DNA of 64,000 nucleotides, taken from contig CBDCRP010000003.1 of the NCBI GenBank assembly GCA_965221165.1, forward strand, positions 64,001 through 128,000. The letters are read 5' to 3'. This DNA is from a bacterium. GTDB taxonomy: Bacteria > UBA8248. The notes below the pieces were generated by a model. That model was not told where the DNA came from. It ran no database searches and was given only the letters and a program-made list of their open reading frames with translations. The position numbers were made by a program, and so were the translations under genes. Positions within the stretch are counted from its first letter, which is position 1; the number at the start of each line of letters is the position of its first letter. Shown piece after piece: positions 1-64,000 of this stretch.

Positions 1-355
1 CTACAATTGCCGCTGGTGGACTCCTGCGCAGTTTCTGGAGAAAAGACCCGTGATTGAAGCGGAATGCAAAAAAGCGGGAAGGGACCCGGAGGCGATAAGG
101 GCCTCTCTCATGGTCATGGTGATTCCCGAGAAGGACAGGGCGGTAGCGAGGGCGGCTCGTGAAAAATTGAGCGTCATCCCGGAATCGGGGACCGTCTATG
201 GAACGCCTGATGATTGCATCTCACGCCTCAAGGAATATCCTAAAGCGGGCGTGAACCACATTCTGGTCACCATACCGGATCTGGATACCAACCCTCACAG
301 GTTGACCCTTTTAGGCGAAGAAATCATACCGGCGCTCCAGGCGCATGGAGGATAA
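1..355 (+). CDS. LLM-class (luciferase-like) flavin-dependent oxidoreductase, C-terminal part; 5' end outside the window
   Basis: Frame open from base 2. Contains AGRDPEAI...GTPDDCISRLKEY..AGVNH...LLGEEIIPAL, typical of an LLM C-terminus. Confidence 0.75.
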   Translation, partial: YNCRWWTPAQFLEKRPVIEAECKKAGRDPEAIRASLMVMVIPEKDRAVARAAREKLSVIPESGTVYGTPDDCISRLKEYPKAGVNHILVTIPDLDTNPHRLTLLGEEIIPALQAHGG

Positions 356-1506
356 TGACGTTGCCTGTCATGACGAACACGGAATTAACGGAAAAAGAAG
401 CGCTCCTCCAGGAAGAGGCTAGTGTCTTCTCCCAAAAGCGACTCGCCCCCGGCGCCCTGGAGCGTGACCGGGACGCCATGTTCTCTATCGAGTTGTACGA
501 AGAGGCGGCGGAGGCGGGGTTCATCGGCGTCAAAATACCTGAAAGTCTGGGCGGTTCCGGCCTTGGATTGTTTCAGGAATGTCTCGTCATGGAGGAACTG
601 GCCGGTGGCGACCCGAGTTTTGCGCTCACGATCAGCATATCGGCGGGCCTGTGTGGTGGTCATTTTCTGCATTATGGGGCGGATGAGCAGAAAAAAAGCT
701 GTATTCCTTCTCTCACGAAGGGCGCCATTGGCGCGTGGGGGATCACGGAACGGGTCGCGGGCAGCCATGCGGCGGCTCTGGAGTGTGAGGCGAGGCGGCA
801 GGGGGATGCGTATATCATCAACGGTGCGAAAATGTTCGTCACGCAAGGAATGGATTTCGAGAGTATGGTTATCTTTGCGCGTACGGCGGAGGGGAAGAAC
901 GGCATCAGCGCATTTTTGATAGAAAAGGAAGATCAGGGGCGCAGAAGCGTCGTCCTCGCTCAAACTCTCGGGGTGCGCTCAGCAGGCACGGCGGAAATCT
1001 TCTTTGAGAACTGTGAGGTTCCGGCGGAGCGCCTCATCGGGCAGGAAGGGGATGGCCTGCGACAGGCGATGCAGGTTCTGAATGACGGAAGAGTCGTGCT
1101 GGGCGCGATGTGCGTCGGCATTGCGCAGGCGTCACTAGAAGCCGCGGCATCCCATGCGAAGGGGCGTGAAGCGTTCGGCAAGCCCGTCTCTGATTTCGCC
1201 GGCTTGCGCGGGATGATGGCCGAGAGCGCCATCGACATCGCTACTGCGCGGGAAATGGTCGTCCATGCGGCGAAAATACGGGACCAGTGTGGAGATAACA
1301 AGGAAGAAGTGGCCATGGCGAAACTTTTCGCCTCGGAAGCCTGCCTTCGCGTGTGTGACAGGGGTATTCAAATACACGGCGGGTATGGATATATCGGCGA
1401 AACGCCGGCGGGGATGTTCTGGCGCGATGCCCGGGTGTTCACTCTCGGGGAAGGTACGAGCGAAGTGCATCGCAACCTCATCTCCCGTTATCTATTCGAT
1501 TCTTGA
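355..1506 (+). CDS. Acyl-CoA dehydrogenase family protein
   Basis: Motifs GAWGITE..AGS, INGAKMFVT, QIHGGYGY, LGEGTSEVHR. Start overlaps the upstream stop (TAATG). Confidence 0.92.
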   Translation: MTLPVMTNTELTEKEALLQEEASVFSQKRLAPGALERDRDAMFSIELYEEAAEAGFIGVKIPESLGGSGLGLFQECLVMEELAGGDPSFALTISISAGLCGGHFLHYGADEQKKSCIPSLTKGAIGAWGITERVAGSHAAALECEARRQGDAYIINGAKMFVTQGMDFESMVIFARTAEGKNGISAFLIEKEDQGRRSVVLAQTLGVRSAGTAEIFFENCEVPAERLIGQEGDGLRQAMQVLNDGRVVLGAMCVGIAQASLEAAASHAKGREAFGKPVSDFAGLRGMMAESAIDIATAREMVVHAAKIRDQCGDNKEEVAMAKLFASEACLRVCDRGIQIHGGYGYIGETPAGMFWRDARVFTLGEGTSEVHRNLISRYLFDS

Positions 1507-1571
1507 GGGTTCTTCCTCCTTCAATGGACAACTTGAGAATACGCCCACAACATATTGATAAATAATCTAAA

Positions 1572-2525
1572 ATGAGCGACAGAAATCAAATACAAATCTC
1601 ACAGATTCTCGATGGAATGGTTCGCCCCGCAGCCAGACTCATCACGCTGGTGGAAGACAACGACCCCCGCGCGAAACCCATTTTGCAGGAACTGTACCTG
1701 AAAGGCGGTAAGAGCTTGGTCATCGGCATTACCGGCCCACCGGGAGCGGGCAAGAGCACGCTTTCCGATCAGCTGATCACCCATTATCGCGCACAGGATA
1801 AAAGGGTGTGCGTTATCGCCGTAGACCCGACGAGTCCGTTTACGGGCGGCGCCATTTTGGGCGATCGAATCCGCATGGGCAGGCACAACACGGACCCGAA
1901 AGTCTTTATTCGGAGCATGGCCACGCGCGGCCATCTGGGAGGACTCGCCTGCGCGACGGGAGATGCGCTCTGCGTCATGGATGCCATGGGCTGGGACGTC
2001 GTGATCATCGAGACGGTAGGCGTGGGGCAGGGCGAGGTGAGCATCATGCAATGTGCGGGCGTGGTCGTTTTGCTGCAAACCCCCGGTGGTGGGGATCATA
2101 TTCAGGCGGCGAAGGCGGGAATCCTGGAAATCGGCGATATTTTCGTGGTGAACAAGGCGAAACGTGACGGCGCGGACCGCACCGTCAAGGAAATCGAAGA
2201 AATGCTGGATTTCAAGTTCCATCCCGGCGACGGTTCATGGAGGCCTCCCGTGCTGAAGGCAGAAGCGCTCACGGGCGAGGGCACGAATGAATTGGTCGCG
2301 CAGATCGAGGCGCGCGCGTCTTTTCTGAAAGAACATCCGGATGAAGCCGGTCGCCTGGGACGGGAGCGCGCCCGCATCACGCTCGCAGAGGTGATGAAAG
2401 AACTCGCGGTCGAGCGCATGGTCTATGGAGGGAAAGGCGGGCAGGAACTGGATGAACTCTTGGACGCCATCGCCACGCGAAGGGTGGACCCTTACAGCGC
2501 AGCCGAGAAGATACTGGGCGCATGA
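1572..2525 (+). CDS. meaB: Methylmalonyl-CoA mutase-associated GTPase MeaB
   Basis: GITGPPGAGKST, AVDPTSPFTGGAILGDRIRM, IETVGVGQ, VVNKA. Confidence 0.93.
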   Translation: MSDRNQIQISQILDGMVRPAARLITLVEDNDPRAKPILQELYLKGGKSLVIGITGPPGAGKSTLSDQLITHYRAQDKRVCVIAVDPTSPFTGGAILGDRIRMGRHNTDPKVFIRSMATRGHLGGLACATGDALCVMDAMGWDVVIIETVGVGQGEVSIMQCAGVVVLLQTPGGGDHIQAAKAGILEIGDIFVVNKAKRDGADRTVKEIEEMLDFKFHPGDGSWRPPVLKAEALTGEGTNELVAQIEARASFLKEHPDEAGRLGRERARITLAEVMKELAVERMVYGGKGGQELDELLDAIATRRVDPYSAAEKILGA

Positions 2526-2535
2526 GGAGAAAGCC

Positions 2536-2865
2536 ATGAAGGATGGGCGGGCGTTCCGGGTCGTGATAAGTACGGCGGGTACTGAAGAAGAGGGAGCGCA
2601 GATTGCGAAATCATTGCTCGAGCGCAAGCTGTGCGCCTGCGTCAATCTGGTGCCGAAAGTTCGCAGCTTCTACCGCTGGGAGGGGACGATTCAGGACGAT
2701 GCGGAAGTCTTGCTCATCATGAAGACCACAAAAGAGAAACTACAACGTCTCTCCGAGCATCTGGCCGAAATTCACAGCTACGACGTGCCGGAGGTGCTGG
2801 CCGTAGCAATCGATCAGGGTCGTGCGTCCTACCTTGAGTGGCTGGAGGAGAGTTGCGCCGACTAG
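2536..2865 (+). CDS. cutA: Divalent-cation tolerance protein CutA
   Basis: IAKSLLERKLCACVNLVP..S.YRWEG, HSYDVPEVL. GAGGAG RBS before ATG 2536. Confidence 0.92.
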   Translation: MKDGRAFRVVISTAGTEEEGAQIAKSLLERKLCACVNLVPKVRSFYRWEGTIQDDAEVLLIMKTTKEKLQRLSEHLAEIHSYDVPEVLAVAIDQGRASYLEWLEESCAD

Positions 2866-2921
2866 CGCGCCTCATTCCCTCGCTTCTTCCTTCCCGAGAG
2901 GGGAGGCGTTATCCAAAATAA

Positions 2922-4271
2922 TTAAAGAATGGAGAGATATTTGTTGAGTTCGAAATCCGAGACGTGAGCGCGATAAGGCGCCCATTCGAGTTTTTTGTTC
3001 TCGATGAATTTCTCGAAAAGCTGGTTCCCGAACACGCCTCTCAGTAAATCGCTCTGCTCGGCCAGCACCGTGGCCTCCCGCAGATTCCCCGGTAGGTTTT
3101 TGATGCCTTGCTCCCGACGCTTTTCCTCACTCATTTCAAATACATTTTCTTCCGAGGCGGGGACCGGCGGCAGGCCTTCTTCGATTCCCGCAATTCCGGC
3201 CGCCAGCATGCAGGCGAAAGCCAGGTAGGGGTTGCACGCCGAGTCCGGCGAGCGCAATTCGATGCGCGTGTCGGATTCCATGCCCTTGCGCGTGCTGGGG
3301 ATGCGGATCAGATCGCTGCGGCTCTTATGCGCCCATGTAACGTAGGTGGGCGCTTCGAAACCGGGGACGAGGCGTTTGTAGCTGTTCACCCACTGGTTGA
3401 GGACGAGCGTCATCTCGAGGACGTATTTCAAGAGACCGGCGATGAACGCCTGGCATGTATCTGAGAGCCCGCCCGGTTTTTCGGGGTCGTGGAACGCGTT
3501 CGTCGAACCCTGGAACAGGGAGAGATGGGTGTGCATCCCGTTTCCGTTCGCTTCTGATATCGGCTTGGGCATGAAAGTGGCGTAAACGCCGTGGCGCATG
3601 GCGACTTCCTTGACGACGAGCCGGTAGGTCATCGCATTGTCCGCCATCGTGAGCGCATCGCCGTAGCGCAAATCGATTTCGTGCTGGCTGGGCCCGACTT
3701 CGTGGTGGCTGTATTCGACCCCGATGCCCATCTTCTCGAGATCCAAAACCGTTTCGCGCCTTAAATCGCTCGCGATGTCGAGGGGAGTGAGGTCGAAGTA
3801 TCTGCCCTTATCGAGCGTTTCAACCGGCGGTTCGGGGGATTTGAAATAGTAATGTTCATATTCCACGCCTGTGTAAAACGTAAATCCCTTTTGCGCCGCA
3901 TTCTGAAGGGTTCGCCTGAGCACGAATCTCGGGTCGCTTTCATAGGGGTTGCCGTCGGGGTCTTTGATGTCGCAAAACATTCTCGCGACGCCGCCGCCGT
4001 CCTGCGGACGCCAGGGCAGTACGCAGAACGTCGTGGGATCGGGGTGGGCGAACATGTCGCTCTCCTCGATGCGCGCGAAACCCTGTATGGCGGCCCCATC
4101 GAAAAGATGCCCCTCATAAAGCGCATTTTCCAGTTCTTCTATGGTGACGGCGAAACTCTTCAGGAAACCCAGTATGTCGGTGAACGACATGCGGATGAAA
4201 CGCACGCCGAGTTCGCGGGCTTGATTGATTACGAATTCCCGATCTTTATCATCAAATGCGTCAGTCATCAT
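2922..4271 (-). CDS. glnA: Glutamine synthetase type I family protein (GlnA2/GSI-alpha-like)
   Basis: FDGAAIQGFARIEESDM, HHEVGPSQHEID, FMPKP, GMHTH, SYKRLVPGFEAP, RIELRSPD..CNPYL. Confidence 0.9.
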   Translation of the reverse strand: MMTDAFDDKDREFVINQARELGVRFIRMSFTDILGFLKSFAVTIEELENALYEGHLFDGAAIQGFARIEESDMFAHPDPTTFCVLPWRPQDGGGVARMFCDIKDPDGNPYESDPRFVLRRTLQNAAQKGFTFYTGVEYEHYYFKSPEPPVETLDKGRYFDLTPLDIASDLRRETVLDLEKMGIGVEYSHHEVGPSQHEIDLRYGDALTMADNAMTYRLVVKEVAMRHGVYATFMPKPISEANGNGMHTHLSLFQGSTNAFHDPEKPGGLSDTCQAFIAGLLKYVLEMTLVLNQWVNSYKRLVPGFEAPTYVTWAHKSRSDLIRIPSTRKGMESDTRIELRSPDSACNPYLAFACMLAAGIAGIEEGLPPVPASEENVFEMSEEKRREQGIKNLPGNLREATVLAEQSDLLRGVFGNQLFEKFIENKKLEWAPYRAHVSDFELNKYLSIL

Positions 4272-4391
4272 GAACTCCAGATGAGCCGATACTTCTCCTC
4301 AAAGCAATTCAGCCTATATCGTGAATGTTTCTTGCCGGTTTCGCAGCGTCGGTTTTTCGTCTCGCCGGAAAAGTCGCAGAAGTTTCAGGCG

Positions 4392-5063
4392 TCATAATGA
4401 TTCTCCGATGAACTTGTACCCGACCCCCCGCACCGTGGAAATAAACGAATATCCATTGACTTCGATTTTCGCGCGGATGCGGCGGACGTGAACGTCGACC
4501 GTCCGCGGGCCTCCGAAATAGTCGATCCCCCAGACGAGGTTCAGGAGCTGCTCCCTGTCGAAGACGCGCTCGGGATTGTTGATGAGGTGCTTCAAAAGCT
4601 CGAATTCGCGGTACGTCAGGTCGATCAACTCTCCATCGAGCCTGATCTCGTTGCGGCTCTCATCGAGCGTTAAACCCTTGCTCTTGAGGGTGCGGCCTCC
4701 CTCGACCTCATGGGTGGTGCGATGGCACAGGTTGCGGACGCGATACAAAAGCTCTTCTTCCCGTACGGGTTTCACGAGTATGTCGTCGGCCTCGATGGGT
4801 GTGCGAATGACGCCAAGGCGGTCCGGTTCGAGGAGCAGGAGGATCGGCAACGTGGTCTAGTTCCTCATTTCCTCCACTTTAGGCAGTGCGGGGGCGTCAT
4901 CGAGCAAGATGAGGGCCAGCCCTCTGGCGCGCACCTCCTGTAAAGCCGTGGTTTCGTTCTGCACCATTTTGCAGAAATGGCCTTCACGCCTCAGGGCTCG
5001 CCCGAGCGCATCCGCGAACCCATTGCCCATTGTCTGCCGTGTAAATCAGTAGATTCGCCAATT
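4392..5063 (-). pseudogene. OmpR-family response regulator, GlnR-like; in-frame TAG at 4857-4859 and a frameshift near 5030 (real lesions or sequence errors)
   Basis: Winged-helix domain LTYREFELLKHL..PERVFDREQLL..VWGIDYFGGPRTVDVHVRRIRAK. Reading upstream through the TAG gives receiver-like ALRREGHFC...ALILLDD. Confidence 0.75.
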
Positions 5064-5140
5064 CCGTTCCCTGTCCGTGAAAGCAGGCCGATAAAAGTGT
5101 AATTTATACAAACAGACGAGGTGCGAAGAAAGAGGAGTTT

Positions 5141-6406
5141 TTATATGCGCGCGATCTTGTTCGTCATGTCGATCAGACTGTCGAGGTTGTGGGCCGCCAG
5201 GAATTCATCGCAATAGGGCAGGGCCGTTCGCATACCTCTGTCGATCGGGCGGTAGCCGGGGCTGCCCAGCAAAGGATTGAGCCAGAAGAGTTTGTAGCAG
5301 ATTTTCTTGAGGCGATTCATTTCCTCCGCCAGCGTATCCGTATCGCCCCGATCCCAGCCGTCCGATATGATGATGACGATGGTGCGGCTGTTCAGGACGG
5401 TCCTGCCGTATTCATAGTTGAATGTTTTGAGACAGTTGCCGATCTGCGTGCCGCCGCTCCAGTCGTGCACTTCCATAGATAGGCGCTTGAGAGCGGTGTT
5501 TACGTCCTTGTGGCGCAGATACGGCGTTGCGTCCGAAAGACGCGTGCTGAATACGAAGGTGCGCAGCGATTTAATCTCGTTTTGCAGGCTGTAGAGAAAC
5601 TGAATCAGAAATTGACTGTAGCTGTCCATCGACCCCGATACGTCGCAGATCAGCACGATCTGGGTTTTTTGTATCTTTCTTCTCCGGCGGAAGAGTTTCA
5701 GCACCTCCCCACCCGAGCGAACGCTTCTCGTTACGCTTCGCCTCATGTCGATTTCGGGAGAGCGCATGTCGGGCCGTTTGCGGCGGCTGATTTTGGTGGC
5801 GAGCTTTGGCACGAGTTTCGCAATGAGGCGCCTGAGTTCGGCGACCTGGTCCATGTTCAGTGCGGAAAAATCCTTGTCCGATATGACTTCGGCGGGACTG
5901 TAAGAGGGCACTCCCTCGTCGTCATCTCCCTGCTCACCGGGTTCGGCGGCGCTTTCGACGTCATCTTCCGATGGAAGCCCTGGATTTTCCTGCCCTTCGC
6001 CCTCGGCGTCCGATTCTCCTTCCTCCGAAGTTCCGCCCCCCTCGCCGGCTTGTCCTTCGCCTTCTTCTTCGAATTGAGTGTCGACCTGCACCGATTCGTC
6101 GCCCGAGTAAGGATTTCCTTTCTCGTCGAACCAGTATTGCCGGAACACGGCGTCGAATATCATGCTCTCATCCTGGCTTGAGATGAGATTCGACTTGCTG
6201 GCGATATAGATGTTGTCGAGATTCGTGGCCTCGAGCGAGTCGAAACTGCGGAACACGTCGATGATGCGGCCGGAGGTTATCTTGAGACCCGCGCGCCTGA
6301 GGATACGGCAAAAGCCGATCATCTCACCTTTCAGGCCTCGGCCCCTTACCCGGACTCGGCGCTTGGGAAGAGTCCCTTGCACGATGGGACGGATGGTGGT
6401 TGCCAT
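5141..6406 (-). CDS. coxE: CoxE-like VWA-domain protein
   Basis: MIDAS motif DVSGSM, FVFSTRL, WSGGTQIG, ISDGWDRGD, WLNPL. Confidence 0.9.
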   Translation of the reverse strand: MATTIRPIVQGTLPKRRVRVRGRGLKGEMIGFCRILRRAGLKITSGRIIDVFRSFDSLEATNLDNIYIASKSNLISSQDESMIFDAVFRQYWFDEKGNPYSGDESVQVDTQFEEEGEGQAGEGGGTSEEGESDAEGEGQENPGLPSEDDVESAAEPGEQGDDDEGVPSYSPAEVISDKDFSALNMDQVAELRRLIAKLVPKLATKISRRKRPDMRSPEIDMRRSVTRSVRSGGEVLKLFRRRRKIQKTQIVLICDVSGSMDSYSQFLIQFLYSLQNEIKSLRTFVFSTRLSDATPYLRHKDVNTALKRLSMEVHDWSGGTQIGNCLKTFNYEYGRTVLNSRTIVIIISDGWDRGDTDTLAEEMNRLKKICYKLFWLNPLLGSPGYRPIDRGMRTALPYCDEFLAAHNLDSLIDMTNKIARI

Positions 6407-6419
6407 GAAAATGCCCGGA

Positions 6420-7370
6420 TCAGGCGTCGGGCGCCAGTTGCGCCGTCGCTACCATGCTGTCGAGACCGTCATTCTCCACACGTTTGATGTCGTCCTGGTA
6501 CTTGAGTATGCAGCCGATGGTTTCTCGCACGGCGTCTGCGTCGAGTTCATTGCGGTGCAGCGCCAGGAGCGCCTGCGCCCAGTCGAGGGATTCCGCCACG
6601 CCGGGGCGTTTGTAGAAGTCCATCTGCCTCGCCTGCGTCATAAAGCGGGAGATTTGTTCGGCCAGCCGATCGGTGATCCCGGGCACCTTCGTCGTGATGA
6701 TCTCCACTTCTTTCTCGAAGGAGGGATAATCGACCCACAGATAAAGGCAACGACGCTTGAGGGCGTCGTGAATCTCGCGCGTCCGGTTGCTGGTGAGCAC
6801 CACGAAGGGTTTGCTGGCCGCCTTGACGGTCCCCATCTCCGGAATCGTGATCTGGTAGTCGGAGAGAATTTCCAGCAAAAACGCTTCGAATTCTTCGTCC
6901 GAGCGGTCGATTTCGTCGATGAGCAGGACCACCGGCTTCTCTTTCGAGTGCAACAGCGCGCGAAGAAGGGGCCGTTCTATCAGGTACTCTTGGCTGAAGA
7001 TGTCTTTTTCAATCTTCTTCGCGTCCGAATCCCTGCCTTCTTCCATCTTGATGTGGAGGAGTTGTTTCGCATAGTTCCACTCGTAGAGAGCCGAACTCGC
7101 GTCGAGGCCCTCGTAGCATTGCAAGCGGATGAGTTCGGTATCCATCGCGCTGGCGAGCACTTTTGCAAGTTCCGTCTTCCCGACACCGGCTTCGCCTTCC
7201 AGGAAGAGGGGTTTTTCCAGCTTCGTGGCCAGGAAGAGTGTGGTCGCCAGAGTTCTGTCGGAGATGTAGTCTAGTTTTCTGAACGAATCCTGAACATCCT
7301 CGACGTCCGTAAATCCTGATGAGGACCCTTTCTTCCCTTTGGTTGAGTTTGATGAGGCAGTCACGCTCAT
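6420..7370 (-). CDS. coxD: CoxD-like MoxR AAA+ ATPase
   Basis: EGEAGVGKT, RLQCYEGLD, LLIDEID, TSNRTREIHDALKRRC. Confidence 0.92.
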   Translation of the reverse strand: MSVTASSNSTKGKKGSSSGFTDVEDVQDSFRKLDYISDRTLATTLFLATKLEKPLFLEGEAGVGKTELAKVLASAMDTELIRLQCYEGLDASSALYEWNYAKQLLHIKMEEGRDSDAKKIEKDIFSQEYLIERPLLRALLHSKEKPVVLLIDEIDRSDEEFEAFLLEILSDYQITIPEMGTVKAASKPFVVLTSNRTREIHDALKRRCLYLWVDYPSFEKEVEIITTKVPGITDRLAEQISRFMTQARQMDFYKRPGVAESLDWAQALLALHRNELDADAVRETIGCILKYQDDIKRVENDGLDSMVATAQLAPDA

Positions 7371-7927
7371 TTCCCTTTTCCTTTCTTCGAGGAAAGTTCT
7401 TCAGCCGCCGCCTCGATAGCGTCGATAATCTTCACATAGCCGGTGCAGCGACAAAGATTACCCGCGATGCCGACCTTGATTTCCTGTCGGCTGGGGTTCG
7501 GGGTGTTGTCGAGCAATTCCTTCGCGGCGACTATCATTCCAGGCGTACAGAAACCGCACTGAATGGCGCCGTGCTCGATGAATTTTTGCTGGATCGGGTG
7601 GAGGTTGTCCACCGTTCCGATGCCTTTGACCGTGGTGATTTCACGGCCTTCCGCCTGGACGCCGAGCGCGCAGCACGCGTTCATCGCCAGACCATCCAGA
7701 AGAATCGTGCAGGCGCCGCAATCGCCCGCCTCGCAACCGTTTTTCACTTCGGTGAAACCCAAGTCACGCAGCAGATACAGCAAAGTGGTGTGCGCGGGCG
7801 CGTCAGTGTTGACTTCCTGGTCGTTCACCGTGAAGGAAATGGGCACCTTCTTTGGGGGCACGTATGCGGGTGCGCTCGATTTTTTCTTCGCGGTTCGTTT
7901 TGATTTGCTCGCTGTAGCCATCTTCAA
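7367..7927 (-). CDS. coxS: CoxS-like 2Fe-2S subunit of a xanthine oxidase-family molybdoenzyme
   Basis: GCEAGDCGACT, QCGFCTPG, GNLCRCTGY. Confidence 0.93.
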   Translation of the reverse strand: MKMATASKSKRTAKKKSSAPAYVPPKKVPISFTVNDQEVNTDAPAHTTLLYLLRDLGFTEVKNGCEAGDCGACTILLDGLAMNACCALGVQAEGREITTVKGIGTVDNLHPIQQKFIEHGAIQCGFCTPGMIVAAKELLDNTPNPSRQEIKVGIAGNLCRCTGYVKIIDAIEAAAEELSSKKGKGK

Positions 7928-7964
7928 GGATTCTCCAATAAAATCTAAGAGACGATGGAGTCTT

Positions 7965-8831
7965 CTATTCGTTGTCCTGTGAAATATCCAGCGCCTGGCA
8001 AATGAGGCGACGGGGCAAGACCTCGCACATCAGCTTGCGGTATTCCGCCGATGCGCGAATGTCGTCAATCGGCGTCGCAACGGCGGCGCATGCCTCCGCG
8101 GCCTTTTGAGCCAACTCGAGGTTTACCATATTGCCTTCGAGAATTTTCTCCGCCTCATAGCAGCGGATCGGAGCCGCCGTAACGGAACCCAGTGAAATGC
8201 CCGCTTCCTCCACCTTCTTGCGCCTCACCTTCAACACGACCGCCACGCCCACCACGGTGATGGCCATGGCGTTGCGGCGGGCGAGTTTGTAATACCCCCA
8301 CTTGTGGTTCCTGCCGGGGGAGGGGAAAGTCACGGCGGTGATCAACTCATCCGCTCTGATGGCCGTCTGGCGGTATCCGGTGAGGAATTTATCGAGGTCG
8401 ACCGTTCTTCTTCCTTTTTCGCTGGCGAGCCTCACCTTCGCTTTCAGGGCGAGCAGGGGAGGAACGGCGTCGGCCGCAGGCCCCCCGTCGATGATGTTGC
8501 CGGCCACCGTAGCGCGGTTTCGGATGATCGGCCCTGCGAATTTCTCCGCCATCGCCGCCAGAACGGGCGCTTCCTTGAGGATAATCTTGTTTGTCAGTAA
8601 ATCCGTCATCGTGGCGAGGGCGCCCAGCTTCACTACCCCTTTGGATGAGGATATGCCCCGCAGCGCAGGAACCCGCATCAGGTCGATGACGACTTTCGCC
8701 GGGCCGTCGTGCTGATGCCTGAGATCGGGCAGGAAATTGGTGCCTCCGGCAATGTATTTTGTGTTTCTGCCTTTTGCCGCCTTTAAGGTCGCCGATAAGG
8801 TCGTCGGCGCCACGAATTCAAAACCACGCAT
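7965..8831 (-). CDS. coxM: CoxM-like FAD-binding subunit
   Basis: IAGGTN, IRNRATVAGN, PIDDIRASAEYR. Confidence 0.92.
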   Translation of the reverse strand: MRGFEFVAPTTLSATLKAAKGRNTKYIAGGTNFLPDLRHQHDGPAKVVIDLMRVPALRGISSSKGVVKLGALATMTDLLTNKIILKEAPVLAAMAEKFAGPIIRNRATVAGNIIDGGPAADAVPPLLALKAKVRLASEKGRRTVDLDKFLTGYRQTAIRADELITAVTFPSPGRNHKWGYYKLARRNAMAITVVGVAVVLKVRRKKVEEAGISLGSVTAAPIRCYEAEKILEGNMVNLELAQKAAEACAAVATPIDDIRASAEYRKLMCEVLPRRLICQALDISQDNE

Positions 8832-9129
8832 AGACGAAATCTCTCCTCAATCATCTGAAATAGAATATAACCACACCTGTCATGAAAACTGAAAACGATG
8901 CCGAATCATACCCGACAGAAGGGGATCAAGGAAAACGCTCGGAGTGTTGTGTCAGCCAGCATCCCCTGGTGAACTGGCCGGACAAGTAGTTCTCACTCTC
9001 ATACGGGCGGCGTTACCCTATCAACTGCCACTCTTCCTAGTCAAGCGAAACAGCCCTTGCGGGCCAATTTGCGCAAAGCGTAAGATTGGCTGTAAAAGTA
9101 GCATTTTTCAACATTTGAAGGTAGCCCGA

Positions 9130-10542
9130 ATGAACGAGACGAGCGAAGCCATGAAGAGCGAAAGCGCGAAACCCCTGCGGCTCGCCCTGGCGAATCTGGG
9201 GTGTAAGCTCAATCACGCCGAGGGCGAAGCCATGAAGCATCTGAGCGCCGGGGCCGGGTTCGAGCTCGTTCCGTTTGACGCCGAGGCGGACGTCTACGTC
9301 GTCAACAGTTGCACGGTCACGGCGGAAGCCGACCGCGAGGGCAGGCGGTTGGCGCGCAGAGCGCGGCGGTTGGGCGGCGCAAACGCCCGGGTCGTCATCG
9401 CGGGATGCTCCGCCCAGGCGAACGCGGAGAAAATGCTGATCCCAGAAGCGGATCTCCTGCTCGGGAACAGGGAAAAGCTCAGGCTCCCCGATGAGCTGGC
9501 TAAACCGCTGCTGAGAAATGAGACGCCCGAGATGCGGGTTTCTCCCATCGAGGAGAGCCTTGATATCGAGAGCGTCGTCCTGCCTCAGTTCGGCAGCCGG
9601 ACGCGGGCGTACCTCAAGGTGCAGGACGGCTGCAACTTTTCCTGCTCTTTTTGCGCGACGACCATCGCGCGCGGCCAAAGCCGCTCCCTGGCGGTGGAAT
9701 CATGCGTGGAGCACGCCGATACCCTTCTTGCGGGCAGACACGAAGAGTTGGTCCTCACCGGAATCCATCTCGGCGCATACGGCAGGGACATGAAGCCGCG
9801 CAGCACACTGAGCCGCCTGGTGAGCCGATTGCTGGAGATGAAAAGAAATTTCCGCCTCAGGCTCTCCTCCGTGGAGCCGGGGGAATTCACGCGCGAACTC
9901 ATCCGCGTCGTGGCGGGCGAGGCGTACGGTGCAGGCGCGTTGAGCGAGGGGAGTTACGTCTGCCGCCATTTCCACATACCCGTCCAGAGCGGAGACGATG
10001 AAACGCTCGCGGCGATGAACCGCAATTACACCGCTGCGCGCTGCGCGAGCCGTTTCGATGAAATCGCGAAGAAAATAGAAGGGGCGTGTCTCGGCGGAGA
10101 TTTTATTGTCGGTTTTCCCGGCGAGAGCAAAGAGGCGTTCGAGCGAACCATGGAATGGGTGCGGGAATCGCCTCTGGCGTATCTGCACGTTTTTCCGTAT
10201 TCGCCGCGAGAGGGTACGGCGGCCATCGAAATGCCGGGGCAAATACCAAAAGCCGAGCAGAAAGTCCGGGCGCGCGCACTGCAAGAATTGGGACGAAGAA
10301 AATGGGCTGCGTTCGTATCCTCCCAAACGGAGAGGGAGACGGACGTGTTGTTCGAGAGCCGCCGCGCAGAAGACGGCTTTCTCACCGGCTTGTCGGATAA
10401 CTACATTCGCGTGTTGGCCTCCGGTCCCGATGAATGGATAGGCCGCACGGTTCGGGTACGACTGGCGCCTTTGCGCGACAAATGTCAATTTTCCCGCATC
10501 GCCGCAAGGTCGGACGCCTTAAGGGGAGAGTTCGCGCCATGA
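9130..10542 (+). CDS. mtaB: tRNA t6A37 methylthiotransferase MtaB (radical SAM)
   Basis: LGCKLN, VNSCTVT..AD, KVQDGCNFSCSFC, LTGIHLGAYG, LHVFPYSPREGT, GLSDNY. Start could be 9130 or 9151. Confidence 0.88.
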   Translation: MNETSEAMKSESAKPLRLALANLGCKLNHAEGEAMKHLSAGAGFELVPFDAEADVYVVNSCTVTAEADREGRRLARRARRLGGANARVVIAGCSAQANAEKMLIPEADLLLGNREKLRLPDELAKPLLRNETPEMRVSPIEESLDIESVVLPQFGSRTRAYLKVQDGCNFSCSFCATTIARGQSRSLAVESCVEHADTLLAGRHEELVLTGIHLGAYGRDMKPRSTLSRLVSRLLEMKRNFRLRLSSVEPGEFTRELIRVVAGEAYGAGALSEGSYVCRHFHIPVQSGDDETLAAMNRNYTAARCASRFDEIAKKIEGACLGGDFIVGFPGESKEAFERTMEWVRESPLAYLHVFPYSPREGTAAIEMPGQIPKAEQKVRARALQELGRRKWAAFVSSQTERETDVLFESRRAEDGFLTGLSDNYIRVLASGPDEWIGRTVRVRLAPLRDKCQFSRIAARSDALRGEFAP

Positions 10543-11426
10543 CGGACGATCAATCGCGCCCGAATCCTTTCCATGAGGGCGCTCCCGATTTCGAAGAGGA
10601 AAGCGGTGCTCAGCCGCTGGTCACGCTTCTCACGGATTTCGGGAGCGATGAGCACTATGCGGGAGTGATGAAGGGCGTTGTCCTTGCGATAAATCCGGTA
10701 GCCCGGATCGTGGATATCACCCACGCCATCAGGCCTTACGACGTAAGGGGCGCATCGTTGATCCTGGGTTCTTCGGCGCATTATTTTCCGCGCGGGACCA
10801 TTCATGTGGCGGTCGTGGACCCGGGCGTGGGAAGCAGCCGCAGGGGACTGATCGCCGCTACGGAAAACTATTATTTCGTGGGTCCGGACAACGGCCTGTT
10901 TTCCTGCGTATACGACGACCCGCTCTACATGTGGACGCGAGAGCTCGAAGAAGATGCTTTTTTCCTGAATGAGGTGAGTTCCACCTTCCACGGCCGGGAC
11001 ATTTTCGCGCCCGTAGCGGGCCACCTCTCCTACGGGGTTCCACCAGAGGATTTCGGCTCCGTCATCACCGACCCGGTGCGCTTCGATTTTCCCTCGGTGG
11101 AATTCGAGGACGCCGACACCATCACCGGCGAGGTCATCTACGTCGATCACTACGGGAACCTGGTGACGAACATCGACACCACCACTTTCTGGCGTTTCGA
11201 TTATACCGAGGACGATTCCGCGCACCTGCCGGTCATCGAAATCAGCGGCCATGTCATCAACGGGGTGAGCGAATACTACCAGGCGGTGAAGGCGGGCGAT
11301 CTCGGGGCGCAGTTCAACAGTTGGACGCGGCTCGAGATATTCGTGCCCGAAGGAAACGCCGCGCAATTACTGGGAGCGGGCATCGGTGAAAAGGTGAAGG
11401 TGCACATGGCGCATATGAAGATATAG
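10539..11426 (+). CDS. SAM hydroxide adenosyltransferase (DUF62, chlorinase/fluorinase superfamily)
   Basis: LLTDFG, VVDPGVG, GPDNG, TFHGRDIFAP, VDHYGN. ATGA overlap with the mtaB stop. Confidence 0.9.
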   Translation: MTDDQSRPNPFHEGAPDFEEESGAQPLVTLLTDFGSDEHYAGVMKGVVLAINPVARIVDITHAIRPYDVRGASLILGSSAHYFPRGTIHVAVVDPGVGSSRRGLIAATENYYFVGPDNGLFSCVYDDPLYMWTRELEEDAFFLNEVSSTFHGRDIFAPVAGHLSYGVPPEDFGSVITDPVRFDFPSVEFEDADTITGEVIYVDHYGNLVTNIDTTTFWRFDYTEDDSAHLPVIEISGHVINGVSEYYQAVKAGDLGAQFNSWTRLEIFVPEGNAAQLLGAGIGEKVKVHMAHMKI

Positions 11427-11487
11427 TTTTGGTGTTTATCGTTGGGGTTCGAGACTATGGCGATGAAACAAAAGGAGAGAGAAGACA

Positions 11488-12144
11488 ATGGATAACGCCC
11501 CTGTACGGTTCACGGTATACAGTGATTTTTTGTGACCCTGGTGCTTTAACTCGGCCGTGCGCCTGAAGAAGATAAAAGAAGAATACGGAGAGAAAGTAGA
11601 TATTCAGTATCGGGTTTTCATGCTGAGGCCCGAGCCGGACCCCACGGCGGTGTTCAACGATTACCGCAGAAACCACTGGACGAACGCGAATTCGCAGCCC
11701 GATTCCGGTGATTTCACCTTATGGGAGAGCGAGGAGGAATTCCCGAACTGCTCGATGCCGTCTGCAGAAGCGGGGCTGGCGGCGAGATTCCAGGGACCCG
11801 AAGAGTGGGAAAAATTTCACGACAATCTTCTGGCCGCTTTCTTCACGGAAAACCGGAACATCTCGGACAAGAAAACCGTGGGCGACGTGGCGGAGGAAAG
11901 CGGCCTGGACATGGACAGGTACCGCGACGCTATTGAAAACGGGAGTTTGAAGGAAAAAGCCGTCAAGGAATACATGGAGGCCACGAATTTGGGGATAACG
12001 GGCATCCCCTCCGTAGTCGTGAACGATCGCGCGGTCATGGTCGGCGCGGTGCCGGCCGAACAATACAGATACGTCATCGACAGCATCCTTGAGACCGGTG
12101 AATTGCCTGGACGCGCACCCGGCGAGTTGCCAATCGCGGACTGA
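11488..12144 (+). CDS. DsbA/FrnE-like thiol-disulfide oxidoreductase, predicted selenoprotein (UGA at 11533-11535, motif U-P-W-C)
   Basis: AAGGAG RBS and ATG 11488 give MDNAPVRFTVYSDFL-TGA-PWC, in frame with the 11557 ORF. TGA occupies the first Cys of the family D-x-x-C-P-W-C motif. cis-Pro motif GITGIPS. Confidence 0.88.
11551..11566 (+). promoter_or_regulatory. Candidate bacterial SECIS hairpin of the DsbA-like selenoprotein
   Basis: TC-GGC[CGTGC]GCC-T-GA; loop begins at +21 after the TGA. Confidence 0.6.
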
Positions 12145-12186
12145 AGCAGCCTCTGTGGATGCGCCAGGAAACGAGGAGTCTTTCTT

Positions 12187-13179
12187 CTGAATCCTTCTGA
12201 TCTCAAAGGCTACATAACCGATGTTCCGGGCTTTTATCTCGGCCACGCGCACGATGATGGGGCCAAAACGGGCGTCTCCGTGGTGCTTTGTCCGCCCGGA
12301 ACCGTCGGGGCGTGCGAATTGCGCGGCACGGCGACGGCCACGCGCGGTATGGATGCTTTGCGCGCAGAACACCTTGTCGGAGGCGTGGATGCGATCGTCC
12401 TGACGGGAGGAAGCGCATTCGGCTTGGCCTCTGCAGACGGCGTCATGGCCTTCCTGGAAGAGCAGGGCAGGGGATTTCCCACCGGGCGGTTCAACGTGCC
12501 CACGGTCGCCGCCGGAGTGCTGTTCGACCTGCATTTCGGTGATGGCCGAGTCCGTCCGGACGCCGCCATGGGACGCGCCGCATGCGAGGCGGCCTCGAAC
12601 GCCGAAGGCCCCCAGGGAAGCGTGGGCGCGGGCGCGGGAGCCACGATAGGGAAACTGTTCGGCCAGGAGCGCGCCATGAAGGGCGGCATGGGGACGGCGA
12701 GCGTTGAGCTGCCGGGGGGCGGCGTCGTGGGCGCGGTTGCCGCGGTGAACGCCTTCGGCGGCATCTATGATCCTGAGACGGGAAATCCCCTCGCAGGGCC
12801 GAGGGCGATGCCTCCTGACCAAGGAATCGTGAATACGGAAGAGCACTTGAGGATCCACGGAAGACCCTTCGAGGGATTTTCCAACACTTCCGAGAATACG
12901 ACGCTCGTAGCTGTCGCGACGAATGCCTCCTTGACGAAAACCGAAACCCACAAACTCGCCCAGTTGGCGACGAACGGGCTCATTCGTACGGTCCGTCCTT
13001 CTTTTACGACGGTGGATGGAGACATGGTGTTCGCACTCTCCCGCGGGGAGCGAGAGGTGGCTCTCGACGTCGTCGGGGCTGCCGCCATGACGGCCGTCGG
13101 CCACGCGATATGCCGCGCGGTGATGGAGGCCGACGGCGGAGGCATCCTCCCCGCCTGGCGCGATCTTCCCGCATCGTAA
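12187..13179 (+). CDS. P1 family (DmpA/S58) aminopeptidase; probable CTG start
   Basis: ITDVPGF..GH, LTGGSAFGL, GSVGAGAGA, NTTLVAVATNA, DGDMVFALS. GAGGAG at 12173-12178 precedes CTG 12187. Confidence 0.85.
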   Translation: MNPSDLKGYITDVPGFYLGHAHDDGAKTGVSVVLCPPGTVGACELRGTATATRGMDALRAEHLVGGVDAIVLTGGSAFGLASADGVMAFLEEQGRGFPTGRFNVPTVAAGVLFDLHFGDGRVRPDAAMGRAACEAASNAEGPQGSVGAGAGATIGKLFGQERAMKGGMGTASVELPGGGVVGAVAAVNAFGGIYDPETGNPLAGPRAMPPDQGIVNTEEHLRIHGRPFEGFSNTSENTTLVAVATNASLTKTETHKLAQLATNGLIRTVRPSFTTVDGDMVFALSRGEREVALDVVGAAAMTAVGHAICRAVMEADGGGILPAWRDLPAS

Positions 13180-14408
13180 TGACCTCTGATGCGCAAAAAC
13201 CGGTTTGGAGATTCGGCGATTATTTTGATCTAAGCGTCATCGGCTTGACCCACGGGCTGAGCGATGGGTTTTCCAACATGCTCGTTCCCGTTCTCGCGCT
13301 CATCGTCATCGAGCTCGAACTCTCGCCCTTCGAAGTGGGAGTCCTGCTCAGCACTTTCAGTCTGGGGCAGATGATCTTTCAATACCCCCTTTCCATACTG
13401 GCGGATAATACGGGCGCCAGAAAACGAATCCTGCTGATGGGTATGGGCGTTTCCGCTGCGTCTTTCATTGCGATGATGTGGGTGAGCCGGTTCTTGCCGA
13501 TGTGCGCCCTGGCGTTTCTGGCGGGCGCGGGAAATTCCGTCTACCACCCGTGCGGAACGGCGCTGGCGGCGAATCGCTTCGAGCGCGACCGCGCATTCGC
13601 CATTTCTTGGCACAGCCTGGGCGGCAACCTCGGAACCAGCATCCTCCCGCTGGCCCAGGCGGCGCTGGCGGCGGTAGCCGGATGGCGCGCGGCCATCGGC
13701 GCTTGCGCGGCTCCCGCCATTGCGCTCCTCCCTCTGGTGAGCGCCCGGTTCAGCGATGGGGAAAATAGATCCATCCGCGAAGCGGGAAAAACGGCGGACC
13801 TGAAAGTCTTCTCCATCATCAGGCGGGTCGTCGAGAACAGAAACACGGTGTGGCTGGCGGCGACCTACACCTTCCGGAGCATGTGCACCAAGGGAATGAT
13901 TGGTTTTCTGCCCCTGCTGGCGACCTCGAAGCTGGGGATGAACACGGCGCAAATCGGCGTGGCCGTATCGCTCCATTTCGGGTTCGGCATGTTGGCCAAG
14001 CCATTGATGGGAATCCTGTATAACCGCTGGGGGGCGAGGGCCGCCCTGTTCTGGCCCATGACGTTACTGGGAGTCTTCGTTTTCGCCCTGCCGTTCATGC
14101 AGTGGGAAACGGGTTTTTATATTCTATCCGCATTGACGGGCGTCGTCGGGTTCGTGAGCCCGATTATCCTCACCGCGGCGGCTGATTTTTCGGAGAGAGA
14201 CATTCTCACTTCATCCGTAGGCTTTATCTACACTTGCCACGGCTTGAGTTTTCTCGCCCCCTTGTTGGGCGGGTGGCTCGCCGGGCAGGTGAATCTGGAT
14301 GCGAGCTATTTTTGTTTTGCGATCATGGGTTGGCTGGCCGTTTCGACGTCGGCGCAGTTGCGAGGCAAAAAGCAAAAACCTGACGACTCGAGGAGAGAGA
14401 CGACATGA
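13179..14408 (+). CDS. MFS transporter (Fsr-like)
   Basis: About 12 hydrophobic segments; HGLSDG, GNSVYHP, GGNLG. Confidence 0.85.
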   Translation: MTSDAQKPVWRFGDYFDLSVIGLTHGLSDGFSNMLVPVLALIVIELELSPFEVGVLLSTFSLGQMIFQYPLSILADNTGARKRILLMGMGVSAASFIAMMWVSRFLPMCALAFLAGAGNSVYHPCGTALAANRFERDRAFAISWHSLGGNLGTSILPLAQAALAAVAGWRAAIGACAAPAIALLPLVSARFSDGENRSIREAGKTADLKVFSIIRRVVENRNTVWLAATYTFRSMCTKGMIGFLPLLATSKLGMNTAQIGVAVSLHFGFGMLAKPLMGILYNRWGARAALFWPMTLLGVFVFALPFMQWETGFYILSALTGVVGFVSPIILTAAADFSERDILTSSVGFIYTCHGLSFLAPLLGGWLAGQVNLDASYFCFAIMGWLAVSTSAQLRGKKQKPDDSRRETT

Positions 14409-14797
14409 CGCGAGAGTATTTCAAGGGCGCCTGGCAGGAGGATCGCTCGTTTTCGCCAGCGGTGAAGACGAAAGGAGGCGAGCAGATATGGCTGGCCGGC
14501 GTAGGGGCGTGGCGCGATGATGAGGGGAACGTGCTGGCGGGGGATTTCGACGCGCAGGTGCACGCCACGTTTCGCCAGATGGAGCGCACCCTGGAGCGGG
14601 CCGGCGGAAAACTTCAGGATATCGTGACGATGACGGTGTTCACTCTCGACGTCCAGTACGGGGGTCGCTTCGTCGAGCTCAGAAAGCAGTATTTCCCGGA
14701 TGGATATCCCGGCAGCGCCTTGATCACGGTGGCGGGTTTCGCCAAACCGGAAATGATGGTCGAAATACAGGCCATCGCCGTCGTGGGCGAGGAGTAG
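14405..14797 (+). CDS. RidA/YjgF family protein
   Basis: FSPAVK, LAGVGA, YPGSALITV, MVEIQAIA. The canonical Arg is not evident. Confidence 0.85.
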   Translation: MTREYFKGAWQEDRSFSPAVKTKGGEQIWLAGVGAWRDDEGNVLAGDFDAQVHATFRQMERTLERAGGKLQDIVTMTVFTLDVQYGGRFVELRKQYFPDGYPGSALITVAGFAKPEMMVEIQAIAVVGEE

Positions 14798-15004
14798 CAT
14801 AGGAGGCGCAGAGCGAGGCTCCAGATTTGCCGCCTTCGGTAAAGGATGCTAGTCTCGAAAAATTATTGAAACGCTTCCGGGTGGTGAGCGGGCGCCGCGT
14901 TTTTCATAATACATCCGGTCTGTGGCCCTCATCAGTGCGGCGAATCATCTCGCCATCCGAACGAAGCGTATGCTGCCGCTTTCTCGACAGGAATTCTCTT
15001 ATCC

Positions 15005-15814
15005 ATGTCCCCATCCGATAACGGCACGAATCCAACGCTGCGCCTTCAGGGCGTCGGGAAATGGTTCGGCTCCCTCCATGTGCTCGATGAAATCGACATC
15101 GACGTGAAGACACAGGAAATCCTGACGATTCTTGGTCCCAGCGGGTGCGGGAAGACGACGCTTCTTCGGATCGTGAACGGACTCATTTTCTGCGAGAGGG
15201 GAGAGGTTTCCTTCAAAGGAGAGGTGGTCACCGGTCCGAGGCCGGAGATGGCCATGGTTTTCCAGAACTTTGGGCTTTTCCCCTGGAAGCGCCTCGACCA
15301 GAACATCGGCTACGCGCTCAGGATACAGGGTAAGGAGAAGGGCGAAATCGACAGCCTCGTGAGCCACTACACGGAGCTGGTGGGTCTGGAGGGCTTTGAG
15401 GCGAACTACCCCTCGCAATTATCGGGGGGTATGCAGCAAAGAGCGGGCCTGGCGCGTGCGCTCGCCGCACAGCCCGACGTTTTGCTGATGGATGAGCCTT
15501 TCGGCGCGCTCGATGCGCTGACGCGTGAAACGCTGCAGGAGGAGTTGCTGCGCATCAACGAGGTGGAACCCAAGGCGATGATATTCATCACCCACAGCAT
15601 CGACGAGGCGCTTCTGCTCGGGGATCGCGTTCTGGTGATGACGCCCAGACCGGGGAGAATACGCTTTCAGTTCGAAACCGGCTTCGGCCGCGGCAGAGAC
15701 CTGGAAGAACTCCGGGGCGGCAAGCGCTTTCAGGCGCTGCGCCATTACCTCTGGGAAGCCATGCGCAATCCCGACGAAGAGCCGGAACCCATTCCCGAAC
15801 TTATCGCTGAATAG
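15005..15814 (+). CDS. ABC transporter ATP-binding protein (TauB/SsuB type)
   Basis: GPSGCGKT, LSGGMQQR, LLMDEPFGALD, ITHSIDEA. Confidence 0.93.
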   Translation: MSPSDNGTNPTLRLQGVGKWFGSLHVLDEIDIDVKTQEILTILGPSGCGKTTLLRIVNGLIFCERGEVSFKGEVVTGPRPEMAMVFQNFGLFPWKRLDQNIGYALRIQGKEKGEIDSLVSHYTELVGLEGFEANYPSQLSGGMQQRAGLARALAAQPDVLLMDEPFGALDALTRETLQEELLRINEVEPKAMIFITHSIDEALLLGDRVLVMTPRPGRIRFQFETGFGRGRDLEELRGGKRFQALRHYLWEAMRNPDEEPEPIPELIAE

Positions 15815-15828
15815 GAGGCATCAGTCCT

Positions 15829-16653
15829 TTGGCTACCGACGCCCCTGCGGCAACAGGCGTATCGACGGCGGAAAAAGCAACCTGGGAGCGCATCAAGGAA
15901 CCCGCCGTATACGTGCGCTTGATATCGCTGGTGGTCGTCATCGGCGGGTGGGAGTTGATGGGGCTGACCGGCAACATCGATCCGGTCACCTTCAGCTACC
16001 CGAGCGCCATATCCGTCGCGTTCTGGGAACTGATTGAAAGCGGGAAGATGACAGCCGCCGCATACGAGAGTTCGCAAATCCTGGTGGCGGGTCTGCTCAT
16101 CGCGATCCCCTTAGGCATCGTGCTGGGGACCCTCATGGGGCGCTTCCAGATTTTCGAGTACGCCGTGGACACTTACGTGTTCGCGCTCTACGCCACGCCC
16201 GTGGTCGCGCTGGCGTTTCCGATAGCCATGGTTCTGGGTGTGGATTTCGTCGGCAAGACGACCATCGTCGTCTTCTTCGCCATCATGCCGATCATCGTGA
16301 ACGTCTATCACGGCGTGCGGAACGTGGACCTCTCGCTCCTCGAGGTGACGCGCTCTTTCTGCTCAACGGAAAGCCAGAGGTGGCGGGATTTGATTTTCCC
16401 GAGCGTGGTTCCTTATCTCGTCGCGGGCCTGGGGCTCGCGTGCGGACGCGCGTTGGTGGGAATGGTCGTCGCGGAGTTCCTGATGAGCATCTCGGGACTC
16501 GGCGCGCTGAGCCAGGACTACATCGGGGATCTGGAACTGGACAAAGGCCTGGCGCCTGTTGTCTTGTTGATGGCAGTCGGTATAGCTTTAACCAAAGTCG
16601 TGAACGTCTGCGAGACGAAGTTTTCATCCTGGAGGGTTCGGCAAGAGTCCTGA
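15829..16653 (+). CDS. ABC transporter permease (TauC/SsuC type)
   Basis: Six TM-like segments; EAA-like loop LLEVTRSF; GMVVAE. TTG start after AGGAGG. Confidence 0.9.
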   Translation: MATDAPAATGVSTAEKATWERIKEPAVYVRLISLVVVIGGWELMGLTGNIDPVTFSYPSAISVAFWELIESGKMTAAAYESSQILVAGLLIAIPLGIVLGTLMGRFQIFEYAVDTYVFALYATPVVALAFPIAMVLGVDFVGKTTIVVFFAIMPIIVNVYHGVRNVDLSLLEVTRSFCSTESQRWRDLIFPSVVPYLVAGLGLACGRALVGMVVAEFLMSISGLGALSQDYIGDLELDKGLAPVVLLMAVGIALTKVVNVCETKFSSWRVRQES

Positions 16654-16709
16654 TGGTGGGCAGCTTGCCGAGACATGAATTTTCTATTCTTCTTAAGGAG
16701 TTTGGTGAA

Positions 16710-17723
16710 ATGAAAAAGACATGGATGGTATTGGTCGCGGCGTTCGTTCTCGCCGCAACGACGTGGAGCGCGCCGGCGCAGTCCGCCGCCGCCGACAAGA
16801 TAGTGCTCGGCATGCCCGTGCGGCCGCCGGTCATGGTGCACCTGCCTGTGTTCTACGCGCTGGACAACGATATTTTCAAGAAGCACGGCCTGGACGTCGA
16901 GATTAAATTCTTCCGGGGCGGCGTCGCCACGCACCGGGCGATAACGAGCAAGAAGAGCGGCCTGGACGCCGCCTGGGTGCCGGCCCCGATTGCGATGGTG
17001 GGCATCACCAAGGGCAGCCGCATGAAGTTTTTCCACTCGATGGCCTACCTGAACGAAGCGCAGATGGCCGGGAACGAGCAGGTCAAGAAGCCGTCCGACT
17101 TGAAGGGCCGCACCATCGGCATCGAGGGGCGCGGCGGATACAGCCACCTGGGCGCGCTCGCCGTCTTGTCGACCGCAGGCCTGGCGGATAAGGACGTGAA
17201 ATACATCAAGACCCCGCCTCCGGCGCGCGTTCCCTTCCTGCTCAAAGGGAAAGCCGACGCCGTGGTCATCCACGTCGAGCAGGTTCTCGTCGTCAAGAAG
17301 AGAAAACCCAGCTTCAACAAGCTGATGGACCTCTGGAAAGCCATGCCGAACTTCTTCTACGGGGCGTTCATCGCGCCGTCTTCGAAGATCAACGCGAACA
17401 AGGACGCCTACGTGCGCTTCGCCATGGCGATGATGCAGTCCAACCGATCCATCTACAAGGACAAGGCGGGCTATCTTAAATCGGCGAACAAATGGGTGCG
17501 TCCCGTCTATAAGAAAAACCCCGAAATCATGTCGAAAACTTATGACATCTTCGTGGCGGAGAAAATCTGGGGCGTGAACAACGGCATCCCCAAGGCCTCG
17601 GTTTCCTTCACGGCGGACTACATGAAGCGCCTCGGCAAAATCAAGGGCAAGGCTCCCTCTTATGAGGACATCGTCGACACGAGCGTGACGAAGGCCGCGC
17701 TCGCCAAGGCAGGCAAGATTTAG
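16710..17723 (+). CDS. ABC substrate-binding protein (NMT1/SsuA type)
   Basis: Signal peptide; FKKHGLDVE, DLKGRTIG. Confidence 0.88.
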   Translation: MKKTWMVLVAAFVLAATTWSAPAQSAAADKIVLGMPVRPPVMVHLPVFYALDNDIFKKHGLDVEIKFFRGGVATHRAITSKKSGLDAAWVPAPIAMVGITKGSRMKFFHSMAYLNEAQMAGNEQVKKPSDLKGRTIGIEGRGGYSHLGALAVLSTAGLADKDVKYIKTPPPARVPFLLKGKADAVVIHVEQVLVVKKRKPSFNKLMDLWKAMPNFFYGAFIAPSSKINANKDAYVRFAMAMMQSNRSIYKDKAGYLKSANKWVRPVYKKNPEIMSKTYDIFVAEKIWGVNNGIPKASVSFTADYMKRLGKIKGKAPSYEDIVDTSVTKAALAKAGKI

Positions 17724-17745
17724 ATATCTCATTGCGCGCAAGAGT

Positions 17746-17787
17746 CAGGGCCGCTCGCGCTCTTCGAGTGCGGCGGCCCTGTTCTTT
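17746..17787 (+). terminator. Rho-independent terminator
   Basis: CAGGGCCGC...GCGGCCCTG stem followed by TTCTTT. Confidence 0.7.
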
Positions 17788-17811
17788 GATAACGAGAAAG
17801 GGAGTAGTAAC

Positions 17812-17952
17812 GTGAAGATTGTTCTGTATTCCGACATCCACGCCCAGCTTGCGCCTCTGGATGCCTCACGGCGAGCGAATCGCCAAAATGGTGCGGACCG
17901 GAGAGTTCTGGAACCCGGCCCACATGCCGCATTAGGCGTCCCGTGCCCGTAA
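17812..17952 (+). pseudogene. Truncated N-terminus of a metallophosphoesterase
   Basis: GGAG RBS and GTG give MKIVLYSDIHAQL (D-x-H metal motif); stop after 46 codons. Confidence 0.55.
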
Positions 17953-18693
17953 CCGTTCATGGCGTGAAGCCCCGGGCGTGGGAGGAGCAGGTGAAATCCT
18001 TCGTCAGAAAGCGCTACGCGCATCTGGCGGAGGCGCGATGCGTTCCCCGAAGGCGGTGCGGACAGAGCGCGAGGAGCAGGCTATCCCGCCCGCTTTATCG
18101 ACGGACTTCCCGAACGCGTTTCGTCCTCTTATTGCGGCTGCGGGTACCTGCTCGAGGGAGTCGACCTCGCGGGCGTGCAAACGGCCGTCGAGTTGGGATG
18201 CGGCGCGGGATTAGACGCGCGTCTTCTGAGCGAGAAGCTGGAGGCGGGCGCCAGGCTGTTCGCGGTGGATTTGGCGCCCCAGATGCTTCATCGTACGCGC
18301 GAGGCGTTTGTGGGTCTCCATCAAGACGCGCGCGTGCATCTGCTGTCCGGGGACATGGAGAACATCCCCATTATGGACGGCGTCGCCGACGTTGTGCTCG
18401 CTAACGCCTCGCTCAACCTGACGGTGAACAAGAAAAAGGCGCTCGCCGAGGCGCGCCGCATATTGAAGCCGGGTGGCCGCCTCGTGGCCCGCGAATTGAT
18501 ACGTGAAGGCGAATTGCCCGGTGAGATCGCCCAGGACCCCCAGGCGTGGAACGCCTCGCTCGGCGGGGTCTGCGAACAGACCGAATGGGAGTCCCTGCTG
18601 GCGAGCGCCTGTTTTTGTGATATTGATGTTTCCGGCCACGCTCCGTTTCGTCCGGTGGTTTCGGTTCGGATCCATGCCCGAAAGGCCGCTTGA
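17943..18693 (+). CDS. ArsM-like SAM-dependent methyltransferase with a frameshift near 18030-18037
   Basis: First frame VKSFVRKRYAHLA; second frame GYPARFIDGLP..SYCGCG..VELGCGAGLD..GDMENIP..LKPGGRL. Confidence 0.75.
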
Positions 18694-18704
18694 GGAGAAG
18701 AAAA

Positions 18705-19784
18705 TTGAATGAATCCGCCGCCGACGCGCTTACGCAAGAGGCCCTCTCGCACTGGTACGTCCGCCTTCTGGCGAACGGCATCTCCTACATCGACGCTTCG
18801 GAAGTCATACCCAAAGTAAGTTCCTGGCACGAATGGTGCCGCCTCTGGATGGAGCGCGCAGCCGTTCGCGAGCGGGAAGCCCGCGAGATGGAGAAGGCGG
18901 GCAGGATGTTGAGCGCCGCCGAGGCCTATGTGCGGGCTTCTCTCGCCTATCATTTCGCCCAGTTCGTCTACCATGAGGATCTCGAACTCAAGGCGGAGGC
19001 GCAAAAGAGAAAGGTGGCGGCCTACCTTCGCGCCGCGCCGCATCTGGACCCGCCGGCCGAGCGGGTGGAAATTCCCTGGGCCGGCGGAAGAATTCTGCCG
19101 GGCATCTTGCGAATTCCCGAGGGGGCGAAAGGGGAGGGCGGCGCGCCGTGCGTCGTCCTGGTATCGGGTCTCGATTCCACGAAAGAGGAATTTTATACGC
19201 TCGAAAAAGTCCTCCACGCTCGCGGCATGGCGACTTTCGCCTTCGACGGCCCCGCCCAGGGGGAAAACGCCGACATGCAGATGCGGCCTGATTTTGAGCG
19301 CGTGGTCTCGGTCGTTATGAATCATCTTGTGGAAGATGCGCGGCTGGACTCCTCCCGTATCGGGGCCCTGGGGGTGAGTCTGGGCGGCTACTATGCGCCG
19401 CGCAGCCTTGCGGGCGAGCCTCGCCTGAGGGCGGGAGTCGGCGTGTGCGGACCATACGACATGGTGGAGATATGGGAGGGTTTACCCGCATTGACCCGCC
19501 AGGGAGTCTGCGTCTCCTTTCAGACGGAGAACGAAGAACAGGGCGCACTCAAATCGCAGGAAATTTCCCTGGGCGGGTGTTTAAGCGGTCTGGATCGGCC
19601 CCTGCTGATCATTCACGGCGCGCGCGACAGGCTGTGCCCCGTGGAGCAGGCCCACAAGATAGCGGCGGAGGCGGGTGATGCGTGCGAACTCGTGGTGTAT
19701 CCAGAAGGCGCACACGTATGCAACAACATTCCCTTTTTATGGCGACCCCTCGCCGCCGACTGGCTTGCGGACAAACTGAAGTAA
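18705..19784 (+). CDS. Alpha/beta hydrolase (2,6-dihydroxypseudooxynicotine hydrolase/FrsA-like)
   Basis: GLDSTKEE, FDGPAQGE, nucleophile GVSLGG, catalytic His in GAHVCNN. TTG after GAGGAG. Confidence 0.85.
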   Translation: MNESAADALTQEALSHWYVRLLANGISYIDASEVIPKVSSWHEWCRLWMERAAVREREAREMEKAGRMLSAAEAYVRASLAYHFAQFVYHEDLELKAEAQKRKVAAYLRAAPHLDPPAERVEIPWAGGRILPGILRIPEGAKGEGGAPCVVLVSGLDSTKEEFYTLEKVLHARGMATFAFDGPAQGENADMQMRPDFERVVSVVMNHLVEDARLDSSRIGALGVSLGGYYAPRSLAGEPRLRAGVGVCGPYDMVEIWEGLPALTRQGVCVSFQTENEEQGALKSQEISLGGCLSGLDRPLLIIHGARDRLCPVEQAHKIAAEAGDACELVVYPEGAHVCNNIPFLWRPLAADWLADKLK

Positions 19785-19863
19785 CTGAGCAGCAAAGATG
19801 AAGACGAATCCCTGATCGTCTCTTGACTCTTGATGCGAGTTGGGTAAACTTTTTGCGCTGTAT

Positions 19864-19938
19864 GCGGGAATAGCTCAGTGGTAGAGCACAACGTTGCCAA
19901 CGTTGGGGTCGCGGGTTCAAATCCCGTTTCCCGCTCCA
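19864..19938 (+). tRNA. tRNA-Gly (GCC)
   Basis: GCGGGAA acceptor stem, D-arm AGCTCAGTGGTAGAGC, anticodon arm CAACG-TTGCCAA-CGTTG, GGTTCAAATCC, encoded CCA. Confidence 0.98.
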
Positions 19939-19953
19939 TTTATCCATGACAAA

Positions 19954-19981
19954 GCGGGGAGCGCGGGCATGCGTTCCCCGC
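19954..19981. terminator. Hairpin between the convergent tRNA-Gly and NIPSNAP genes
   Basis: GCGGGGAGCGC...GCGTTCCCCGC inverted repeat. Confidence 0.5.
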
Positions 19982-20610
19982 TATTTCATGGGCGAATAAT
20001 CCACCGGATACCAGATCTCGGAAGTCTCGCTCCGCAAGTAGGGTTTGTAGCCGCTCTCCCAACCTGGGAGATTCGCGGCGTCTCTTTGCACCTCGGCCCA
20101 GTGGTTCAAATCCCGATAAGGCCAGATGTGCAGAAACTCGTTCAGGATGCCGGACTCAAACTCTCCCGCCGGGTTGGCGAACGCCGCCGCCAGGGGTGAG
20201 AGGCGCTCCCTTTCGGGAAGATTCTTCTCCCACGCCGCGCTGATGGCGCGCATCTTGCCCGTGAGCATCACGTCGCTCCTGATCTCGTACACACCGCCCA
20301 TTTCGCCCGCCCGCGGTTTAGGACAAAACGGCGCGGCCCGCATGATCCTTGTTTGCTGGTGGAGGATTTTGTCCACCCTGAGCGGCGGCCACCACGGCTG
20401 GGCGAGGGCTTCGGCGCGCGCTTGTTCGCGGTGGGCGGAGTTCTCATACTCCCAAATGTGCAGAATCCTGTTCAGCCCACCAATGGCGGAGATGAAAAAA
20501 CCGACGAGCGGGGATATGGCGGCTCTTTTCTCGATGATCCTGCCGAAATCCTCCACGCCCTCGGTGGCGTCGCCTGCCGTGAACGTGTACGCGCGAACTT
20601 CATAGATCAT
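19981..20610 (-). CDS. NIPSNAP family protein (two domains)
   Basis: MIYEVRAY..GGLNRILHIWEY and GGVYEIR..LNEFLHIWPY; ends YSPMK. Confidence 0.85.
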   Translation of the reverse strand: MIYEVRAYTFTAGDATEGVEDFGRIIEKRAAISPLVGFFISAIGGLNRILHIWEYENSAHREQARAEALAQPWWPPLRVDKILHQQTRIMRAAPFCPKPRAGEMGGVYEIRSDVMLTGKMRAISAAWEKNLPERERLSPLAAAFANPAGEFESGILNEFLHIWPYRDLNHWAEVQRDAANLPGWESGYKPYLRSETSEIWYPVDYSPMK

Positions 20611-20761
20611 GGGATATGGGCTCTCCATAAAATGGATACCGAAAAACATCGTCAAACCGCTGGAGTCAATATAATCTGCCTTACAAACCATCTATAATAC
20701 AATGAATGAACAGTATCTATTTCTTCATTGATGGATATATCTGCGTAAATGGAGGCTGAAT

Positions 20762-21481
20762 ATGGACAGGGCGGTATGGGCGATCATCTACGATCTGCCC
20801 GAGGAGGGACGGGATGAATACATGGAGTGGTACCACGGAGTCCACATCCCAGAAAAACTTGCTCGCCCGGGCTACACCTGGGCGGCGCACTATGAGGTGA
20901 AGCATCCGGGGGAGAGGTTCGAGAAAATAGCGGCGCGCCTGAACCGCACCGACGATCCTGCCCTTGCATCAGGCGCAGGATTCATCGCGCTGTTCGGCGG
21001 GGAATCCACCCGGGTCTTCTACGATCCCAGTCCTGCGCAGCTAAAAGAACGCCAAAACGCGGAAACCCGTAAAATGACGGGGATGCGGATTCAGGCGAGG
21101 GGACTCATCCTTTGCGAGGAATGGCGGATCGACGGCCCGGACGCAGGAAAGAGGGAAGCGCCCGACGTCATGGCGCCCGCGATTCAGATGGGCCGCTACG
21201 AAGCGCTGGGCAACGATGAGGATCTGGAGGCGTTTTACGCCCAGGAGCGCATGGCGGGAGTCGCGGATACGCCCGGCTGCATCGGCGCAAGAAAATACCT
21301 GGTGGCGACTGGTTCGCCCAAACATTCCGTGCTGTATGAGTTCACATCGCTCGAAGCGCGCGCGGAGAACTACATCGCGCTCGAGGAGACCGAATGGACG
21401 AAGCGCGTGCATGGATACCTCGTGCATCCCCCCGGCTCGCCTCTGGCGGCAAGCCGCATCTGGCCGCAGCAGAACGGGTAG
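20762..21481 (+). CDS. Hypothetical protein, tandem EthD/DUF4286-like domains
   Basis: EYMEWYHGVHIPEKLARPG and FYAQERM...PGCIGARKY repeats. GGAGG RBS. Confidence 0.6.
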   Translation: MDRAVWAIIYDLPEEGRDEYMEWYHGVHIPEKLARPGYTWAAHYEVKHPGERFEKIAARLNRTDDPALASGAGFIALFGGESTRVFYDPSPAQLKERQNAETRKMTGMRIQARGLILCEEWRIDGPDAGKREAPDVMAPAIQMGRYEALGNDEDLEAFYAQERMAGVADTPGCIGARKYLVATGSPKHSVLYEFTSLEARAENYIALEETEWTKRVHGYLVHPPGSPLAASRIWPQQNG

Positions 21482-21593
21482 GGCCACTTGCGCAAACCCG
21501 ATGAAATTTGCCCGTCATCCCGGCTGGGGAATAGGGTGTTTCTCAAAATCGCCACCCCTTCCTTTTCGATCAGGCTTGATAATTGCCTTTGAT

Positions 21594-21724
21594 CGTCTTT
21601 CCGGCGCATGCCGGAATCCAGGGAATTTGCATTTTGCCTCTATGCCTACCGATCACATGGAAATGTAAGGCCGCAACGTCTTCCATCTTCTCGGTTCTGG
21701 ATTCCGGCATGCGCCGGAATGACG
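21594..21724. repeat. Inverted pair of 28-bp palindromic repeats (GTCATTCC..GGAATCC type)
   Basis: 21594-21621 CGTCTTTCCGGCGCATGCCGGAATCCAG matches the reverse complement of 21697-21724 with one mismatch. Confidence 0.9.
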
Positions 21725-21821
21725 GAGCTTTTTGTGGGGTCCCGCTATGCAGATAGGATACCCGCCCTAGCCTATGCGGCTTTTTCGTCCATCTTCCGCT
21801 ATAATGCTCGAAATCACCATT

Positions 21822-22682
21822 ATGAGGATTGCGCTCATGATGCAAAAACCGGCAATGATTTTTCTCCTCCTCGCATTTGGCTTGTCCCTGGTGTTTGCTG
21901 AAGCCGGACACGCCGATTCACGAATAAAGATGGGCAAGGGCAAATACGCGAGCATGGCGCTCATCCCCGCCGGACCGTTCACGATGGGCAGGAACGATGG
22001 TCCTTACGAGGAAAAACCCGCGCACCGCGTGTTTCTGCCTGCTTATTACATCGACCGGAATCTGGTGACCTGGGCGGATTATCTCCCCTTCATTCAAGAG
22101 AGGGGCCCGGAGGGACCGAAAGGGGAGATGTACCTGGATACCGACGACCCGGACGCCAAAATCATTCCCAAAAGAGACGCCTGGGTCATCGAGAAAGGTT
22201 TTGAAAAATTCCCGGCAAGCGAGATGGCCTGGAGCGGGGCTTTAGCCTATTGCCGCTGGAAGAGGAAGAAGCTGCCAACCGAAGCGCAATGGGAAAAGGC
22301 GGCGCGCGGAGGCGACGGACGCCTCTACCCGTGGGGCAACCAGAAGCCGTCGGGAGAATACCTGCTCCTTGGGGATTTCAGGGGCCAGACGGTAGTTGTG
22401 GGCAGCTACCCCAAGGGCGCGAGCCCATACGGGGTGAACGACATGGCGGGGCAGGTGTGGGAGTGGACGGCCTCTCTGGCGATGCATTACCCCTACAAGC
22501 CCAAAGACGGACGCGAGAGTTTGGGCGCGGTGGATGCGCGCGTGATCCGGGGCGGCAACTCGGCGAGTGCGCCGGACGGCATGACGGCCACGAGCCGGGA
22601 AGTCGTAATGCCCGGCAGACAGGCGACGGGGCACGGCTACATCGGCTTTCGGTGCGCCGCCCAGCCGCCTCATTCGACTTGA
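21822..22682 (+). CDS. Formylglycine-generating enzyme (SUMF1/PvdO) family protein with signal peptide
   Basis: IPAGPFTMG, LPTEAQWEKAARG, YPWGN, DMAGQVWEW, GFRCA. Confidence 0.88.
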   Translation: MRIALMMQKPAMIFLLLAFGLSLVFAEAGHADSRIKMGKGKYASMALIPAGPFTMGRNDGPYEEKPAHRVFLPAYYIDRNLVTWADYLPFIQERGPEGPKGEMYLDTDDPDAKIIPKRDAWVIEKGFEKFPASEMAWSGALAYCRWKRKKLPTEAQWEKAARGGDGRLYPWGNQKPSGEYLLLGDFRGQTVVVGSYPKGASPYGVNDMAGQVWEWTASLAMHYPYKPKDGRESLGAVDARVIRGGNSASAPDGMTATSREVVMPGRQATGHGYIGFRCAAQPPHST

Positions 22683-22750
22683 TGGATGGGAATAGTGTTT
22701 TTATTCCCTAAAGAGGGGTGTGTGGTACTCTCTTTCAGGAAATGACGGCC

Positions 22751-22972
22751 TCACCACAGCGCGCGGGTGAGGTCGCTCAGGGAGCATTTCTGGCGGCCGG
22801 CGGCATCGAAATTATCAGGCTCAAGCCAGCGTGCGTGGGCTTCCCGTACGGCGGGCCATTCCTCTTGCGTGATGGAGAACCAGGCGGTGTCCCGGCTGCG
22901 TCCTTTGACGATCACGTGGTTCAGGAAAATTCCCTCGTAGCGAAAGCACAGACTCAGAGCCGCGGCGTGCGA
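22751..22972 (-). pseudogene. Duplicated 3' fragment of the GNAT gene at 24249-24980
   Basis: Last 64 aa are identical at 58 positions to the GNAT C-terminus. No N-terminal part. Confidence 0.9.
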
Positions 22973-23234
22973 CAAACCGTTTTCGACTGGCCGAAAATAA
23001 ATCTGAACCAAACCACAGACCTCGAAACCCAATCACCCCATCAACAACCCACATGAAACCGGTCGGTTTTTCAGCACCCTGGAAAGATATGTGGATTATT
23101 TCGACTTTAATGGTGAAGGGGCGAAGATGAACATTTTCATTGCCGCTTCGAGTACGAGAGTGCTAAGTTGGATCGTACGGGGAAGATGATAGAATGCCAG
23201 GAAGTACATTATGGTTTTAGCCAGAGGACCCTTC

Positions 23235-24227
23235 ATGAAATCCATTCCTATGCTGCTCGTTCTGTCGTTTCTACTGACCGCCTGCATGGGAAGCGGCGGC
23301 GGCTCGCCCGCCGGGGTCCCTATCATGTTCGAGAGGAATTCCGAGTTCGACGGCGAGAGCCTGCGGTTTTTCGTGACGCTGGACGACGGAACCGAGGCTT
23401 CCGTCAACACGACCGACGATGTCATCGGGACGGCGCCCGGCGCAACGCCCATACCTGGCCATCAGGCGCTTACCTGGACGTTCCTGAAGATTTCGGATGA
23501 CGCCACATCGGTAGCCCACAGCCTGGTGAGTTGGGACCCGGACGACCCGGCGGACTACCTCGTGGCCGGCTGGTGGGCGGAGTTCCCCGACCAGAAGCCG
23601 CCGCTTTCGTTCAAGGGATCGGTGCGGTACGCGATTATCGACGGCCCGGAGATCAACCATGACGTCGCGCCGCAACTGCCGGTCGACGGGACGGCCACTT
23701 ACGCGGGTCCGGCCGGGGGGCTCTACACATACGAGGCCGGGAGCGACTGGGGGGAGAATGAGGGCGAATTCGTGCTCGAGGAGTACCAGGGGGCGATCAC
23801 CCTCATCGCGGACTTCGAAGACGGCACTCTGAAAGGCTGCATCGGGTGCGTGGGCGATCTCGTCACGCAGCGCGGGCATTTCGGCGTTTTCCTAGGCCAA
23901 GAGGTGAGCGACGTGCAGGGCATCGCCAAGGATTACGAGATCCACCTCGCCACGGCGATAATCAGAGAGGACGGCACGTTCGATCGCGACAGGGTGACGG
24001 TGAAACACCCGGAGCGGACCGTCACGCTATCGGAGGGATTCTGGGGCGGTTCCCTTTCCAGCCGCCAGGACACGGACGGGAACCCCCGGCTGGTGGCGGG
24101 CTTCAGCCGCGCTGTTTTCGAGGAGAGCGACGGCAGCGCGGGCGCGTTCGTCGGATCGTTCGTGGGCATTAGCGAGACCTTCCGGAATAACGGGGTGTCT
24201 CGTTATCCTCCCCGTGATGGCAACTGA
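23235..24227 (+). CDS. Predicted lipoprotein, possible TbpB-like beta-barrel surface protein
   Basis: Lipobox LLTA-C and a Gly/Ser linker; LPVDGTATYAG.AGG.Y, LIADF, GFWGG, FVGSFVG. Confidence 0.7.
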   Translation: MKSIPMLLVLSFLLTACMGSGGGSPAGVPIMFERNSEFDGESLRFFVTLDDGTEASVNTTDDVIGTAPGATPIPGHQALTWTFLKISDDATSVAHSLVSWDPDDPADYLVAGWWAEFPDQKPPLSFKGSVRYAIIDGPEINHDVAPQLPVDGTATYAGPAGGLYTYEAGSDWGENEGEFVLEEYQGAITLIADFEDGTLKGCIGCVGDLVTQRGHFGVFLGQEVSDVQGIAKDYEIHLATAIIREDGTFDRDRVTVKHPERTVTLSEGFWGGSLSSRQDTDGNPRLVAGFSRAVFEESDGSAGAFVGSFVGISETFRNNGVSRYPPRDGN

Positions 24228-24248
24228 TCGATTGCAAAACGCCCGTTT

Positions 24249-24980
24249 TCACCAAAGCGCGCGGGTGAGGTCGCTCAGGGAGCATTTCTGGCGGCCTTCG
24301 GGGTCGAAATTATCCGGCGCGAGCCAGCGTGCGTGGGCATCGCGGACGGCGGGCCATTCCTCCTGCGTGAGGGAGAACCAGGCGGTGTCCCGGCTGCGTC
24401 CCTTGACAATCGTGTGGTTCAGGAAAATTCCCTCATAGCGAAAGCCAAGGCGCAGGGCCGCGCTGCGCGAGGCTGCGTTCAAGGCGTTGCATTTCCACTC
24501 CAGGCGGCGATAGCCGAGGGTTTCCAGGACGTGGCGCATCTTGAGCGAGAGCACCTCGGTGGCTTGCACATTGCGCTGCCAGGCGCGACCGAACCAGATG
24601 TGGCCGATTTCTGCGACGCCCACGGCGGGCCTGATTTCCATAAAACCGCCCATCCCGCCGAGGCGGCCGGTATCACTATCGCGGTAAACGGTGAAAACCG
24701 GGTCTTGAGACGCCTGGCGTTCGACCAGCCAGGCATGTACTTCGGCCTCATTGGAGAAGGGACCGTAGCCAAGATAATCAAATATCCGCTCGGGCTCCTC
24801 GCCTCCGGTCGCGGCCCTGAAGATATCGGCTGAGTCGCGCTCCGCCACGACCGGCTCCAGAGAGGTTCTGGGACCCGAGAGCGCGACGCCCTCGAAGCCC
24901 TCCCAGCGGCGTGGCGCGACTTGGGCGTTGCCTATCGGGCGTCTGTTCGCCGCGCTCGCCAACTCCTTTTCCGTCGCCAT
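24249..24980 (-). CDS. GNAT family (RimJ/RimL-like) acetyltransferase
   Basis: AEIGHIWF, LGYRRLEWKCNALN..SR.AA.RLGF.YEG.F, RDTAWFS. Confidence 0.9.
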   Translation of the reverse strand: MATEKELASAANRRPIGNAQVAPRRWEGFEGVALSGPRTSLEPVVAERDSADIFRAATGGEEPERIFDYLGYGPFSNEAEVHAWLVERQASQDPVFTVYRDSDTGRLGGMGGFMEIRPAVGVAEIGHIWFGRAWQRNVQATEVLSLKMRHVLETLGYRRLEWKCNALNAASRSAALRLGFRYEGIFLNHTIVKGRSRDTAWFSLTQEEWPAVRDAHARWLAPDNFDPEGRQKCSLSDLTRALW

Positions 24981-25102
24981 GAAAAGCCCTTTTCCATTTC
25001 TGAAAAATTCGATAAATATCGATAAATTCACGGGGTAAAACGATAAATTAAAACGGCCGCATATACTTAAAGTAATAGGTTAACGATATCTTGTAATATC
25101 CT

Positions 25103-25606
25103 CTAAAAGCCTTTATTCAGCGCGAGACCAAAGAAAATAGCGAACAGGGCGAGCACCGCATTCCCGAGGTTCACGCGCTCGAGCGTCTTGAGGAGTTTCA
25201 TGCGCTCATCCGTCGTATCGCCAATGGGGCGCCCGTTTCCGGCGGGGCCAGTCCCACGCGTCAGTCTTAAACCCACGGCGAAAAACTGAAAGCTGATTCC
25301 CATCATCATCAGGAAGACCGTGAGCAGCTTCAGGCCCAAAGGCACGAAGAGTTTGCCGAAAGAAGGGCCCATCGCCATCTTGAGGCCCGTGAGATACCAG
25401 GCGCCCGTCATGATGAGCACACCCATGCATATCAGAATAAAGGGATGATAAAAGCGCAGTATGGAGGTGACTTCGCCCGCAAATTCTTCAGGAGACAGCC
25501 TGCGCCTCAAATGTCCCATGAGGATCCAGAAAAAAACGAGCGCGCCCTCATACAGACAGGCCGCCAATATATGGACGTAAAGTAGCCAGAAATTACTGTT
25601 CGTCAT
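25103..25606 (-). CDS. Four-TM membrane protein (CopD/DUF2269-like)
   Basis: YVHILAA, LIMTG, LKL; four hydrophobic stretches. Confidence 0.6.
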   Translation of the reverse strand: MTNSNFWLLYVHILAACLYEGALVFFWILMGHLRRRLSPEEFAGEVTSILRFYHPFILICMGVLIMTGAWYLTGLKMAMGPSFGKLFVPLGLKLLTVFLMMMGISFQFFAVGLRLTRGTGPAGNGRPIGDTTDERMKLLKTLERVNLGNAVLALFAIFFGLALNKGF

Positions 25607-25634
25607 TCGTATCTTCTAGGAGGAAATGTTTTGT

Positions 25635-25670
25635 AAAAAACACCCCCCGGAGCCTGCGCCCCGGAGGGTG
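25635..25670 (-). terminator. Rho-independent terminator after the nitrilase-family gene
   Basis: Minus strand CACCCTCCGG-loop-CCGGGGGGTG followed by T6. Confidence 0.75.
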
Positions 25671-25677
25671 CTTGTGA

Positions 25678-26535
25678 TTAACCGGCTGCGCCTTCTTTAG
25701 GGAAGAATTTGTCATATAACTCAGGCCTCTGCCACTGGGTCAGCACGCCGGCCTTCGCTCCGTTCTGGCCCGATGAGGTCACCTCGTCTCGTTGTTCGCG
25801 AAGCTCGCGGATTCTCTCCAGATCCACGTCGACCATGAACATGCCGGCCCGCGTGCTCTCGAATACGATCTCCTCGGGCGTCGCCACCATCGCCAGGCCG
25901 CGATGACTCTTTTCAAAAAGGTTCTGTGTGGTGATGACAATCGCCAGGTTTTCTATCGCGCGCGACCAGATGAGGTTCCGCCAGGTGCCCCACAGCTTCT
26001 TCTTGTCCACACCTGCGGGCAGGAAGATGATTTCGGCTCCCCTGAGCGAAAGGGCACGCGTCACTTCGGGCATGTAGACTTCGCTGCACATCGCCATGCC
26101 GACCTGGCCATACTGGGTCTCGAAAACGGGATATTCGTTTCCAGCGACGTACTGAAATTCCCAGATGCCGCCGCCTGTGTAAATCCAGGGGCCCGGGGGA
26201 TGGGTTCTGCGGTAGCGGCCCGAGGGACCGCCGGCGGGCCGAGCGAGATTCAGCAGGTTGTGCGCCGTTTTCTTCTCGTCATCCAGCGGCTCGAGCGTTC
26301 CGTATTGGACATATACGCCGCAGCGATTGGCCACTTCCTCCATCGCCTCGGTCGGGTCGAACGTGGCCGGCATGCGCCAGGGACCCGGATACGATTCGGG
26401 GAAGGCGACAAAATCGGCTCCCTGCGCGGCGGCGTCTTCCACATACCGGACGGCGTCGGCCACGTTTTTCTCATCTTCGGGCGGGGGATATCCCATTGGT
26501 TGCACAAGCGCCAGCCTGAAATTATCGGTGCCCAT
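25678..26535 (-). CDS. Carbon-nitrogen hydrolase (nitrilase superfamily)
   Basis: FPES, YRRTH (Arg at the usual Lys position), MCSEVYMPE..R, RAIEN. Confidence 0.85.
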   Translation of the reverse strand: MGTDNFRLALVQPMGYPPPEDEKNVADAVRYVEDAAAQGADFVAFPESYPGPWRMPATFDPTEAMEEVANRCGVYVQYGTLEPLDDEKKTAHNLLNLARPAGGPSGRYRRTHPPGPWIYTGGGIWEFQYVAGNEYPVFETQYGQVGMAMCSEVYMPEVTRALSLRGAEIIFLPAGVDKKKLWGTWRNLIWSRAIENLAIVITTQNLFEKSHRGLAMVATPEEIVFESTRAGMFMVDVDLERIRELREQRDEVTSSGQNGAKAGVLTQWQRPELYDKFFPKEGAAG

Positions 26536-26569
26536 CTCGGCCCCTCCTTACATGAAAGGATGTTCGGCT

Positions 26570-26755
26570 TTATTTGTCTGCGTAAAGCGTTCCACCAGCC
26601 GCCCATGAGTCCGTTCCGATATCCTGAAATATGACCGTGATGACGTCTTTGGGGGCGCCTGAGTGCTTGTGAACCGTCTCGGTAATTTCATCCGCCATCG
26701 CGCTTTTCGTCTCTTTCGATCTTCCAGACAGCAGGCTTACTTGAACAACGGGCAT
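26570..26755 (-). CDS. 4-oxalocrotonate tautomerase family protein
   Basis: Catalytic Pro1 in MPVVQV..LSGRS.E.K; WAAGG; 61 aa. Confidence 0.9.
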   Translation of the reverse strand: MPVVQVSLLSGRSKETKSAMADEITETVHKHSGAPKDVITVIFQDIGTDSWAAGGTLYADK

Positions 26756-26803
26756 TGGAATACCTCCTTTGGAATGTGAACTCGACTCGTCGGGTATGAA
26801 CTC

Positions 26804-28440
26804 CTAGATTTTCGGGCCGGCCGCCGCGACGTCCGGCGTCACCCGATCCGCGAACTGCTCGAAATTCTCCCGGAACGCTCCGGCGAGCTCGCGTATTTTC
26901 TCGTCGTATTTTTCAGAACTCGTCCAGAGCTTTCTGGGGACCATGAATTCATCGGATACATCGGGACAACTTATGGGAACATGGAGATCGAATATCGGCA
27001 CGTTCTGGGTGGGAACATTGGCGAGCTCGCCCGTTAAGGCGGCCGTCAAGAGCGCGCGCGTATGATGCAGGGGCATTCTGTCGACCTCGCCGGCCGCTCC
27101 GCCGATCCAGCCTGTGTTGACGAGCCAGACTTGTGCGTCGTGCTTCTTGAGCCTGTCCCTGAGCATCTCGCCGTATTCGGCGGGGTGTAAGGCCAGGAAG
27201 GGTGCTCCGAAACAACTGCTGAACGTGGCCATCGGCTCATCGACGCCCGCCTCGGTGCCCGCCACTTTCGCCGTATAGCCGGAGAGGAAATGGTAGGCGG
27301 CCTGTTCGGGCGTGAGTTTGCTGATGGGGGGCAGGACGCCGAATGCGTCGCAAGTAAGGAAGAATACGTTTTTCGGGTGCCCGCCCATGCCTGAGAGTAC
27401 GCAATTGTCGATGAAATGCGTAGGGTAGGTGGCGCGCGTGTTTTCCGTTATCGACATGTCGTCATAGTCGATCTCCCGCGTTTCGTGGTCGACGATGACG
27501 TTTTCGAGAACGGACCCAAAGCGGATCGCATCCCAAATCTGGGGCTCTTCCGCTCTCGTGAGATTGATGGTTTTTGCGTAGCAGCCCCGCCTTCGAAATT
27601 GAAGATGCCCGAATCCGACCACCCGTGCTCATCGTCGCCGATGAGTTTTCGGTTCTGATCGGCGGAGAGCGTGGTCTTGCCCGTGCCGGAAAGTCCAAAG
27701 AAAAGGGCCGTATCCCCATCGTGGCCCATATTCGCCGAACAATGCATCGGAAAGACGCCTTTTTGCGGAAGCAGGTAGTTCATGATGAAAAAGGCGGATT
27801 TCTTCATCTCTCCGGCGTATTCCGAGCCGCCGATGAGCGCCATGTTTTTCTCAAAATTCACGAGCGTGAAATTATTTTGCCGGAGTCCTTCCGCCGGCCC
27901 TGCTCCCAGGAACTTACCCATATCGATCACCGTGAAGGGGGTTTCGTGATTTTCCAGTTCACCGGGTTTGGGGCGCACAAGGAGGGTCTGGCAGAACATC
28001 GAGTGCCACGCCTGTTCGGAAATAACGCGCACGGGGAGCTTGTAACGCGGGTCGTTTCCCACAAATCCGTCGAAGATAAAAAGGTCGCGCTTTTGGGCGT
28101 AACTGGCGATTTTCTGGAAAATGTTGTCCCAGTTTTCGGTCGATATTTTCTGGTTGATGGGTCCCCACCATATCTTCTCGTTGGAAGGCCCCTGGTCTAC
28201 CGTGAATTTATCCTTTGGGGAGCGACCCGAGAATTTGCCGGTATGGACCACGAGCGCGCCATTGGTGGCGAGGTATCCTTCGCCGCGCGCAACCGCCATT
28301 TCATTCAATTCTGCGATGGGAAGATTCCGGTAAACGGTTCCAATATTTTTGAGACCCAGTTTGTCTAGACCAAACGTTTTTTCCGTTCCTATGCTCGCAC
28401 GTGAGGGGGTTCCCTTTCCTCCCTCCTTGGCTTGTGCCAT
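26804..28440 (-). CDS. pckA: Phosphoenolpyruvate carboxykinase (ATP), frameshifted at a G-run near 27585-27588
   Basis: GRSPKDK, YAGEMKK, FFGLSGTGKTTLS, LIGDDEHGW, NFEGG|CYAK across the shift, ENTRATYP, LVNTGW. Confidence 0.92.
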
Positions 28441-28648
28441 GTGTTGCTTCCTCCCGGGAGTCGAATTTCAGTGCAACAGTTTCGCTCGTCTGCGGAGCAT
28501 TTTCCTGAATTGTCTTGCGAATTGCGTACGAATCCGCCCAAAGAATGTCGCAATATGCCTCGCAGAGTGGAAGAAGTCAAAAGCAAATCGGGGCAGTTTG
28601 CACCTCTCCGCCGCGCAAATTCTTTCAGGTTTTATCGATTACCCACGT

Positions 28649-29725
28649 CTATCTGGTGACTTCAATTTTTTTCCGGTAGAAGGGCAGGCTCTCGACTATT
28701 GCCTCCACATCGCCCCCTTGAACATCCACCTTCACATGCGTGCCCGGCTCCATCTGGGCGCGGGGCAGATACGAAAAAGCCAAAACGGCGCCGACCGTAG
28801 GGCAATATGCGGCGCGGGTGATGGCGCCGATGCTTTTCTCGTCGGAATAGACGGCGGCTCCCGGCCCGGGCGCAGCGTCTATGCTGATTTTGAGCCCTAC
28901 AAGTCCACGGTTCACCTGGCCCAGATACTTGATCTTGGCGATGACTTCCTGACCGATGTAGCAGCCTTTCTCAAAGTCGATGGCTTTTTCCTCGAGCCCC
29001 GCCTGCATGGGATTGACTGCGGAAGTCATGTCTTTCCCGAAGAGCGGCACTCCGGCCTCCAGGGTGAGCGATTCAAGGGCGGTAAGGCCCGCCGGCTTCG
29101 CCCCCGCATCCGATAGTGCGCACCAGACGGATTCCGCCTCCTCGCAAGGCCCCATGAGAAGATATCCGTCTTCCCCTGTCCAAAATTCACGGGCTATTAT
29201 CACACCGCCAGCCGTCGCGTGGCCGTGTTCATCGAGCGAAAGCTCACCCATGCCCGCTTTGGCGATGATTTCCCGTGAAGCCGGACCGAAGAGCCCGATA
29301 CAAAACAATTTTTCCGTCTCGTTCACCACTTCCACCTGGTCCATGATGATGAATCTGTCGATTTCTTCGGCGAGCGTATCCGCCATTCCCGGAGCTACGG
29401 AAGCGACGACGGAGGCTTCGCCTTTGTACATATACAGATCGGAGATAAACTTTCCCTGTCTCGTGAGAAAGGTGTTGTATGTTCCCTCTCCGGGCTTTAG
29501 CTCTTTTACGCGGTTCGAAAGCATGCGGTGGAGGAATTCTTCCGTGTCCGGGCCGCTGAAGCGCAAGCAGCCCCTGTGGGAGAGATCGACCAGGATGGCG
29601 CTTTCCCGGCACGCGAGGTGCTCGGATGCCGCGTCTCCGAACGTCGCGGGGATTTCCCATCCCGCTTCTTCTGTGAGGTGGGCGTTGGCCGCCTGATGCA
29701 AGGCAAGCAAGGGAGTGGCTGGCAT
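28649..29725 (-). CDS. GcvT/YgfZ-like folate-binding aminomethyltransferase family protein
   Basis: TPL..LH, DLSHRG, KGCYIGQE. Confidence 0.88.
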   Translation of the reverse strand: MPATPLLALHQAANAHLTEEAGWEIPATFGDAASEHLACRESAILVDLSHRGCLRFSGPDTEEFLHRMLSNRVKELKPGEGTYNTFLTRQGKFISDLYMYKGEASVVASVAPGMADTLAEEIDRFIIMDQVEVVNETEKLFCIGLFGPASREIIAKAGMGELSLDEHGHATAGGVIIAREFWTGEDGYLLMGPCEEAESVWCALSDAGAKPAGLTALESLTLEAGVPLFGKDMTSAVNPMQAGLEEKAIDFEKGCYIGQEVIAKIKYLGQVNRGLVGLKISIDAAPGPGAAVYSDEKSIGAITRAAYCPTVGAVLAFSYLPRAQMEPGTHVKVDVQGGDVEAIVESLPFYRKKIEVTR

Positions 29726-29881
29726 TTGTTTCCTCTCTGGCGCATTGTTTGATTCAATGCATGAAACGATTATCCGGCAACTATTTCAACAGGCTCTATT
29801 CTACGCATTTAGCAAGAGTGAAGTGAAACGATTAAGGGAAATGTATTTTAACTCTATCCGCGCGAGGAGGCGAGGTCGAGA

Positions 29882-30757
29882 ATGGGTGAGAAACTTGGAT
29901 TCATCGGTCTGGGTAAGATGGGAACTCCTTTGACCCGGAATCTCATGGCTGAGGGCCATGAGGTATGTGGTTTCGACGTCGACGAGATGCGCATGGAACA
30001 ACTCAGAGAAGCCGGCGGAACTCCTTGCGTGAACGCAAGGGAGGTGGCCGAGCGATCAGACGTGGTTTTCACAATGCTACTCAAGCCCGAGCACATCGAA
30101 ATGAATACCATCGGGCCGGAGGGAATCGCCTCCGCGGGGAAGGAAGGTCTCATTCTCATCGAGATGAGCACGATGAACCCTACGTGGTCCGCAGGCTTGG
30201 CGAAGAAACTGGAGGCGAGAGGCGTGGAGATGGTCGATGCCCCCGTTTCGGGAACGGTGCCGCACGTAGAATCGAGGACGCTGGCTTACATGGTGGGCGG
30301 GAAAAAGGAGATTTTCGAGCATATCAAGCCCATCATCGAACCCCTGGCGAAAAGCGTCCTCCATACCGGACCCAACGGCACGGGCTGCTCCATGAAGCTG
30401 GTGACCAACCTGATAACGAACGCCGGCGTCGCAGTGCTGGCCGAAGGTTTGCTCCTGGGCGAGCGCTCAGGACTGTCTCACGATACGATTATGGATTGCC
30501 TGCGCTCGGGAGCGGTAGCGGGTGCTCTTCTGGAGATCAAAGGGGAGAAGATCCTCACGCGCGATTTCACGCCCCATGGTTCCATTGGAATATACGTGAA
30601 AGATCTCGGCCTTTGCGTTGACCTCGCGAAAGAAAAAGGATTTGATGCGTTTATGACGCAAGCGGGGCTCGAGATGTTCAAGCGTGCGCAAGACGCGGGC
30701 TGGACGGAGGACGATTGCGCGCGCGTGGTGGAGGTGTATGAGGGGAAAGACCAATAG
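29882..30757 (+). CDS. 3-hydroxyisobutyrate/tartronate-semialdehyde dehydrogenase family protein
   Basis: GFIGLGKMG, DAPVSG, MKLVTN, KDLGL. Confidence 0.9.
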   Translation: MGEKLGFIGLGKMGTPLTRNLMAEGHEVCGFDVDEMRMEQLREAGGTPCVNAREVAERSDVVFTMLLKPEHIEMNTIGPEGIASAGKEGLILIEMSTMNPTWSAGLAKKLEARGVEMVDAPVSGTVPHVESRTLAYMVGGKKEIFEHIKPIIEPLAKSVLHTGPNGTGCSMKLVTNLITNAGVAVLAEGLLLGERSGLSHDTIMDCLRSGAVAGALLEIKGEKILTRDFTPHGSIGIYVKDLGLCVDLAKEKGFDAFMTQAGLEMFKRAQDAGWTEDDCARVVEVYEGKDQ

Positions 30758-30799
30758 CATTCATCGTTGGTTTCATGGCGATTCGATAGGAGACGGACA

Positions 30800-31981
30800 A
30801 TGGCGAAAGGCGCACCGGCTGAATCCAGAAACTTCAAATTAATAGGGCACGACCCGGATGCGGCATGGGGAGGCGGGAGTCTCGTCGAGGTGAAAAATGG
30901 ATACGCCTATGTCGGGGCCGTGGGAACGGCGAGTTATGACGGACCCGAGGGCTGGACAGTTCACGACGTATCAGACCCCAGCAAGCCGAGACGAATCACC
31001 GAAGTGTTCGCCCCTCCCGGACTGCACAACCACAAAGTCCGCATCGTGGGGGATGATCTCCTTTACGTGAATCACGAACGCTTAAAGACGCCGGAAGGAG
31101 AAAAGGCGAGGGCAGGGGTATGTATTTTCGATATCAGCAATCCATCCCAGCCGAAAGAAGTGGGTTTTTACGAACTGCCCGGATCGGGGCCGCACAGATT
31201 CGGCGTCGACAACGGGCGCGGCCTCGCATTTTTCCCGAACCATGCCGAAGGGTGGAGAAACCGGGTCATGTGGACCCTGGACATCAAAGACCCCTTAAAG
31301 CCCGAAGTGCTCAACATCGTCGGTCTCCCGCAGCAGGATCTGAGCCTCGATTATGAATACGAGGAGCCGGATGATTTCGAACGCTCATGGACGTGCCACG
31401 GGCCGGCCACCATTCGCGGGAATCGTATGTACTGCGGCTTCTGGGGAGCGGGTATGGGTATTTTCGATTGTACGGATCTGCGCAACATCACCTGCGTGGG
31501 AAACCTCTGCTGGTCGCCACCCTTCATCGGCTCCACGCACACCGTATGGCCGCTCGGCGACAGGCCGTACGTGGTGGTGACGGACGAGGCGCGCGCCCAG
31601 GAAAACTACGAACACAGCCAGTTCATGTGGGTGGTGGACATCCGGGATGAGACGAACCCGATTCCCATTTCCACCTACATACCCGACAGGGAAGAGAACA
31701 TGAACCGGGGCGGCCGCTTCGGCGCGCACAATATTCTGGAATACGTTCCTGCGGATGGCCCCTGGAAAGACATTATTTTCCTCACCTATTTCAATTCAGG
31801 TTTAAGGGCGGTTGATCTTTCAGACCCCTTCCAGCCCAAAGAAATCGGGCACTACATACCCGAACTCAACTTCGGGAAAGACTATGCGCAGTCGAACGAC
31901 ATCGGCATGGACGAGAACGGCCTGCTGTATCTGATCGACCGCAATGGAGCGGGGATGCACATCCTGGAGTACACCGGATAA
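30800..31981 (+). CDS. LVIVD-repeat beta-propeller protein
   Basis: Repeats DVSDPSKP, DISNPSQP, DIKDPLKP, DIRDETNP, DLSDPFQP; His motifs HNHK, GPH, TCH, STH, GAH. Confidence 0.8.
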   Translation: MAKGAPAESRNFKLIGHDPDAAWGGGSLVEVKNGYAYVGAVGTASYDGPEGWTVHDVSDPSKPRRITEVFAPPGLHNHKVRIVGDDLLYVNHERLKTPEGEKARAGVCIFDISNPSQPKEVGFYELPGSGPHRFGVDNGRGLAFFPNHAEGWRNRVMWTLDIKDPLKPEVLNIVGLPQQDLSLDYEYEEPDDFERSWTCHGPATIRGNRMYCGFWGAGMGIFDCTDLRNITCVGNLCWSPPFIGSTHTVWPLGDRPYVVVTDEARAQENYEHSQFMWVVDIRDETNPIPISTYIPDREENMNRGGRFGAHNILEYVPADGPWKDIIFLTYFNSGLRAVDLSDPFQPKEIGHYIPELNFGKDYAQSNDIGMDENGLLYLIDRNGAGMHILEYTG

Positions 31982-32039
31982 TCGTCATGGGCCGGCGTCC
32001 GGATTTTGGAAGAGATTATCTGAAGCGGGGAGGGGTTTC

Positions 32040-32477
32040 ATGAGCCCGGGTGATTTTCTCATCATTTGCGCCGCTTCTTTTCTGGCCACTTACGCCCATC
32101 TCGTGTTCGCCCTGATTGCGGACAAGATTGGCATGGTGAAGCTCGACTTCGGCAAGGGCCTCTCGATGCTCCTGTTCGGGGAGGCGTACGAGGGAAAACC
32201 CCCTTATGCGCTCGGCTTCATCGCCGTGCATCTGAACGGCATCATCTTCGGCTTGATGTACGCCACCGTGGGTGCGGGGTATATTTGCGGGCCGCCCGTG
32301 TTTCGCGGGCTAGTGTGGGGCGGGGCGCTCTTGATTTTCTCGCAATGCGTGTTCAATCCGTTCATTACGGGTCATGGCTTTTTCAGCCGCAAAATGCACC
32401 CCAGAGCATGGCAGACCGCGCTCATTGCTCACGCCATTTACGGCGGCGTGCTGGGCTGGCTCTCTCCGATACTATGA
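32040..32477 (+). CDS. Four-TM hypothetical membrane protein
   Basis: Hydrophobic segments with His in VHLNG and AHAIYG. Confidence 0.65.
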   Translation: MSPGDFLIICAASFLATYAHLVFALIADKIGMVKLDFGKGLSMLLFGEAYEGKPPYALGFIAVHLNGIIFGLMYATVGAGYICGPPVFRGLVWGGALLIFSQCVFNPFITGHGFFSRKMHPRAWQTALIAHAIYGGVLGWLSPIL

Positions 32478-32602
32478 GATTCGGATCGTGAATACCTCGG
32501 TAGTTCTAGGTCCCGATGAATGAATCAAATGGGATTTTATACGAAAGCACGAAATAAGAGTTGGCAGAAACCAGCGCTTTTGATCGGCTGGTGCCGATCT
32601 AG

Positions 32603-32866
32603 CTAGGATTCATCTTTTTTTCCGAATGCAAAACCTGCGGATGCAGCAATCACGGTTGCCGCTTCGGAGGTAAGTGCGTCATTCAAGGCGAGCAAGCCGA
32701 TGATCGGCAGCGACAGTGCCAGCACCGTATAGCGGATAAATTGCCAACCGAGGCCTCCCTTGCCGCCACTTTTACTTAAGCGGTAACGGTTCAAGAGCCC
32801 CCCGATCAGGACAATCGGGACCGCCGACGCGAGAATTACATTTGCGAGACAAAGCCAAGTTTCCAT
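32603..32866 (-). CDS. Small hypothetical membrane protein
   Basis: 87 aa with two or three hydrophobic helices, in a lower-GC patch. Confidence 0.55.
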   Translation of the reverse strand: METWLCLANVILASAVPIVLIGGLLNRYRLSKSGGKGGLGWQFIRYTVLALSLPIIGLLALNDALTSEAATVIAASAGFAFGKKDES

Positions 32867-33148
32867 TAAGCGGCTACACCTTGGTGTCTTAGACCACCCG
32901 AACCTGAGTTAGAACTGCGCGTGCCAACTAGTCCGAAGTGGTATCTATCTAGACCAGCTCTTCGAGTTCCGCCTTGTTCGGCCGAAAACTGTGCAGCTTG
33001 AAGAGAGTGATGTTGTCCCCGTGAGCCTTCCCCGGTACCTTCTGTAGCATCTCCAATCTCCCGTCTTAGTGATTATAACGTAAGCATTCCGAGCGACTCA
33101 GTCAACGGAAAATGTGACCTATGTATATAATTCCCAATCAAATACGCC

Positions 33149-33988
33149 CTATCTCCTCGCTCTTCTCGTCTTGGGCGCTTTGTTCTGCGCGGCCCAGCAC
33201 TTCGCCACCTCACCGGGCGCTGCGATCCAGGCGTCTCCTTTCGCGAGAATGTGCTGGATCAGCCTTTCGAGCATCCGCATCCGGTAGTGCTGGCCGATGA
33301 CCTGGGGATGGCACATGATGTTGATGTATCCGCCTTCCTCATAAGTGCCCTCGAATTCCTCTACCCATATCGAATAAACCGACTCCGCGTCGCGGATGCC
33401 GTGGCCGAGCGGGGGATTCGTGCTGTGGGCGAAGAAGATGAAATCATCGAGGCTCCACTTGGTGGGCAACTCCACCAGGCCGCAATCGTGGTAATAGGGC
33501 CAATCGTCGTCCATCATGTTCGAGTGATACAAGAGCCCGTGTTTTTTAAGGAGGCCCATGGTGTGGACGCTCGGGTCCGCCGAGGGGGTGCGCGAGCCTA
33601 TGATTTCCCCTCCCGTATCCCGCTTAAGGATATCCAAGGCGCGCACGAGCAGTTCTTCTTCGCGCTCGGCGTCACACATCTGATAGGGCTTTTCGTGGAT
33701 GTGACCGTGGTGGCCGATTTCATGCCCCGCCTTCACGATGGACTCGGTCATTCTCGGCCATTTCTCCACCGTCCAGCTCGGGATGTAGAAAGCGCCGGGC
33801 AGGCCGTATTTCTTGAGGAGCTTGAGTATCCGCGGTATCCCCACTTTGGGGCCGTAGGCGCCCATGGAGTTGTGGATGGGGCGCCCCCCCAGCGAGGGCT
33901 CCCGGCCCATCCAGACCGTCTCGCCGTCCACGTCGAAAGTCAGACACACGGCGCATCGCGCCCCATTTTCCCATTTTATCTTAGGCAT
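33149..33988 (-). CDS. Polysaccharide deacetylase family protein (PuuE-like, CE4)
   Basis: LTFDVDGE, YGPKVGIPR, HEIGHHGHIHE, CHPQVIG. Confidence 0.88.
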   Translation of the reverse strand: MPKIKWENGARCAVCLTFDVDGETVWMGREPSLGGRPIHNSMGAYGPKVGIPRILKLLKKYGLPGAFYIPSWTVEKWPRMTESIVKAGHEIGHHGHIHEKPYQMCDAEREEELLVRALDILKRDTGGEIIGSRTPSADPSVHTMGLLKKHGLLYHSNMMDDDWPYYHDCGLVELPTKWSLDDFIFFAHSTNPPLGHGIRDAESVYSIWVEEFEGTYEEGGYINIMCHPQVIGQHYRMRMLERLIQHILAKGDAWIAAPGEVAKCWAAQNKAPKTRRARR

Positions 33989-34027
33989 CCATTTTCCCTC
34001 ATCCTTTCTTTATAAGAAATCTTTCAC

Positions 34028-35251
34028 TCAAGAATCCGCCATCTTTATTAATGCGCGCGCCAGGACGTCGCAACCCCTGTAGGCGTCCTCCCAGTCCATG
34101 TCTTCTTCTTCGGAATGGCTCTTTCCGGCAACGCAGGGCACAAAAATCATGGCCGCGGGGCCGAGGTCGGCCACATAGCGGGCGTCATGTCCGGCGGCGC
34201 TCCACATGGAGCGATGGCTGTAGCCCGCTTCCTCACATACGCTTTCCAAGGCTTGCGACACGCCTGCGTCGAAGCGGATGGGAGTAGAGGAGCCGACGTC
34301 TTGAATCTCGATTTCAAGATTTTCCTTTTCCGCTTCTCTTTGCGCGGCTTCTTTGACGAGTTCCAGTCCTTTCTCCAATGTTTCCGGCTCGTTGTGCCTG
34401 AAATCGACTGAAAACGTCACCTCACCTGGAATGACGTTTATGGCGTTGGGCGATACGGAGATCTCCCCCACCGTAGCCACGAAATCGGGATGCAGTTTTG
34501 CGGGGATTTCACGGATTGCCGAAATGGTGCGCGCCGCGCCCACCAGGGCGTCGCGCCGCATGCGCATCGGCGTGGGACCGGCATGGTCCCGCTCTCCCTT
34601 CATGGTGACCCGGAGCCAGGTGAGGCCGTAAATCCCCTCCACGACCCCCACTTGCACCCCCTCGCTCACGAGAGCGGGACCTTGCTCGATGTGAAGTTCG
34701 AGATACGACCCGATAGGCCGGGGAACGCAGGTTGCATCTCCCCGGTAGCCGATGCGCTCGAGCTCATCCAGAAACCTGACACCTTCAGAGTCTCGCGTCT
34801 CATAAGCGGTCTCGAGCGTTATCGCGCCCGCGAACACGCCGCTTCCGAGCATGGAAGGCGGGAAGCGGGGCCCTTCCTCGTTCGTCCAGTTTACGATTTC
34901 TATCGGGCGTCTCGTCGATATATTCTTGTCGTTCAGCGTCCGGACGGCTTCCAGCGCACCCAGCACGCCCAGTGAGCCATCGAAGCGGCCTCCTTTGGGC
35001 ACACTGTCGAGGTGACTGCCCATCATGGCGGGGTGGGCGTCCTCATCCCGGCCCACTCGCCGGGCAAACATATTTCCCATCTCGTCAATTCGCAGGTCGA
35101 GGCCGGCATCGATCGCCCACGCGGCGAACAAATCCCTCGCTTGCTTGTCGGCGTCGGTGAGTGTGAGGCGATGCACGCCGCCGCCTTTCGTCGCTCCGAT
35201 ACGGGCCATCTCCTCCATGGATTGGCGAAAACGATCAGTGTTGATTATCAA
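34028..35251 (-). CDS. N-carbamoyl-amino-acid amidohydrolase (M20, hydantoinase/carbamoylase family)
   Basis: GSHLDSV..GGRFDG, WTNEEG, ELHIEQG, HAGPTPM, SAAGHDA, SHSEEE. Confidence 0.92.
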   Translation of the reverse strand: MIINTDRFRQSMEEMARIGATKGGGVHRLTLTDADKQARDLFAAWAIDAGLDLRIDEMGNMFARRVGRDEDAHPAMMGSHLDSVPKGGRFDGSLGVLGALEAVRTLNDKNISTRRPIEIVNWTNEEGPRFPPSMLGSGVFAGAITLETAYETRDSEGVRFLDELERIGYRGDATCVPRPIGSYLELHIEQGPALVSEGVQVGVVEGIYGLTWLRVTMKGERDHAGPTPMRMRRDALVGAARTISAIREIPAKLHPDFVATVGEISVSPNAINVIPGEVTFSVDFRHNEPETLEKGLELVKEAAQREAEKENLEIEIQDVGSSTPIRFDAGVSQALESVCEEAGYSHRSMWSAAGHDARYVADLGPAAMIFVPCVAGKSHSEEEDMDWEDAYRGCDVLARALIKMADS

Positions 35252-35326
35252 TTCGAGCCCTTAGGCGTTGGTTGTGCGAAAAGAAATATACGCGGGGACG
35301 CCCGGCCAGGGACTCCCGCCGGGCAA

Positions 35327-38300
35327 TCAATTGTTAGCGACTACGATTTTCTCATAGACCTCTCTCACGAGGCCGGTGTGTTTCTCAAACAAGGCCAACA
35401 ACTTGGCATTGGCGCTTCCGTCCATATCATCCACGAAATTCATGCGGCGCGCCAACATGTCCATGGCTCGCCTCGTTTTCAGAAAAATGTTGATCGACTG
35501 CGCATTGCCGATGCGGAGACGATTCTCTACGAGGCGCAAGAAGCGGTATCCGTCGAGCAGCGCGCCGGTGTCTTCATTCGAAAGCATCCCGGCCTTATTC
35601 AGGGCCTGCAATGCAAAGTAGGTATTCGCAATCCGGAGTTCTGGATGCGCTCTTCCGTTTTTTATCAGAAGATACTGCGTCAAAAACTCGATGTCGATGA
35701 TCCCCCCGCGCCCGAGTTTAATGTCGGCGATTCCCTCATCCTCAGCGGACAGTTCGTTTTCAATGCGCCCGCGCATGTGGCGAACCTGTTCTGCGAGGTC
35801 TGCGGGCGCTTCACGCTCATATACGAATTCAGACACAAGCTCCATGAATTCCGCGCCGAACCCCTCCGATCCCGCGGCATGTCTTGACCTCGTAAGTGCT
35901 TGTCTTTCCCATGTTTTAGCGCGATTATTAAAGTATTCCCTAAAGACATCAATCGGTGCGGCCAATGCGCCTTTTGCTCCTTCGGGCCGCAGGCGCAGGT
36001 CCATTTCGTAGGTCCGGTCCCGGGAGCCTGAGGAGGACAGGCCGTCGCGCAGGCATGTGGCGACTTTGATATAGAATTCATGATTCGAGACGGATTTGTA
36101 TTCGGCGGATTTTCCATCGATTTCTCCGCTCGTATTCCCTGCCGCGCTGTAGACGAATATCAGGTCCAGATCCGAACCATAGTTCATCTCCTCGCTTCCC
36201 ATCTTGCCGAGGCCGATAATGGCGAATCGAGCTTTATCGCCCGTATCCGCTTCCATCGGTACGCCATATAATTTGAGCATCCTCTCGTGGGCGATCTCAT
36301 ATCCACTCCTCAAAGTGGCTTCCGCAAGGTGGGAGAGGGCGGAGAGAGTCTCCTGAATGTCCGCTGCCCCGAGAATGCTTCTGATTCCTATCGCGAGTTC
36401 CTCGCTTTTTTTGAGCAGGTGCAGGCGATTGAATTTTTCTTCCGCCGAGATTTGCGAGGCCGCTATTTTCTTGAGTTCCTCGGCGAGGAGCTCCTTCGGG
36501 CGCGGCTCGGAGAGGGTTTTCGTCTGAAAGAGTGTTTCCAGGAGCCCGGGCTGTTCTATCAGAACCTCTGCGAGGTAATTGCTCGAAGCGAATAATTTGA
36601 GAATGATTTCCAGCGATTCTTCCTGCTCGGCCATGAACCCAAGGATGGACTCGCGACCTCCGCCCTTTTCCACGAATTTATTGAGATGCGCAATGGCCCT
36701 GTCCGGTTCCGGGAGGTCGAGCGTTTGATACAACAGGCGGGGGAGGAGTTCGTCGAAAATCCGCTTCGCCTTGGCGCTGACGTGTTCGAGCGATGCGCCG
36801 TTTCTCAGGAGTTTGAGGTGCGTACTCACGCCTTCGGGATCCACGAAGCTGTATGAAGCCAGATCCTCTGCGGATAGTGAATCGCCCAGGGTAAGCGTCG
36901 GGGTCGGCGAGCCGCTCTCCGATTCCGTTTCTTCGTCCCCGTTTTCGCTACGGAACATGTTTTCAAAAATCTTCGATACATTGTTCTGGTGATACGTCAG
37001 GCGAGTTTTCAACTCATCGCCTACCGCGCAGTCCATCTTGCGCGCCAGCACGTTCAAACTCTTCTCGTCGGTCGGAATTTCATGCGTCTGAAGCCCGTGA
37101 GTAACTTGCACGCGATGTTCCACGTCTCTCAAGAACACGTATGCATTCGAAAGTTGATCGCATTCATGGGCGGGCAGGAGGCCGAGCGCCTCGATGATGG
37201 AGAGGCCTTGCAACGTGCTCGAGTTCTGGAGAAGCGTTTCGCGGCCACCGTAGATGAGTTGCAGGGCCTGGGTGATGAATTCAATTTCGCGGATGCCGCC
37301 CTCACCGAGTTTGACGTTCCGGGTCGCGGCGTCCGCACCCTTGAGATTTTCGTTGATGCGGCCCTTGATGCGGCCGATCTCCTCGAGCACGCTGATGTCC
37401 ATCGTCCGCCGGTACACGAAAGGACGTATCATTTTCATGAAGTCATCGCTCAACGCGGCGGAACCCGCGCAATGTCTGGATTTGATCAACATCTGCCGTT
37501 CCCATGTCTCTCCCCATGATTCGTAATAGACTTCACAGCTCCTGAGCGAATGGGCCAATGCGCCTTGAGATCCCTCGGGGCGCAGGCGCGTATCTATTCG
37601 AAACACATGGCCTTCTTCGGTGTTTTTCCCCATCAGCGATATGACACGCCTCGCCATATGTGCGGAAAATTCATAGTTGGAGATTTGTCTTTTGATTCGC
37701 CCAGTGATTGAATCCGCCACACCAGAGGTCTGTCCGTCATCCGAGGAATAAATGAACACGACGTCTATATCTGAACTGAAATTGAGTTCGAGGCCGCCCA
37801 GTTTTCCCATCCCGAGTACGCTGAACTCGGTATTCCGCCATTGCCCTTTCGCGTTCTGGTACCGGGGTTTGCCATATTTCCGCTCGAGTTCGGCCCGGGC
37901 GATTCGAACGGCCACCTCCAGGCAGGCATCGGCCAAACAGGAAAGGTTGTAGGTGATTTCCTGGAGAGATGCCCGCCGCAGCAAATCCAGCACCGCGATT
38001 CTCAGATATTCTCGCTGGCGAAATCGGCGCATGGCATTTTCCGGCCCATTCGGGAAATCCTGACCGTCGCGCACCCACCGCCACATCTCGGATACCATTT
38101 TTTCTTTTGTGCGAACGGCTTTCAATGTAGCGGGGCGTAAAAGCCAGTCGAGAAAATGAGGATGCCGCAGAATCGTTTCAATCAGAAACTGACTCCCGCC
38201 CGCCAATGAGAAGAGCTCCGCTCTGCGCTCGTCCGAGCGGGCGAGGGCTTTGAGAAGTGAATCCGGGTTGTCGCGAGTAGCCAGAATTCGCTCGAAATTA

Positions 38301-38542
38301 CTCAGAGCGCGTTCCGGATCGAATGTATCGCGCAAAGAGGAGAGCAACTGCAATAAAAATTTCGAATTGTTTCGCGGAAACGTCGGGTGCAAAGCAAGGG
38401 ACTGCAGATTTCTGGTTACCCCTATCGGGTCACTGACTCCGATTAAACCGAGAAGGTCTTTCGCCGCAGGGGTAGGGGCACCGCCCGCCAATAGCTTTTC
38501 CAAGTGGGGAAACCCCGGATGCTCGTCAATCTGACCGCTCAT
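35327..38542 (-). CDS. glnE: Bifunctional glutamine synthetase adenylyltransferase/adenylyl-removing enzyme
   Basis: Two nucleotidyltransferase halves: GMGKLGG.ELNFSSDID..DTRLRPEG and GLGKMGS.EMNYGSDLD..DLRLRPEG. Confidence 0.95.
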   Translation of the reverse strand: MSGQIDEHPGFPHLEKLLAGGAPTPAAKDLLGLIGVSDPIGVTRNLQSLALHPTFPRNNSKFLLQLLSSLRDTFDPERALSNFERILATRDNPDSLLKALARSDERRAELFSLAGGSQFLIETILRHPHFLDWLLRPATLKAVRTKEKMVSEMWRWVRDGQDFPNGPENAMRRFRQREYLRIAVLDLLRRASLQEITYNLSCLADACLEVAVRIARAELERKYGKPRYQNAKGQWRNTEFSVLGMGKLGGLELNFSSDIDVVFIYSSDDGQTSGVADSITGRIKRQISNYEFSAHMARRVISLMGKNTEEGHVFRIDTRLRPEGSQGALAHSLRSCEVYYESWGETWERQMLIKSRHCAGSAALSDDFMKMIRPFVYRRTMDISVLEEIGRIKGRINENLKGADAATRNVKLGEGGIREIEFITQALQLIYGGRETLLQNSSTLQGLSIIEALGLLPAHECDQLSNAYVFLRDVEHRVQVTHGLQTHEIPTDEKSLNVLARKMDCAVGDELKTRLTYHQNNVSKIFENMFRSENGDEETESESGSPTPTLTLGDSLSAEDLASYSFVDPEGVSTHLKLLRNGASLEHVSAKAKRIFDELLPRLLYQTLDLPEPDRAIAHLNKFVEKGGGRESILGFMAEQEESLEIILKLFASSNYLAEVLIEQPGLLETLFQTKTLSEPRPKELLAEELKKIAASQISAEEKFNRLHLLKKSEELAIGIRSILGAADIQETLSALSHLAEATLRSGYEIAHERMLKLYGVPMEADTGDKARFAIIGLGKMGSEEMNYGSDLDLIFVYSAAGNTSGEIDGKSAEYKSVSNHEFYIKVATCLRDGLSSSGSRDRTYEMDLRLRPEGAKGALAAPIDVFREYFNNRAKTWERQALTRSRHAAGSEGFGAEFMELVSEFVYEREAPADLAEQVRHMRGRIENELSAEDEGIADIKLGRGGIIDIEFLTQYLLIKNGRAHPELRIANTYFALQALNKAGMLSNEDTGALLDGYRFLRLVENRLRIGNAQSINIFLKTRRAMDMLARRMNFVDDMDGSANAKLLALFEKHTGLVREVYEKIVVANN

Positions 38543-38573
38543 ATGACATCTCCCCGAAATCACCTATTCCAGA

Positions 38574-39788
38574 CTAACGTATAGGATCTCCCGGATTCGC
38601 CGCCGCCTGGTGAAGCGCCGAATTCTCCTCTGTTCTGGGCAACCAAGAGAAAGCGACCAGACTTCCCATGCATGCGATGCCGATTGCGCCAAAAACGAAT
38701 TCCAGGCCATATGTATCCGCCAGTATACCCAGAAAAAACAACCCCAGGCCAACAAAAATCTGATTCGCCGTAAAAATAACGCCGACGACGCTGCCGGCCA
38801 GTTCAGGCGGACTGACCTCAAAACCGTATGCGAAGATGGCCGAGCGCATGGAGATGAGGAAAACACCAACCGATGCGATGCAAACATAGAGGAAAATTCC
38901 CGTGCCCACGTGGGGAATCATGAACATCGCGATTCCGCCGGCGGCTATCCCGACGAAGAGGATCAACTTTCGGGAAATTCTGTCGGAAAGATAGCCGACG
39001 ATCGTTTCGGGAAATATGGAGGCGGCCGAATATGCGCCCAGCGCAAGGCCTAAGGTGCTCGGCCCCACGCCGTACTTTCTCACCAGCAAAATGGGCAGGA
39101 AAATCGAGACGACGTTATGCGCCAGCGTCCGCACGCCCGAGAAAACACAGGCTCCGATCATCCCGGGGTTCTTGATAAGCGCATCCACGAAATTGCCGGA
39201 AGTGATGGCGGAACCGGGCTTTTGCTTTCCGCTGGTTTGGAAAGGCTCCAGACAAACGCACAGGAGTATGGCCGTGGCGAACAGCGGAATCGTGTTCGCC
39301 AGCAATACGCCCCGCCACGTCATTATCAGGAGCAGATAACCCGCGATGATGGGGGCGAGGGTTTGTCCCAGGTTCGCGCCCGTTCCATGCACGCCCAGGG
39401 CGAAGCCTTTGCGGTTCTCGAAGCGCATTCCCAGCAAGCCCATAGCGGGTGGATGCCAACTGTGCGTCGCCAATCCGCTCAGCCATATGATGGGGGCCAG
39501 CATGAGAAATCCCGCCGAAAAACTCGCCGCGCCGTAAAACAGCCCGACGAAAGCCATGCACCCCACCAGCAGCCATTTCCCGCCGCCGTAAGCGTCGATG
39601 ACCAGGCCCGTTCCCACGCTGCTGAAAGCGCTCATTACGGCTCTGCCCGTAAACAGAAGTCCCACCTGGGTCAGCGTGAGGCCCAGATCTTCGGCCAGAT
39701 AAGGAATGACGGGGCCCAGAACGCCCTGGAACCAGTGTTCACAGGCGTGACCGGTGGTGAGCAGGGCGAGAAGTTGCCATTTCTTCAA
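38574..39788 (-). CDS. MFS transporter
   Basis: About 12 TM; GYLSDRISRK motif A; WHPPA, HGTGANLG. Confidence 0.85.
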   Translation of the reverse strand: MKKWQLLALLTTGHACEHWFQGVLGPVIPYLAEDLGLTLTQVGLLFTGRAVMSAFSSVGTGLVIDAYGGGKWLLVGCMAFVGLFYGAASFSAGFLMLAPIIWLSGLATHSWHPPAMGLLGMRFENRKGFALGVHGTGANLGQTLAPIIAGYLLLIMTWRGVLLANTIPLFATAILLCVCLEPFQTSGKQKPGSAITSGNFVDALIKNPGMIGACVFSGVRTLAHNVVSIFLPILLVRKYGVGPSTLGLALGAYSAASIFPETIVGYLSDRISRKLILFVGIAAGGIAMFMIPHVGTGIFLYVCIASVGVFLISMRSAIFAYGFEVSPPELAGSVVGVIFTANQIFVGLGLFFLGILADTYGLEFVFGAIGIACMGSLVAFSWLPRTEENSALHQAAANPGDPIR

Positions 39789-39964
39789 GGTTTCGTGTCT
39801 TTCATGGCGAAGTGATGGCGCGAAATAGAGACGGGAAATCCTAGCATTTTGATACGGGCGGGCATAGGCAGGGAATGACTCCTGGTTGCCGTTTCATATG
39901 GTCCGGCAAGGGGGAGTAAGTAAATTATTTGTAGCCTTTGATGAGACGGGATGGGTAAACTTCC

Positions 39965-40005
39965 GTAGGGTCGGGCATACATGGCCGCCACCTGTATGTC
40001 CGACC
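39965..40005 (+). repeat. GTAG-type REP-like palindrome
   Basis: GTAG-GGTCGGGCATACA-loop-TGTATGTCCGACC. Confidence 0.75.
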
Positions 40006-40008
40006 GGG

Positions 40009-40905
40009 CTATTTCCTCAGCTTGGGGTCGAGCGCGTCGCGAAGGCCATCCCCCAGCAGGTTAAAGGAAACACCACCCCCATGAGGGCCAGACCTGGAAT
40101 GGTGAGCAGATGCGGCGCCAGGGCCATGTAGGAGCGGGCGTCGGCGAGCATGGTTCCCCACTCAGGTATGGGAGGGGGCACCCCGATGCCCAGGAAGCTC
40201 AATCCAGCCGCCACGCGAATGGAAGTCGCGATCAAAAAGGTGGACTGGACGACGATGGGGCCGAGCGTTCCCGGGAAGATGTGAAAAAACAGAACGCGGC
40301 GGCTGGAGCCACCCATGGCCTGGGCCGCTTCCACGAATTCGGTTTCCTTTAAGACGAAAACCGAGCTGCGCACAAGGCGGGCGTAGGTGGGGATCGCAAA
40401 AATGCCGACCGCCAGCATGATGTTCTCCATCCCCGTTCCGATGATGGCGATGAGAAGAATGGACAACAGGATGCGCGGGAAGGTGAGCATGACGTCCACC
40501 ACCCGCATGATGAGGTTGTCTATCCACCCTCCTAGATACCCGCCGATCAGACCGAGCAGGACGCCCCCGAGCGCCGCGATAAGGACGGAGAAAACGCCGA
40601 TTAACAAGGAGGTGCGGGCGCCGTAGATGATGCGGCTCAGAACGTCTCGCCCGAAATGATCCGTCCCGAAAGGATGGGCGAGGGAAGGGTCTTTCAGCGC
40701 CTCCTGAAAATTCGCTTTTATGGGGTCATAAGGTGCAATAATGGGCGCCAACAGGGAAACGCCGATGAACAAGAAAGACGAAAACACACCCGAGCACCGC
40801 GACTTTGTGCAGGAAGAGACGGCGCAAGGTATCGGTCCACATGCCGCGAATCGGCTCGCTTTCCACTTCCGGTATGAGGGGTGCGGTATTGACGGCCTGG
40901 CTCAT
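40009..40905 (-). pseudogene. Orphan DppC/OppC-type peptide ABC permease with several frameshifts
   Basis: HPFGTDHFGRDVLSR..YGAR.SL, EFVEAAQAMG, PEWG.ML. N-terminus and DGLRDALDPK C-terminus lie in other frames. Confidence 0.8.
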
Positions 40906-41108
40906 TCCCCCGACCCTCAAGGTGGGGAGTGATTCCAGATAGCGCGCTGCATTGACTGCGGGCCGGAATGAGGGTGACCATTCACCACCGAAGATGACGG
41001 CCTTGATGTCGCGGGGGCTTGCGTCTTACCATGGCGTCACCATCCTGAGACCCTTGCGATTGAGCCGAGGCATCCCCCTTGCGTATCAATCCCGACCGAG
41101 GAGTTGAA

Positions 41109-42378
41109 ATGCGCAGATTGTTTTTCATCGGACAAGGTCTGGCGCTCGCTTTCATGGTGTTCGCGACTGCCGCTTTCAGCAGTGGTTTCAAATCGGGGCC
41201 ACTCGGTGCGGTTGAGATCAAGCGCGGTCAGCCGATCGAAATCCGCGTTCTCCTTTCCGATACGGTCGTGCCGTCCGTGTCCCCTCTCATTCAGACCGCC
41301 ATCGAGATAGCGGTCAAGGACTTCGGTCCCATACACGGGCGCCGGGTCTCCACCGAAACCCTCGACGAGATGTGCTCGGGCGAGGGTGGGCGCGCGACGG
41401 CTGAAGCCGTCGTTGCCGACGCGCAGGTCGTCGGCGTCATCGGCACCTTGTGCTCCGGTGCAGCGGTGGAGGCGTCGCCCGTCATCAGCAAGGCGGGTCT
41501 ATCGATGGTATCGCCGTCCAACACGGCGCCTGTCCTCACGTCCGACCTGTCCGGGAATGCCGGTCCCGACTACCACAAGGGTTACTACCGTGTTGTGGAC
41601 AACGACCTCATCGAGGCAAGCATTGTCGCGCATTTCAGCTACGATGAACTTGGATTGCGCACGATGGTGACGATCCATGACGGTGACCCGTATACCAGCG
41701 CCATTTCGAACGCTTTTGCCGTTGCTTTCAGGAAGCATGGCGGCACTGTTCCGGTCATCGCCCAGGTGGCGAAAGGCCAGACCGACATGGCCGCCGTTCT
41801 CGCCCGGTTCGAGGAAGCCGCCCCCGATGGCGTGTTCATCCCGCTCTTTCCGGCGGAGGCAACGTCCTTGATTCGACAGGCAGCCCGGCTCGGCGCCCTG
41901 AAAAGCGTGAGGAGAATCAGTGGCGCGGCCACATTGGCGGCTCAGTTTCTTGCGTTGCCCGAATCGAAAGGCGTCTATTTCACGGGACCTGATCTTGGAG
42001 ACAGCAGGAACACGAACCAGGCGACAGGCAGAAGCGCTGCGGACGTACTCACCGAGTTCAAGGCAGCCTATGGAGGGCCTCCCGACGTCCCCGTACTGGG
42101 CGCACGGCTATGACGCTACGACACTGCTACTCTCGGCCATCAAGCAGATTTCGGTCGTAGATGGGGAGACGCTGTACATCGACCGTGCGGCGCTCCGTGA
42201 CGCATTGAATCGCACCGCAGGTTTCCAGGGCATCATCGGCACGCTTACCTGCGATGACTTCGGGGACTGCGGCACCGGCCGCAGCGTGATACATCTGCAC
42301 ATGGACTCCAGTGTCACAGACCCGTCACTCCTGCCCATCGTGTACAAGGGTGCGCGGGAGTCGCACCCGCCTCAATAG
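41109..42378 (+). CDS. Branched-chain amino acid ABC substrate-binding protein (LivK-like), frameshift near 42081-42083
   Basis: Signal peptide; GVIGTLCSGA, SPSNTAP, IHDGDPY; second frame AHGYDAT..FQGIIG.LTCDDFGDC. Confidence 0.85.
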
Positions 42379-42790
42379 GCGTATTCCCGAAGCGCACTGG
42401 AAATCGGGGTTGGGACAAGGCGATCCGAGCAAATCGAATGATGCGCCGCACACCCCGTTACGACGCTGGCCCTGCCATCGAACAGGGCCTGGAACCGGCC
42501 CTGCAAAACCGCAACCCCCTCTCTTCTCAGTCAAAATTGATCCCCCACCGGCGTGACTGCGGGCTTGCGTCCTATATCCTGGAATCAAGATCAAGATAAG
42601 GAATATCGTTCTGAATGGATGAAAATATGTAAAAATTTGCAGTAGACCGGCAAAAATACATTTTCATCGAAAATAGAAATAATTATATATTTCAATTATT
42701 TACATATAATAGTTAAAGTATACAGACAAATATACTCGCTCATTTTCTCATTTTTGTTTCTTCAAGCCCCGTATTTACCCGCATTTAAGG

Positions 42791-42858
42791 TTGACTTCCC
42801 CAGAAAATATAAATAGAATCATTGGTAGGACAATCCCATAATCCCTTTGTAGGATAAT
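42791..42858 (+). promoter_or_regulatory. Sigma70 promoter with FadR-type operator(s)
   Basis: TTGACT (42791-42796), 17 bp, TAGAAT (42814-42819). TGGT-AGG-ACAA at 42823-42833 fits TGGT-N3-ACCA with one mismatch. GTAGGA(C/T)AAT repeated at 42825 and 42849. Confidence 0.75.
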
Positions 42859-42895
42859 ATGCGATTCTGAGGGACGTGAATAAGAGGAACTCTGT

Positions 42896-43636
42896 ATGCC
42901 CATTGCCGGCAGACTACATACGGTAAAGAAAACACGCGTCTATGAGGCCATTGTCGAGCAACTCACGGCATTGATACTCGAAGGCGAAATCAAATCCGGC
43001 GACAAGCTGCCATCCGAACGAGAGCTGTGCGAGCAATTCGGCGTTGGCCGCAACTCGGTTCGGGAAGCCACGCGCTCACTGGAATCCGCCAGACTCGTCG
43101 AGACGAGGCAGGGGGAAGGCACGTTCGTCACGGCGCACCCGGAATCTATGATCCACATTATTTCCGAAAAAGTCTCCTCCGATGCGGAAAGCGGCATCCA
43201 CCATATTTTCGAGGCGCGCATGGTCCTGGAGCCTCAAATTGTCGCTTTGGCGGCCGAGCGTGTGACAAACGCGGAAATGAAAAAACTGGAAAACACGCTT
43301 CAGCAACAACTCGATGCGGTGGAAGGCGGAGGCCTCGGCTTAGAGGAAGACACGCAATTTCACCTGGGCCTTGCCAAGTCTGCCCAAAATGAATTTTTGC
43401 ACCATCTACTGAGTAGCTTGCTTAATTCCCTGAGTGAGATGCGCGAACGCTCGCTTCGTAATAAAAGCGTGCGCTTTCGCTCATGGGAAGCGCATCAGAA
43501 AATTCTGGATGCCATCTTGACGAAAGACAGGAATCGGGCTATTGCCGCAATGATCAGCCACCTGGTGGAGATTGAGGGCAACGAGGTCGAATCCCATCTG
43601 AATCTGGAACAGCAGGCGCATATGGAATCTGTATAA
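42896..43636 (+). CDS. FadR/GntR family transcriptional regulator
   Basis: GDKLPSERELCEQFGVGRNSVREA, RQGEGTFV; FCD domain D..FH..A.N, H..I..AI. Confidence 0.93.
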   Translation: MPIAGRLHTVKKTRVYEAIVEQLTALILEGEIKSGDKLPSERELCEQFGVGRNSVREATRSLESARLVETRQGEGTFVTAHPESMIHIISEKVSSDAESGIHHIFEARMVLEPQIVALAAERVTNAEMKKLENTLQQQLDAVEGGGLGLEEDTQFHLGLAKSAQNEFLHHLLSSLLNSLSEMRERSLRNKSVRFRSWEAHQKILDAILTKDRNRAIAAMISHLVEIEGNEVESHLNLEQQAHMESV

Positions 43637-43725
43637 ATCGATTTTCGAGGAATTACGGCTTTAAGTGGAATACGCTTTAAGGAAAAAGTCCAACTTCATC
43701 AACTCCAAAGTGGGGGGTATCGAAT

Positions 43726-44913
43726 GTGAGTGTAATATCATTTGAAGTAATCTACAGAGGGATTTTTCAGAAAAGCCTTGCAGTGAAAATTTCACGGTCC
43801 TTGATTCTCGCGGCCGTGAAAGAAGGAAAGCCGGGCATCTCCTTCGGGCGCTACAGCGATTCGCCCGAGCGCAACGGAATTCCGGCCAAGCAGTTCGGCT
43901 ACATCGCGGACAACGAAGAAGAGCTCGAGTCCGTGGCTGCGCAATACGAGCCGAAGCAGGTGGATATCTCCATCTGCGTGGACGATACGCTTTGTAAGGG
44001 CGTGGAGTCCTGGGCATGGTACGGTCTTCAGCCCATCAACGCCGTCACGAAGCCCGGCGGCACGCTGATAGTCACGTCCAACCAGAAAGAAGACGAACTG
44101 GTCAAGCATATCCACCGCAGGGAAACGCCTTATAAGCTCGCGATCATCCCTGGTGAGGCGAGCTTCGCCGGCCTTTGGGTGTACAAGAACGACGGCACGG
44201 ACGCGCGCTGCCTGGGCGCGGCCCTCAAGGCCGAGCCCACCATGTGCTCCATCGCATCTCTGGAGTCGGCGATTCGCGAGAACATCGGCACGGAAACGCA
44301 CGTCGAAGCCGCGCGCGAAGTCTATGAAGACTTGCGCCCCGTCGAAATCGAACCGGGCGAAGGCAACGACGAGGTGCCCTTCACCTTCGAACTCCTCAAG
44401 TGGCACGAAATGCGCCAGGGCGTCGTCATCGACGGCGTAGGAGGCCACGAGGGCTTCAGGGGCGGCGAGGATGGTTATGAGCCGGGAAGAAACCCCTACT
44501 TCAAGAAGTGGTCGACCCGGACGATGCGCCCGGTGCTATCCTTTGACAAATGCACCAAGTGCACTCTGTGCTGGGTCGCGTGCCCGGACACCTGTTTCGA
44601 CGTCACGCCTGACGGCTTCTTTGACGCCAACATGGAAGCCTGCTGCGGCTGCGGCGTTTGTGAAGCCATCTGCCCCGTCCCAGACTGCATCACGATGGTG
44701 AACGAAGTCGTTTTCGATGAACGCGACAGCCAGTGGCAGATGTGGCAGGAGAACAAGGAAGATTACGACAAGTACATGGACGAGAAAATCAGCACCGGCA
44801 AGATAGAAGGTCGTCATCCGATCACAGGCCTTGCCGGAGCTTTTTCGGGAGTAGGCCTCGCAACGGGCCACAACCCGGAAACGGCGAAAATCAAACCTCT
44901 AAAAGATCTTTAA
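43726..44913 (+). CDS. 2-oxoacid:ferredoxin oxidoreductase fused gamma/delta subunit (oxalate oxidoreductase delta-like)
   Basis: Gamma-like N-terminus without GGQG; two 4Fe-4S motifs CTKCTLCWVACP and CCGCGVCEAICP. Confidence 0.88.
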   Translation: MSVISFEVIYRGIFQKSLAVKISRSLILAAVKEGKPGISFGRYSDSPERNGIPAKQFGYIADNEEELESVAAQYEPKQVDISICVDDTLCKGVESWAWYGLQPINAVTKPGGTLIVTSNQKEDELVKHIHRRETPYKLAIIPGEASFAGLWVYKNDGTDARCLGAALKAEPTMCSIASLESAIRENIGTETHVEAAREVYEDLRPVEIEPGEGNDEVPFTFELLKWHEMRQGVVIDGVGGHEGFRGGEDGYEPGRNPYFKKWSTRTMRPVLSFDKCTKCTLCWVACPDTCFDVTPDGFFDANMEACCGCGVCEAICPVPDCITMVNEVVFDERDSQWQMWQENKEDYDKYMDEKISTGKIEGRHPITGLAGAFSGVGLATGHNPETAKIKPLKDL

Positions 44914-44926
44914 CAGGAGCTAAACG

Positions 44927-46144
44927 ATGGCGACAGCAATCGAACAACAACAAGGTGCAGGAGTTCATCTCCTCACCGGAAGCGAGGTCATGGCTCATAT
45001 CTGCCGCCTCGCCGACGTCGATGTCATCACGGCCTATCCCATCCGGCCGTATGACACCGTGATGCAGTATGTGTCCAAATTTATCGCAGAGGGCGATTTC
45101 GACGCCGACTATATTCCGGCGGAAAGCGAGCACGGCCAGTTCGAGATCGTCAAACACGCCTCGGCTTGCGGAGCGCGGGTGTTCACGGGTTCGAGCGGAG
45201 TGGGGTGGCTCTATGCGATGGAGCCGCTCGCCGTTACGGCCGGCCTGAGACTGCCCATGGTGGCCCTGGTCGGCTGCCGCGCGCTCGATGACCCCGGCGC
45301 ATTCGGCACCGAGCACAACGACGCCATGCTCGTTCGCGATTTGGGCTGGATGATCAACTTCCCGGACACGGCGCAGGAAGTCATCGAGCTCGGGCTTCTG
45401 GCATATCGCGTCGCCGAGGACCCGAGAGTCTTTCTGCCGTGCGCCATCGCGATGGACGGAGCGTTCCTGACCCACAGCCAGGCGACCGTGCGGCTGCCCG
45501 GCCAGGATGAAGTCAACGCATTCCTGCCTCCCTACGACAGGGGAGACCTGCTCCTTCACCCCGACAACCCCATCACCATCGCGCCGCAGGCGAATGAAGA
45601 CTGGCTCATGGAAGTCAGGCGACAAAGCAGCGAAGCGGCGAAAAACTCCTATACCGTGCTCAAGGAAGCCCACGCCGATTTCAGTAAAACTTTCGGCGTG
45701 AACACGAATCCCTTCCTCGATGAGTACATGACCGAGGATGCCGACATCGTGCTTTGCGGCGTAGGAACACTGAGTCTGCCGGTGAAAGTCGCCATTCGCG
45801 AAATGCGCAAGGAAGGCAAGAAAGTCGGCATGGTTCGCCTGAAATGGTTCCGCCCCTTCCCGACGGAAGAGTTGCGCGCATCGCTCTCGCGCTTCAAGGC
45901 GGTGGGCGTCATTGACCGCGACTATTCCTTTGGTTCACCCTATCACGGTGGAATCGTGTACAATGAAGTGAAAGCCGCCATGTACGGGGCGGACAAGGCG
46001 CCTCACATGAAAGGATTCGTATGCGGCCTCGGCGGCCGTGAGGTGCTGCTCGAAGACGTCAAACAGATGGCCGACAAGGTCATTTCCATGGGTCAGAACG
46101 ACACGGCCGACAACGAAGTCGACTGGATCGGAGTGAGGGGATAA
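44927..46144 (+). CDS. 2-oxoacid:ferredoxin oxidoreductase alpha subunit (oxalate oxidoreductase-like)
   Basis: YPIRP, ESEHG, GARVFTGSSGVG, FRPFP, GLGG. Confidence 0.9.
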   Translation: MATAIEQQQGAGVHLLTGSEVMAHICRLADVDVITAYPIRPYDTVMQYVSKFIAEGDFDADYIPAESEHGQFEIVKHASACGARVFTGSSGVGWLYAMEPLAVTAGLRLPMVALVGCRALDDPGAFGTEHNDAMLVRDLGWMINFPDTAQEVIELGLLAYRVAEDPRVFLPCAIAMDGAFLTHSQATVRLPGQDEVNAFLPPYDRGDLLLHPDNPITIAPQANEDWLMEVRRQSSEAAKNSYTVLKEAHADFSKTFGVNTNPFLDEYMTEDADIVLCGVGTLSLPVKVAIREMRKEGKKVGMVRLKWFRPFPTEELRASLSRFKAVGVIDRDYSFGSPYHGGIVYNEVKAAMYGADKAPHMKGFVCGLGGREVLLEDVKQMADKVISMGQNDTADNEVDWIGVRG

Positions 46145-46146
46145 TC

Positions 46147-47175
46147 ATGGCGGAAACTTCTGAATACAACATCGGAACACAGGAACTTCCCTTGATGGGG
46201 AAAGTGAACGCCATTCCCCAAAAAGCGGTGGAAGAGTATTTCACCAGCGGGCACAGAACGTGCCAGGGCTGTGAGAGCGCGCTCATCATGCGTCTCATGG
46301 CCAAGGCGGCGGGCCCTCGTTCCATCATCCTGGGCAGCACGGGCTGCATGTACGTGGCGAACACCACGTACTACAGCACCCCCTGGGTGGTGCCGTGGAT
46401 GCACACGCAGTTGGGTTCCTCGGGTTCGGCCGCAACGGGAACGGCGGCGGCTCTCCGCGCATTGATGCGCAAGGGCAAGATGAAGGAAGAGCCGATAAAC
46501 GTCATCGCCTTCTGCGGAGACGGCGGCGGCATCGACATGGGCGTGTCGTCCATTTCCGCGGCGCTGATGCACGCGAAGTACAATCTGGCGATCATCTGCT
46601 ACGACAACGAGTCGTACGCGAACACGGACATCCAGATTTCGGGCGCATCCCCCTGGGGCGCCAACACGACGTTCACGCCTCCGGGCAAGAAGTTCCGTAT
46701 CATGCACGATTGCTGGAAGAAGAACATCGCCGCCATGTACGCCGTTGGACACGTACGCTGCAACTACGTGGCGACTGCGGATGCCTCATATCCCGCGGAT
46801 CTGATCGACAAGGTCCGCAAAGCCCTGGCCGTCAAGGGGCCGGCGTTCGTGCACACGCTCGACCCCTGCCCGAAGGGTTGGGACTACGACCCCTTCTACT
46901 CCCATAAACTCGGCGAATTGGCCGTGGAAACCGGATTGTTCCCCCTCTGGGAGATGACGGACGGGGCGCTCACCTATACGGGCATTTCCGCCCGTCAGGT
47001 GTATGGCAAACGCTCCCGCAAGCCCGTGCGCGAGTATCTCGAGACGCAGGGCCGCTTCCACCATTTCCTAGATGAAGATTTTGAATTCTTCCAGGGGGAA
47101 GTCGATAAAATGTGGAACGACTGGATGGTTCCCGGCGTGATTCCCTTCAAGGTGAATGACCCGAGCAAAAAGTAA
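46147..47175 (+). CDS. 2-oxoacid:ferredoxin oxidoreductase beta subunit (TPP-binding)
   Basis: GHRTCQGC, TGCMYVANT, GDGG..YDNESYANT, PCPKGW. Confidence 0.92.
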   Translation: MAETSEYNIGTQELPLMGKVNAIPQKAVEEYFTSGHRTCQGCESALIMRLMAKAAGPRSIILGSTGCMYVANTTYYSTPWVVPWMHTQLGSSGSAATGTAAALRALMRKGKMKEEPINVIAFCGDGGGIDMGVSSISAALMHAKYNLAIICYDNESYANTDIQISGASPWGANTTFTPPGKKFRIMHDCWKKNIAAMYAVGHVRCNYVATADASYPADLIDKVRKALAVKGPAFVHTLDPCPKGWDYDPFYSHKLGELAVETGLFPLWEMTDGALTYTGISARQVYGKRSRKPVREYLETQGRFHHFLDEDFEFFQGEVDKMWNDWMVPGVIPFKVNDPSKK

Positions 47176-47207
47176 GTGATTCGCCAGTACGTTCGTTAGA
47201 AGTTTCG

Positions 47208-47238
47208 GGGCGGGGTCCGAAAGGGCCCCGCTCTTTTT
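47208..47238 (+). terminator. Rho-independent terminator of the oxidoreductase operon
   Basis: GCGGGGTCC-GAAA-GGGCCCCGC followed by TCTTTTT. Confidence 0.85.
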
Positions 47239-47275
47239 CGCTCACGCCTGAGCGCACGAATACAAAGAGACGAAG

Positions 47276-48166
47276 ATGAACGAAGTGAGGGAAACGAAAA
47301 AAGGGAAAGATGGATCTGCGATGGCGCATGTGCCCGCCGGCCCGTTCCTGATGGGTTCGGACATCGGGAACGCGGATGAGCGCCCCCAGCGCGAGGTCAC
47401 GCTCGACGCTTTCTGGATCGACAAATACTGCGTGACGAACGCGCTATACCGCGCTTTCCTGGAGGAAACCGAAGCGTTTCCCCCGCCTCCGTCATTCTCG
47501 AAAGATGATTTCGTGGGGCCGGAACAGCCGATAGTCAGCATAAGCTGGGAGGAGGCGAACGCCTACGCCCGCTGGGTGGGCAAGCGCCTGCCGACCGAGG
47601 CGGAGTGGGAGAAAGCCTCTCGCGGAACGGATGGCCGCAAGTATCCATGGGGTGAGGATGAGCCCTCCTATGAGCGAGCCGTTTACGCGAGCATTGATAT
47701 TCACCGCCCCGGAAACGTAGATGCGCACGAAGAAAGCGCCTCTCCCTACAATTGCGTACAGATGGCGGGAAACGTCTTCGAGTGGGTATCGGACTGGTTC
47801 GATGGATTCTATTACCAGACGGGTCCGTCGGAGAATCCCCGGGGGCTCGAAAAGCCGACCTTCGAGGTGGCGATGGCGCGGGTTCCCGTATTCGCCGTTC
47901 CGGGCGGGGGCACCCTGAGCATGGGTGAAGTCAAACGGGGCGAGCGCTATGAAATCTTACAGCGCGACGAGGACAGCTACAAGATTCTCTTTGGAAACAC
48001 CGAGGGCTGGCTCCCGCGCAGGGCAGGGTACGCCTGGACGGCGAAAGTCGCCCGGGGCTGCGGGTGGGATTACATAGAAGATAGCTTGCGGTGTTCGGCG
48101 AGAGAGGGTTTTGAGCCCTGGTACAAGAATTTCAACATCGGCTTTAGGTGCGCGATGGACGCGTAA
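47276..48166 (+). CDS. FGE/SUMF1 family protein with an SH3b-like insertion
   Basis: VPAGPFLMG, RLPTEAEWEKA.RG, MAGNVFEW, insertion of about 60 aa, then ARG.GW, IGFRCA. Confidence 0.85.
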   Translation: MNEVRETKKGKDGSAMAHVPAGPFLMGSDIGNADERPQREVTLDAFWIDKYCVTNALYRAFLEETEAFPPPPSFSKDDFVGPEQPIVSISWEEANAYARWVGKRLPTEAEWEKASRGTDGRKYPWGEDEPSYERAVYASIDIHRPGNVDAHEESASPYNCVQMAGNVFEWVSDWFDGFYYQTGPSENPRGLEKPTFEVAMARVPVFAVPGGGTLSMGEVKRGERYEILQRDEDSYKILFGNTEGWLPRRAGYAWTAKVARGCGWDYIEDSLRCSAREGFEPWYKNFNIGFRCAMDA

Positions 48167-48214
48167 AACCCATTTCCTTCTGAAACCGGATGAAGCGCGA
48201 CATGCCCCGGTTGA

Positions 48215-49741
48215 TCAGGCCGAAGCGCCTCTACGAGAAATTCTGAATTTGAAAATCATGGGCAGCAGCGGGATGAAGAACAGGAGGGCGGAAACCATCA
48301 TCAATGCGGCGGCTATCGGGTGGTCTGCGAAGTCGAAGAAAATTCCGGGGCTGCCGTGGCTCATGATCATGCTCTGACGGAAAGTACGCTCCGTAAGACC
48401 CCCCAGCACCAGGGCCAACACCATCGGGGCGAGGGGATAATCCAGCTTGCGGAACACGTAGCCGATCGCGCCGAAAATGAACATCAGATACACGTCGAAC
48501 ATATCCTGGGTCGGCGAGAATCCACCCACCGCGCAGACGACCAGAATTATCGGAGCCAGAATCGTCATGGGCATTCTGAGCATCCAGATGAAGAGGGGAA
48601 CGGCGAAAATCGCGACGATGACCGCCATCGTGTTCGCGATATAGAGACTCCCCGTAAGGCCCCAGACGAACTCCGCGTTTTCGACGAACAGCCGGGGGCC
48701 CGGCACGAGGCCCCACACGAACAAGGCGCCGAGCATCACCGCCGTCGTCGGGGAGCCTGGAATTCCCAGCGTCAGCATGGGAAGCATGGAGCCCGTGCTC
48801 GCCGCGTTGTTGGCGCACTCGGGCGCGGCCACTCCCTCAATGGTGCCTTTGCCGAATTCGTCCTTATTTTTTGAAAACCTCTTCGCGATGCTGTAACTCA
48901 TGAAACTCGCAGGCGTCGCGCCGGCGGCGGGAAGCATGCCGACGAAAAACCCCAAAAGAGAACCTCGCAAAATGGTGGGGGAGTATTGCGAAAGGTCCTT
49001 CAAGGTCGAGATGACCTCCTTGATGCCGAGTTTGGCCTGGTAGCGCTCTTTTGTCTTGAACCCTTCTTCCAGGGTGTAGAAAATCTCACCGACGCCATAA
49101 ATCCCAATCGCCAGGACGAGGAAATTGATGCCGTGATAAAAACCCGTAATGCCTCCGAAGATCAGGCGCGGCGAGCCGCTCACGATGTCGGTGCCGACGG
49201 TCGACATGAGCAGACCGAGCATGGTGGCGATGAGCGTCTTGAGGGGGCTTTCCCCGCCCAATCCTGCAAACGTGGCGTACGCCAGCAGCACGACGGCGAA
49301 CTCTTCGGGCGGGCCGAAACGCAAGGCGAATTCAGCCAAAGGCGGTGCGAAGAAAGTGAAGAGGACGATGGATATCGTTCCGCCTATGAAACTGGCCACT
49401 GCCGCAGTCACAAGGGCATCGGCGGCTTTCCCTTTTCTCGCTAACGGGTAGCCGTCGAAAGTAGTCGCAACAGCCGTGGACGCTCCCGGGATATTCAGGG
49501 TGATCGAACTGATGGCGCCGCCGTACATGGCCCCGTAATAGATGGCGGCCAGGAAGATAATGGCGCTGGTAGGCGGAACCGCAAATGTAATGGGCAAGAG
49601 GATGGCGACGCCGTTCACGGAGCCCAACCCGGGCATCGCGCCAATGGCGATGCCCAAAACGACGCCGAACAGCGCCATCAAAAGATTTTGAGGCGAAAGC
49701 GCAATGCCCAGACCGTAAAATAGATTTCCGAGAATCTCCAA
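48215..49741 (-). CDS. tctA: Tripartite tricarboxylate transporter permease TctA
   Basis: GAMPGLG, YYGAMYGG, NIPG, APECANNA, LGIPGS. Confidence 0.95.
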   Translation of the reverse strand: MEILGNLFYGLGIALSPQNLLMALFGVVLGIAIGAMPGLGSVNGVAILLPITFAVPPTSAIIFLAAIYYGAMYGGAISSITLNIPGASTAVATTFDGYPLARKGKAADALVTAAVASFIGGTISIVLFTFFAPPLAEFALRFGPPEEFAVVLLAYATFAGLGGESPLKTLIATMLGLLMSTVGTDIVSGSPRLIFGGITGFYHGINFLVLAIGIYGVGEIFYTLEEGFKTKERYQAKLGIKEVISTLKDLSQYSPTILRGSLLGFFVGMLPAAGATPASFMSYSIAKRFSKNKDEFGKGTIEGVAAPECANNAASTGSMLPMLTLGIPGSPTTAVMLGALFVWGLVPGPRLFVENAEFVWGLTGSLYIANTMAVIVAIFAVPLFIWMLRMPMTILAPIILVVCAVGGFSPTQDMFDVYLMFIFGAIGYVFRKLDYPLAPMVLALVLGGLTERTFRQSMIMSHGSPGIFFDFADHPIAAALMMVSALLFFIPLLPMIFKFRISRRGASA

Positions 49742-49821
49742 CTCATTCAGTCCTTAGGACAAACCTTGCCCCCGTGATGACAGCGATTCCCCAAGGGCGG
49801 GCAAAGGAAATGGTTGAATAA

Positions 49822-50313
49822 TCAATTCCAGTAAAACAAGAACTCCAGATATCCTTTTGGCAGAGGGATAATCAAAAATTTTTCGAAAATGTAATACACC
49901 ACGACAGGGACGCCTATCGCTACGGCAACACTCGTCCTGAATCTGTGATGTCCCACCACGAACAGACAATAAAAGAGGAAAAGAGCAGACGAGAAATACA
50001 CGGAAATAACGGTGATCAGTAGAATCATGATCATTCCGGGAAGGCCGACACGCATCAAATCGTGCAGACCTTCCCTGCTCATAAAAATTCCTGAACCCTC
50101 GCCAGTTGATTTATTCCGGTGGGAGAAAAACAGCGATTCCAGCAATACGAGCAACGACACGCCGGCTATCCCCAAAGAGAGCCAGAAGGGGAGGAACCCC
50201 CCTCCTGGCCCTTCTTTTGGAAGAATGCCGACAGGCAGTTCCGTAGATTTCCAGGCGACGCCAAGGCATACGAGAATCAGACCAATGGCGACAATCCTAT
50301 CCGCCCGCTGCAT
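49822..50313 (-). CDS. tctB: Tripartite tricarboxylate transporter TctB
   Basis: GPGGGFLP, IFEKFL.IPLP; lies between tctC and tctA. Confidence 0.85.
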   Translation of the reverse strand: MQRADRIVAIGLILVCLGVAWKSTELPVGILPKEGPGGGFLPFWLSLGIAGVSLLVLLESLFFSHRNKSTGEGSGIFMSREGLHDLMRVGLPGMIMILLITVISVYFSSALFLFYCLFVVGHHRFRTSVAVAIGVPVVVYYIFEKFLIIPLPKGYLEFLFYWN

Positions 50314-50330
50314 CTAAATTCTTCTCCAAG

Positions 50331-51335
50331 CTAATTCTTCAGCAAACCCATACCCATGAGCAGCTTCTTATGCTTTGCGTCCTCGGAGGCGAAGAATTTG
50401 CCCAGAGGAGCGCCACTCAGGCAAGCGCGATTCAGGGCCTTCTTTTCCGTATAGGTTTTCCATTCCCCGGAAGCGCACAACTTGGAGAATAAATCGCTAT
50501 ACCATTTCAGGGCATCCTTGGGGATGCCGCCGGGCGCGGTGATGCTGCGCTGCATGAAATACACGAGTTGCGGCTGGCCCATTTCCTTGAAAGTAGGGAC
50601 TTCCTTGAAAGCGGGAATCCGCGCCGGGGTCAGTGCGGCGATCGGCCGCATTTTGCCGGGATAGTGCGGCAGACCCTCGGATGGGTTGTTCACCGTCGAA
50701 TCGACATGCCCGCCGGCGAGATTTTTCGCCACGGTGCCGCCGCCACGGAAGGGCACGTAGGTGATCATGCCTTCTATGCCATACGCCTGCATCAGCATGT
50801 TGGTGACGAGTTGGTCTTCCTGCATCTTGCCCGTGCCGCCCATCGTCCATTTGCCCTTTTTGGCTTTCACGGCCTTCACGAAATCATCCATATTCTTGAT
50901 GCCTGACTTCGGGTTCACCCAGAGGAGAAAGGTGTCCATGGCCAGCCGGTAGACCGGCGTGAGTTTCGTGTAGTTCACCGGCAGCTTCCTCAAGGCCGGG
51001 GTGGTGAAAAAACTGTTCAACGTGACGAGAATCACGTGCGGGTTTCCTTTTTTCGAGAGCAGATAAAGCATCGCCTCGGCGCCGGACCCGCCTTTCTTGT
51101 TGATGGGCACCAGGGGCTGGGGCGACCATTTGTTCTGCGTGACGATTTTTTGCATGAGACGGGCGATGCGGTCCGCGCCGCCGCCTTTACCCGCCATGAT
51201 GATGAACTCAATCGGCCGCGACGGCTTCCATGCCGCGAGAGCCTGTGTGGTCCCCAGCGCAACCGTGATGAATAACGTCAGCGCGAGGGTGAGGAACGGA
51301 ATAGCGCATCTCGAAACTTTCGGCGATTTCATCAT
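50331..51335 (-). CDS. tctC: Tripartite tricarboxylate transporter binding protein TctC (Bug)
   Basis: Signal peptide; WKPSRPIEFII..G.GGGAD..AR, N..GGSG, VPFRGGG. Confidence 0.92.
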   Translation of the reverse strand: MMKSPKVSRCAIPFLTLALTLFITVALGTTQALAAWKPSRPIEFIIMAGKGGGADRIARLMQKIVTQNKWSPQPLVPINKKGGSGAEAMLYLLSKKGNPHVILVTLNSFFTTPALRKLPVNYTKLTPVYRLAMDTFLLWVNPKSGIKNMDDFVKAVKAKKGKWTMGGTGKMQEDQLVTNMLMQAYGIEGMITYVPFRGGGTVAKNLAGGHVDSTVNNPSEGLPHYPGKMRPIAALTPARIPAFKEVPTFKEMGQPQLVYFMQRSITAPGGIPKDALKWYSDLFSKLCASGEWKTYTEKKALNRACLSGAPLGKFFASEDAKHKKLLMGMGLLKN

Positions 51336-51594
51336 ATTCCCTCCTTTTTATGCTGCGGAATGCTGCGCCTGCTACAGCGAAAACGATCCCATCACCGGTT
51401 GATGATTGAAAAAACGATTTCACTACTCTTATCAACGGCGGAACGTTTCAAAAAGTACTCTTTCATAGCGGCTATGATTCCTTGCATTTTACCACGAAGC
51501 AACATGCTTCTCAACGACGCGATTTTCGACTATGACCCGTAAAATAGTGGTAATTGCATTATCAACTCCGTATGAAGCGGAAAAACGATTGCGT

Positions 51595-52038
51595 TTAAGT
51601 TTCTTCAATGTCTTCTCTCAATTCGAACTCCCTGACGGCGCGGCGAATATAGGGAGGCACCCGGACGGATGTTTGCGCTTCTTTCCCGATGATGACGTAG
51701 GCCGTCTGCGCCCTGGCGACGAAGCGCTCCGATTCCGCCTCGTAGATCTCATAATCCATCTTGATGCTCGAGTTCCCAATATCGTAAATGCGCGCGTAGA
51801 TTTCCAGGACTTCATCGAAATGGGCGGGTGCGAGAAACTGGACGGAGGCGTCCACGATGACGATGTCATACCCCCGCTCGAGCATGTCCTGGTACGAGAC
51901 GCCGATGGTGCGCAGGTAGTCCATCTGCGCGGTATCGACGTACAAGAGGTAGTTGGCGTTGAACACCACTCCCTGGAGGTCGGTTTCCCCGAAGCGCACG
52001 CGGATTTCACTGTTATAGTTGTATTCTTCTTTGGGCAT
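51595..52038 (-). CDS. Acyl-CoA thioesterase (YbgC/4HBT hotdog fold)
   Basis: RVRFGETDLQGVVFNANYL.Y. Confidence 0.9.
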   Translation of the reverse strand: MPKEEYNYNSEIRVRFGETDLQGVVFNANYLLYVDTAQMDYLRTIGVSYQDMLERGYDIVIVDASVQFLAPAHFDEVLEIYARIYDIGNSSIKMDYEIYEAESERFVARAQTAYVIIGKEAQTSVRVPPYIRRAVREFELREDIEET

Positions 52039-52105
52039 ATGGCGGTTTTAATGAATATGCGTGAAATTCGCAAATGCGGGCTCTCATCCTGAAGCGGCCT
52101 TCGGC

Positions 52106-52133
52106 TTGTTCCCTCACCGGCGTCGGTTATAAT
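52106..52133 (+). promoter_or_regulatory. Possible sigma70 promoter for moeA
   Basis: TTGTTC, 16 bp, TATAAT. Confidence 0.45.
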
Positions 52134-52189
52134 AGCGCATCCCGGATGGCGGGACTTTGAATCTTCACGGCTATTCCCTGGAGTGGTTG

Positions 52190-53457
52190 ATGATCAGCGT
52201 GGAAGACGCTCAGAAATCGATACTGGAGATGATTCGCCCGATGGGGCGCGAAAGGGTGGGCCTTCTCGATTGCCCGGGCAGGGTGCTGGCCGAGGACGTC
52301 CATTCCTCGCGGCCCGTTCCGCCCTGGAACAACTCGGCGATGGACGGCTACGCCCTGCGCGCGGAAGACGTGCGCGGCGCGAGCCGCGAAACGCCAAAAG
52401 CCCTGAGGGTGTCGAGGAGATTCAGGCCGGCGTGATGGCGACGCGCACTCTCGGCCCGGGAGAGGCCATCAAGATCATGACGGGCGCGCCCATTCCAGGT
52501 GGAGCGGACGCCGTCGTGCTCGTCGAGGAGACGGAGAGAATCTCCGAGGAGGAAGTTCACGTTTTCCTCGCCGTACGCGAGGGAGAGGCCATCCGCCTGG
52601 CGGGTGAGGACGTCAAGCCGGGCGAGGAGGTTCTCTCCCGCGGCGTTCGCCTGGGCGCAGCTTCCGCCGGCATGTTGGCGAACATCGGCAGGGCGAGGGT
52701 GTACGTGCATCAAAAACCAAAAGTGGCCATTCTGGCGACGGGAGAAGAACTGGTCGATCTGGGCGATACGCCTGATGTGGGGCAGATATTCAACTCCAAT
52801 TCCTACGCCCTCGCGGCTCAGGTGCTCGAGGCGGGCGGAGAACCCGTTCTACTGGGCATCGCCCGCGATAACGCGGAAGACCTCACGCGCCACATCAACG
52901 ACGGGCTGGCCGCCGATCTGCTGATAACGAGCGGCGGCGTGTCGGTGGGGGATTTCGATCTGGTGAAATCCACGCTGGGCGGGCTGGGCAACGACATGCG
53001 CTTCTGGCGGGTGCGAATGAAGCCGGGCAAGCCGATGGCATTCGGCGTATTGAGCGGAAAGCCCGTGTTCGGCCTGCCGGGGAATCCCGTTTCCACCATG
53101 GTCAGCTTCGAGCTGTTCGTGCGGCCCTCGCTGCTGAAAATGCAGGGCCATGAGAACCTGTTCCGCACGATGGTGGAAGCGCGCCTTCTCCACCCGCTCA
53201 CGAAATCACCCGAGCGTCGCCACTATGTTCGCTCCATCGTCTACCGCGACGGGGGAGAATGGGCCGTCCGGGCGATCGAAGCGCAGGGGTCGAATATCTT
53301 GCATTCCATGGTGCGGGCGAACGCTCTGGTCGTATTCCCCGAATATGAAACCGAGCTCGCCGCCGGGGGCCGCGTACAGGTCATTCTCTTGGGGGAGACG
53401 CCCTCTGAAAAACCCGAACGCTTAGAGGCGGCCTCCCTCGAAGGCGTCCACTCCTGA
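52190..53457 (+). CDS. moeA: Molybdopterin molybdotransferase MoeA, frameshift near 52410
   Basis: GRVLAED..PP..NSAMDGYA in frame 1; IMTGAP.P.GADAV, TGEEL, ITSGGVSVG, KPGKP, LPGNP in frame 2. Confidence 0.92.
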
Positions 53458-53500
53458 ATCAATTGCTTCCAGGTTATCGACTCCTTCTGGAGTGTGCCTT

Positions 53501-54122
53501 ATGAACCCCGAAAAAACGGCCAGATTGCCGTTTTCCGCCGCCATCCTGGCCGGAGGCCGAAGCCGCCGGATGGGCAGGGACAAATCCATGCTGGAGATAG
53601 ACAAGGTTCCCATCATCAGGCGCATCGCGGATACCCTGGATGAGATATTCACAGAAATTTTCGTCGTAGCGAACGAGAAAGAAGAATATGAGCGTATGGG
53701 TCTCGCCGTGGTGGGGGATATTCATCCCGGCAACGACTCGCTGGGCGGCCTCCATACGGCCGTTGCGAGCGCGGCGGGCTCGCACGTTTTCGTGGTGGGG
53801 TGCGACATGCCGCTGCTGCAACCCGCTCTCATATGCGGCATGGCCTCCCTGGTGGATGATTGGGACGTGGTTGTCCCCATCAAGGACGACTACCCCTGAG
53901 CCGCTTTGCGCGTTCTACGGAAAAAAATGCGCGCCTCATATCGAGGAATCCATTTCGAGAGGCCGCCTGAAGATGATAGGGTTTCACGAGCAAGTGCGCG
54001 TCAGGAGAGTTGAGGAGGCGACCTGGAGGGCGTGGGATCCCGAGGGGGCGTCTTTCCTGAACGCGAACACGCCCGAAGAATTCGAGAAGAATAAAAACCA
54101 TCTCTATGAGGGGAGAGCCTGA
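53501..54122 (+). CDS. mobA: Molybdenum cofactor guanylyltransferase MobA, frameshift at a C-run 53894-53897
   Basis: ILAGGRSRRMGRDK, CDMP, then EPLCAFY and NANTPEE in the next frame. Confidence 0.9.
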
Positions 54123-54581
54123 ATGAGCATTTCTGATCGAATGAATGAGCTGGGAATCGAGTTGCCCCGTGCGCCCGCACCCGTCGGGGCGTATGTTCCA
54201 TACGTCATCTCCGGGTCTTTGATGTTCATCTCGGGCCAGGTTCCAATCCGAGACGGCGCGATGATTCATGAGGGAAAAGTGCCGCTCGACGTCACCGTCG
54301 AGCAGGGGCAGGAATGCGCCGCGTTGTGTTTTCTAAACGCCGTCGCACAGGCGAAAGCCGCCCTGGGCGATCTGGAGCGCGTGGAGAGAATCGTCCGCAT
54401 GACGGGTTACGTTGCCGTTGCGGCCGATTTCACGGCTCAACCGCTCGTCGTGAACGGGGCGTCCAATCTGGCCGTCGATATTTTTGGGGAAAAAGGCAAG
54501 CACGCCAGAGTGGCGGTGGGGGTGGCGGAACTTCCCCTGGGAGCGCCCGTGGAGCTTGAGGTAATACTCGAGGTCAAGTAG
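54123..54581 (+). CDS. RidA/YjgF family protein
   Basis: LP.APAPVGAYVP, ISGQVP, NGAS, GKHAR.AVG..LP. Confidence 0.9.
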   Translation: MSISDRMNELGIELPRAPAPVGAYVPYVISGSLMFISGQVPIRDGAMIHEGKVPLDVTVEQGQECAALCFLNAVAQAKAALGDLERVERIVRMTGYVAVAADFTAQPLVVNGASNLAVDIFGEKGKHARVAVGVAELPLGAPVELEVILEVK

Positions 54582-54719
54582 ACCCTTAAGCGATGGACGC
54601 GCCGAAAATTCCGCCGAAAGGGGGAAGCATTTTATCCCCCCGCGCTTCCCAAGACCCGGCATCGCTGTATAATCTTCAAGGAAAACAAGCCGTCATTGAA
54701 ACAACAAACTGAGGGTTCC

Positions 54720-56165
54720 ATGATTCATCGCTTCATCCTGTCGATGCTCTTGATGTTGCTCATGGGTTCCGCCGCGCCTGCGTATGCGAACCCGGACATC
54801 GATTTCATGAAAAGAATCGAGAGGGCGTTCACCGCGATAGCGAAAGGCGTAAAGCCGACGGTGGTGAGCATACGGGTGGAGAGAAAAAAAAGGACAGCAC
54901 AGAAGAATCCCCAGTCGCCTCATCCGAACATGCCTCTGTTTTCGTCGGGTTCGGGCGTCATCATCGACCCGGCGGGATATATTCTGACGAACAATCACGT
55001 GATCAGTAATGCGCGAAGACTGCGCGTGCGCCTTTCGGACGAGTCCGCATACTGGGGGAAAGTCGTCGGCACGGATCGCTATACGGACCTGGCGCTCGTC
55101 AAAATCAATACAGATCATCCGCTGCCTGCGGCGACTTTAGGAGATTCCGACAAGGTGAAGGTAGGCCAGTGGTCGATAGCCGTGGGCGATCCTTTCGGTA
55201 TTACGAGAACATTCACGGTGGGCGTCGTGAGCGGCATCGGGCGCAGCGGCGTCGGCATCGCGCGCTATGAGCATTTCATCCAGACGGACGCCGCCATCAA
55301 CCGCGGCAACAGCGGCGGGCCTTTGGTGAACATCGACGGCGAGGTCATCGGCATCAACACGGCGATTCCGGCCCCCGGCAGCGGCATCGGATTCGCCATT
55401 CCCGTCAACATGGCGAAAGACGTAGTCAAATACTTAAGAAGAAGCGGGAATTTTCCGCGCGGGTATCTGGGCGTAACCATACAGCCGGTGAATCAGGATA
55501 TCGCCTATCTGCTGGGCCTCCCTGAAGCCCAAGGGCGCACTCGTGGGTTCATTGCTGAAAGACGGACCGGCCGAGGGAGCGGGCATCCAGGATGGGAGAC
55601 GTCATCGTCAGCCTCAACGGCGCGAACGTCCTGGATACCTCCCACCTGCAACGGCTCGTGGGCTGGACGCCGCCGGGAAGAGGCGGTAGCCGTGGAAGTG
55701 GTGCGCAGACGCCCGGATGAAGAAAATTCATGGTCAAACTGGCCCGTTTGCCCGAGCAGGAAGCCGACAGGTAGCCGGAAAGCGCGCGAAGAGTGAAGCC
55801 GATGAAGCCTGCGAAAAGCATAAAACTTACGGCATGGACCTCGAAGATCTGACCGATGCAGTTGCGCGAAGAAGAGCAACTTGCAAGACCGACAGCGGCG
55901 TATATATACGCAAGGGTGTGAAACAGGGCAGCAGAGCCTATCTGGACGGTTTGCGCGAGGGTATGGTGATACGCGAATTGACCTATCGCGCGCCCGGGGA
56001 CGCGAGAAAACGCCGGTACGCGTGCGTGATCAAGAAATTAGAAGACGTCGAAGCATTGCTGGAAAAAATCCCCGCGGGCGCGAACGTCCTGGGGCAGGTC
56101 GTGCGCGTGGAACGGAGCGTGGAGAGCGGACTTTCTTTACCGTGCTCCATAGATTTCGACGCTAA
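54720..56165 (+). CDS. degP: DegP/HtrA serine protease with PDZ domains; several indels after about 55515
   Basis: GSGVII..TNNHV, DLAL, QTDAAINRGNSGGPL, GIGFAIP, RGYLGV. PDZ pieces (GPAEGAGI, GDVIVSLNG) are spread across frames, so the 3' end is uncertain. Confidence 0.85.
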
Positions 56166-56203
56166 CCCTAGCGGGTACCTGGCCGCCTGAGGAGAGCACT
56201 CCC

Positions 56204-57298
56204 ATGTTCGCAGACCAGAAGCGGACTTTTTGCTCTGTTTTTCCTGATTTCCGTCGTCTTTCCGTTTGTTTGCGGGCGCAGAGCCCCGAAACCGAGATTC
56301 GCACCCTGCTGCCGAAAGACGGCATCCCCTCCATCGATGCGCCAAAATACGCGAGCGTGAAAGATGCGGACGCGTTCATGGGGCCGGATGAGATGGTAAT
56401 CGGCATCAACATCAAAGGAGACAAGCGGGCCTATTCGGTTCCCCTGCTCAGCTCCCACGAGATAGTAAACGACGTCGTGGGAGGGAGCGCCGTCTCCGTG
56501 ACGTGGTGACCGCTTTGCTATACGGCCATCGTGTATGACCGTGACCTGGACGGCAAGAAACTCAGTTTCGGCGTTTCCGGGAAACTCTGGAAAAACGTGC
56601 TCATCATGTACGACCGCCAGACGGATTCGCTCTGGAGCCATCTTACCGGCGAGGCGCTTATCGGCCCCCTGAAGGGCAAGCGTCTCAAAACGCACCCCTC
56701 CGCCATGATGCGCTATTCCGAATGGAAACAACTCTATCCCGATACCCTGGTGCTCAAGAAAGAGGGCAGGGGGATGGCGGGCATGTTCCGCGGCCCTTCC
56801 CGGGATCCGTATGAGGGCTATTACTACAGTTCACAGACGGGCGTGATCCCCGAAAAATACCGGGATAATCGCCTGCACCCGAAAACCCTGGTGGTGGGCC
56901 TTGCGCTGGATTCGATGACAGAGAAGGGGAAAGCAATGGCCAAGGTATACCCCTTCGCCGATTTGAACCGCGCAGGCGTCGTGAACGATCGCTTCGCCGG
57001 CCGGGAGATTCTGGTTACCTATTGCGAAGGTGCGGCGGCGGGAGTAGTTTTCGATCGCGTTTTAGGCGGGAAAACGCTGGAGTTCGAGTTGATAACGGAT
57101 AGTGGCGCAAAAGGCGCCGCCGCCTGCCGGTTCATGAAAGACAAGAAAACGGGTTCGCGCTGGCAGCGCCTGACCGGCCTCGCCGTGGAAGGGCCGATGA
57201 AAGGCGCCAGATTGCGCCAGATTTCCAGTACGCTCGCGTTCTGGTTCGGCTGGAAGGATTACTATCCCCAAAGCCGTATCTATCGGCACGCGAACTAA
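56204..57298 (+). CDS. DUF3179 family protein, predicted selenoprotein (UGA at 56507-56509, motif U-P-L-C)
   Basis: DGIPSID.P, RAY, HEIVND, VTW-TGA-PLC.T, then in frame FGVSGKL, MYDRQT.SLW, FWFGW. Confidence 0.9.
56522..56542 (+). promoter_or_regulatory. Candidate bacterial SECIS hairpin of the DUF3179 selenoprotein
   Basis: ACGG-C-CAT[CGTGT]ATG-A-CCGT; loop begins at +21 after the TGA. Confidence 0.65.
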
Positions 57299-57420
57299 TC
57301 GGATGGACTGAATACGTTTAAGCCGAAATAAAGCCGCATCATTCATTTACGCAGCGCGAATCCACCCTTTTCGCAAAGGCAGTTCCGCGCGCATCGCCAA
57401 TCTGGTGAGGAACCGAACAT

Positions 57421-58209
57421 TTGAGCCCCGTCATATTTGAAATCGGACCATTCGCGCTTCGCTGGTACGGCCTCATGTACGTCGCCGCCGTGCTGGTCGG
57501 CGTATGGCTGGTGAACAAGGAAGTGGCGCGGAGGAAAATGCCCATCACCCAGGATGAGGTGATGAATTTCGGCCTCCTCGTCATGTTCGCAGGGATCGTG
57601 GGCGGAAGAATCTACTACGTTCTGTTCAACTGGGAATTTTACAGCAAAAACGCCTGGGAAATGCTCGCCATCTGGCATGGGGGCCTCGCCATACACGGGG
57701 GTCTCTTAGGGGGAGTGCTGGCCGGATATCTCTACATGAAAAACCGTCCCGTTTCCAAATGGGAGTTCGCCGACGCGGTGGCGCCCGCCATCATGCTCGG
57801 CCAGGTGTTCGGGCGTTTCGGAAATTTCATGAACGGCGATGCCCACGGCGTGCCGACGAGAATGCCCTGGGGCGTGGAGTTTCCCATGACCTCCATCGCG
57901 GGCAGGGAATTTCCAGGCCAGGCGACACATCCCGTGATGCTCTACGAACTGGTTTTGAACCTCTTGTGGTTTTTCATCCTGAAGAGGCTCAGGCTCACGA
58001 ACCACAAGCCGGGGTTCATATTCTGTCTTTATTTCGTCTTGTATTCACTCGGCCGCGCCGCTGTGAGCGGTTTTCGCGCGGACAGCCTCTGGTTCGGTCC
58101 GGTTCGCGCCGCCCATCTCGCAAGCGCGCTGCTCATCGTCGCCTTCGGGGCGATCATCGTGCGATGGCGAATGTGGGAGAGGGAGGGGGGGGGTGCCTGT
58201 GATCCTTGA
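57421..58209 (+). CDS. lgt: Prolipoprotein diacylglyceryl transferase
   Basis: RWYG, GGR..YV, GGLAIHGG, GRFGNFMNG, HP..LYE. TTG start after GAGG. Confidence 0.95.
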   Translation: MSPVIFEIGPFALRWYGLMYVAAVLVGVWLVNKEVARRKMPITQDEVMNFGLLVMFAGIVGGRIYYVLFNWEFYSKNAWEMLAIWHGGLAIHGGLLGGVLAGYLYMKNRPVSKWEFADAVAPAIMLGQVFGRFGNFMNGDAHGVPTRMPWGVEFPMTSIAGREFPGQATHPVMLYELVLNLLWFFILKRLRLTNHKPGFIFCLYFVLYSLGRAAVSGFRADSLWFGPVRAAHLASALLIVAFGAIIVRWRMWEREGGGACDP

Positions 58210-58295
58210 ATCGAAGATAGCCGTCATTCCGGTGTCATTTCCTGCGATGAATTTCTCCGCCGTTTGGATATTCTGAAAAACAGGGGTTCATGGTT

Positions 58296-58730
58296 GTAGG
58301 GACAGGCCCCCGCGCCTGTCCAGACGAGGGACAACCACGGGGGGTTGTCCCTACGGAACCCACGCTTTCTCGATGCATCTACCGGAATCCAGTGACTTTG
58401 CCCTTATCTTTTTGCTCTGTTCGCATTATCGTTTTTCGTGGTCATCCTGCGATGTTGTTATTTTCATCGGTTCTGGATTCTGCAATCCCTCCTCGGGGTC
58501 GTCCTTGCCCCCGTGGTTGTCCTTTTTCAAGGTGGATACGATCAGGACAGGCGCGGGGGCCTGTCCCTACGAGCAATTCTCGTTTACGGGCAGGTTTTCG
58601 TTCGCTGTTCCTCGCCGATGTTTTCTCCGGCTGCGCGGGCCGCATATATGCGGCCCCTACATTCTCATTGGCAGGCATCGACGACATGTGGGCGTACACA
58701 CCGGTGGCGAACACACATGTCCGCCCCTAC
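58296..58730. repeat. Cluster of GTAG-type REP-like palindromes (BIME/REPIN-like)
   Basis: GTAGGGACAGGCCCCCGCGCCTGTCC (58296-58321); inverted units ending CCTAC at 58328-58354, 58545-58570, 58636-58660, 58706-58730. Confidence 0.88.
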
Positions 58731-58865
58731 GAAACCCGGTAATCCCTCATTTTATTCGGAAAGATTTTCACTCGATGACGTGCTTTTATCGGGCGCTTTT
58801 GGATAAGATTGCACGGATTCCGCTATTTTCATCCAATCACTCAATGACAAACGGAGAGTACAGAC

Positions 58866-59582
58866 ATGGGATTTCGCATCGTGGATTTGTCACAAGAAAT
58901 TTTTGACGGCATGCCCGTTTATCCCGGGAATCAGAGGACGGGGGTTTTCCCCAACAAGACGCACGCCGAGACGGCCAAGGCGTATGCGAATTCGCCATCG
59001 GGCCATACCTCGACGACGAACTGCCTCATCATGAGCGACCACGGCCCCACCCACGTGGACGCCTTTTATCATATCGACAAGGACGGCGAGACTATCGACC
59101 AACTGGGCCTCGAATGGTTCTACACGGAGGCGATTTGTCTGGATTTATCCCGCTTCTGCAACACCGAGGACTGGATGGAGCCGGCGGACCTGGAAGAAGC
59201 GTGCGCGAAGGCGAACCTGGACGTGCCCGACAAGGGAACCGTTCTCATCTGGACGGGCCACTACGAGGCGAACTACGGCGGGGATTTTCATGACTGGCTC
59301 TATACGTATCCGGGCCTGAGCGAGGCGGCGATGACGTGGCTGGCGGATAAGGGCTGCATCAACGTCGGCATCGACTCGCCGAGCGTGGATTCCTCACAGG
59401 CCTTCCGGGACAAGGGCTACTGGGCGCATAAGGCGTGCCGGGAGCGGAAGGTTCTGAACGCGGAGAACCTGGCGAATCTGAAGGAAGTGGTGAACACGAA
59501 GTTCATCTTCTCCTGCCTGCCGCTCAAGATACGAGGCGGCACCGGCTCTCCCGTGCGCGCGGTGGCGATTTACCACGAGTGA
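58866..59582 (+). CDS. Cyclase family protein (kynurenine formamidase-like metal hydrolase)
   Basis: DLS, HGPTHVDAFYH, VGIDSPSVD, ENLANL, PLKI.GGTGSPVRAVA. Confidence 0.9.
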   Translation: MGFRIVDLSQEIFDGMPVYPGNQRTGVFPNKTHAETAKAYANSPSGHTSTTNCLIMSDHGPTHVDAFYHIDKDGETIDQLGLEWFYTEAICLDLSRFCNTEDWMEPADLEEACAKANLDVPDKGTVLIWTGHYEANYGGDFHDWLYTYPGLSEAAMTWLADKGCINVGIDSPSVDSSQAFRDKGYWAHKACRERKVLNAENLANLKEVVNTKFIFSCLPLKIRGGTGSPVRAVAIYHE

Positions 59583-59609
59583 TAGCGGCACGACGAGCAA
59601 GGACGAGAT

Positions 59610-59691
59610 GTAGGGACGAATCCCTCCTCGGGGTCGTCCCTACCCCCCGTGGGTATCCCTCGTAAGGACAGGCGCGGGGGCCTGTCCCTGC
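59610..59691. repeat. GTAG-type REP-like palindrome pair
   Basis: GTAGGGACGA...TCGTCCCTAC, and GGACAGGCGCGGGGGCCTGTCCCT, the same unit as at 58545. Confidence 0.85.
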
Positions 59692-59864
59692 GCGGCGAAG
59701 GCTGATGGCATCAATCGTGCGGCTGCCCGCATTTCGCGTTATCCCGAGTGCGCGGGAATCCCTGCGCGGGGGGCAGGGTCTTTCAGAGACGAGGAGAGGG
59801 GGAGAATCGTCCCCCCACCGCATGAGCCTTCGCCTGAAGACTCGGCTCCTGCGGTAACCCTCAT

Positions 59865-59923
59865 TCTTCGGTCGGGGCATTTCCTCCCTCTTCGGTCGGG
59901 GCATTTCCTCCCTCTTCGGTCGG
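59865..59923 (+). repeat. 24-bp tandem repeat, about 2.5 copies
   Basis: TCTTCGGTCGGGGCATTTCCTCCC at 59865 and 59889, partial at 59913. Confidence 0.9.
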
Positions 59924-59960
59924 AAATGACCCTCAAGGGGGGGAGTAATGAGTAATAAGC

Positions 59961-60016
59961 AAAAAAGGTGAAAAAAGGTGAAAAACAGCGAAAATACCTG
60001 AAAATAAGTGAAAATA
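59961..60016 (+). repeat. Six A-tracts with exact 10-bp period
   Basis: AAAAAAGGTG AAAAAAGGTG AAAAACAGCG AAAATACCTG AAAATAAGTG AAAATA. Confidence 0.8.
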
Positions 60017-60224
60017 TTTCTCTTTGTTTTTTAAGGAGTTAGGCTGTTTTTCGCGGAATCCGGCACACCTGGGCGCAGGCGTCATACATCACGCACGCCT
60101 ACCGATTGCGAACCCGGGTGCGAGCAGATACTATCAAGAACACGACATTGCCTTGAACACGGCCTGAAGGCTTGCAGAGGCTTTCTTTTGCCTCATGGAT
60201 AGTTTCGCGCACGAAGGGGCGAAA

Positions 60225-61400
60225 ATGGACTTCACTCTCACTCCCGAGCAGGAAAAACTCCAGAAAACGGCGCATGACTTCGCCGAGCAGGAAATTCGCC
60301 CCGTCGCCGCAGCACTGGACAAAGAACCCGACCCCATGAAGCGTTTCCCCTGGGACGCCCTGGAGAAGGGGAGCAAACTGGGCTTGAGAACCCTCGCACT
60401 TCCCAAAGAGATGGGGGGCGCGGGTTGCGACGTTCTCACGCTGTGCATCGTGGGCGAGGAAATCGCCTGGGGCGATCTGGGCACGGCCGTGACGTTCGAC
60501 CAGACCTGGAAGATCACCCATCTGTTCGAAAGACTGACGAACCAAGGGCAAAGAGAGCGTTATCTCAAATCTTTTCTCGAAGACCACTATTTCCATCTCG
60601 CCGTCGGGATGACGGAGGAATCGGGGGGAACCGACAACATCATCCCCTACGACAGCCCGGATGCAGGCGTGCGTACGACCGCCGTGCGCGACGGGGACGA
60701 TTGGATCGCCAACGGGAAGAAGCGATACATCAGCAACGGCGGAATCGCCAAGCTCTGCATCGTCGCCATGAGAACCGACACCACCAAAGGCGTATCCGAG
60801 GGGATGACGTATTTCATCATCACGCCCGATATGGAAGGTTTCCGGTACGGAAAAATTCACGACAAGATGGGACAGCGGCTTTCCCTGAACGCCGAGCTGA
60901 TTTTCGAGAATTGCAGGGTGCCGGATGAAAACCGCATCACGGAAGTGAATCGCGCCACGGAGGCGCGACGCATGTTCGTCCCGGGTTCGAACATAGAAGC
61001 CGCCGCCACCGTTCTCGGCACCGCAAGGGCAGCCTATGAAGACGCTTTGACACACGCCAGAAACCGGATTCAGGGAGGCAAGCCCATCATCGAGCATCAG
61101 GCGGTCGGCTTTATGCTCGCGGATTGTTTCGCCGAGTATGAAGCGAGCAGGCGATTGCTCCACTACGCCGCCTGGACGGCGGATCAAAAAGACCTCTACG
61201 ACCCCAAAATGGGTTTCATGACCAAATGTTTCGTGTCTGAATCCTCATACCGGATTGCCACGCGCGCATTGGAAGTCTGGGGCGGTACCGGTTACATGAC
61301 GGATGCGCCGATGGAAAAATATCTAAGAGACGTAACCAGTTTTCTGCACTCGGACGGAACGAACCAGGCCATGCGTATCCGCTCCATGAAGTTTTTATAG
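60225..61400 (+). CDS. Acyl-CoA dehydrogenase family protein (divergent)
   Basis: MDFTLTPEQ, GMTEESGGTD, NGKKRYISNG, KMGQR, VWGGTGY, DGTNQ. Confidence 0.9.
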   Translation: MDFTLTPEQEKLQKTAHDFAEQEIRPVAAALDKEPDPMKRFPWDALEKGSKLGLRTLALPKEMGGAGCDVLTLCIVGEEIAWGDLGTAVTFDQTWKITHLFERLTNQGQRERYLKSFLEDHYFHLAVGMTEESGGTDNIIPYDSPDAGVRTTAVRDGDDWIANGKKRYISNGGIAKLCIVAMRTDTTKGVSEGMTYFIITPDMEGFRYGKIHDKMGQRLSLNAELIFENCRVPDENRITEVNRATEARRMFVPGSNIEAAATVLGTARAAYEDALTHARNRIQGGKPIIEHQAVGFMLADCFAEYEASRRLLHYAAWTADQKDLYDPKMGFMTKCFVSESSYRIATRALEVWGGTGYMTDAPMEKYLRDVTSFLHSDGTNQAMRIRSMKFL

Positions 61401-61411
61401 CCGGAGATGAA

Positions 61412-62500
61412 ATGCCACAACTAAAAATACGCTCTCTCGAAGCCATTCCCCTCAAGGTACCCCTCAAGAAAACATTCCAGAGTTCCCTCGGCGTGTATAC
61501 CCATCTCGATGTCGTCGTGGTCCATCTTCACACCGAAGGCGGCCCGAGCGGCACGGGCTTTACGATGGGCCTGGGCGGGGAAGGCGGCGTTGCCATGCTG
61601 CCGTATATCGAGAAGGAATTGGCTCCACTGGCAATAGGACAAGACGCCTTGGCTCCAGAGGCGCTCTGGAACCGCATGTGGGCGCCAAACAAGTCGAGAA
61701 TGCGCGGGGGACTGGGTTTGTATTCCCTTTCCGCTGTAGATATCGCTTGTTGGGATATCGTGGCGAAAGCAGCCGGCCTGCCGCTCAATCGCCTGCTGGG
61801 TGGATTTCGCCAAAAATTGCCGGTTTACGGCAGCGGCGGCTGGCACACGCTCCCGGATTCCGAGCTACTCGAAGAAGCCCAGGAAGCCGCCTCGCTCGGC
61901 ATGAGCGGTTATAAACTGAAAATCGGCACGCCGCGCGACCGGGAACGCCTCGATTTCCTCAGAAAAAATATGGGCGAGAATTTTATTCTCTATTGCGATG
62001 CGAACCAGAACTACAACGTGCGCGAAGCGGTGGAAGTTTCATCCATGCTGGCGGAATACGGCGTTGCCTGGTTCGAAGAACCCGTGCTGGCCGATTGCGT
62101 CGACGACCTCGCGGAAGTGGCCGAGAAGAGCATGGTGCCCACCGCGGCGGGCGAGAACGCCTATATGCGTTGGGGATTCCGAGAGATATGCGAACGCCGG
62201 GCGGTAGGGTTTTTACAACCGGATGTTTGTCGCTGCGGCGGAGTGACGGAATTCATTAAAATTGCGCATCTCGCCGATGCCTTTAACATTTCGCTGAGCA
62301 GCCATTTGGCCCATGAATTGTCGGTGAGCCTCGTAGGCGCAACGCCCAGAGGCTATATGGTCGAATACATGGAATTTTTCTCGCCAGATGATCTCACCCA
62401 AGATTTCTCCGTGCGTGATGGACACATCAACGTACCTGAAGCGCCCGGGCATGGCGTGGAATTCACACCAGATGCTATTGAACGATACAAAATTTCCTGA
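61412..62500 (+). CDS. Mandelate racemase/muconate lactonizing enzyme family protein
   Basis: SAVDIACWD, KLKIG, DANQ, WFEEP, GEN, QPD, SSH, PG.GV. Confidence 0.92.
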   Translation: MPQLKIRSLEAIPLKVPLKKTFQSSLGVYTHLDVVVVHLHTEGGPSGTGFTMGLGGEGGVAMLPYIEKELAPLAIGQDALAPEALWNRMWAPNKSRMRGGLGLYSLSAVDIACWDIVAKAAGLPLNRLLGGFRQKLPVYGSGGWHTLPDSELLEEAQEAASLGMSGYKLKIGTPRDRERLDFLRKNMGENFILYCDANQNYNVREAVEVSSMLAEYGVAWFEEPVLADCVDDLAEVAEKSMVPTAAGENAYMRWGFREICERRAVGFLQPDVCRCGGVTEFIKIAHLADAFNISLSSHLAHELSVSLVGATPRGYMVEYMEFFSPDDLTQDFSVRDGHINVPEAPGHGVEFTPDAIERYKIS

Positions 62501-62534
62501 ATTTTCAAGAATCACACACCTCCAGGAGATCCGA

Positions 62535-63461
62535 ATGAAACTGCTGTCCTATAATTACAGGGGCCTTGAGAGGGTCGGCGTATATGTGGGCGACAGAATT
62601 GCCCACCTGTCGCGTCTGGCCGGAATTTTAGGCAAAAAAGAACTGGCATTCGGCAGTATGATTGAACTCATAAAAGCATGGGAAACGCATTGCGATGCGC
62701 TTCATGATTTGATCGCGCAGGCGGAAGCGAATGCCGGAGATTTGGCTCCCATTCTGATGACGCCCGAAGATGTTCATCACATATCCCCGATTCCCCATCC
62801 ACCCAAACACGTCCTTTGCATGGGACTCAACTATCAAGACCATGTGAACGAGGGTTTGCAAGCCAAGGATGTACAAACGACAAAGGTTGAACTCGACCAG
62901 CCCATCTTCTTCACAAAGGCCCAGAGCACCCTCATCGGACACAACGAAGGCATACCCGCTCACCGGGTGACGGAAAAGCTCGACTATGAAGCCGAAATAG
63001 CCGTCATCATCGGCAAAAGCGGCAAAAACATACCCCAAGATGAAGTCTACGACCACATTTTCGGCTACTGTTGCGCCAACGACATCTCCGCGAGAGATAT
63101 TCAACGGCGCCACAAACAGATTTTCAAGGGCAAGACTCTCGACGGCACATGTCCACTTGGTCCATACATCGTCCCCAAAGAGGATTATGGCGACCCGATG
63201 AACCAGACTGTAAAAAGCTGGGTAAACGGCGAAGCACGCCAGGATTCAAGCACGAACATGATGATTCATGATATTCCATCGATGATTTCGGTGCTTTCAG
63301 AAGGTTTTACCCTAGAGCCCGGCGATATCTTTTTGACAGGCACACCCTCGGGCGTAGGGTATGCGCGAGAAACGCCTTCTTTCCTTACCCCGGGCGATGT
63401 GGTGGAAGTGGAAATCGGCGGCCTGGGTCGATTACGCAACCAAATTATAGAAGCGGACTAG
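62535..63461 (+). CDS. Fumarylacetoacetate hydrolase family protein
   Basis: CMGLNY..H, FFTKA, DYEAE, NDISARD.Q, GKTLD, PGD..LTGTPSGVG. Confidence 0.93.
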   Translation: MKLLSYNYRGLERVGVYVGDRIAHLSRLAGILGKKELAFGSMIELIKAWETHCDALHDLIAQAEANAGDLAPILMTPEDVHHISPIPHPPKHVLCMGLNYQDHVNEGLQAKDVQTTKVELDQPIFFTKAQSTLIGHNEGIPAHRVTEKLDYEAEIAVIIGKSGKNIPQDEVYDHIFGYCCANDISARDIQRRHKQIFKGKTLDGTCPLGPYIVPKEDYGDPMNQTVKSWVNGEARQDSSTNMMIHDIPSMISVLSEGFTLEPGDIFLTGTPSGVGYARETPSFLTPGDVVEVEIGGLGRLRNQIIEAD

Positions 63462-63496
63462 CGAATTTTGAGCGTCATAGCTGAGGAGAATGACTG

Positions 63497-63892
63497 ATGA
63501 CCGAAGAATTTTACCCTCCTGCGATTAGGCGCGGAGATACCCAATACGGAGAAGGGTACACGGAAAAGCTATTTGGGCGCCTCAATAAGCTCGACCCTGA
63601 TTTCTCTATGCTGTTCCAGCAATTCGTACATGGGGGTTTGTATGATCGCGATGTCATCCCGCACAAGACAAGAGAGTTTTGCGCCCTGGCGGCCCTATGC
63701 GTCACTGGCCGCTTTAACCAGATGCGCTCTCATTTCACGGCAGCGAGGAGTTATGGAGCAACGGATAAGGAAATCATGGAGGTAATTTTCCAGATGTCCC
63801 CATACAGTGGAGTTCCCGCTGTCTTGGAAAGCCTCCAGGTTTTTGAGGATTGGTTGGAATCGGGCGGCGCCATGACAGGATACGGGAAATAG
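63497..63892 (+). CDS. Carboxymuconolactone decarboxylase (CMD) family protein
   Basis: GG.Y.R....KTRE, H...A...GAT..EI.E..FQ...YSG.P. Confidence 0.88.
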   Translation: MTEEFYPPAIRRGDTQYGEGYTEKLFGRLNKLDPDFSMLFQQFVHGGLYDRDVIPHKTREFCALAALCVTGRFNQMRSHFTAARSYGATDKEIMEVIFQMSPYSGVPAVLESLQVFEDWLESGGAMTGYGK

Positions 63893-63895
63893 GCG

Positions 63896-64000
63896 ATGCC
63901 CTCCCAAGTGCACCGAGACCGTGGGTTAAAAGACAAGGTCGCGCTCATCACGGGCGCCGGAGGAGGAATAGGACGTGGCATCGCCCGGTGCCTGGCGGAA
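63896..64000 (+). CDS. Short-chain dehydrogenase/reductase, N-terminus (runs off the window)
   Basis: LKDKVALITGAGGGIGRGIA (TGxxxGIG). Confidence 0.85.
   Translation, partial: MPSQVHRDRGLKDKVALITGAGGGIGRGIARCLAE

Follow-up and report, generated by a model that had tools for sequence, protein, structure and literature searches.

The window analysed here, a 64-kb stretch of bacterial DNA, carries two genes with an in-frame UGA codon: gene A, which encodes a DsbA-like protein, and gene B, which encodes a DUF3179 protein (Table 1). Both are probably selenoprotein genes of catalogued families, recoded in the ordinary bacterial manner with the general G-U geometry of the hairpin loop. Judged by conservation and covariation, the hairpin 3′ of the gene B UGA is a real SECIS. 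The two sites have the same loop, CGUGY, at the same distance from UGA, and this match is more than chance. CGUGY is probably not a signal peculiar to the lineage of the window. Here, we describe the two sites, the conservation of the gene B hairpin, the more ambiguous structure in gene A, and the alternative readings of the loop that they share.

Table 1. Positions of the two genes, their Sec codons and the associated RNA structures in the 64-kb window.
Feature	Position	Strand	Description	Basis
Gene A, DsbA-like	11488..12144	+	218 codons, Sec at codon 16 in FLUPWC	translation, PF01323
Gene A Sec codon TGA	11533..11535	+		translation; alignment to Cys homologue
Gene A candidate hairpin GGC [CGUGC] GCC	11553..11563	+	loop 11556-11560 (+21 to +25)	-3.5 kcal/mol
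Gene A competing fold GGUGC (+5 to +9) / GCGCC (+24 to +28)	11540..11563	+	14-nt loop	minimum-energy structure
Gene B, DUF3179	56204..57298	+	364 codons, Sec at codon 102 in TWUPLC	translation, PF11376
Gene B Sec codon TGA	56507..56509	+		translation; TGA conservation
Gene B SECIS hairpin A-CGGCCAU [CGUGU] AUGACCG-U	56522..56542	+	stem 56523-56529 / 56535-56541, one C x A mismatch; loop 56530-56534	

The two UGA sites and the loop they share

Both TGA codons are in frame and take the place of the first Cys in a CxxC motif, and the letters and coordinates reported for them in the original prediction are exact. In gene A (TGA 11533-11535), 20 nt separate the codon from CGTGC (11556-11560), which is flanked by GGC/GCC. 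In gene B (TGA 56507-56509), 20 nt separate it from CGTGT (56530-56534), which has CAT/ATG on either side and, beyond a C × A mismatch, ACGG/CCGT pairing. The two selenoprotein genes belong to unrelated families, as had been proposed: the gene A protein matches PF01323 (9.9e-23) and the gene B protein matches PF11376 (4.2e-91), each with U in a UxxC motif, as the definitions of the two families have it. A specific NCBIfam model scored above its cut-off for neither protein. DsbA-like selenoprotein form 1 (PF01323, UxxC) is listed in PMC1794560, PMC9312934, and PMC13188914, and gene A resembles it in placing the U of UPWC at the N-terminal redox motif, where Cys homologues have CPWC. Its TGA aligns to the first Cys of FLCPWC in one such homologue (P0167). 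The DUF3179 selenoprotein family (PF11376, UxxC/T) is listed in PMC9312934 and PMC13188914, and we found no differences between it and gene B, whose TWUPLC aligns with TWCPLC of the Cys forms; Ser forms (TWSPLC) also exist. Among 80 related loci, one (L080) ends before the site, and the TGA is kept in 79 of the 79 that cover it. A tblastn search of all 80 loci with the gene A protein (P0002) matched only the window's own copy.

Database entries for both families are cut short at the same place. All 44 close homologue clusters of gene A are gene calls truncated just past TGA, 30 of them starting exactly at the U+8 codon (i.e., the eighth codon after UGA); V is printed at this position in five JGI entries, which implies GTG there. 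Likewise, among the DUF3179 matches listed with at least 60% identity, 39 of 39 are truncated just past TGA. Gene callers systematically truncate both families, often beginning the ORF at the GUG of the SECIS loop, and annotations of these genes should be read with this in mind.

A scan of both strands of the window for TGA-N20-CGTGY returned two matches, the gene A and gene B sites; these are also the only in-frame TGA codons in the window that have the motif. The motif is not enriched overall, since shuffled windows contain 3.78 ± 1.82 matches, with two or more in 92 of 100. The match between the two sites is nonetheless more than chance. Among 13,395 in-frame pseudo-sites drawn from 40 genes of the window, CGTGY occurs at +21 in 73, and only six of these 13,395 also have a 3-bp closing stem. 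When random pairs of sites were drawn, 44 of 200,000 draws had, at a single offset between +11 and +31, the same 4-mer plus Y/R together with 3-bp stems. In both genes, CGTG consists of the last base of codon U+7 followed by a Val GTG codon at U+8; the loop is shared because each protein has a Val at U+8 that is encoded by GUG after a codon ending in C. Folding alone does not single out either hairpin, with z-scores of +0.1 to +1.2 relative to shuffles.

The gene B hairpin and its spread across phyla

The gene B stem has seven positions, six of which are paired in the window and all seven in most other phyla. Across 83 sequences, 92.4% of stem positions are paired, as compared with 25.8-48.1% when the partner strand is slid, and five of the seven pairs show compensatory (two-sided) changes. 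With a score of 0.159, covariation exceeds that of shuffles (0.041 ± 0.009), none of 500 reaching this value. Covariation in related genomes had been put forward as a check on the original prediction, and for gene B the outcome is positive. The loop has G at position 2 in 83/83 sequences and U at position 3 in 82/83, and the distance from UGA to the loop is 20 nt in all 83, with no indels. A covariance model built from these hairpins scores the window's own site at 39.2 bits. A different hairpin, UAUACG/CGUGUA with the loop GCCAU, is favoured by a 40-nt fold; we rejected it because it has no double changes and because 500 of 500 shuffles equalled it on percentage paired.

Codon usage is constrained to match. 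In 26 close-clade sequences, third codon positions within the hairpin have zero entropy, and those that flank it are mostly variable (H 0.47-1.41), the Cys codon being also fixed. Across the 83 sequences, the GTG codon of the hairpin is present in 69 (background 31-34%) and its TAT codon in 76 (background 39-46%). Moreover, amino acids encoded by the two arms co-vary (Ala/Asp, Gly/Ser, and Gly/Ala). The effects of protein and RNA are confounded at the loop G-U itself, because this dinucleotide opens a Val codon, and the Val at U+8 is conserved in Cys forms too. The sole Cys-form DNA copy compared (L045:11419, n = 1) has lost the inner stem. The DUF3179 SECIS is a very clean case of RNA structure constraining protein sequence across phyla. 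Its cross-phylum conservation and covariation are not described in those parts of the selenoproteome literature covered here.

The loop was originally proposed to be a lineage-specific SECIS, and its distribution does not support this. CGUGU is found at +21 in 63 of 82 gene B TGA copies from other genomes in several phyla, including MAGs of Chloroflexota, Binatia, Verrucomicrobiia, and "Deltaproteobacteria". Indeed, an identical 21-nt hairpin, ACGGCCAUCGUGUAUGACCGU, is carried by MAGs that bear the labels Deltaproteobacteria, Binatia, and Verrucomicrobiia. The presence of CGUGU across phyla indicates that it was inherited with the DUF3179 gene. Other copies have AGUGU, AGUUU, GGUUU, or GGUCU on the same stem, so that G-U is the only common element.

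E. coli fdhF provides the prototype bacterial SECIS, in which the critical G-U of the loop is at about +20/+21 after UGA. The general bacterial consensus is that of bSECISearch (Zhang and Gladyshev 2005), as restated in the legend to Fig. 2 of PMC13188914: an apical loop of 3-9 nt, an upper stem of 4-16 bp, a UGA-loop distance of 16-37 nt, a G at loop position 1 or 2, mostly with G or U after it, and an energy of ≤ -7.5 kcal/mol. Both window elements resemble bacterial SECIS elements in that they are hairpins within the ORF, just 3′ of the Sec-UGA, with a 5-nt loop that has G at position 2 and then U, 20 nt from UGA; this combination of G-U and spacing lies within the restated consensus and is a second reason not to regard it as lineage-specific. 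Both differ in having stems weaker than the -7.5 kcal/mol cut-off. Gene B agrees with the consensus in the UGA at a Cys position, loop size, stem length, loop G, and spacing, and departs from it with six pairs plus the C × A mismatch, at -5.2 kcal/mol; the median is -8.8 kcal/mol in other phyla. Close-clade hairpins have a median of -3.8 kcal/mol, and the weak C × A form is kept throughout, with a synonymous change in 0/26. The published cut-off refers to bSECISearch's own window, unlike the folds used here, by which ≤ -7.5 kcal/mol is reached by 0/26 hairpins and 12/26 45-nt folds in the close clade and by 46/57 hairpins in other loci.

The gene A site

Gene A agrees with the consensus in its loop G-U and spacing (CGUGC at +21). 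Its candidate SECIS lacks both the stem and the energy of the consensus, making the DsbA-like site a concrete case of a candidate that fails these criteria. The candidate hairpin has three pairs (the consensus minimum is 4 bp) and an energy of -3.5 kcal/mol, with a pair probability of 0.06 when 45 nt are folded and 0.006 when 106 nt are folded. The minimum-energy structure in folds of 40-60 nt (-7.0 kcal/mol) is a different one, a 5-bp stem with a 14-nt loop, and the two are mutually exclusive.

One alternative is that gene A resembles gene B through protein coding, with the 5-bp GGUGC/GCGCC stem and its large loop, or some other structure, as its actual SECIS. We regard this as unlikely. In such a case, Val-Arg-Leu at U+8 to U+10 would be a feature of the family, and GUG-CGC-CUG would result from common codons; distant Cys homologues do have S-V/L-R-L/M at the same positions. 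The preference of the minimum-energy fold for the other stem fits this explanation, as does the covariance model of the gene B hairpin, which does not include gene A among its 41 matches at E ≤ 10. The latter result also bears on the description of the two genes as sharing a hairpin, which goes further than the model supports. Furthermore, small hairpins of this kind (a 5-nt loop closed by 3 bp, with G[G/U] as its second and third bases and its first base at +17 to +25) are not rare, being found at 828 of 13,395 random coding sites (6.2%). Three observations argue against coding as the whole explanation: (i) by a rough estimate inferred from the codon usage of the window, the synonymous choices required, TCG, GCC, GTG, and CGC, have a combined chance of ~1%; (ii) the alternative has a 14-nt loop, larger than the consensus range of 3-9 nt, and neither of the first two bases of that loop is G; (iii) the start-type codon at U+8 in 30 of the 44 clusters is consistent with a conserved GTG, as compared with a background of 31%.

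Under the explanation we prefer, ordinary recoding with the general loop geometry, the UGA in each gene would be read as selenocysteine by the usual bacterial route, with SelB and Sec-tRNA(Sec) binding an mRNA hairpin within the reading frame. The hairpin would present G-U in a small apical loop ~20 nt past UGA. The DUF3179 hairpin is ancient and moves with its gene across phyla. In gene A, the same loop letters in the same place, on three G-C pairs, would be the presumed point of SelB contact. GUG at U+8 may simply be a convenient way of placing G-U at the distance that SelB and the ribosome need.

Proposed lineage-specific recoding, Sec machinery and further searches

A private SECIS, if true, would be a simple key to the whole selenoproteome of the lineage and a hint of a divergent SelB. 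The evidence points to something more ordinary, namely two further members of catalogued families. We consider it distinctly unlikely that CGUGY at exactly +21 is a lineage-specific signal, with a SelB that reads the loop and its spacing and needs little stem. Such a SelB, in a Nitrospinota-like, selenoprotein-rich lineage, might accept a minimal SECIS consisting mainly of CGUGY at a fixed 20 nt, with a stem of as few as three pairs being sufficient. This proposal draws on the weak stems of the two window sites (-3.5 and -5.2 kcal/mol), which agree in loop and offset, and on the clade-wide retention of the mismatched gene B form, where 26 of 26 sequences lack a synonymous change. The improbability of coincidence (6/13,395 and 44/200,000) can be read in its favour, and PMC13326102, in which 12.6% of catalogued bacterial selenoprotein entries have no canonical SECIS, mentions possible lineage-specific adaptations. 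If the proposal were true, gene A would be among these ~13% and would exemplify the form that such a SECIS takes. However, it rests on two examples from the lineage, and the gene B comparisons described above tell against it: the identical 21-nt hairpin in other phyla, CGUGU in 63/82 copies across phyla, the other loops on the same stem with G-U alone in common, and a loop already within the general consensus (as restated in PMC13188914).

The bare motif, which had been suggested as a genome-wide finder of selenoprotein genes, is also of little use for this purpose, since ~3.8 matches per 64 kb are expected by chance. In related loci, 10 of the 11 extra TGA-N20-CGTGY matches inspected have nearby in-frame stops and are thus out of frame. 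The eleventh, which has no nearby in-frame stop, is L001:15884; as a selenoprotein candidate it was unconvincing.

None of selA, selB, selC, and selD lies within the 64-kb window, and searches of the window with Rfam and ARAGORN returned only tRNA-Gly, with no match to a SECIS family or to tRNA-Sec. Sec machinery is present in the wider group. A tRNA-Sec (RF01852, 75.2 bits) is located 3.4 kb from the DUF3179 gene in a Tectomicrobia MAG (L025), and PMC13326102 lists 54 selenoprotein genes for the related MAG from which L022 comes. It is very improbable that the two in-frame codons are genuine stops or reflect pseudogene lesions or assembly errors: although several genes in the window appear to be frameshifted (e.g., PEPCK, which is present as two overlapping ORFs) and the window itself has no Sec machinery, both TGAs fall exactly at a Cys of CxxC with conserved coding on either side, that of gene B is found in 79/79 loci and is followed by a conserved hairpin, and a related MAG has tRNA-Sec.

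Finally, we looked for additional selenoprotein genes by scoring the codon usage before and after each TGA, both in the window and in 26 close-group loci (L001-L025 and L080), a total of 2,351 candidates. Candidates at positions 58274 and 31932 of the window were rejected on the grounds that their translations are not protein-like, and other high-scoring sites resembled antisense shadows of genuine genes. The DUF3179 sites alone stood out.

Two further members of known selenoprotein families

Two genes in the window, one DsbA-like and one DUF3179, are selenoprotein genes of families already described. The TGA of the first aligns with the first Cys of FLCPWC in the Cys homologue P0167 (34% identity), and that of the second with the first Cys of TWCPLC in P0040, P0042, and others. 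A few DUF3179 homologues, e.g., P0046 and P0050, have TWSPLC (protein alignment A1), meaning that the first motif residue is not universally redox-active. Both DsbA-like (PF01323, UxxC) and DUF3179 (PF11376, UxxC/T) proteins are catalogued as prokaryotic selenoproteins in tables of PMC9312934 and PMC13188914; DsbA-like proteins are also in tables of PMC1794560.

Features of the window
Feature	Position	Strand	Description
DsbA-like gene	11488–12144	+	218 residues, U16 in FLUPWC; PF01323 (DSBA) 9.9e-23
Its TGA; loop	11533–11535; 11556–11560	+	CGTGC, flanked by GGC/GCC
Region around the start of the S58 (DmpA-like) peptidase domain	12142–12300	+	first ATG/GTG/TTG at 12280
PEP carboxykinase, ATP-dependent	26807–28440	-	two overlapping ORFs, different frames
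ORF	27451–28440	-	profile positions 2–265
ORF	26807–27622	-	profile positions 253–464
Peripla_BP_6 gene	41079–42375		profile 17–276 of 343
MobA-like gene	53492–54119		profile 1–124 of 160
HtrA-like protease ORF	54696–56190	+	trypsin domain only
DUF3179 gene	56204–57298	+	364 residues, U102 in TWUPLC; PF11376 (DUF3179) 4.2e-91
Its TGA; loop	56507–56509; 56530–56534	+	CGTGT, flanked by CAT/ATG

Homologue entries in both families are shortened, as is typical of Sec genes that annotation has missed. Among the DUF3179 matches listed, all 39 with at least 60% identity cover ≤70% of the query (201–260 aa), with full-length matches only at ≤48% identity; all 44 close DsbA-like matches cover 69–89%. 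Many begin alike: 24/38 truncated DUF3179 homologues (P0003–P0039, P0041) with M-Y-D-R, and 30/44 DsbA-like homologues with M/V-R-L, the V, printed in five JGI entries, meaning GTG. The truncated ORFs of both families (P0003–P0166) are often called from the GTG within the loop (window 11557 and 56531), so public protein sets hold both selenoproteins without their redox motif.

No tRNA-Sec, SelA, SelB, or SelD domain was found in the 64-kb window. In L025, a related locus from a Tectomicrobia MAG, ARAGORN found a tRNA-Sec (2–98, + strand; anticodon TCA) 3.4 kb upstream of the DUF3179 gene, scoring 75.2 bits with Rfam RF01852 (cut-off 47). In PMC13326102, the MAG of another related locus, L022 (GTDB UBA8248), is listed with 54 selenoprotein genes, one of the largest sets in bacteria.

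A SECIS in the DUF3179 family

The original prediction described a hairpin with a CGUGY loop at +21 (nucleotides after UGA) in both genes, and its letters and coordinates proved exact on re-reading. Each TGA is followed by 20 nt and then the loop; in the DUF3179 gene, ACGG/CCGT extends the stem beyond a C×A mismatch. In both genes, CGTG comprises the last base of the U+7 codon (GCC, ATC; codons counted from the Sec-UGA) and the Val codon GTG at U+8. These are the only two TGA-N20-CGTGY matches on either strand of the window. The bare motif is not enriched, with 3.78 ± 1.82 matches in shuffled sequences and at least two in 92/100 shuffles. At ~3.8 chance matches per 64 kb, the motif alone would be a poor selenoproteome finder, contrary to what had been proposed; further matches inspected in related loci lie outside the reading frame.

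A genome scan with the DUF3179 protein alignment returned 80 related loci (L001–L080), of which L080 ends before the site. TGA is present at the TW_PLC position in 79/79 loci covering it, with 82 TGA copies in all, counting second copies in L061, L065, and L077. A close group (L001–L025; 60–89% identity) is labelled Nitrospinota, Nitrospinaceae, and Tectomicrobia, and a distant group (42–50% identity) Anaerolineales, Dehalococcoidia, Chloroflexia, Caldilineae, “Deltaproteobacteria”, Binatia, and Verrucomicrobiia. Including the window, 83 sequences aligned without gaps.

The DUF3179 hairpin is a well-supported, cross-phylum SECIS, as covariation in related loci and frozen synonymous sites both indicate. 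For the predicted stem (+14 to +20 with +26 to +32; 83 sequences), 92.4% of cells are paired, vs 25.8–48.1% after shifting the 3′ partner by 1–3 columns. Both sides change in five of seven pairs, and the covariation score of 0.159 (0.041 ± 0.009 in shuffles) was reached by 0/500 shuffles. The arms covary together with the residues they encode: CGGCCAU/AUGACCG encodes Ala...Asp, CGGGAAU/AUUCCCG encodes Gly...Ser, and CGGGCAU/AUGCCCG encodes Gly...Ala. L078 has CGAGCAU/AUGCUCG and L079 has CUGGAGU/ACUCCAG. A competing hairpin, preferred in 40-nt folding, was rejected, having no double changes and scoring no better than shuffles.

Within the hairpin, the close clade (26 sequences) shows zero entropy at third codon positions, and most flanking third positions are variable (H 0.47–1.41); the Cys codon, outside the hairpin, is also fixed. 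Tyr is TAT in 76/83 sequences (background 39–46%), and Val is GTG in 69/83 (background 31–34%). The loops at +21 to +25 in 82 copies are CGUGU (63), AGUUU (5), AGUGU (4), GGUUU (3), GGUCU (3), and CGUGC, UGUAU, AGUCU, and CGGGU (one each). G is constant at loop position 2 (83/83) and U nearly so at position 3 (82/83); because this G-U begins a Val codon that is conserved in Cys forms too, protein and RNA constraints are inseparable there.

Some Chloroflexota MAGs have two DUF3179 copies, i.e., L045 (10214, 11419), L061 (10232, 11573), L077 (10232, 11560), and L065 (3160, 9078), ~1.2–1.3 kb apart in three of them. In L045, one copy is a Sec form with the hairpin; the other, the sole Cys-form copy (L045:11419), has TGC at the Sec position and lacks the hairpin, with only the three outer stem pairs left.

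Consensus and lineage specificity

The consensus in the text and Fig. [quoted passage not shown] CGUGY at +21 agrees with the loop and spacing in both genes; the stem agrees in the DUF3179 gene, whereas the DsbA-like gene falls short in stem and energy. The critical loop G-U of Escherichia coli fdhF lies ~+20/+21 after UGA, the same geometry as at the window's two sites.

The DUF3179 hairpin is weak in the window's clade because of the mid-stem C×A mismatch (columns 20/32 of the hairpin alignment A2; window 56526, 56538): the median is −3.8 kcal/mol, with −7.5 reached by 0/26 sequences. At other loci the median is −8.8 kcal/mol, with −7.5 reached by 46/57. The mismatch, shared by the window's clade with a few distant MAGs, occurs in 32/77 distinct sequences and costs ~5 kcal/mol relative to fully paired forms, yet there is no synonymous drift. 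Canonical SECIS elements are reported for 87.4% of catalogued entries in PMC13326102.

CGUGY at +21 had been proposed as a lineage-specific signal. The evidence does not support a new, lineage-specific SECIS, since the DUF3179 loop and hairpin recur in other phyla, and the loop and spacing fit the general consensus. The window's exact 21-nt hairpin is found in MAGs labelled “Deltaproteobacteria” (L035, L048, L052, L056), Verrucomicrobiia (L064), and Binatia (L067, L069), meaning that the element belongs to the gene family rather than to the window's lineage.

The DsbA-like candidate and neighboring genes

The two genes share loop letters and offset; the idea of a shared hairpin fails beyond that. 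A covariance model made from the 83 DUF3179 hairpins scores the DUF3179 site at 39.2 bits (E 6.6e-10), and the DsbA-like site is absent from its 41 matches at E ≤10, indicating different hairpin families. GGC[CGUGC]GCC has −3.5 kcal/mol and a pair probability of 0.06 within 45 nt and 0.006 within 106 nt; the minimum-energy fold (GGUGC/GCGCC, 14-nt loop, −7.0 kcal/mol) excludes it. Neither gene region folds more stably than its shuffles (z +0.1 to +1.2). No DsbA-like orthologue was found in the related loci returned by the DUF3179 scan.

Two observations favor a functional element in the DsbA-like gene: CGTGY at +21 is rare by chance, occurring at 73 of the 13,395 in-frame pseudo-sites sampled from genes of the window (six with a 3-bp stem too), and 30/44 DsbA-like homologue clusters give indirect evidence of a conserved start-type codon at U+8. 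Two others speak against one: a comparable mini-hairpin of some kind is present at 6.2% of random coding sites, and V/L-R-L/M around U+8 is a feature of the protein family. The hairpin is a candidate sub-consensus SECIS; the shared-loop observation is real, and it is probably functional.

The S58 peptidase domain shares the frame of the DsbA-like stop TGA (12142) and begins upstream of its first conventional start codon; an in-frame CTG (12187–12189) lying 8 nt downstream of GGAG may serve as an unusual start. The split PEP carboxykinase appears frameshifted, either by assembly error or as a pseudogene. The HtrA-like protease translation becomes non-protein-like near its end, protease-like sequence seems to carry on in another frame, and the MobA-like and Peripla_BP_6 genes look cut, with overlapping ORFs downstream. 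Several indels within one window suggest long-read assembly errors.

Follow-up and report, generated by a model that had tools for sequence, protein, structure and literature searches.

An operon for an oxalate oxidoreductase-like enzyme in which alanine occupies the position of the switch-loop aspartate

To our knowledge only one oxalate oxidoreductase (OOR) has been characterised so far, and the mechanism proposed for it leans on two residues of the alpha subunit, Arg31 and Asp116. An operon whose product keeps the arginine and carries alanine at the position of the aspartate raises the question of which substrate such an enzyme oxidises, and how. The operon lies in a stretch of bacterial DNA of 64,000 nucleotides (the window), and we established its gene set, its motifs, its clade and its conserved neighbours. 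Four co-directional open reading frames are found within positions 42791-47244 together with a promoter-like site, an operator-like box and a terminator-like hairpin; the frames are regarded as real genes and not chance ones because they match Pfam and NCBIfam models with E-values between 1e-24 and 1e-109. The first-pass annotation had described a complete unit of promoter and operator, regulator, gamma-delta, alpha, beta and terminator, and all of these parts were located, the control elements as sequences resembling them, with the promoter-like site and the hairpin coinciding exactly with its limits. The features of the operon and its downstream flank are as follows.

42791..42819, + strand: sigma-70-like promoter, TTGACT-17-TAGAAT (consensus match alone, 10/12)
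42822..42858, + strand: candidate operator of the GntR/FCD regulator (repeated box and conserved footprint)
42896..43636, + strand: GntR/FCD (FadR-subfamily) regulator, 246 aa (Pfam matches)
43726..44913, + strand: gamma-delta subunit, 395 aa, GTG start (OOR delta is the best match)
44927..46144, + strand: alpha subunit, domains I-II, 405 aa (Pfam, NCBIfam, PDB alignment, motifs)
46147..47175, + strand: beta subunit, domain VI, 342 aa (Pfam, NCBIfam, PDB alignment, motifs)
47207..47244, + strand: intrinsic-terminator-like hairpin, 12 bp (9 GC), then a T run (hairpin scan, fold)
47276..48166, + strand: FGE-sulfatase-domain protein, possibly outside the unit (Pfam, 156.4 bits)
48215..51335, - strand: TctA-TctB-TctC tripartite carboxylate transporter, convergent with the operon (profile matches)

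The motif YPIRP, which had been read in the alpha subunit in place of the YPITP of pyruvate:ferredoxin oxidoreductase (PFOR), was recovered both by motif and by alignment at residues 37-41 (nt 45035-45049), and RALDDPGAFG, the equivalent of the switch loop, occupies residues 118-127 (nt 45278-45307). In the phmmer alignment to the alpha subunit of Moorella OOR (5c4i_A; 327.2 bits, E 1e-96) the loop is ungapped, and R40, R118, D121, D122, A125 and F126 of the window pair with Arg31, Arg109, Asp112, Pro113, Asp116 and Phe117, respectively. Ala125 (nt 45299-45301) is therefore found at the Asp116 position, as the first-pass annotation had supposed, and neither aspartate of LDD, the example it gave of how its reading could fail, pairs with that residue. 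The roles of Arg31, Arg109 and Asp116 in OOR are treated in section 7 of PMC5020499, according to which Arg109 of alpha binds the substrate carboxylate and Asp116 sits on a movable loop ('bait and switch'); Asp116 is important for the mechanism according to primary work as relayed there. Arg118, the counterpart of Arg109, is invariant in the alignment of relatives. RALDDPGAFG and YPIRP are both present in 120/120 of the best database relatives, and Asp is found at position 116 in 115 of 119 canonical-clade alphas. A comparison of 117 alphas with the alanine (A-type) and 92 with the aspartate (D-type) gave 35 fixed differences, including D122|P113 and D43|T34. We also mapped the pocket positions of DaPFOR, as named in the same section of PMC5020499: Ala219 aligns to alpha Q221, which is Gln in OOR as well, the motif places Asn996 at beta N159, beta V70 is the inferred counterpart of Ile843, and the Asp116 position falls in the loop region of Leu121. 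Among these named positions, only that of Asp116 departs from OOR.

The cofactor motifs of the enzyme, for thiamine diphosphate (TPP) and [4Fe-4S] clusters, are intact in sequence. The beta subunit contains the TPP motif GDGGG...YDNESYANTDIQ and the cluster cysteines C39, C42, C67 and C241, and in the alignment to 5c4i it keeps the equivalent of OOR Asn143. Beta Asp161 (nt 46627-46629) stands where OOR and PFOR have Gly, changing NTGIQ to NTDIQ; it is invariant in 24/24 aligned family members and conserved to 95% or more in a set of 59. NTGIQ is found in MtOOR and MaPFOR; of 13 fused OFORs searched for the motif, eight gave a match, all with NTG.Q. For the canonical D-type, the beta Gly145 state and the gene context are those of MtOOR alone. 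In the gamma-delta subunit a divergent domain III (aa 1-~215) is joined to a ferredoxin domain of the 2x[4Fe-4S] kind, with CxxCxxCxxxCP at aa 276-287 and 306-317, and a C-terminal tail of ~65 aa follows. YRGIFQK occupies residues 10-16 (nt 43753-43773), and a motif search of the whole gamma-delta sequence gave no GG.G string, in agreement with the earlier description of a subunit that lacks the Gly-rich loop. Pfam did not match PF01558 in gamma-delta at E<=0.001, and domain III matches OOR delta alone, at 34.8 bits. In Foldseek the best match of the gamma-delta model was likewise OOR delta (E 5.8e-14), followed by PFOR and OGOR gamma subunits; this is a fold match alone, as the AlphaFold model has a mean pLDDT of 61, with domain III usable and the ferredoxin domain and tail below 50. 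The ESM Atlas returned a 0.86 match to a PF01558 cluster, which is a lead and no more.

That OOR is a nearer relative than PFOR, as had been claimed, holds for all three subunits in both NCBIfam and the PDB. The OOR models are the top NCBIfam models, and 5c4i is the best PDB match, with 327.2, 286.2 and 72.7 bits for alpha, beta and gamma-delta, respectively. The NCBIfam scores do not reach the OOR equivalog cut-offs (alpha 364.4 bits vs 500, beta 339 vs 590, delta 95.6 vs 230). Public names of relatives read 'pyruvate ferredoxin oxidoreductase', with JGI adding 'oxalate oxidoreductase' for the canonical clade only, and the PorA and PorB models score high (327 and 279.5 bits). An enzyme for pyruvate (or 2-oxoisovalerate), as these annotations have it, is nevertheless very hard to reconcile with the data: the Thr of YPITP is replaced by Arg, the scores for PorA_Arch and PorB are short of their cut-offs (550 and 405) and under those for OOR, the PF01558 gamma domain goes unmatched at E<=0.001, domain III resembles OOR delta only, and the A-type clade joins OOR in the tree, apart from the 26 YPITP representatives.

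This tree comprised 57 rows, the Moorella sequence itself not being among them. The YPIRP types are all united in a single clade (SH-aLRT 99), within which the A-type (RALDDPGAFG, support 99) and D-type (RTLDPPGDFG, support 100) clades are sisters. The window alpha belongs to the former and falls outside the clade of canonical D-type OOR, so that the term sister enzyme used in the first-pass annotation is apt; for comparison, 5c4i_A is matched at 511.7 bits by P0130, a representative of the D-type, and at 327.2 bits by the window alpha. The altered loop is not singular, being fixed in a very large family. Relatives are encoded by at least 547 matches in species-representative genomes, of which the best 80 are mostly from Acidobacteriota and Nitrospinota, and A-type enzymes also occur in Myxococcota and others. 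A search of PLSDB with alpha did not find the A-type enzyme (44 records, best identity below 60% in all; the 15 matches listed have 24-33% identity and are porA/nifJ-type), and no account of the variant was found among the papers listed in literature searches on OOR, YPIRP, OOR in Acidobacteria or Nitrospinota, and oxalotrophy. The A-type is a large, unrecognised sister group of OOR that is missed by the NCBIfam OOR models.

The loop itself could be read differently. It retains the frame LD.PG.FG, a new Asp stands three positions ahead of the lost one, and the rare N-type relative P0129 has the DD together with Asn at position 116. In an ordinary OOR, the loop might re-register in three dimensions such that Asp122 (or Asp121) fills the Asp116 site and the mechanism is unchanged, and the oxalate gene context described below would hold equally. 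We consider this improbable, as the alignment is ungapped and Asp121 is already the counterpart of Asp112, the change is fixed along with many others, including beta G145D, and the A- and D-type clades are cleanly apart in the tree.

Gene neighbourhoods of the family are informative on the substrate. Of the 51 loci that are not of Nitrospinota type, 34 have an OxlT-type MFS gene just downstream of the operon and in the same orientation, the other 17 being without OxlT. Against the oxalate/formate antiporter equivalog, whose cut-off is 335, the encoded proteins reach 463-533 bits; with 321-347 bits they also pass the L-lactate transporter model (cut-off 320). An acyl-CoA ligase homologous to oxalate-CoA ligases and a PanE-type reductase lie upstream in 16/50 of the non-Nitrospinota-type loci; the best PDB matches of the ligase are oxalyl-CoA synthetases (6qjz, 411.9 bits; 5ie0, 406 bits; next family, 240.8), and PanE2 of M. 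extorquens is described as an oxalyl-CoA reductase in PMC8411744. A class-V aminotransferase is present in 15/81 loci and malate synthase in 5/81; Frc and Oxc are not among the annotated recurrent neighbour families. In the Nitrospinota-type loci, the window's own lineage, OxlT, ligase and PanE occur in 0/14, and the FGE-sulfatase-domain gene is directly downstream in 14/14 (0/51 in the others). TctA is present in 12 of 14 such loci with enough downstream DNA, and TctABC (518.4, 59.5 and 92.3 bits for TctA, TctB and TctC in the window) is a candidate substrate importer in this lineage. An MFS gene of the window at 38574-39788 was considered as OxlT and rejected, since its best match, at 41.8 bits, is to the PgtP family.

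The first-pass annotation had envisaged a different 2-oxoacid as substrate. We favour oxalate because OxlT-type, oxalate-CoA-ligase and PanE-type genes flank the family loci, and in the window's lineage, since these neighbours are absent there, the same reading is based on an identity of 65% and on signature residues that do not differ. It is possible, if unlikely, that the same fold and CoA-independent chemistry serve another small C2 or C3 acid (glyoxylate, oxamate, mesoxalate or similar), the Asp to Ala change enlarging or neutralising the pocket. Ala at a pocket position, the 35 clade-fixed alpha differences from canonical OOR, subunit scores under the OOR cut-offs and a CN-hydrolase near the operon in 6/81 loci would all agree with this, and glyoxylate, on which ligase, PanE-type reductase, aminotransferase and malate synthase converge, fits the context almost equally. 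Glyoxylate- or oxamate-making pathways are also represented in the window, by a tartronate-semialdehyde-reductase-like gene at 29.9 kb and, at 33-35 kb, by a PuuE-like gene together with an allantoate amidohydrolase. However, these purine-pathway genes lie 8-13 kb from the operon with unrelated genes between, and are not among its recurrent neighbours in other loci. In addition, the pair of arginines that holds the oxalate carboxylates is invariant, whereas the YPIRP Arg would be dispensable for glyoxylate or oxamate, and the commonest co-oriented gene is OxlT-type above its equivalog cut-off, with a ligase most like oxalate-CoA ligases.

The regulator contains a GntR winged helix-turn-helix (PF00392, 83.4 bits, cut-off 27) and an FCD domain (PF07729, 90.8 bits, cut-off 24.3). 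Its best NCBIfam matches, NanR (133.1 bits vs cut-off 260), LldR (119.9 vs 311) and PdhR, are all sub-threshold, and with 29.8 bits against NF003444 (cut-off 189) it is not FadR proper; the earlier label 'fadR-type' holds for the subfamily, and 'FadR-controlled' does not hold. Among 72 loci with sufficient upstream DNA, 65 have this regulator gene immediately before the enzyme genes and in the same orientation. Directly 3' of the -10 element, a position that fits a repressor site, lies the candidate box TGGTAGGACAAT at 42823-34, running on as CCCATAA to 42841, with a second, weaker copy, TTGTAGGATAAT, at 42847-58. The two copies are spaced 24 nt (chance expectation 0.35), and the second is shared by the window and one other locus (L002) alone. 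This block is the sole strongly conserved stretch of the upstream regions, and its conservation in 11/11 aligned relatives strengthens its assignment as an operator. A GTTGAC -35 block is common to most of these regions; consensus scans alone were weak, with 3 promoter-like sites vs 2.1 expected. The perfect palindrome AAGTCCAACTT between regulator and gamma-delta was dropped as an operator, as it is not conserved in relatives. At the other end, the terminator-like hairpin (47207-47234) is followed by TTTTT and folds with -26.2 kcal/mol (z -2.4).

Taken together, we think it probable that this is an autoregulated four-gene operon for an A-type oxalate:ferredoxin oxidoreductase that works without CoA and in which the role of Asp116 has moved to a clade-fixed Asp. 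Its substrate, CoA independence, repressor logic and compensating residue we infer as follows. The GntR/FCD repressor-type regulator would occupy the box overlapping the transcription start, and a small carboxylate, most likely oxalate, would bind it and release transcription of regulator and enzyme. The enzyme, composed of alpha, beta and gamma-delta, would need thiamine diphosphate and three [4Fe-4S] clusters. Oxalate would be held by Arg40 of YPIRP and Arg118, then add to TPP with loss of the first CO2; two electrons would pass via the three clusters to ferredoxin and the second CO2 would leave, with no CoA involved. Indirect indications of such chemistry are the oxalate-related neighbours and a domain III in which neither a Gly-rich motif nor, at E<=0.001, PF01558 was matched. 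The clade-fixed alpha Asp122 in the same loop, alpha Asp43 and beta Asp161, the latter lying two residues past the active-site Asn, may compensate for the lost Asp, and one of them has probably taken over its role. Judged from sequence, the window enzyme most likely still oxidises oxalate; subunit scores below the OOR cut-offs, the missing Asp116, the loci without OxlT and the fit of the OxlT-type proteins to the L-lactate model speak against it, and it is odd to find an enzyme yielding CO2 only next to an oxalate/formate antiporter.

A widespread natural sister family that keeps the arginines and lacks the Asp opens the role of Asp116 to direct A-type/D-type comparison and residue swaps. Surveys of oxalate degradation use frc and oxc or expressly omit OOR, as in PMC13409138 and PMC8062136, and may therefore underestimate how much oxalate Acidobacteriota-rich soils and Nitrospinota can oxidise. 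Nitrospinota use the rTCA cycle, as stated in PMC10839748, and a low-potential electron source would be physiologically notable for them. More speculatively, and with low probability, the A-type could be a major way, so far not counted, in which oxalate is oxidised directly in soils and ocean; it would dispense with the Asp116 switch, through a relocated acid (beta Asp161, alpha Asp122) or water-assisted release of the second carbon. Bait-and-switch would then not be general for OOR, and rTCA autotrophs such as Nitrospinota would pass ferredoxin-level electrons from oxalate directly into CO2 fixation.

Among known systems, the closest is OOR of the thermophilic acetogen Moorella thermoacetica (EC 1.2.7.10; PDB 5C4I, 5EXD, 5EXE; NCBIfam NF045790-NF045792). 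From sequence motifs and fold, the enzyme described here shares with it the division of domains among three subunits (alpha I-II, gamma-delta III+V, beta VI), the equivalents of Arg31 (YPIRP), Arg109 and beta Asn143, the LD.PG.FG loop frame, the TPP motif, the cysteines for three [4Fe-4S] clusters and a domain III without the Gly-rich motif. The A-type differs in Asp116 to Ala, Pro113 to Asp, Thr34 to Asp and beta Gly145 to Asp, in a gamma-delta 80 aa longer than OOR delta, with a conserved ESWAWYGLQ insert and the C-terminal tail, and in its hosts, which are Acidobacteriota, Nitrospinota, Myxococcota and others. The four-subunit PFOR of Methanosarcina acetivorans, PorABDG (PDB 9BT4), shares superfamily and cofactors and is the second-best structural relative (alpha 205.6, beta 204.3, delta domain 57.2 bits), but it has YPITP, a separate CoA-binding gamma subunit and the hydrophobic loop SAPINIW where the A-type has DDPGAFG. 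The FadR-subfamily regulators PdhR, LldR, GlcC and NanR share the GntR winged helix-turn-helix and FCD domain with the regulator here, which is below every equivalog cut-off. Boxes of this subfamily are of the TGGT-N3-ACCA type, to which the candidate sequence TGGT-N3-AC(A/C)A is similar. Finally, homologues of the CoA-dependent oxalate pathways (OxlT; oxalate-CoA ligase; PanE2 of Methylorubrum extorquens), which are among the bacterial routes treated in PMC13409138 and PMC8411744, flank many A-type operons in Acidobacteriota and others; in contrast to those pathways, the OOR-like enzyme would supply the energy-yielding branch in place of Frc/Oxc.

The operon runs from 42896 to 47175, its four genes in one shared direction, and consists of the following features.

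Features of the operon and its flanks
42791-42819, (+): promoter-like site TTGACT-17-TAGAAT, within the AT-rich spacer upstream of the operon
42896-43636, (+): regulator of the GntR family with an FCD domain, 246 aa (Pfam 83.4 and 90.8 bits)
43726-44913, (+): gamma-delta subunit, 395 aa
44927-46144, (+): alpha subunit, 405 aa (POR_N 191.8 bits, PFOR_II 96.9 bits)
46147-47175, (+): beta subunit, 342 aa (TPP_enzyme_C 57.6 bits)
47207-47244, (+): 12-bp GC-rich hairpin with a T run, downstream of the operon

The four genes probably form a single transcript, since gamma-delta, alpha and beta are spaced by 2-13 nt, and the 89-nt gap between the regulator and gamma-delta contains no terminator-like site and is conserved in relatives at the ribosome-binding site only. 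The three motifs on which the first-pass annotation based its proposal of a CoA-independent enzyme resembling oxalate oxidoreductase (OOR), YPIRP and RALDDPGAFG in alpha and YRGIFQK in gamma-delta, were found exactly as it had described them.

Each subunit has OOR as its top NCBIfam model, with 364.4 bits for alpha, 339 for beta and 95.6 for delta, and all three fall below the respective equivalog cut-offs of 500, 590 and 230. The best structural match is Moorella OOR (PDB 5c4i; alpha 327.2, beta 286.2 and delta 72.7 bits), followed by an archaeal-type pyruvate:ferredoxin oxidoreductase (PFOR, 9bt4) with 205.6, 204.3 and 57.2 bits. For the first 215 residues of gamma-delta Pfam gives no match, and a family profile of this segment hits the N-terminal part of OOR delta and nothing else (34.8 bits, E 8e-8). 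The AlphaFold model of gamma-delta has a mean pLDDT of 61, with domain III mostly at 70-96 per 10-residue block, and a Foldseek search with it ranks OOR delta chains first (E 5.8e-14) and PFOR/OGOR gamma subunits after them, with TM scores to the target of 0.63-0.76. Profile and model matches to OOR delta therefore indicate that the first domain is an OOR-type domain III that has diverged. A Gly-rich string is the mark of CoA-binding gamma subunits, and a motif search found none in gamma-delta; the same search found both ferredoxin-type cluster motifs of this subunit intact, as are the four proximal-cluster cysteines and the GDG...N TPP motif of beta.

The window alpha aligns with 5c4i_A without a gap from residue 15 to past 200, which gives the following active-site equivalences.

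Active-site residues of the window alpha and of Moorella OOR alpha
R40: Arg31
R118: Arg109
D121: Asp112
D122: Pro113
A125: Asp116
F126: Phe117

According to section 7 of PMC5020499, the charged substrate of OOR is bound by Arg31 in YPIRP, Arg109 is the conserved carboxylate-binding arginine, and Arg31 and Asp116 take part in a 'bait and switch' mechanism. For DaPFOR that section gives Leu121, Ala219, Ile843, Asn996 and Met1202 as the side-chain pocket. In our profile alignment, Leu121 lies in a two-residue insertion immediately ahead of the A125 position, Ile123 pairs with A125, and Ala219 pairs with Q221, also Gln in OOR. Asn996 corresponds by motif to beta N159 and Ile843 is inferred to be beta V70, both the same residue in OOR. 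Because the other mapped pocket positions are the same as in OOR, the alignments suggest that the pocket of the window enzyme is that of OOR with the sole exception of position 116. That the enzyme might be an ordinary OOR in three dimensions we consider quite unlikely.

A word-indexed search with alpha returned 5058 relatives at E<=0.001 among 8000 scored candidates, and the best 120 of these share at least 63% identity, carry YPIRP and RALDDPGAFG without exception (120/120) and, where named, are called 'pyruvate ferredoxin oxidoreductase'. At least 573 pattern matches in GTDB species-representative genomes include at least 547 that encode relatives. The best 80 of these loci all lie in metagenome-assembled genomes, 43 from Acidobacteriota, 7 from Nitrospinota, 6 each from Myxococcota and Pseudomonadota and one from each of five other phyla. 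The window alpha is 98% identical to those of the loci L001 and L002, and identity to a Nitrospinaceae locus (L006) is 96-97%. In an exhaustive search of 50%-identity representatives, the window's clade (A-type) has one full-length member, P0121 (62%), followed by P0129 (43%, FPIRP and RALDDPGNFA) and P0130 (41%, YPIRP and RTLDPPGDFG). The P0130 group is the canonical D-type; P0130 itself scores 511.7 bits against 5c4i_A, and among its 119 relatives the loop reads RTLDPPGDFG in 112 and, in 3 more, differs by one residue with the Asp retained. YPITP enzymes trail P0130 at 38% identity or less. The reading of the operon enzyme as a PFOR, the name its relatives carry and the family of the runner-up structure, is in our judgement highly improbable.

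A quick IQ-TREE search covered a hand-picked subset of 57 alphas. Besides the window it comprised 13 sequences of A-type, 15 of D-type and 2 of N-type, together with 26 YPITP representatives, the first in the length range 375-425 aa; every other sequence, that of Moorella included, was left out. Among these 57, all YPIRP types are joined (SH-aLRT 99), D-type (100), A-type (99) and N-type (100) are separate, and N-type adjoins A-type (91, not starred). The N-type, P0129/P0271, a rare third lineage among the YPIRP types, has FPIRP, RALDDPGNFAMEW and Asn at the Asp116 position, and its 90% cluster has 3 members only. Comparison of 117 A-type with 92 D-type full-length alphas gave 76 columns fixed and identical and 35 fixed but different; the D-type to A-type changes include T34 to D43, T110 to A119, P113 to D122, D116 to A125, T122 to N131, P214 to E224 and Q216 to W226. 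A separate observation concerns P0169, a 709-aa YPITP-type relative of alpha with FPVTP, in which the equivalent of the OOR switch loop is interrupted by an insert of about 300 residues; this insert resembles an intein and ends in HN then C.

With steps assigned by homology, oxalate would sit between Arg40 and Arg118 and then add to TPP, after which the first CO2 would be released; two electrons would pass through the proximal cluster of beta and the two distal clusters of gamma-delta to ferredoxin, followed by release of the second CO2, and CoA would not be required. The step reportedly aided by Asp116 must run otherwise in the A-type enzyme. Most likely a relocated acid stands in for Asp116, because its loss is fixed alongside three Asp gains (alpha 43, alpha 122 and beta 161) and the N-type likewise combines DD with a non-acidic residue at 116.

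The neighbours were surveyed by tblastn of window and locus proteins against the 80 loci and the window, with counts restricted to loci that were long enough; Nitrospinota-type denotes the window and the loci L001-L017.

Neighbouring genes in Nitrospinota-type loci and in other loci
Regulator directly upstream, same strand: 17/17 and 48/55
OxlT-type MFS gene directly after beta, same strand: 0/14 and 34/51
AMP-forming ligase and PanE/ApbA-type reductase upstream: 0/14 and 16/50
FGE-sulfatase-domain gene downstream: 14/14 and 0/51
Convergent TctCBA transporter (TctA): 12/14 and 0/39

Seven MFS members, drawn from both sub-types, reached 463-533 bits with the equivalog model for the oxalate/formate antiporter, whose cut-off is 335, and were also slightly over the cut-off of the L-lactate transporter model. 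The closest solved structures to the upstream ligase are oxalyl-CoA synthetases (411.9, 406 and 375.4 bits; next family 240.8). PanE2 of M. extorquens is described as serving as oxalyl-CoA reductase in PMC8411744, and a route from oxalyl-CoA to glyoxylate in PMC13409138. Subsets of the other loci also carry a class-V aminotransferase (best match Asp-glyoxylate aminotransferase, under cut-off), a malate synthase A-like gene and a GTP-PEPCK. On account of these neighbours, the operon in much of the A-type family looks like part of an apparent oxalate uptake and assimilation cluster, of which its enzyme would be the oxidative, energy-yielding branch. On balance, we think it rather probable that the enzyme is an A-type OOR acting on oxalate. 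For the window's own lineage, where none of the 14 long-enough loci has the OxlT-type, ligase or PanE-type genes, oxalate as substrate is extrapolated from a sequence identity of 65% and from signature residues that are the same. A different small substrate we regard as possible, on the unlikely side. The Tct system is a candidate importer in this lineage. The window has two FGE-sulfatase-domain proteins, at 21774-22679 (+) and 47276-48166 (+), the latter past the operon's terminator.

Elsewhere in the window, MoeA-like and MobA-like molybdenum-cofactor genes lie just past the Tct transporter (52183-53899, (+)), and 5141-8828 contains a CoxE-like VWA gene together with one for a flavoprotein subunit of the CO-dehydrogenase type. 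At 26804-28437 (-), an ATP-dependent PEP carboxykinase is broken into a pair of overlapping ORFs at 27448-28437 and 26804-27619, which span Pfam PEPCK_ATP profile positions 2-265 and 253-464; the break is due to a frameshift or to an error in the assembly. The stretch 28649-35251, at a distance of 8-13 kb from the operon, contains a group of genes related to glyoxylate, glycine and purines, which might supply glyoxylate, oxamate or oxalate internally.

Genes of the 28649-35251 group
28649-29722: GcvT-like aminomethyltransferase
29882-30757: 2-hydroxy-3-oxopropionate-reductase-like gene, under cut-off
33149-33988: PuuE-like deacetylase-family gene
34028-35251: allantoate amidohydrolase (527.6 bits, cut-off 452)

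As for regulation, a 13-nt direct repeat, TTGGTAGGACAAT then TTTGTAGGATAAT, begins 3 nt past the -10 hexamer. Aligning the upstream region of the window with those of 10 Nitrospinota-type loci (regulator identity to the window's 57-87%) shows TGGTAGGA.AA...CATAA as the sole strongly conserved block (11/11), and the second copy of the repeat is present in the window and L002 alone. TGGT-N3-AC(C/A)A boxes, searched from 220 bp upstream to 20 bp inside the regulator ORF, occur in 4 of 41 more distant loci (L021, L027, L054 and L064), a modest enrichment by a rough estimate. The position of the repeat fits autorepression, with a putative role as operator. In seven Acidobacteriaceae-type loci (L024, L029, L032, L033, L039, L045 and L065) the interval between the PanE-type gene and the regulator carries a different box, the palindromic GTGTA(C/T)AACTG, 97-174 bp ahead of the regulator, and this may be a second operator type.

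In the literature covered we found no account of an OOR-like clade with the RALDDPGAFG loop; the primary OOR work and the structural-phylogeny review were beyond this scope and may show one. A gut study does not consider OOR (PMC8062136), a review states that oxc/frc-based surveys will underestimate oxalotrophy (PMC13409138), and a study of Tectomicrobia makes a gene-based prediction of oxalate use (PMC10227082). Two parts of gamma-delta are missing from Moorella OOR delta: the 9-residue insert ESWAWYGLQ in domain III, conserved across the family (aa 94-102, nt 44005-44031), and the C-terminal tail, some 65 residues long (aa 331-395). Both are low-confidence regions of the AlphaFold model and may be contact or shielding elements. 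In beta, the change lies two residues past the active-site Asn, where Moorella OOR and the PFOR of Methanosarcina acetivorans have NTGIQ and the window has YANTDIQ. All 24 aligned family members share this D161, and its conservation in a set of 59 is at least 95%. Of 13 fused alpha-beta OFORs searched, eight matched the motif search, all of them with NTG.Q.
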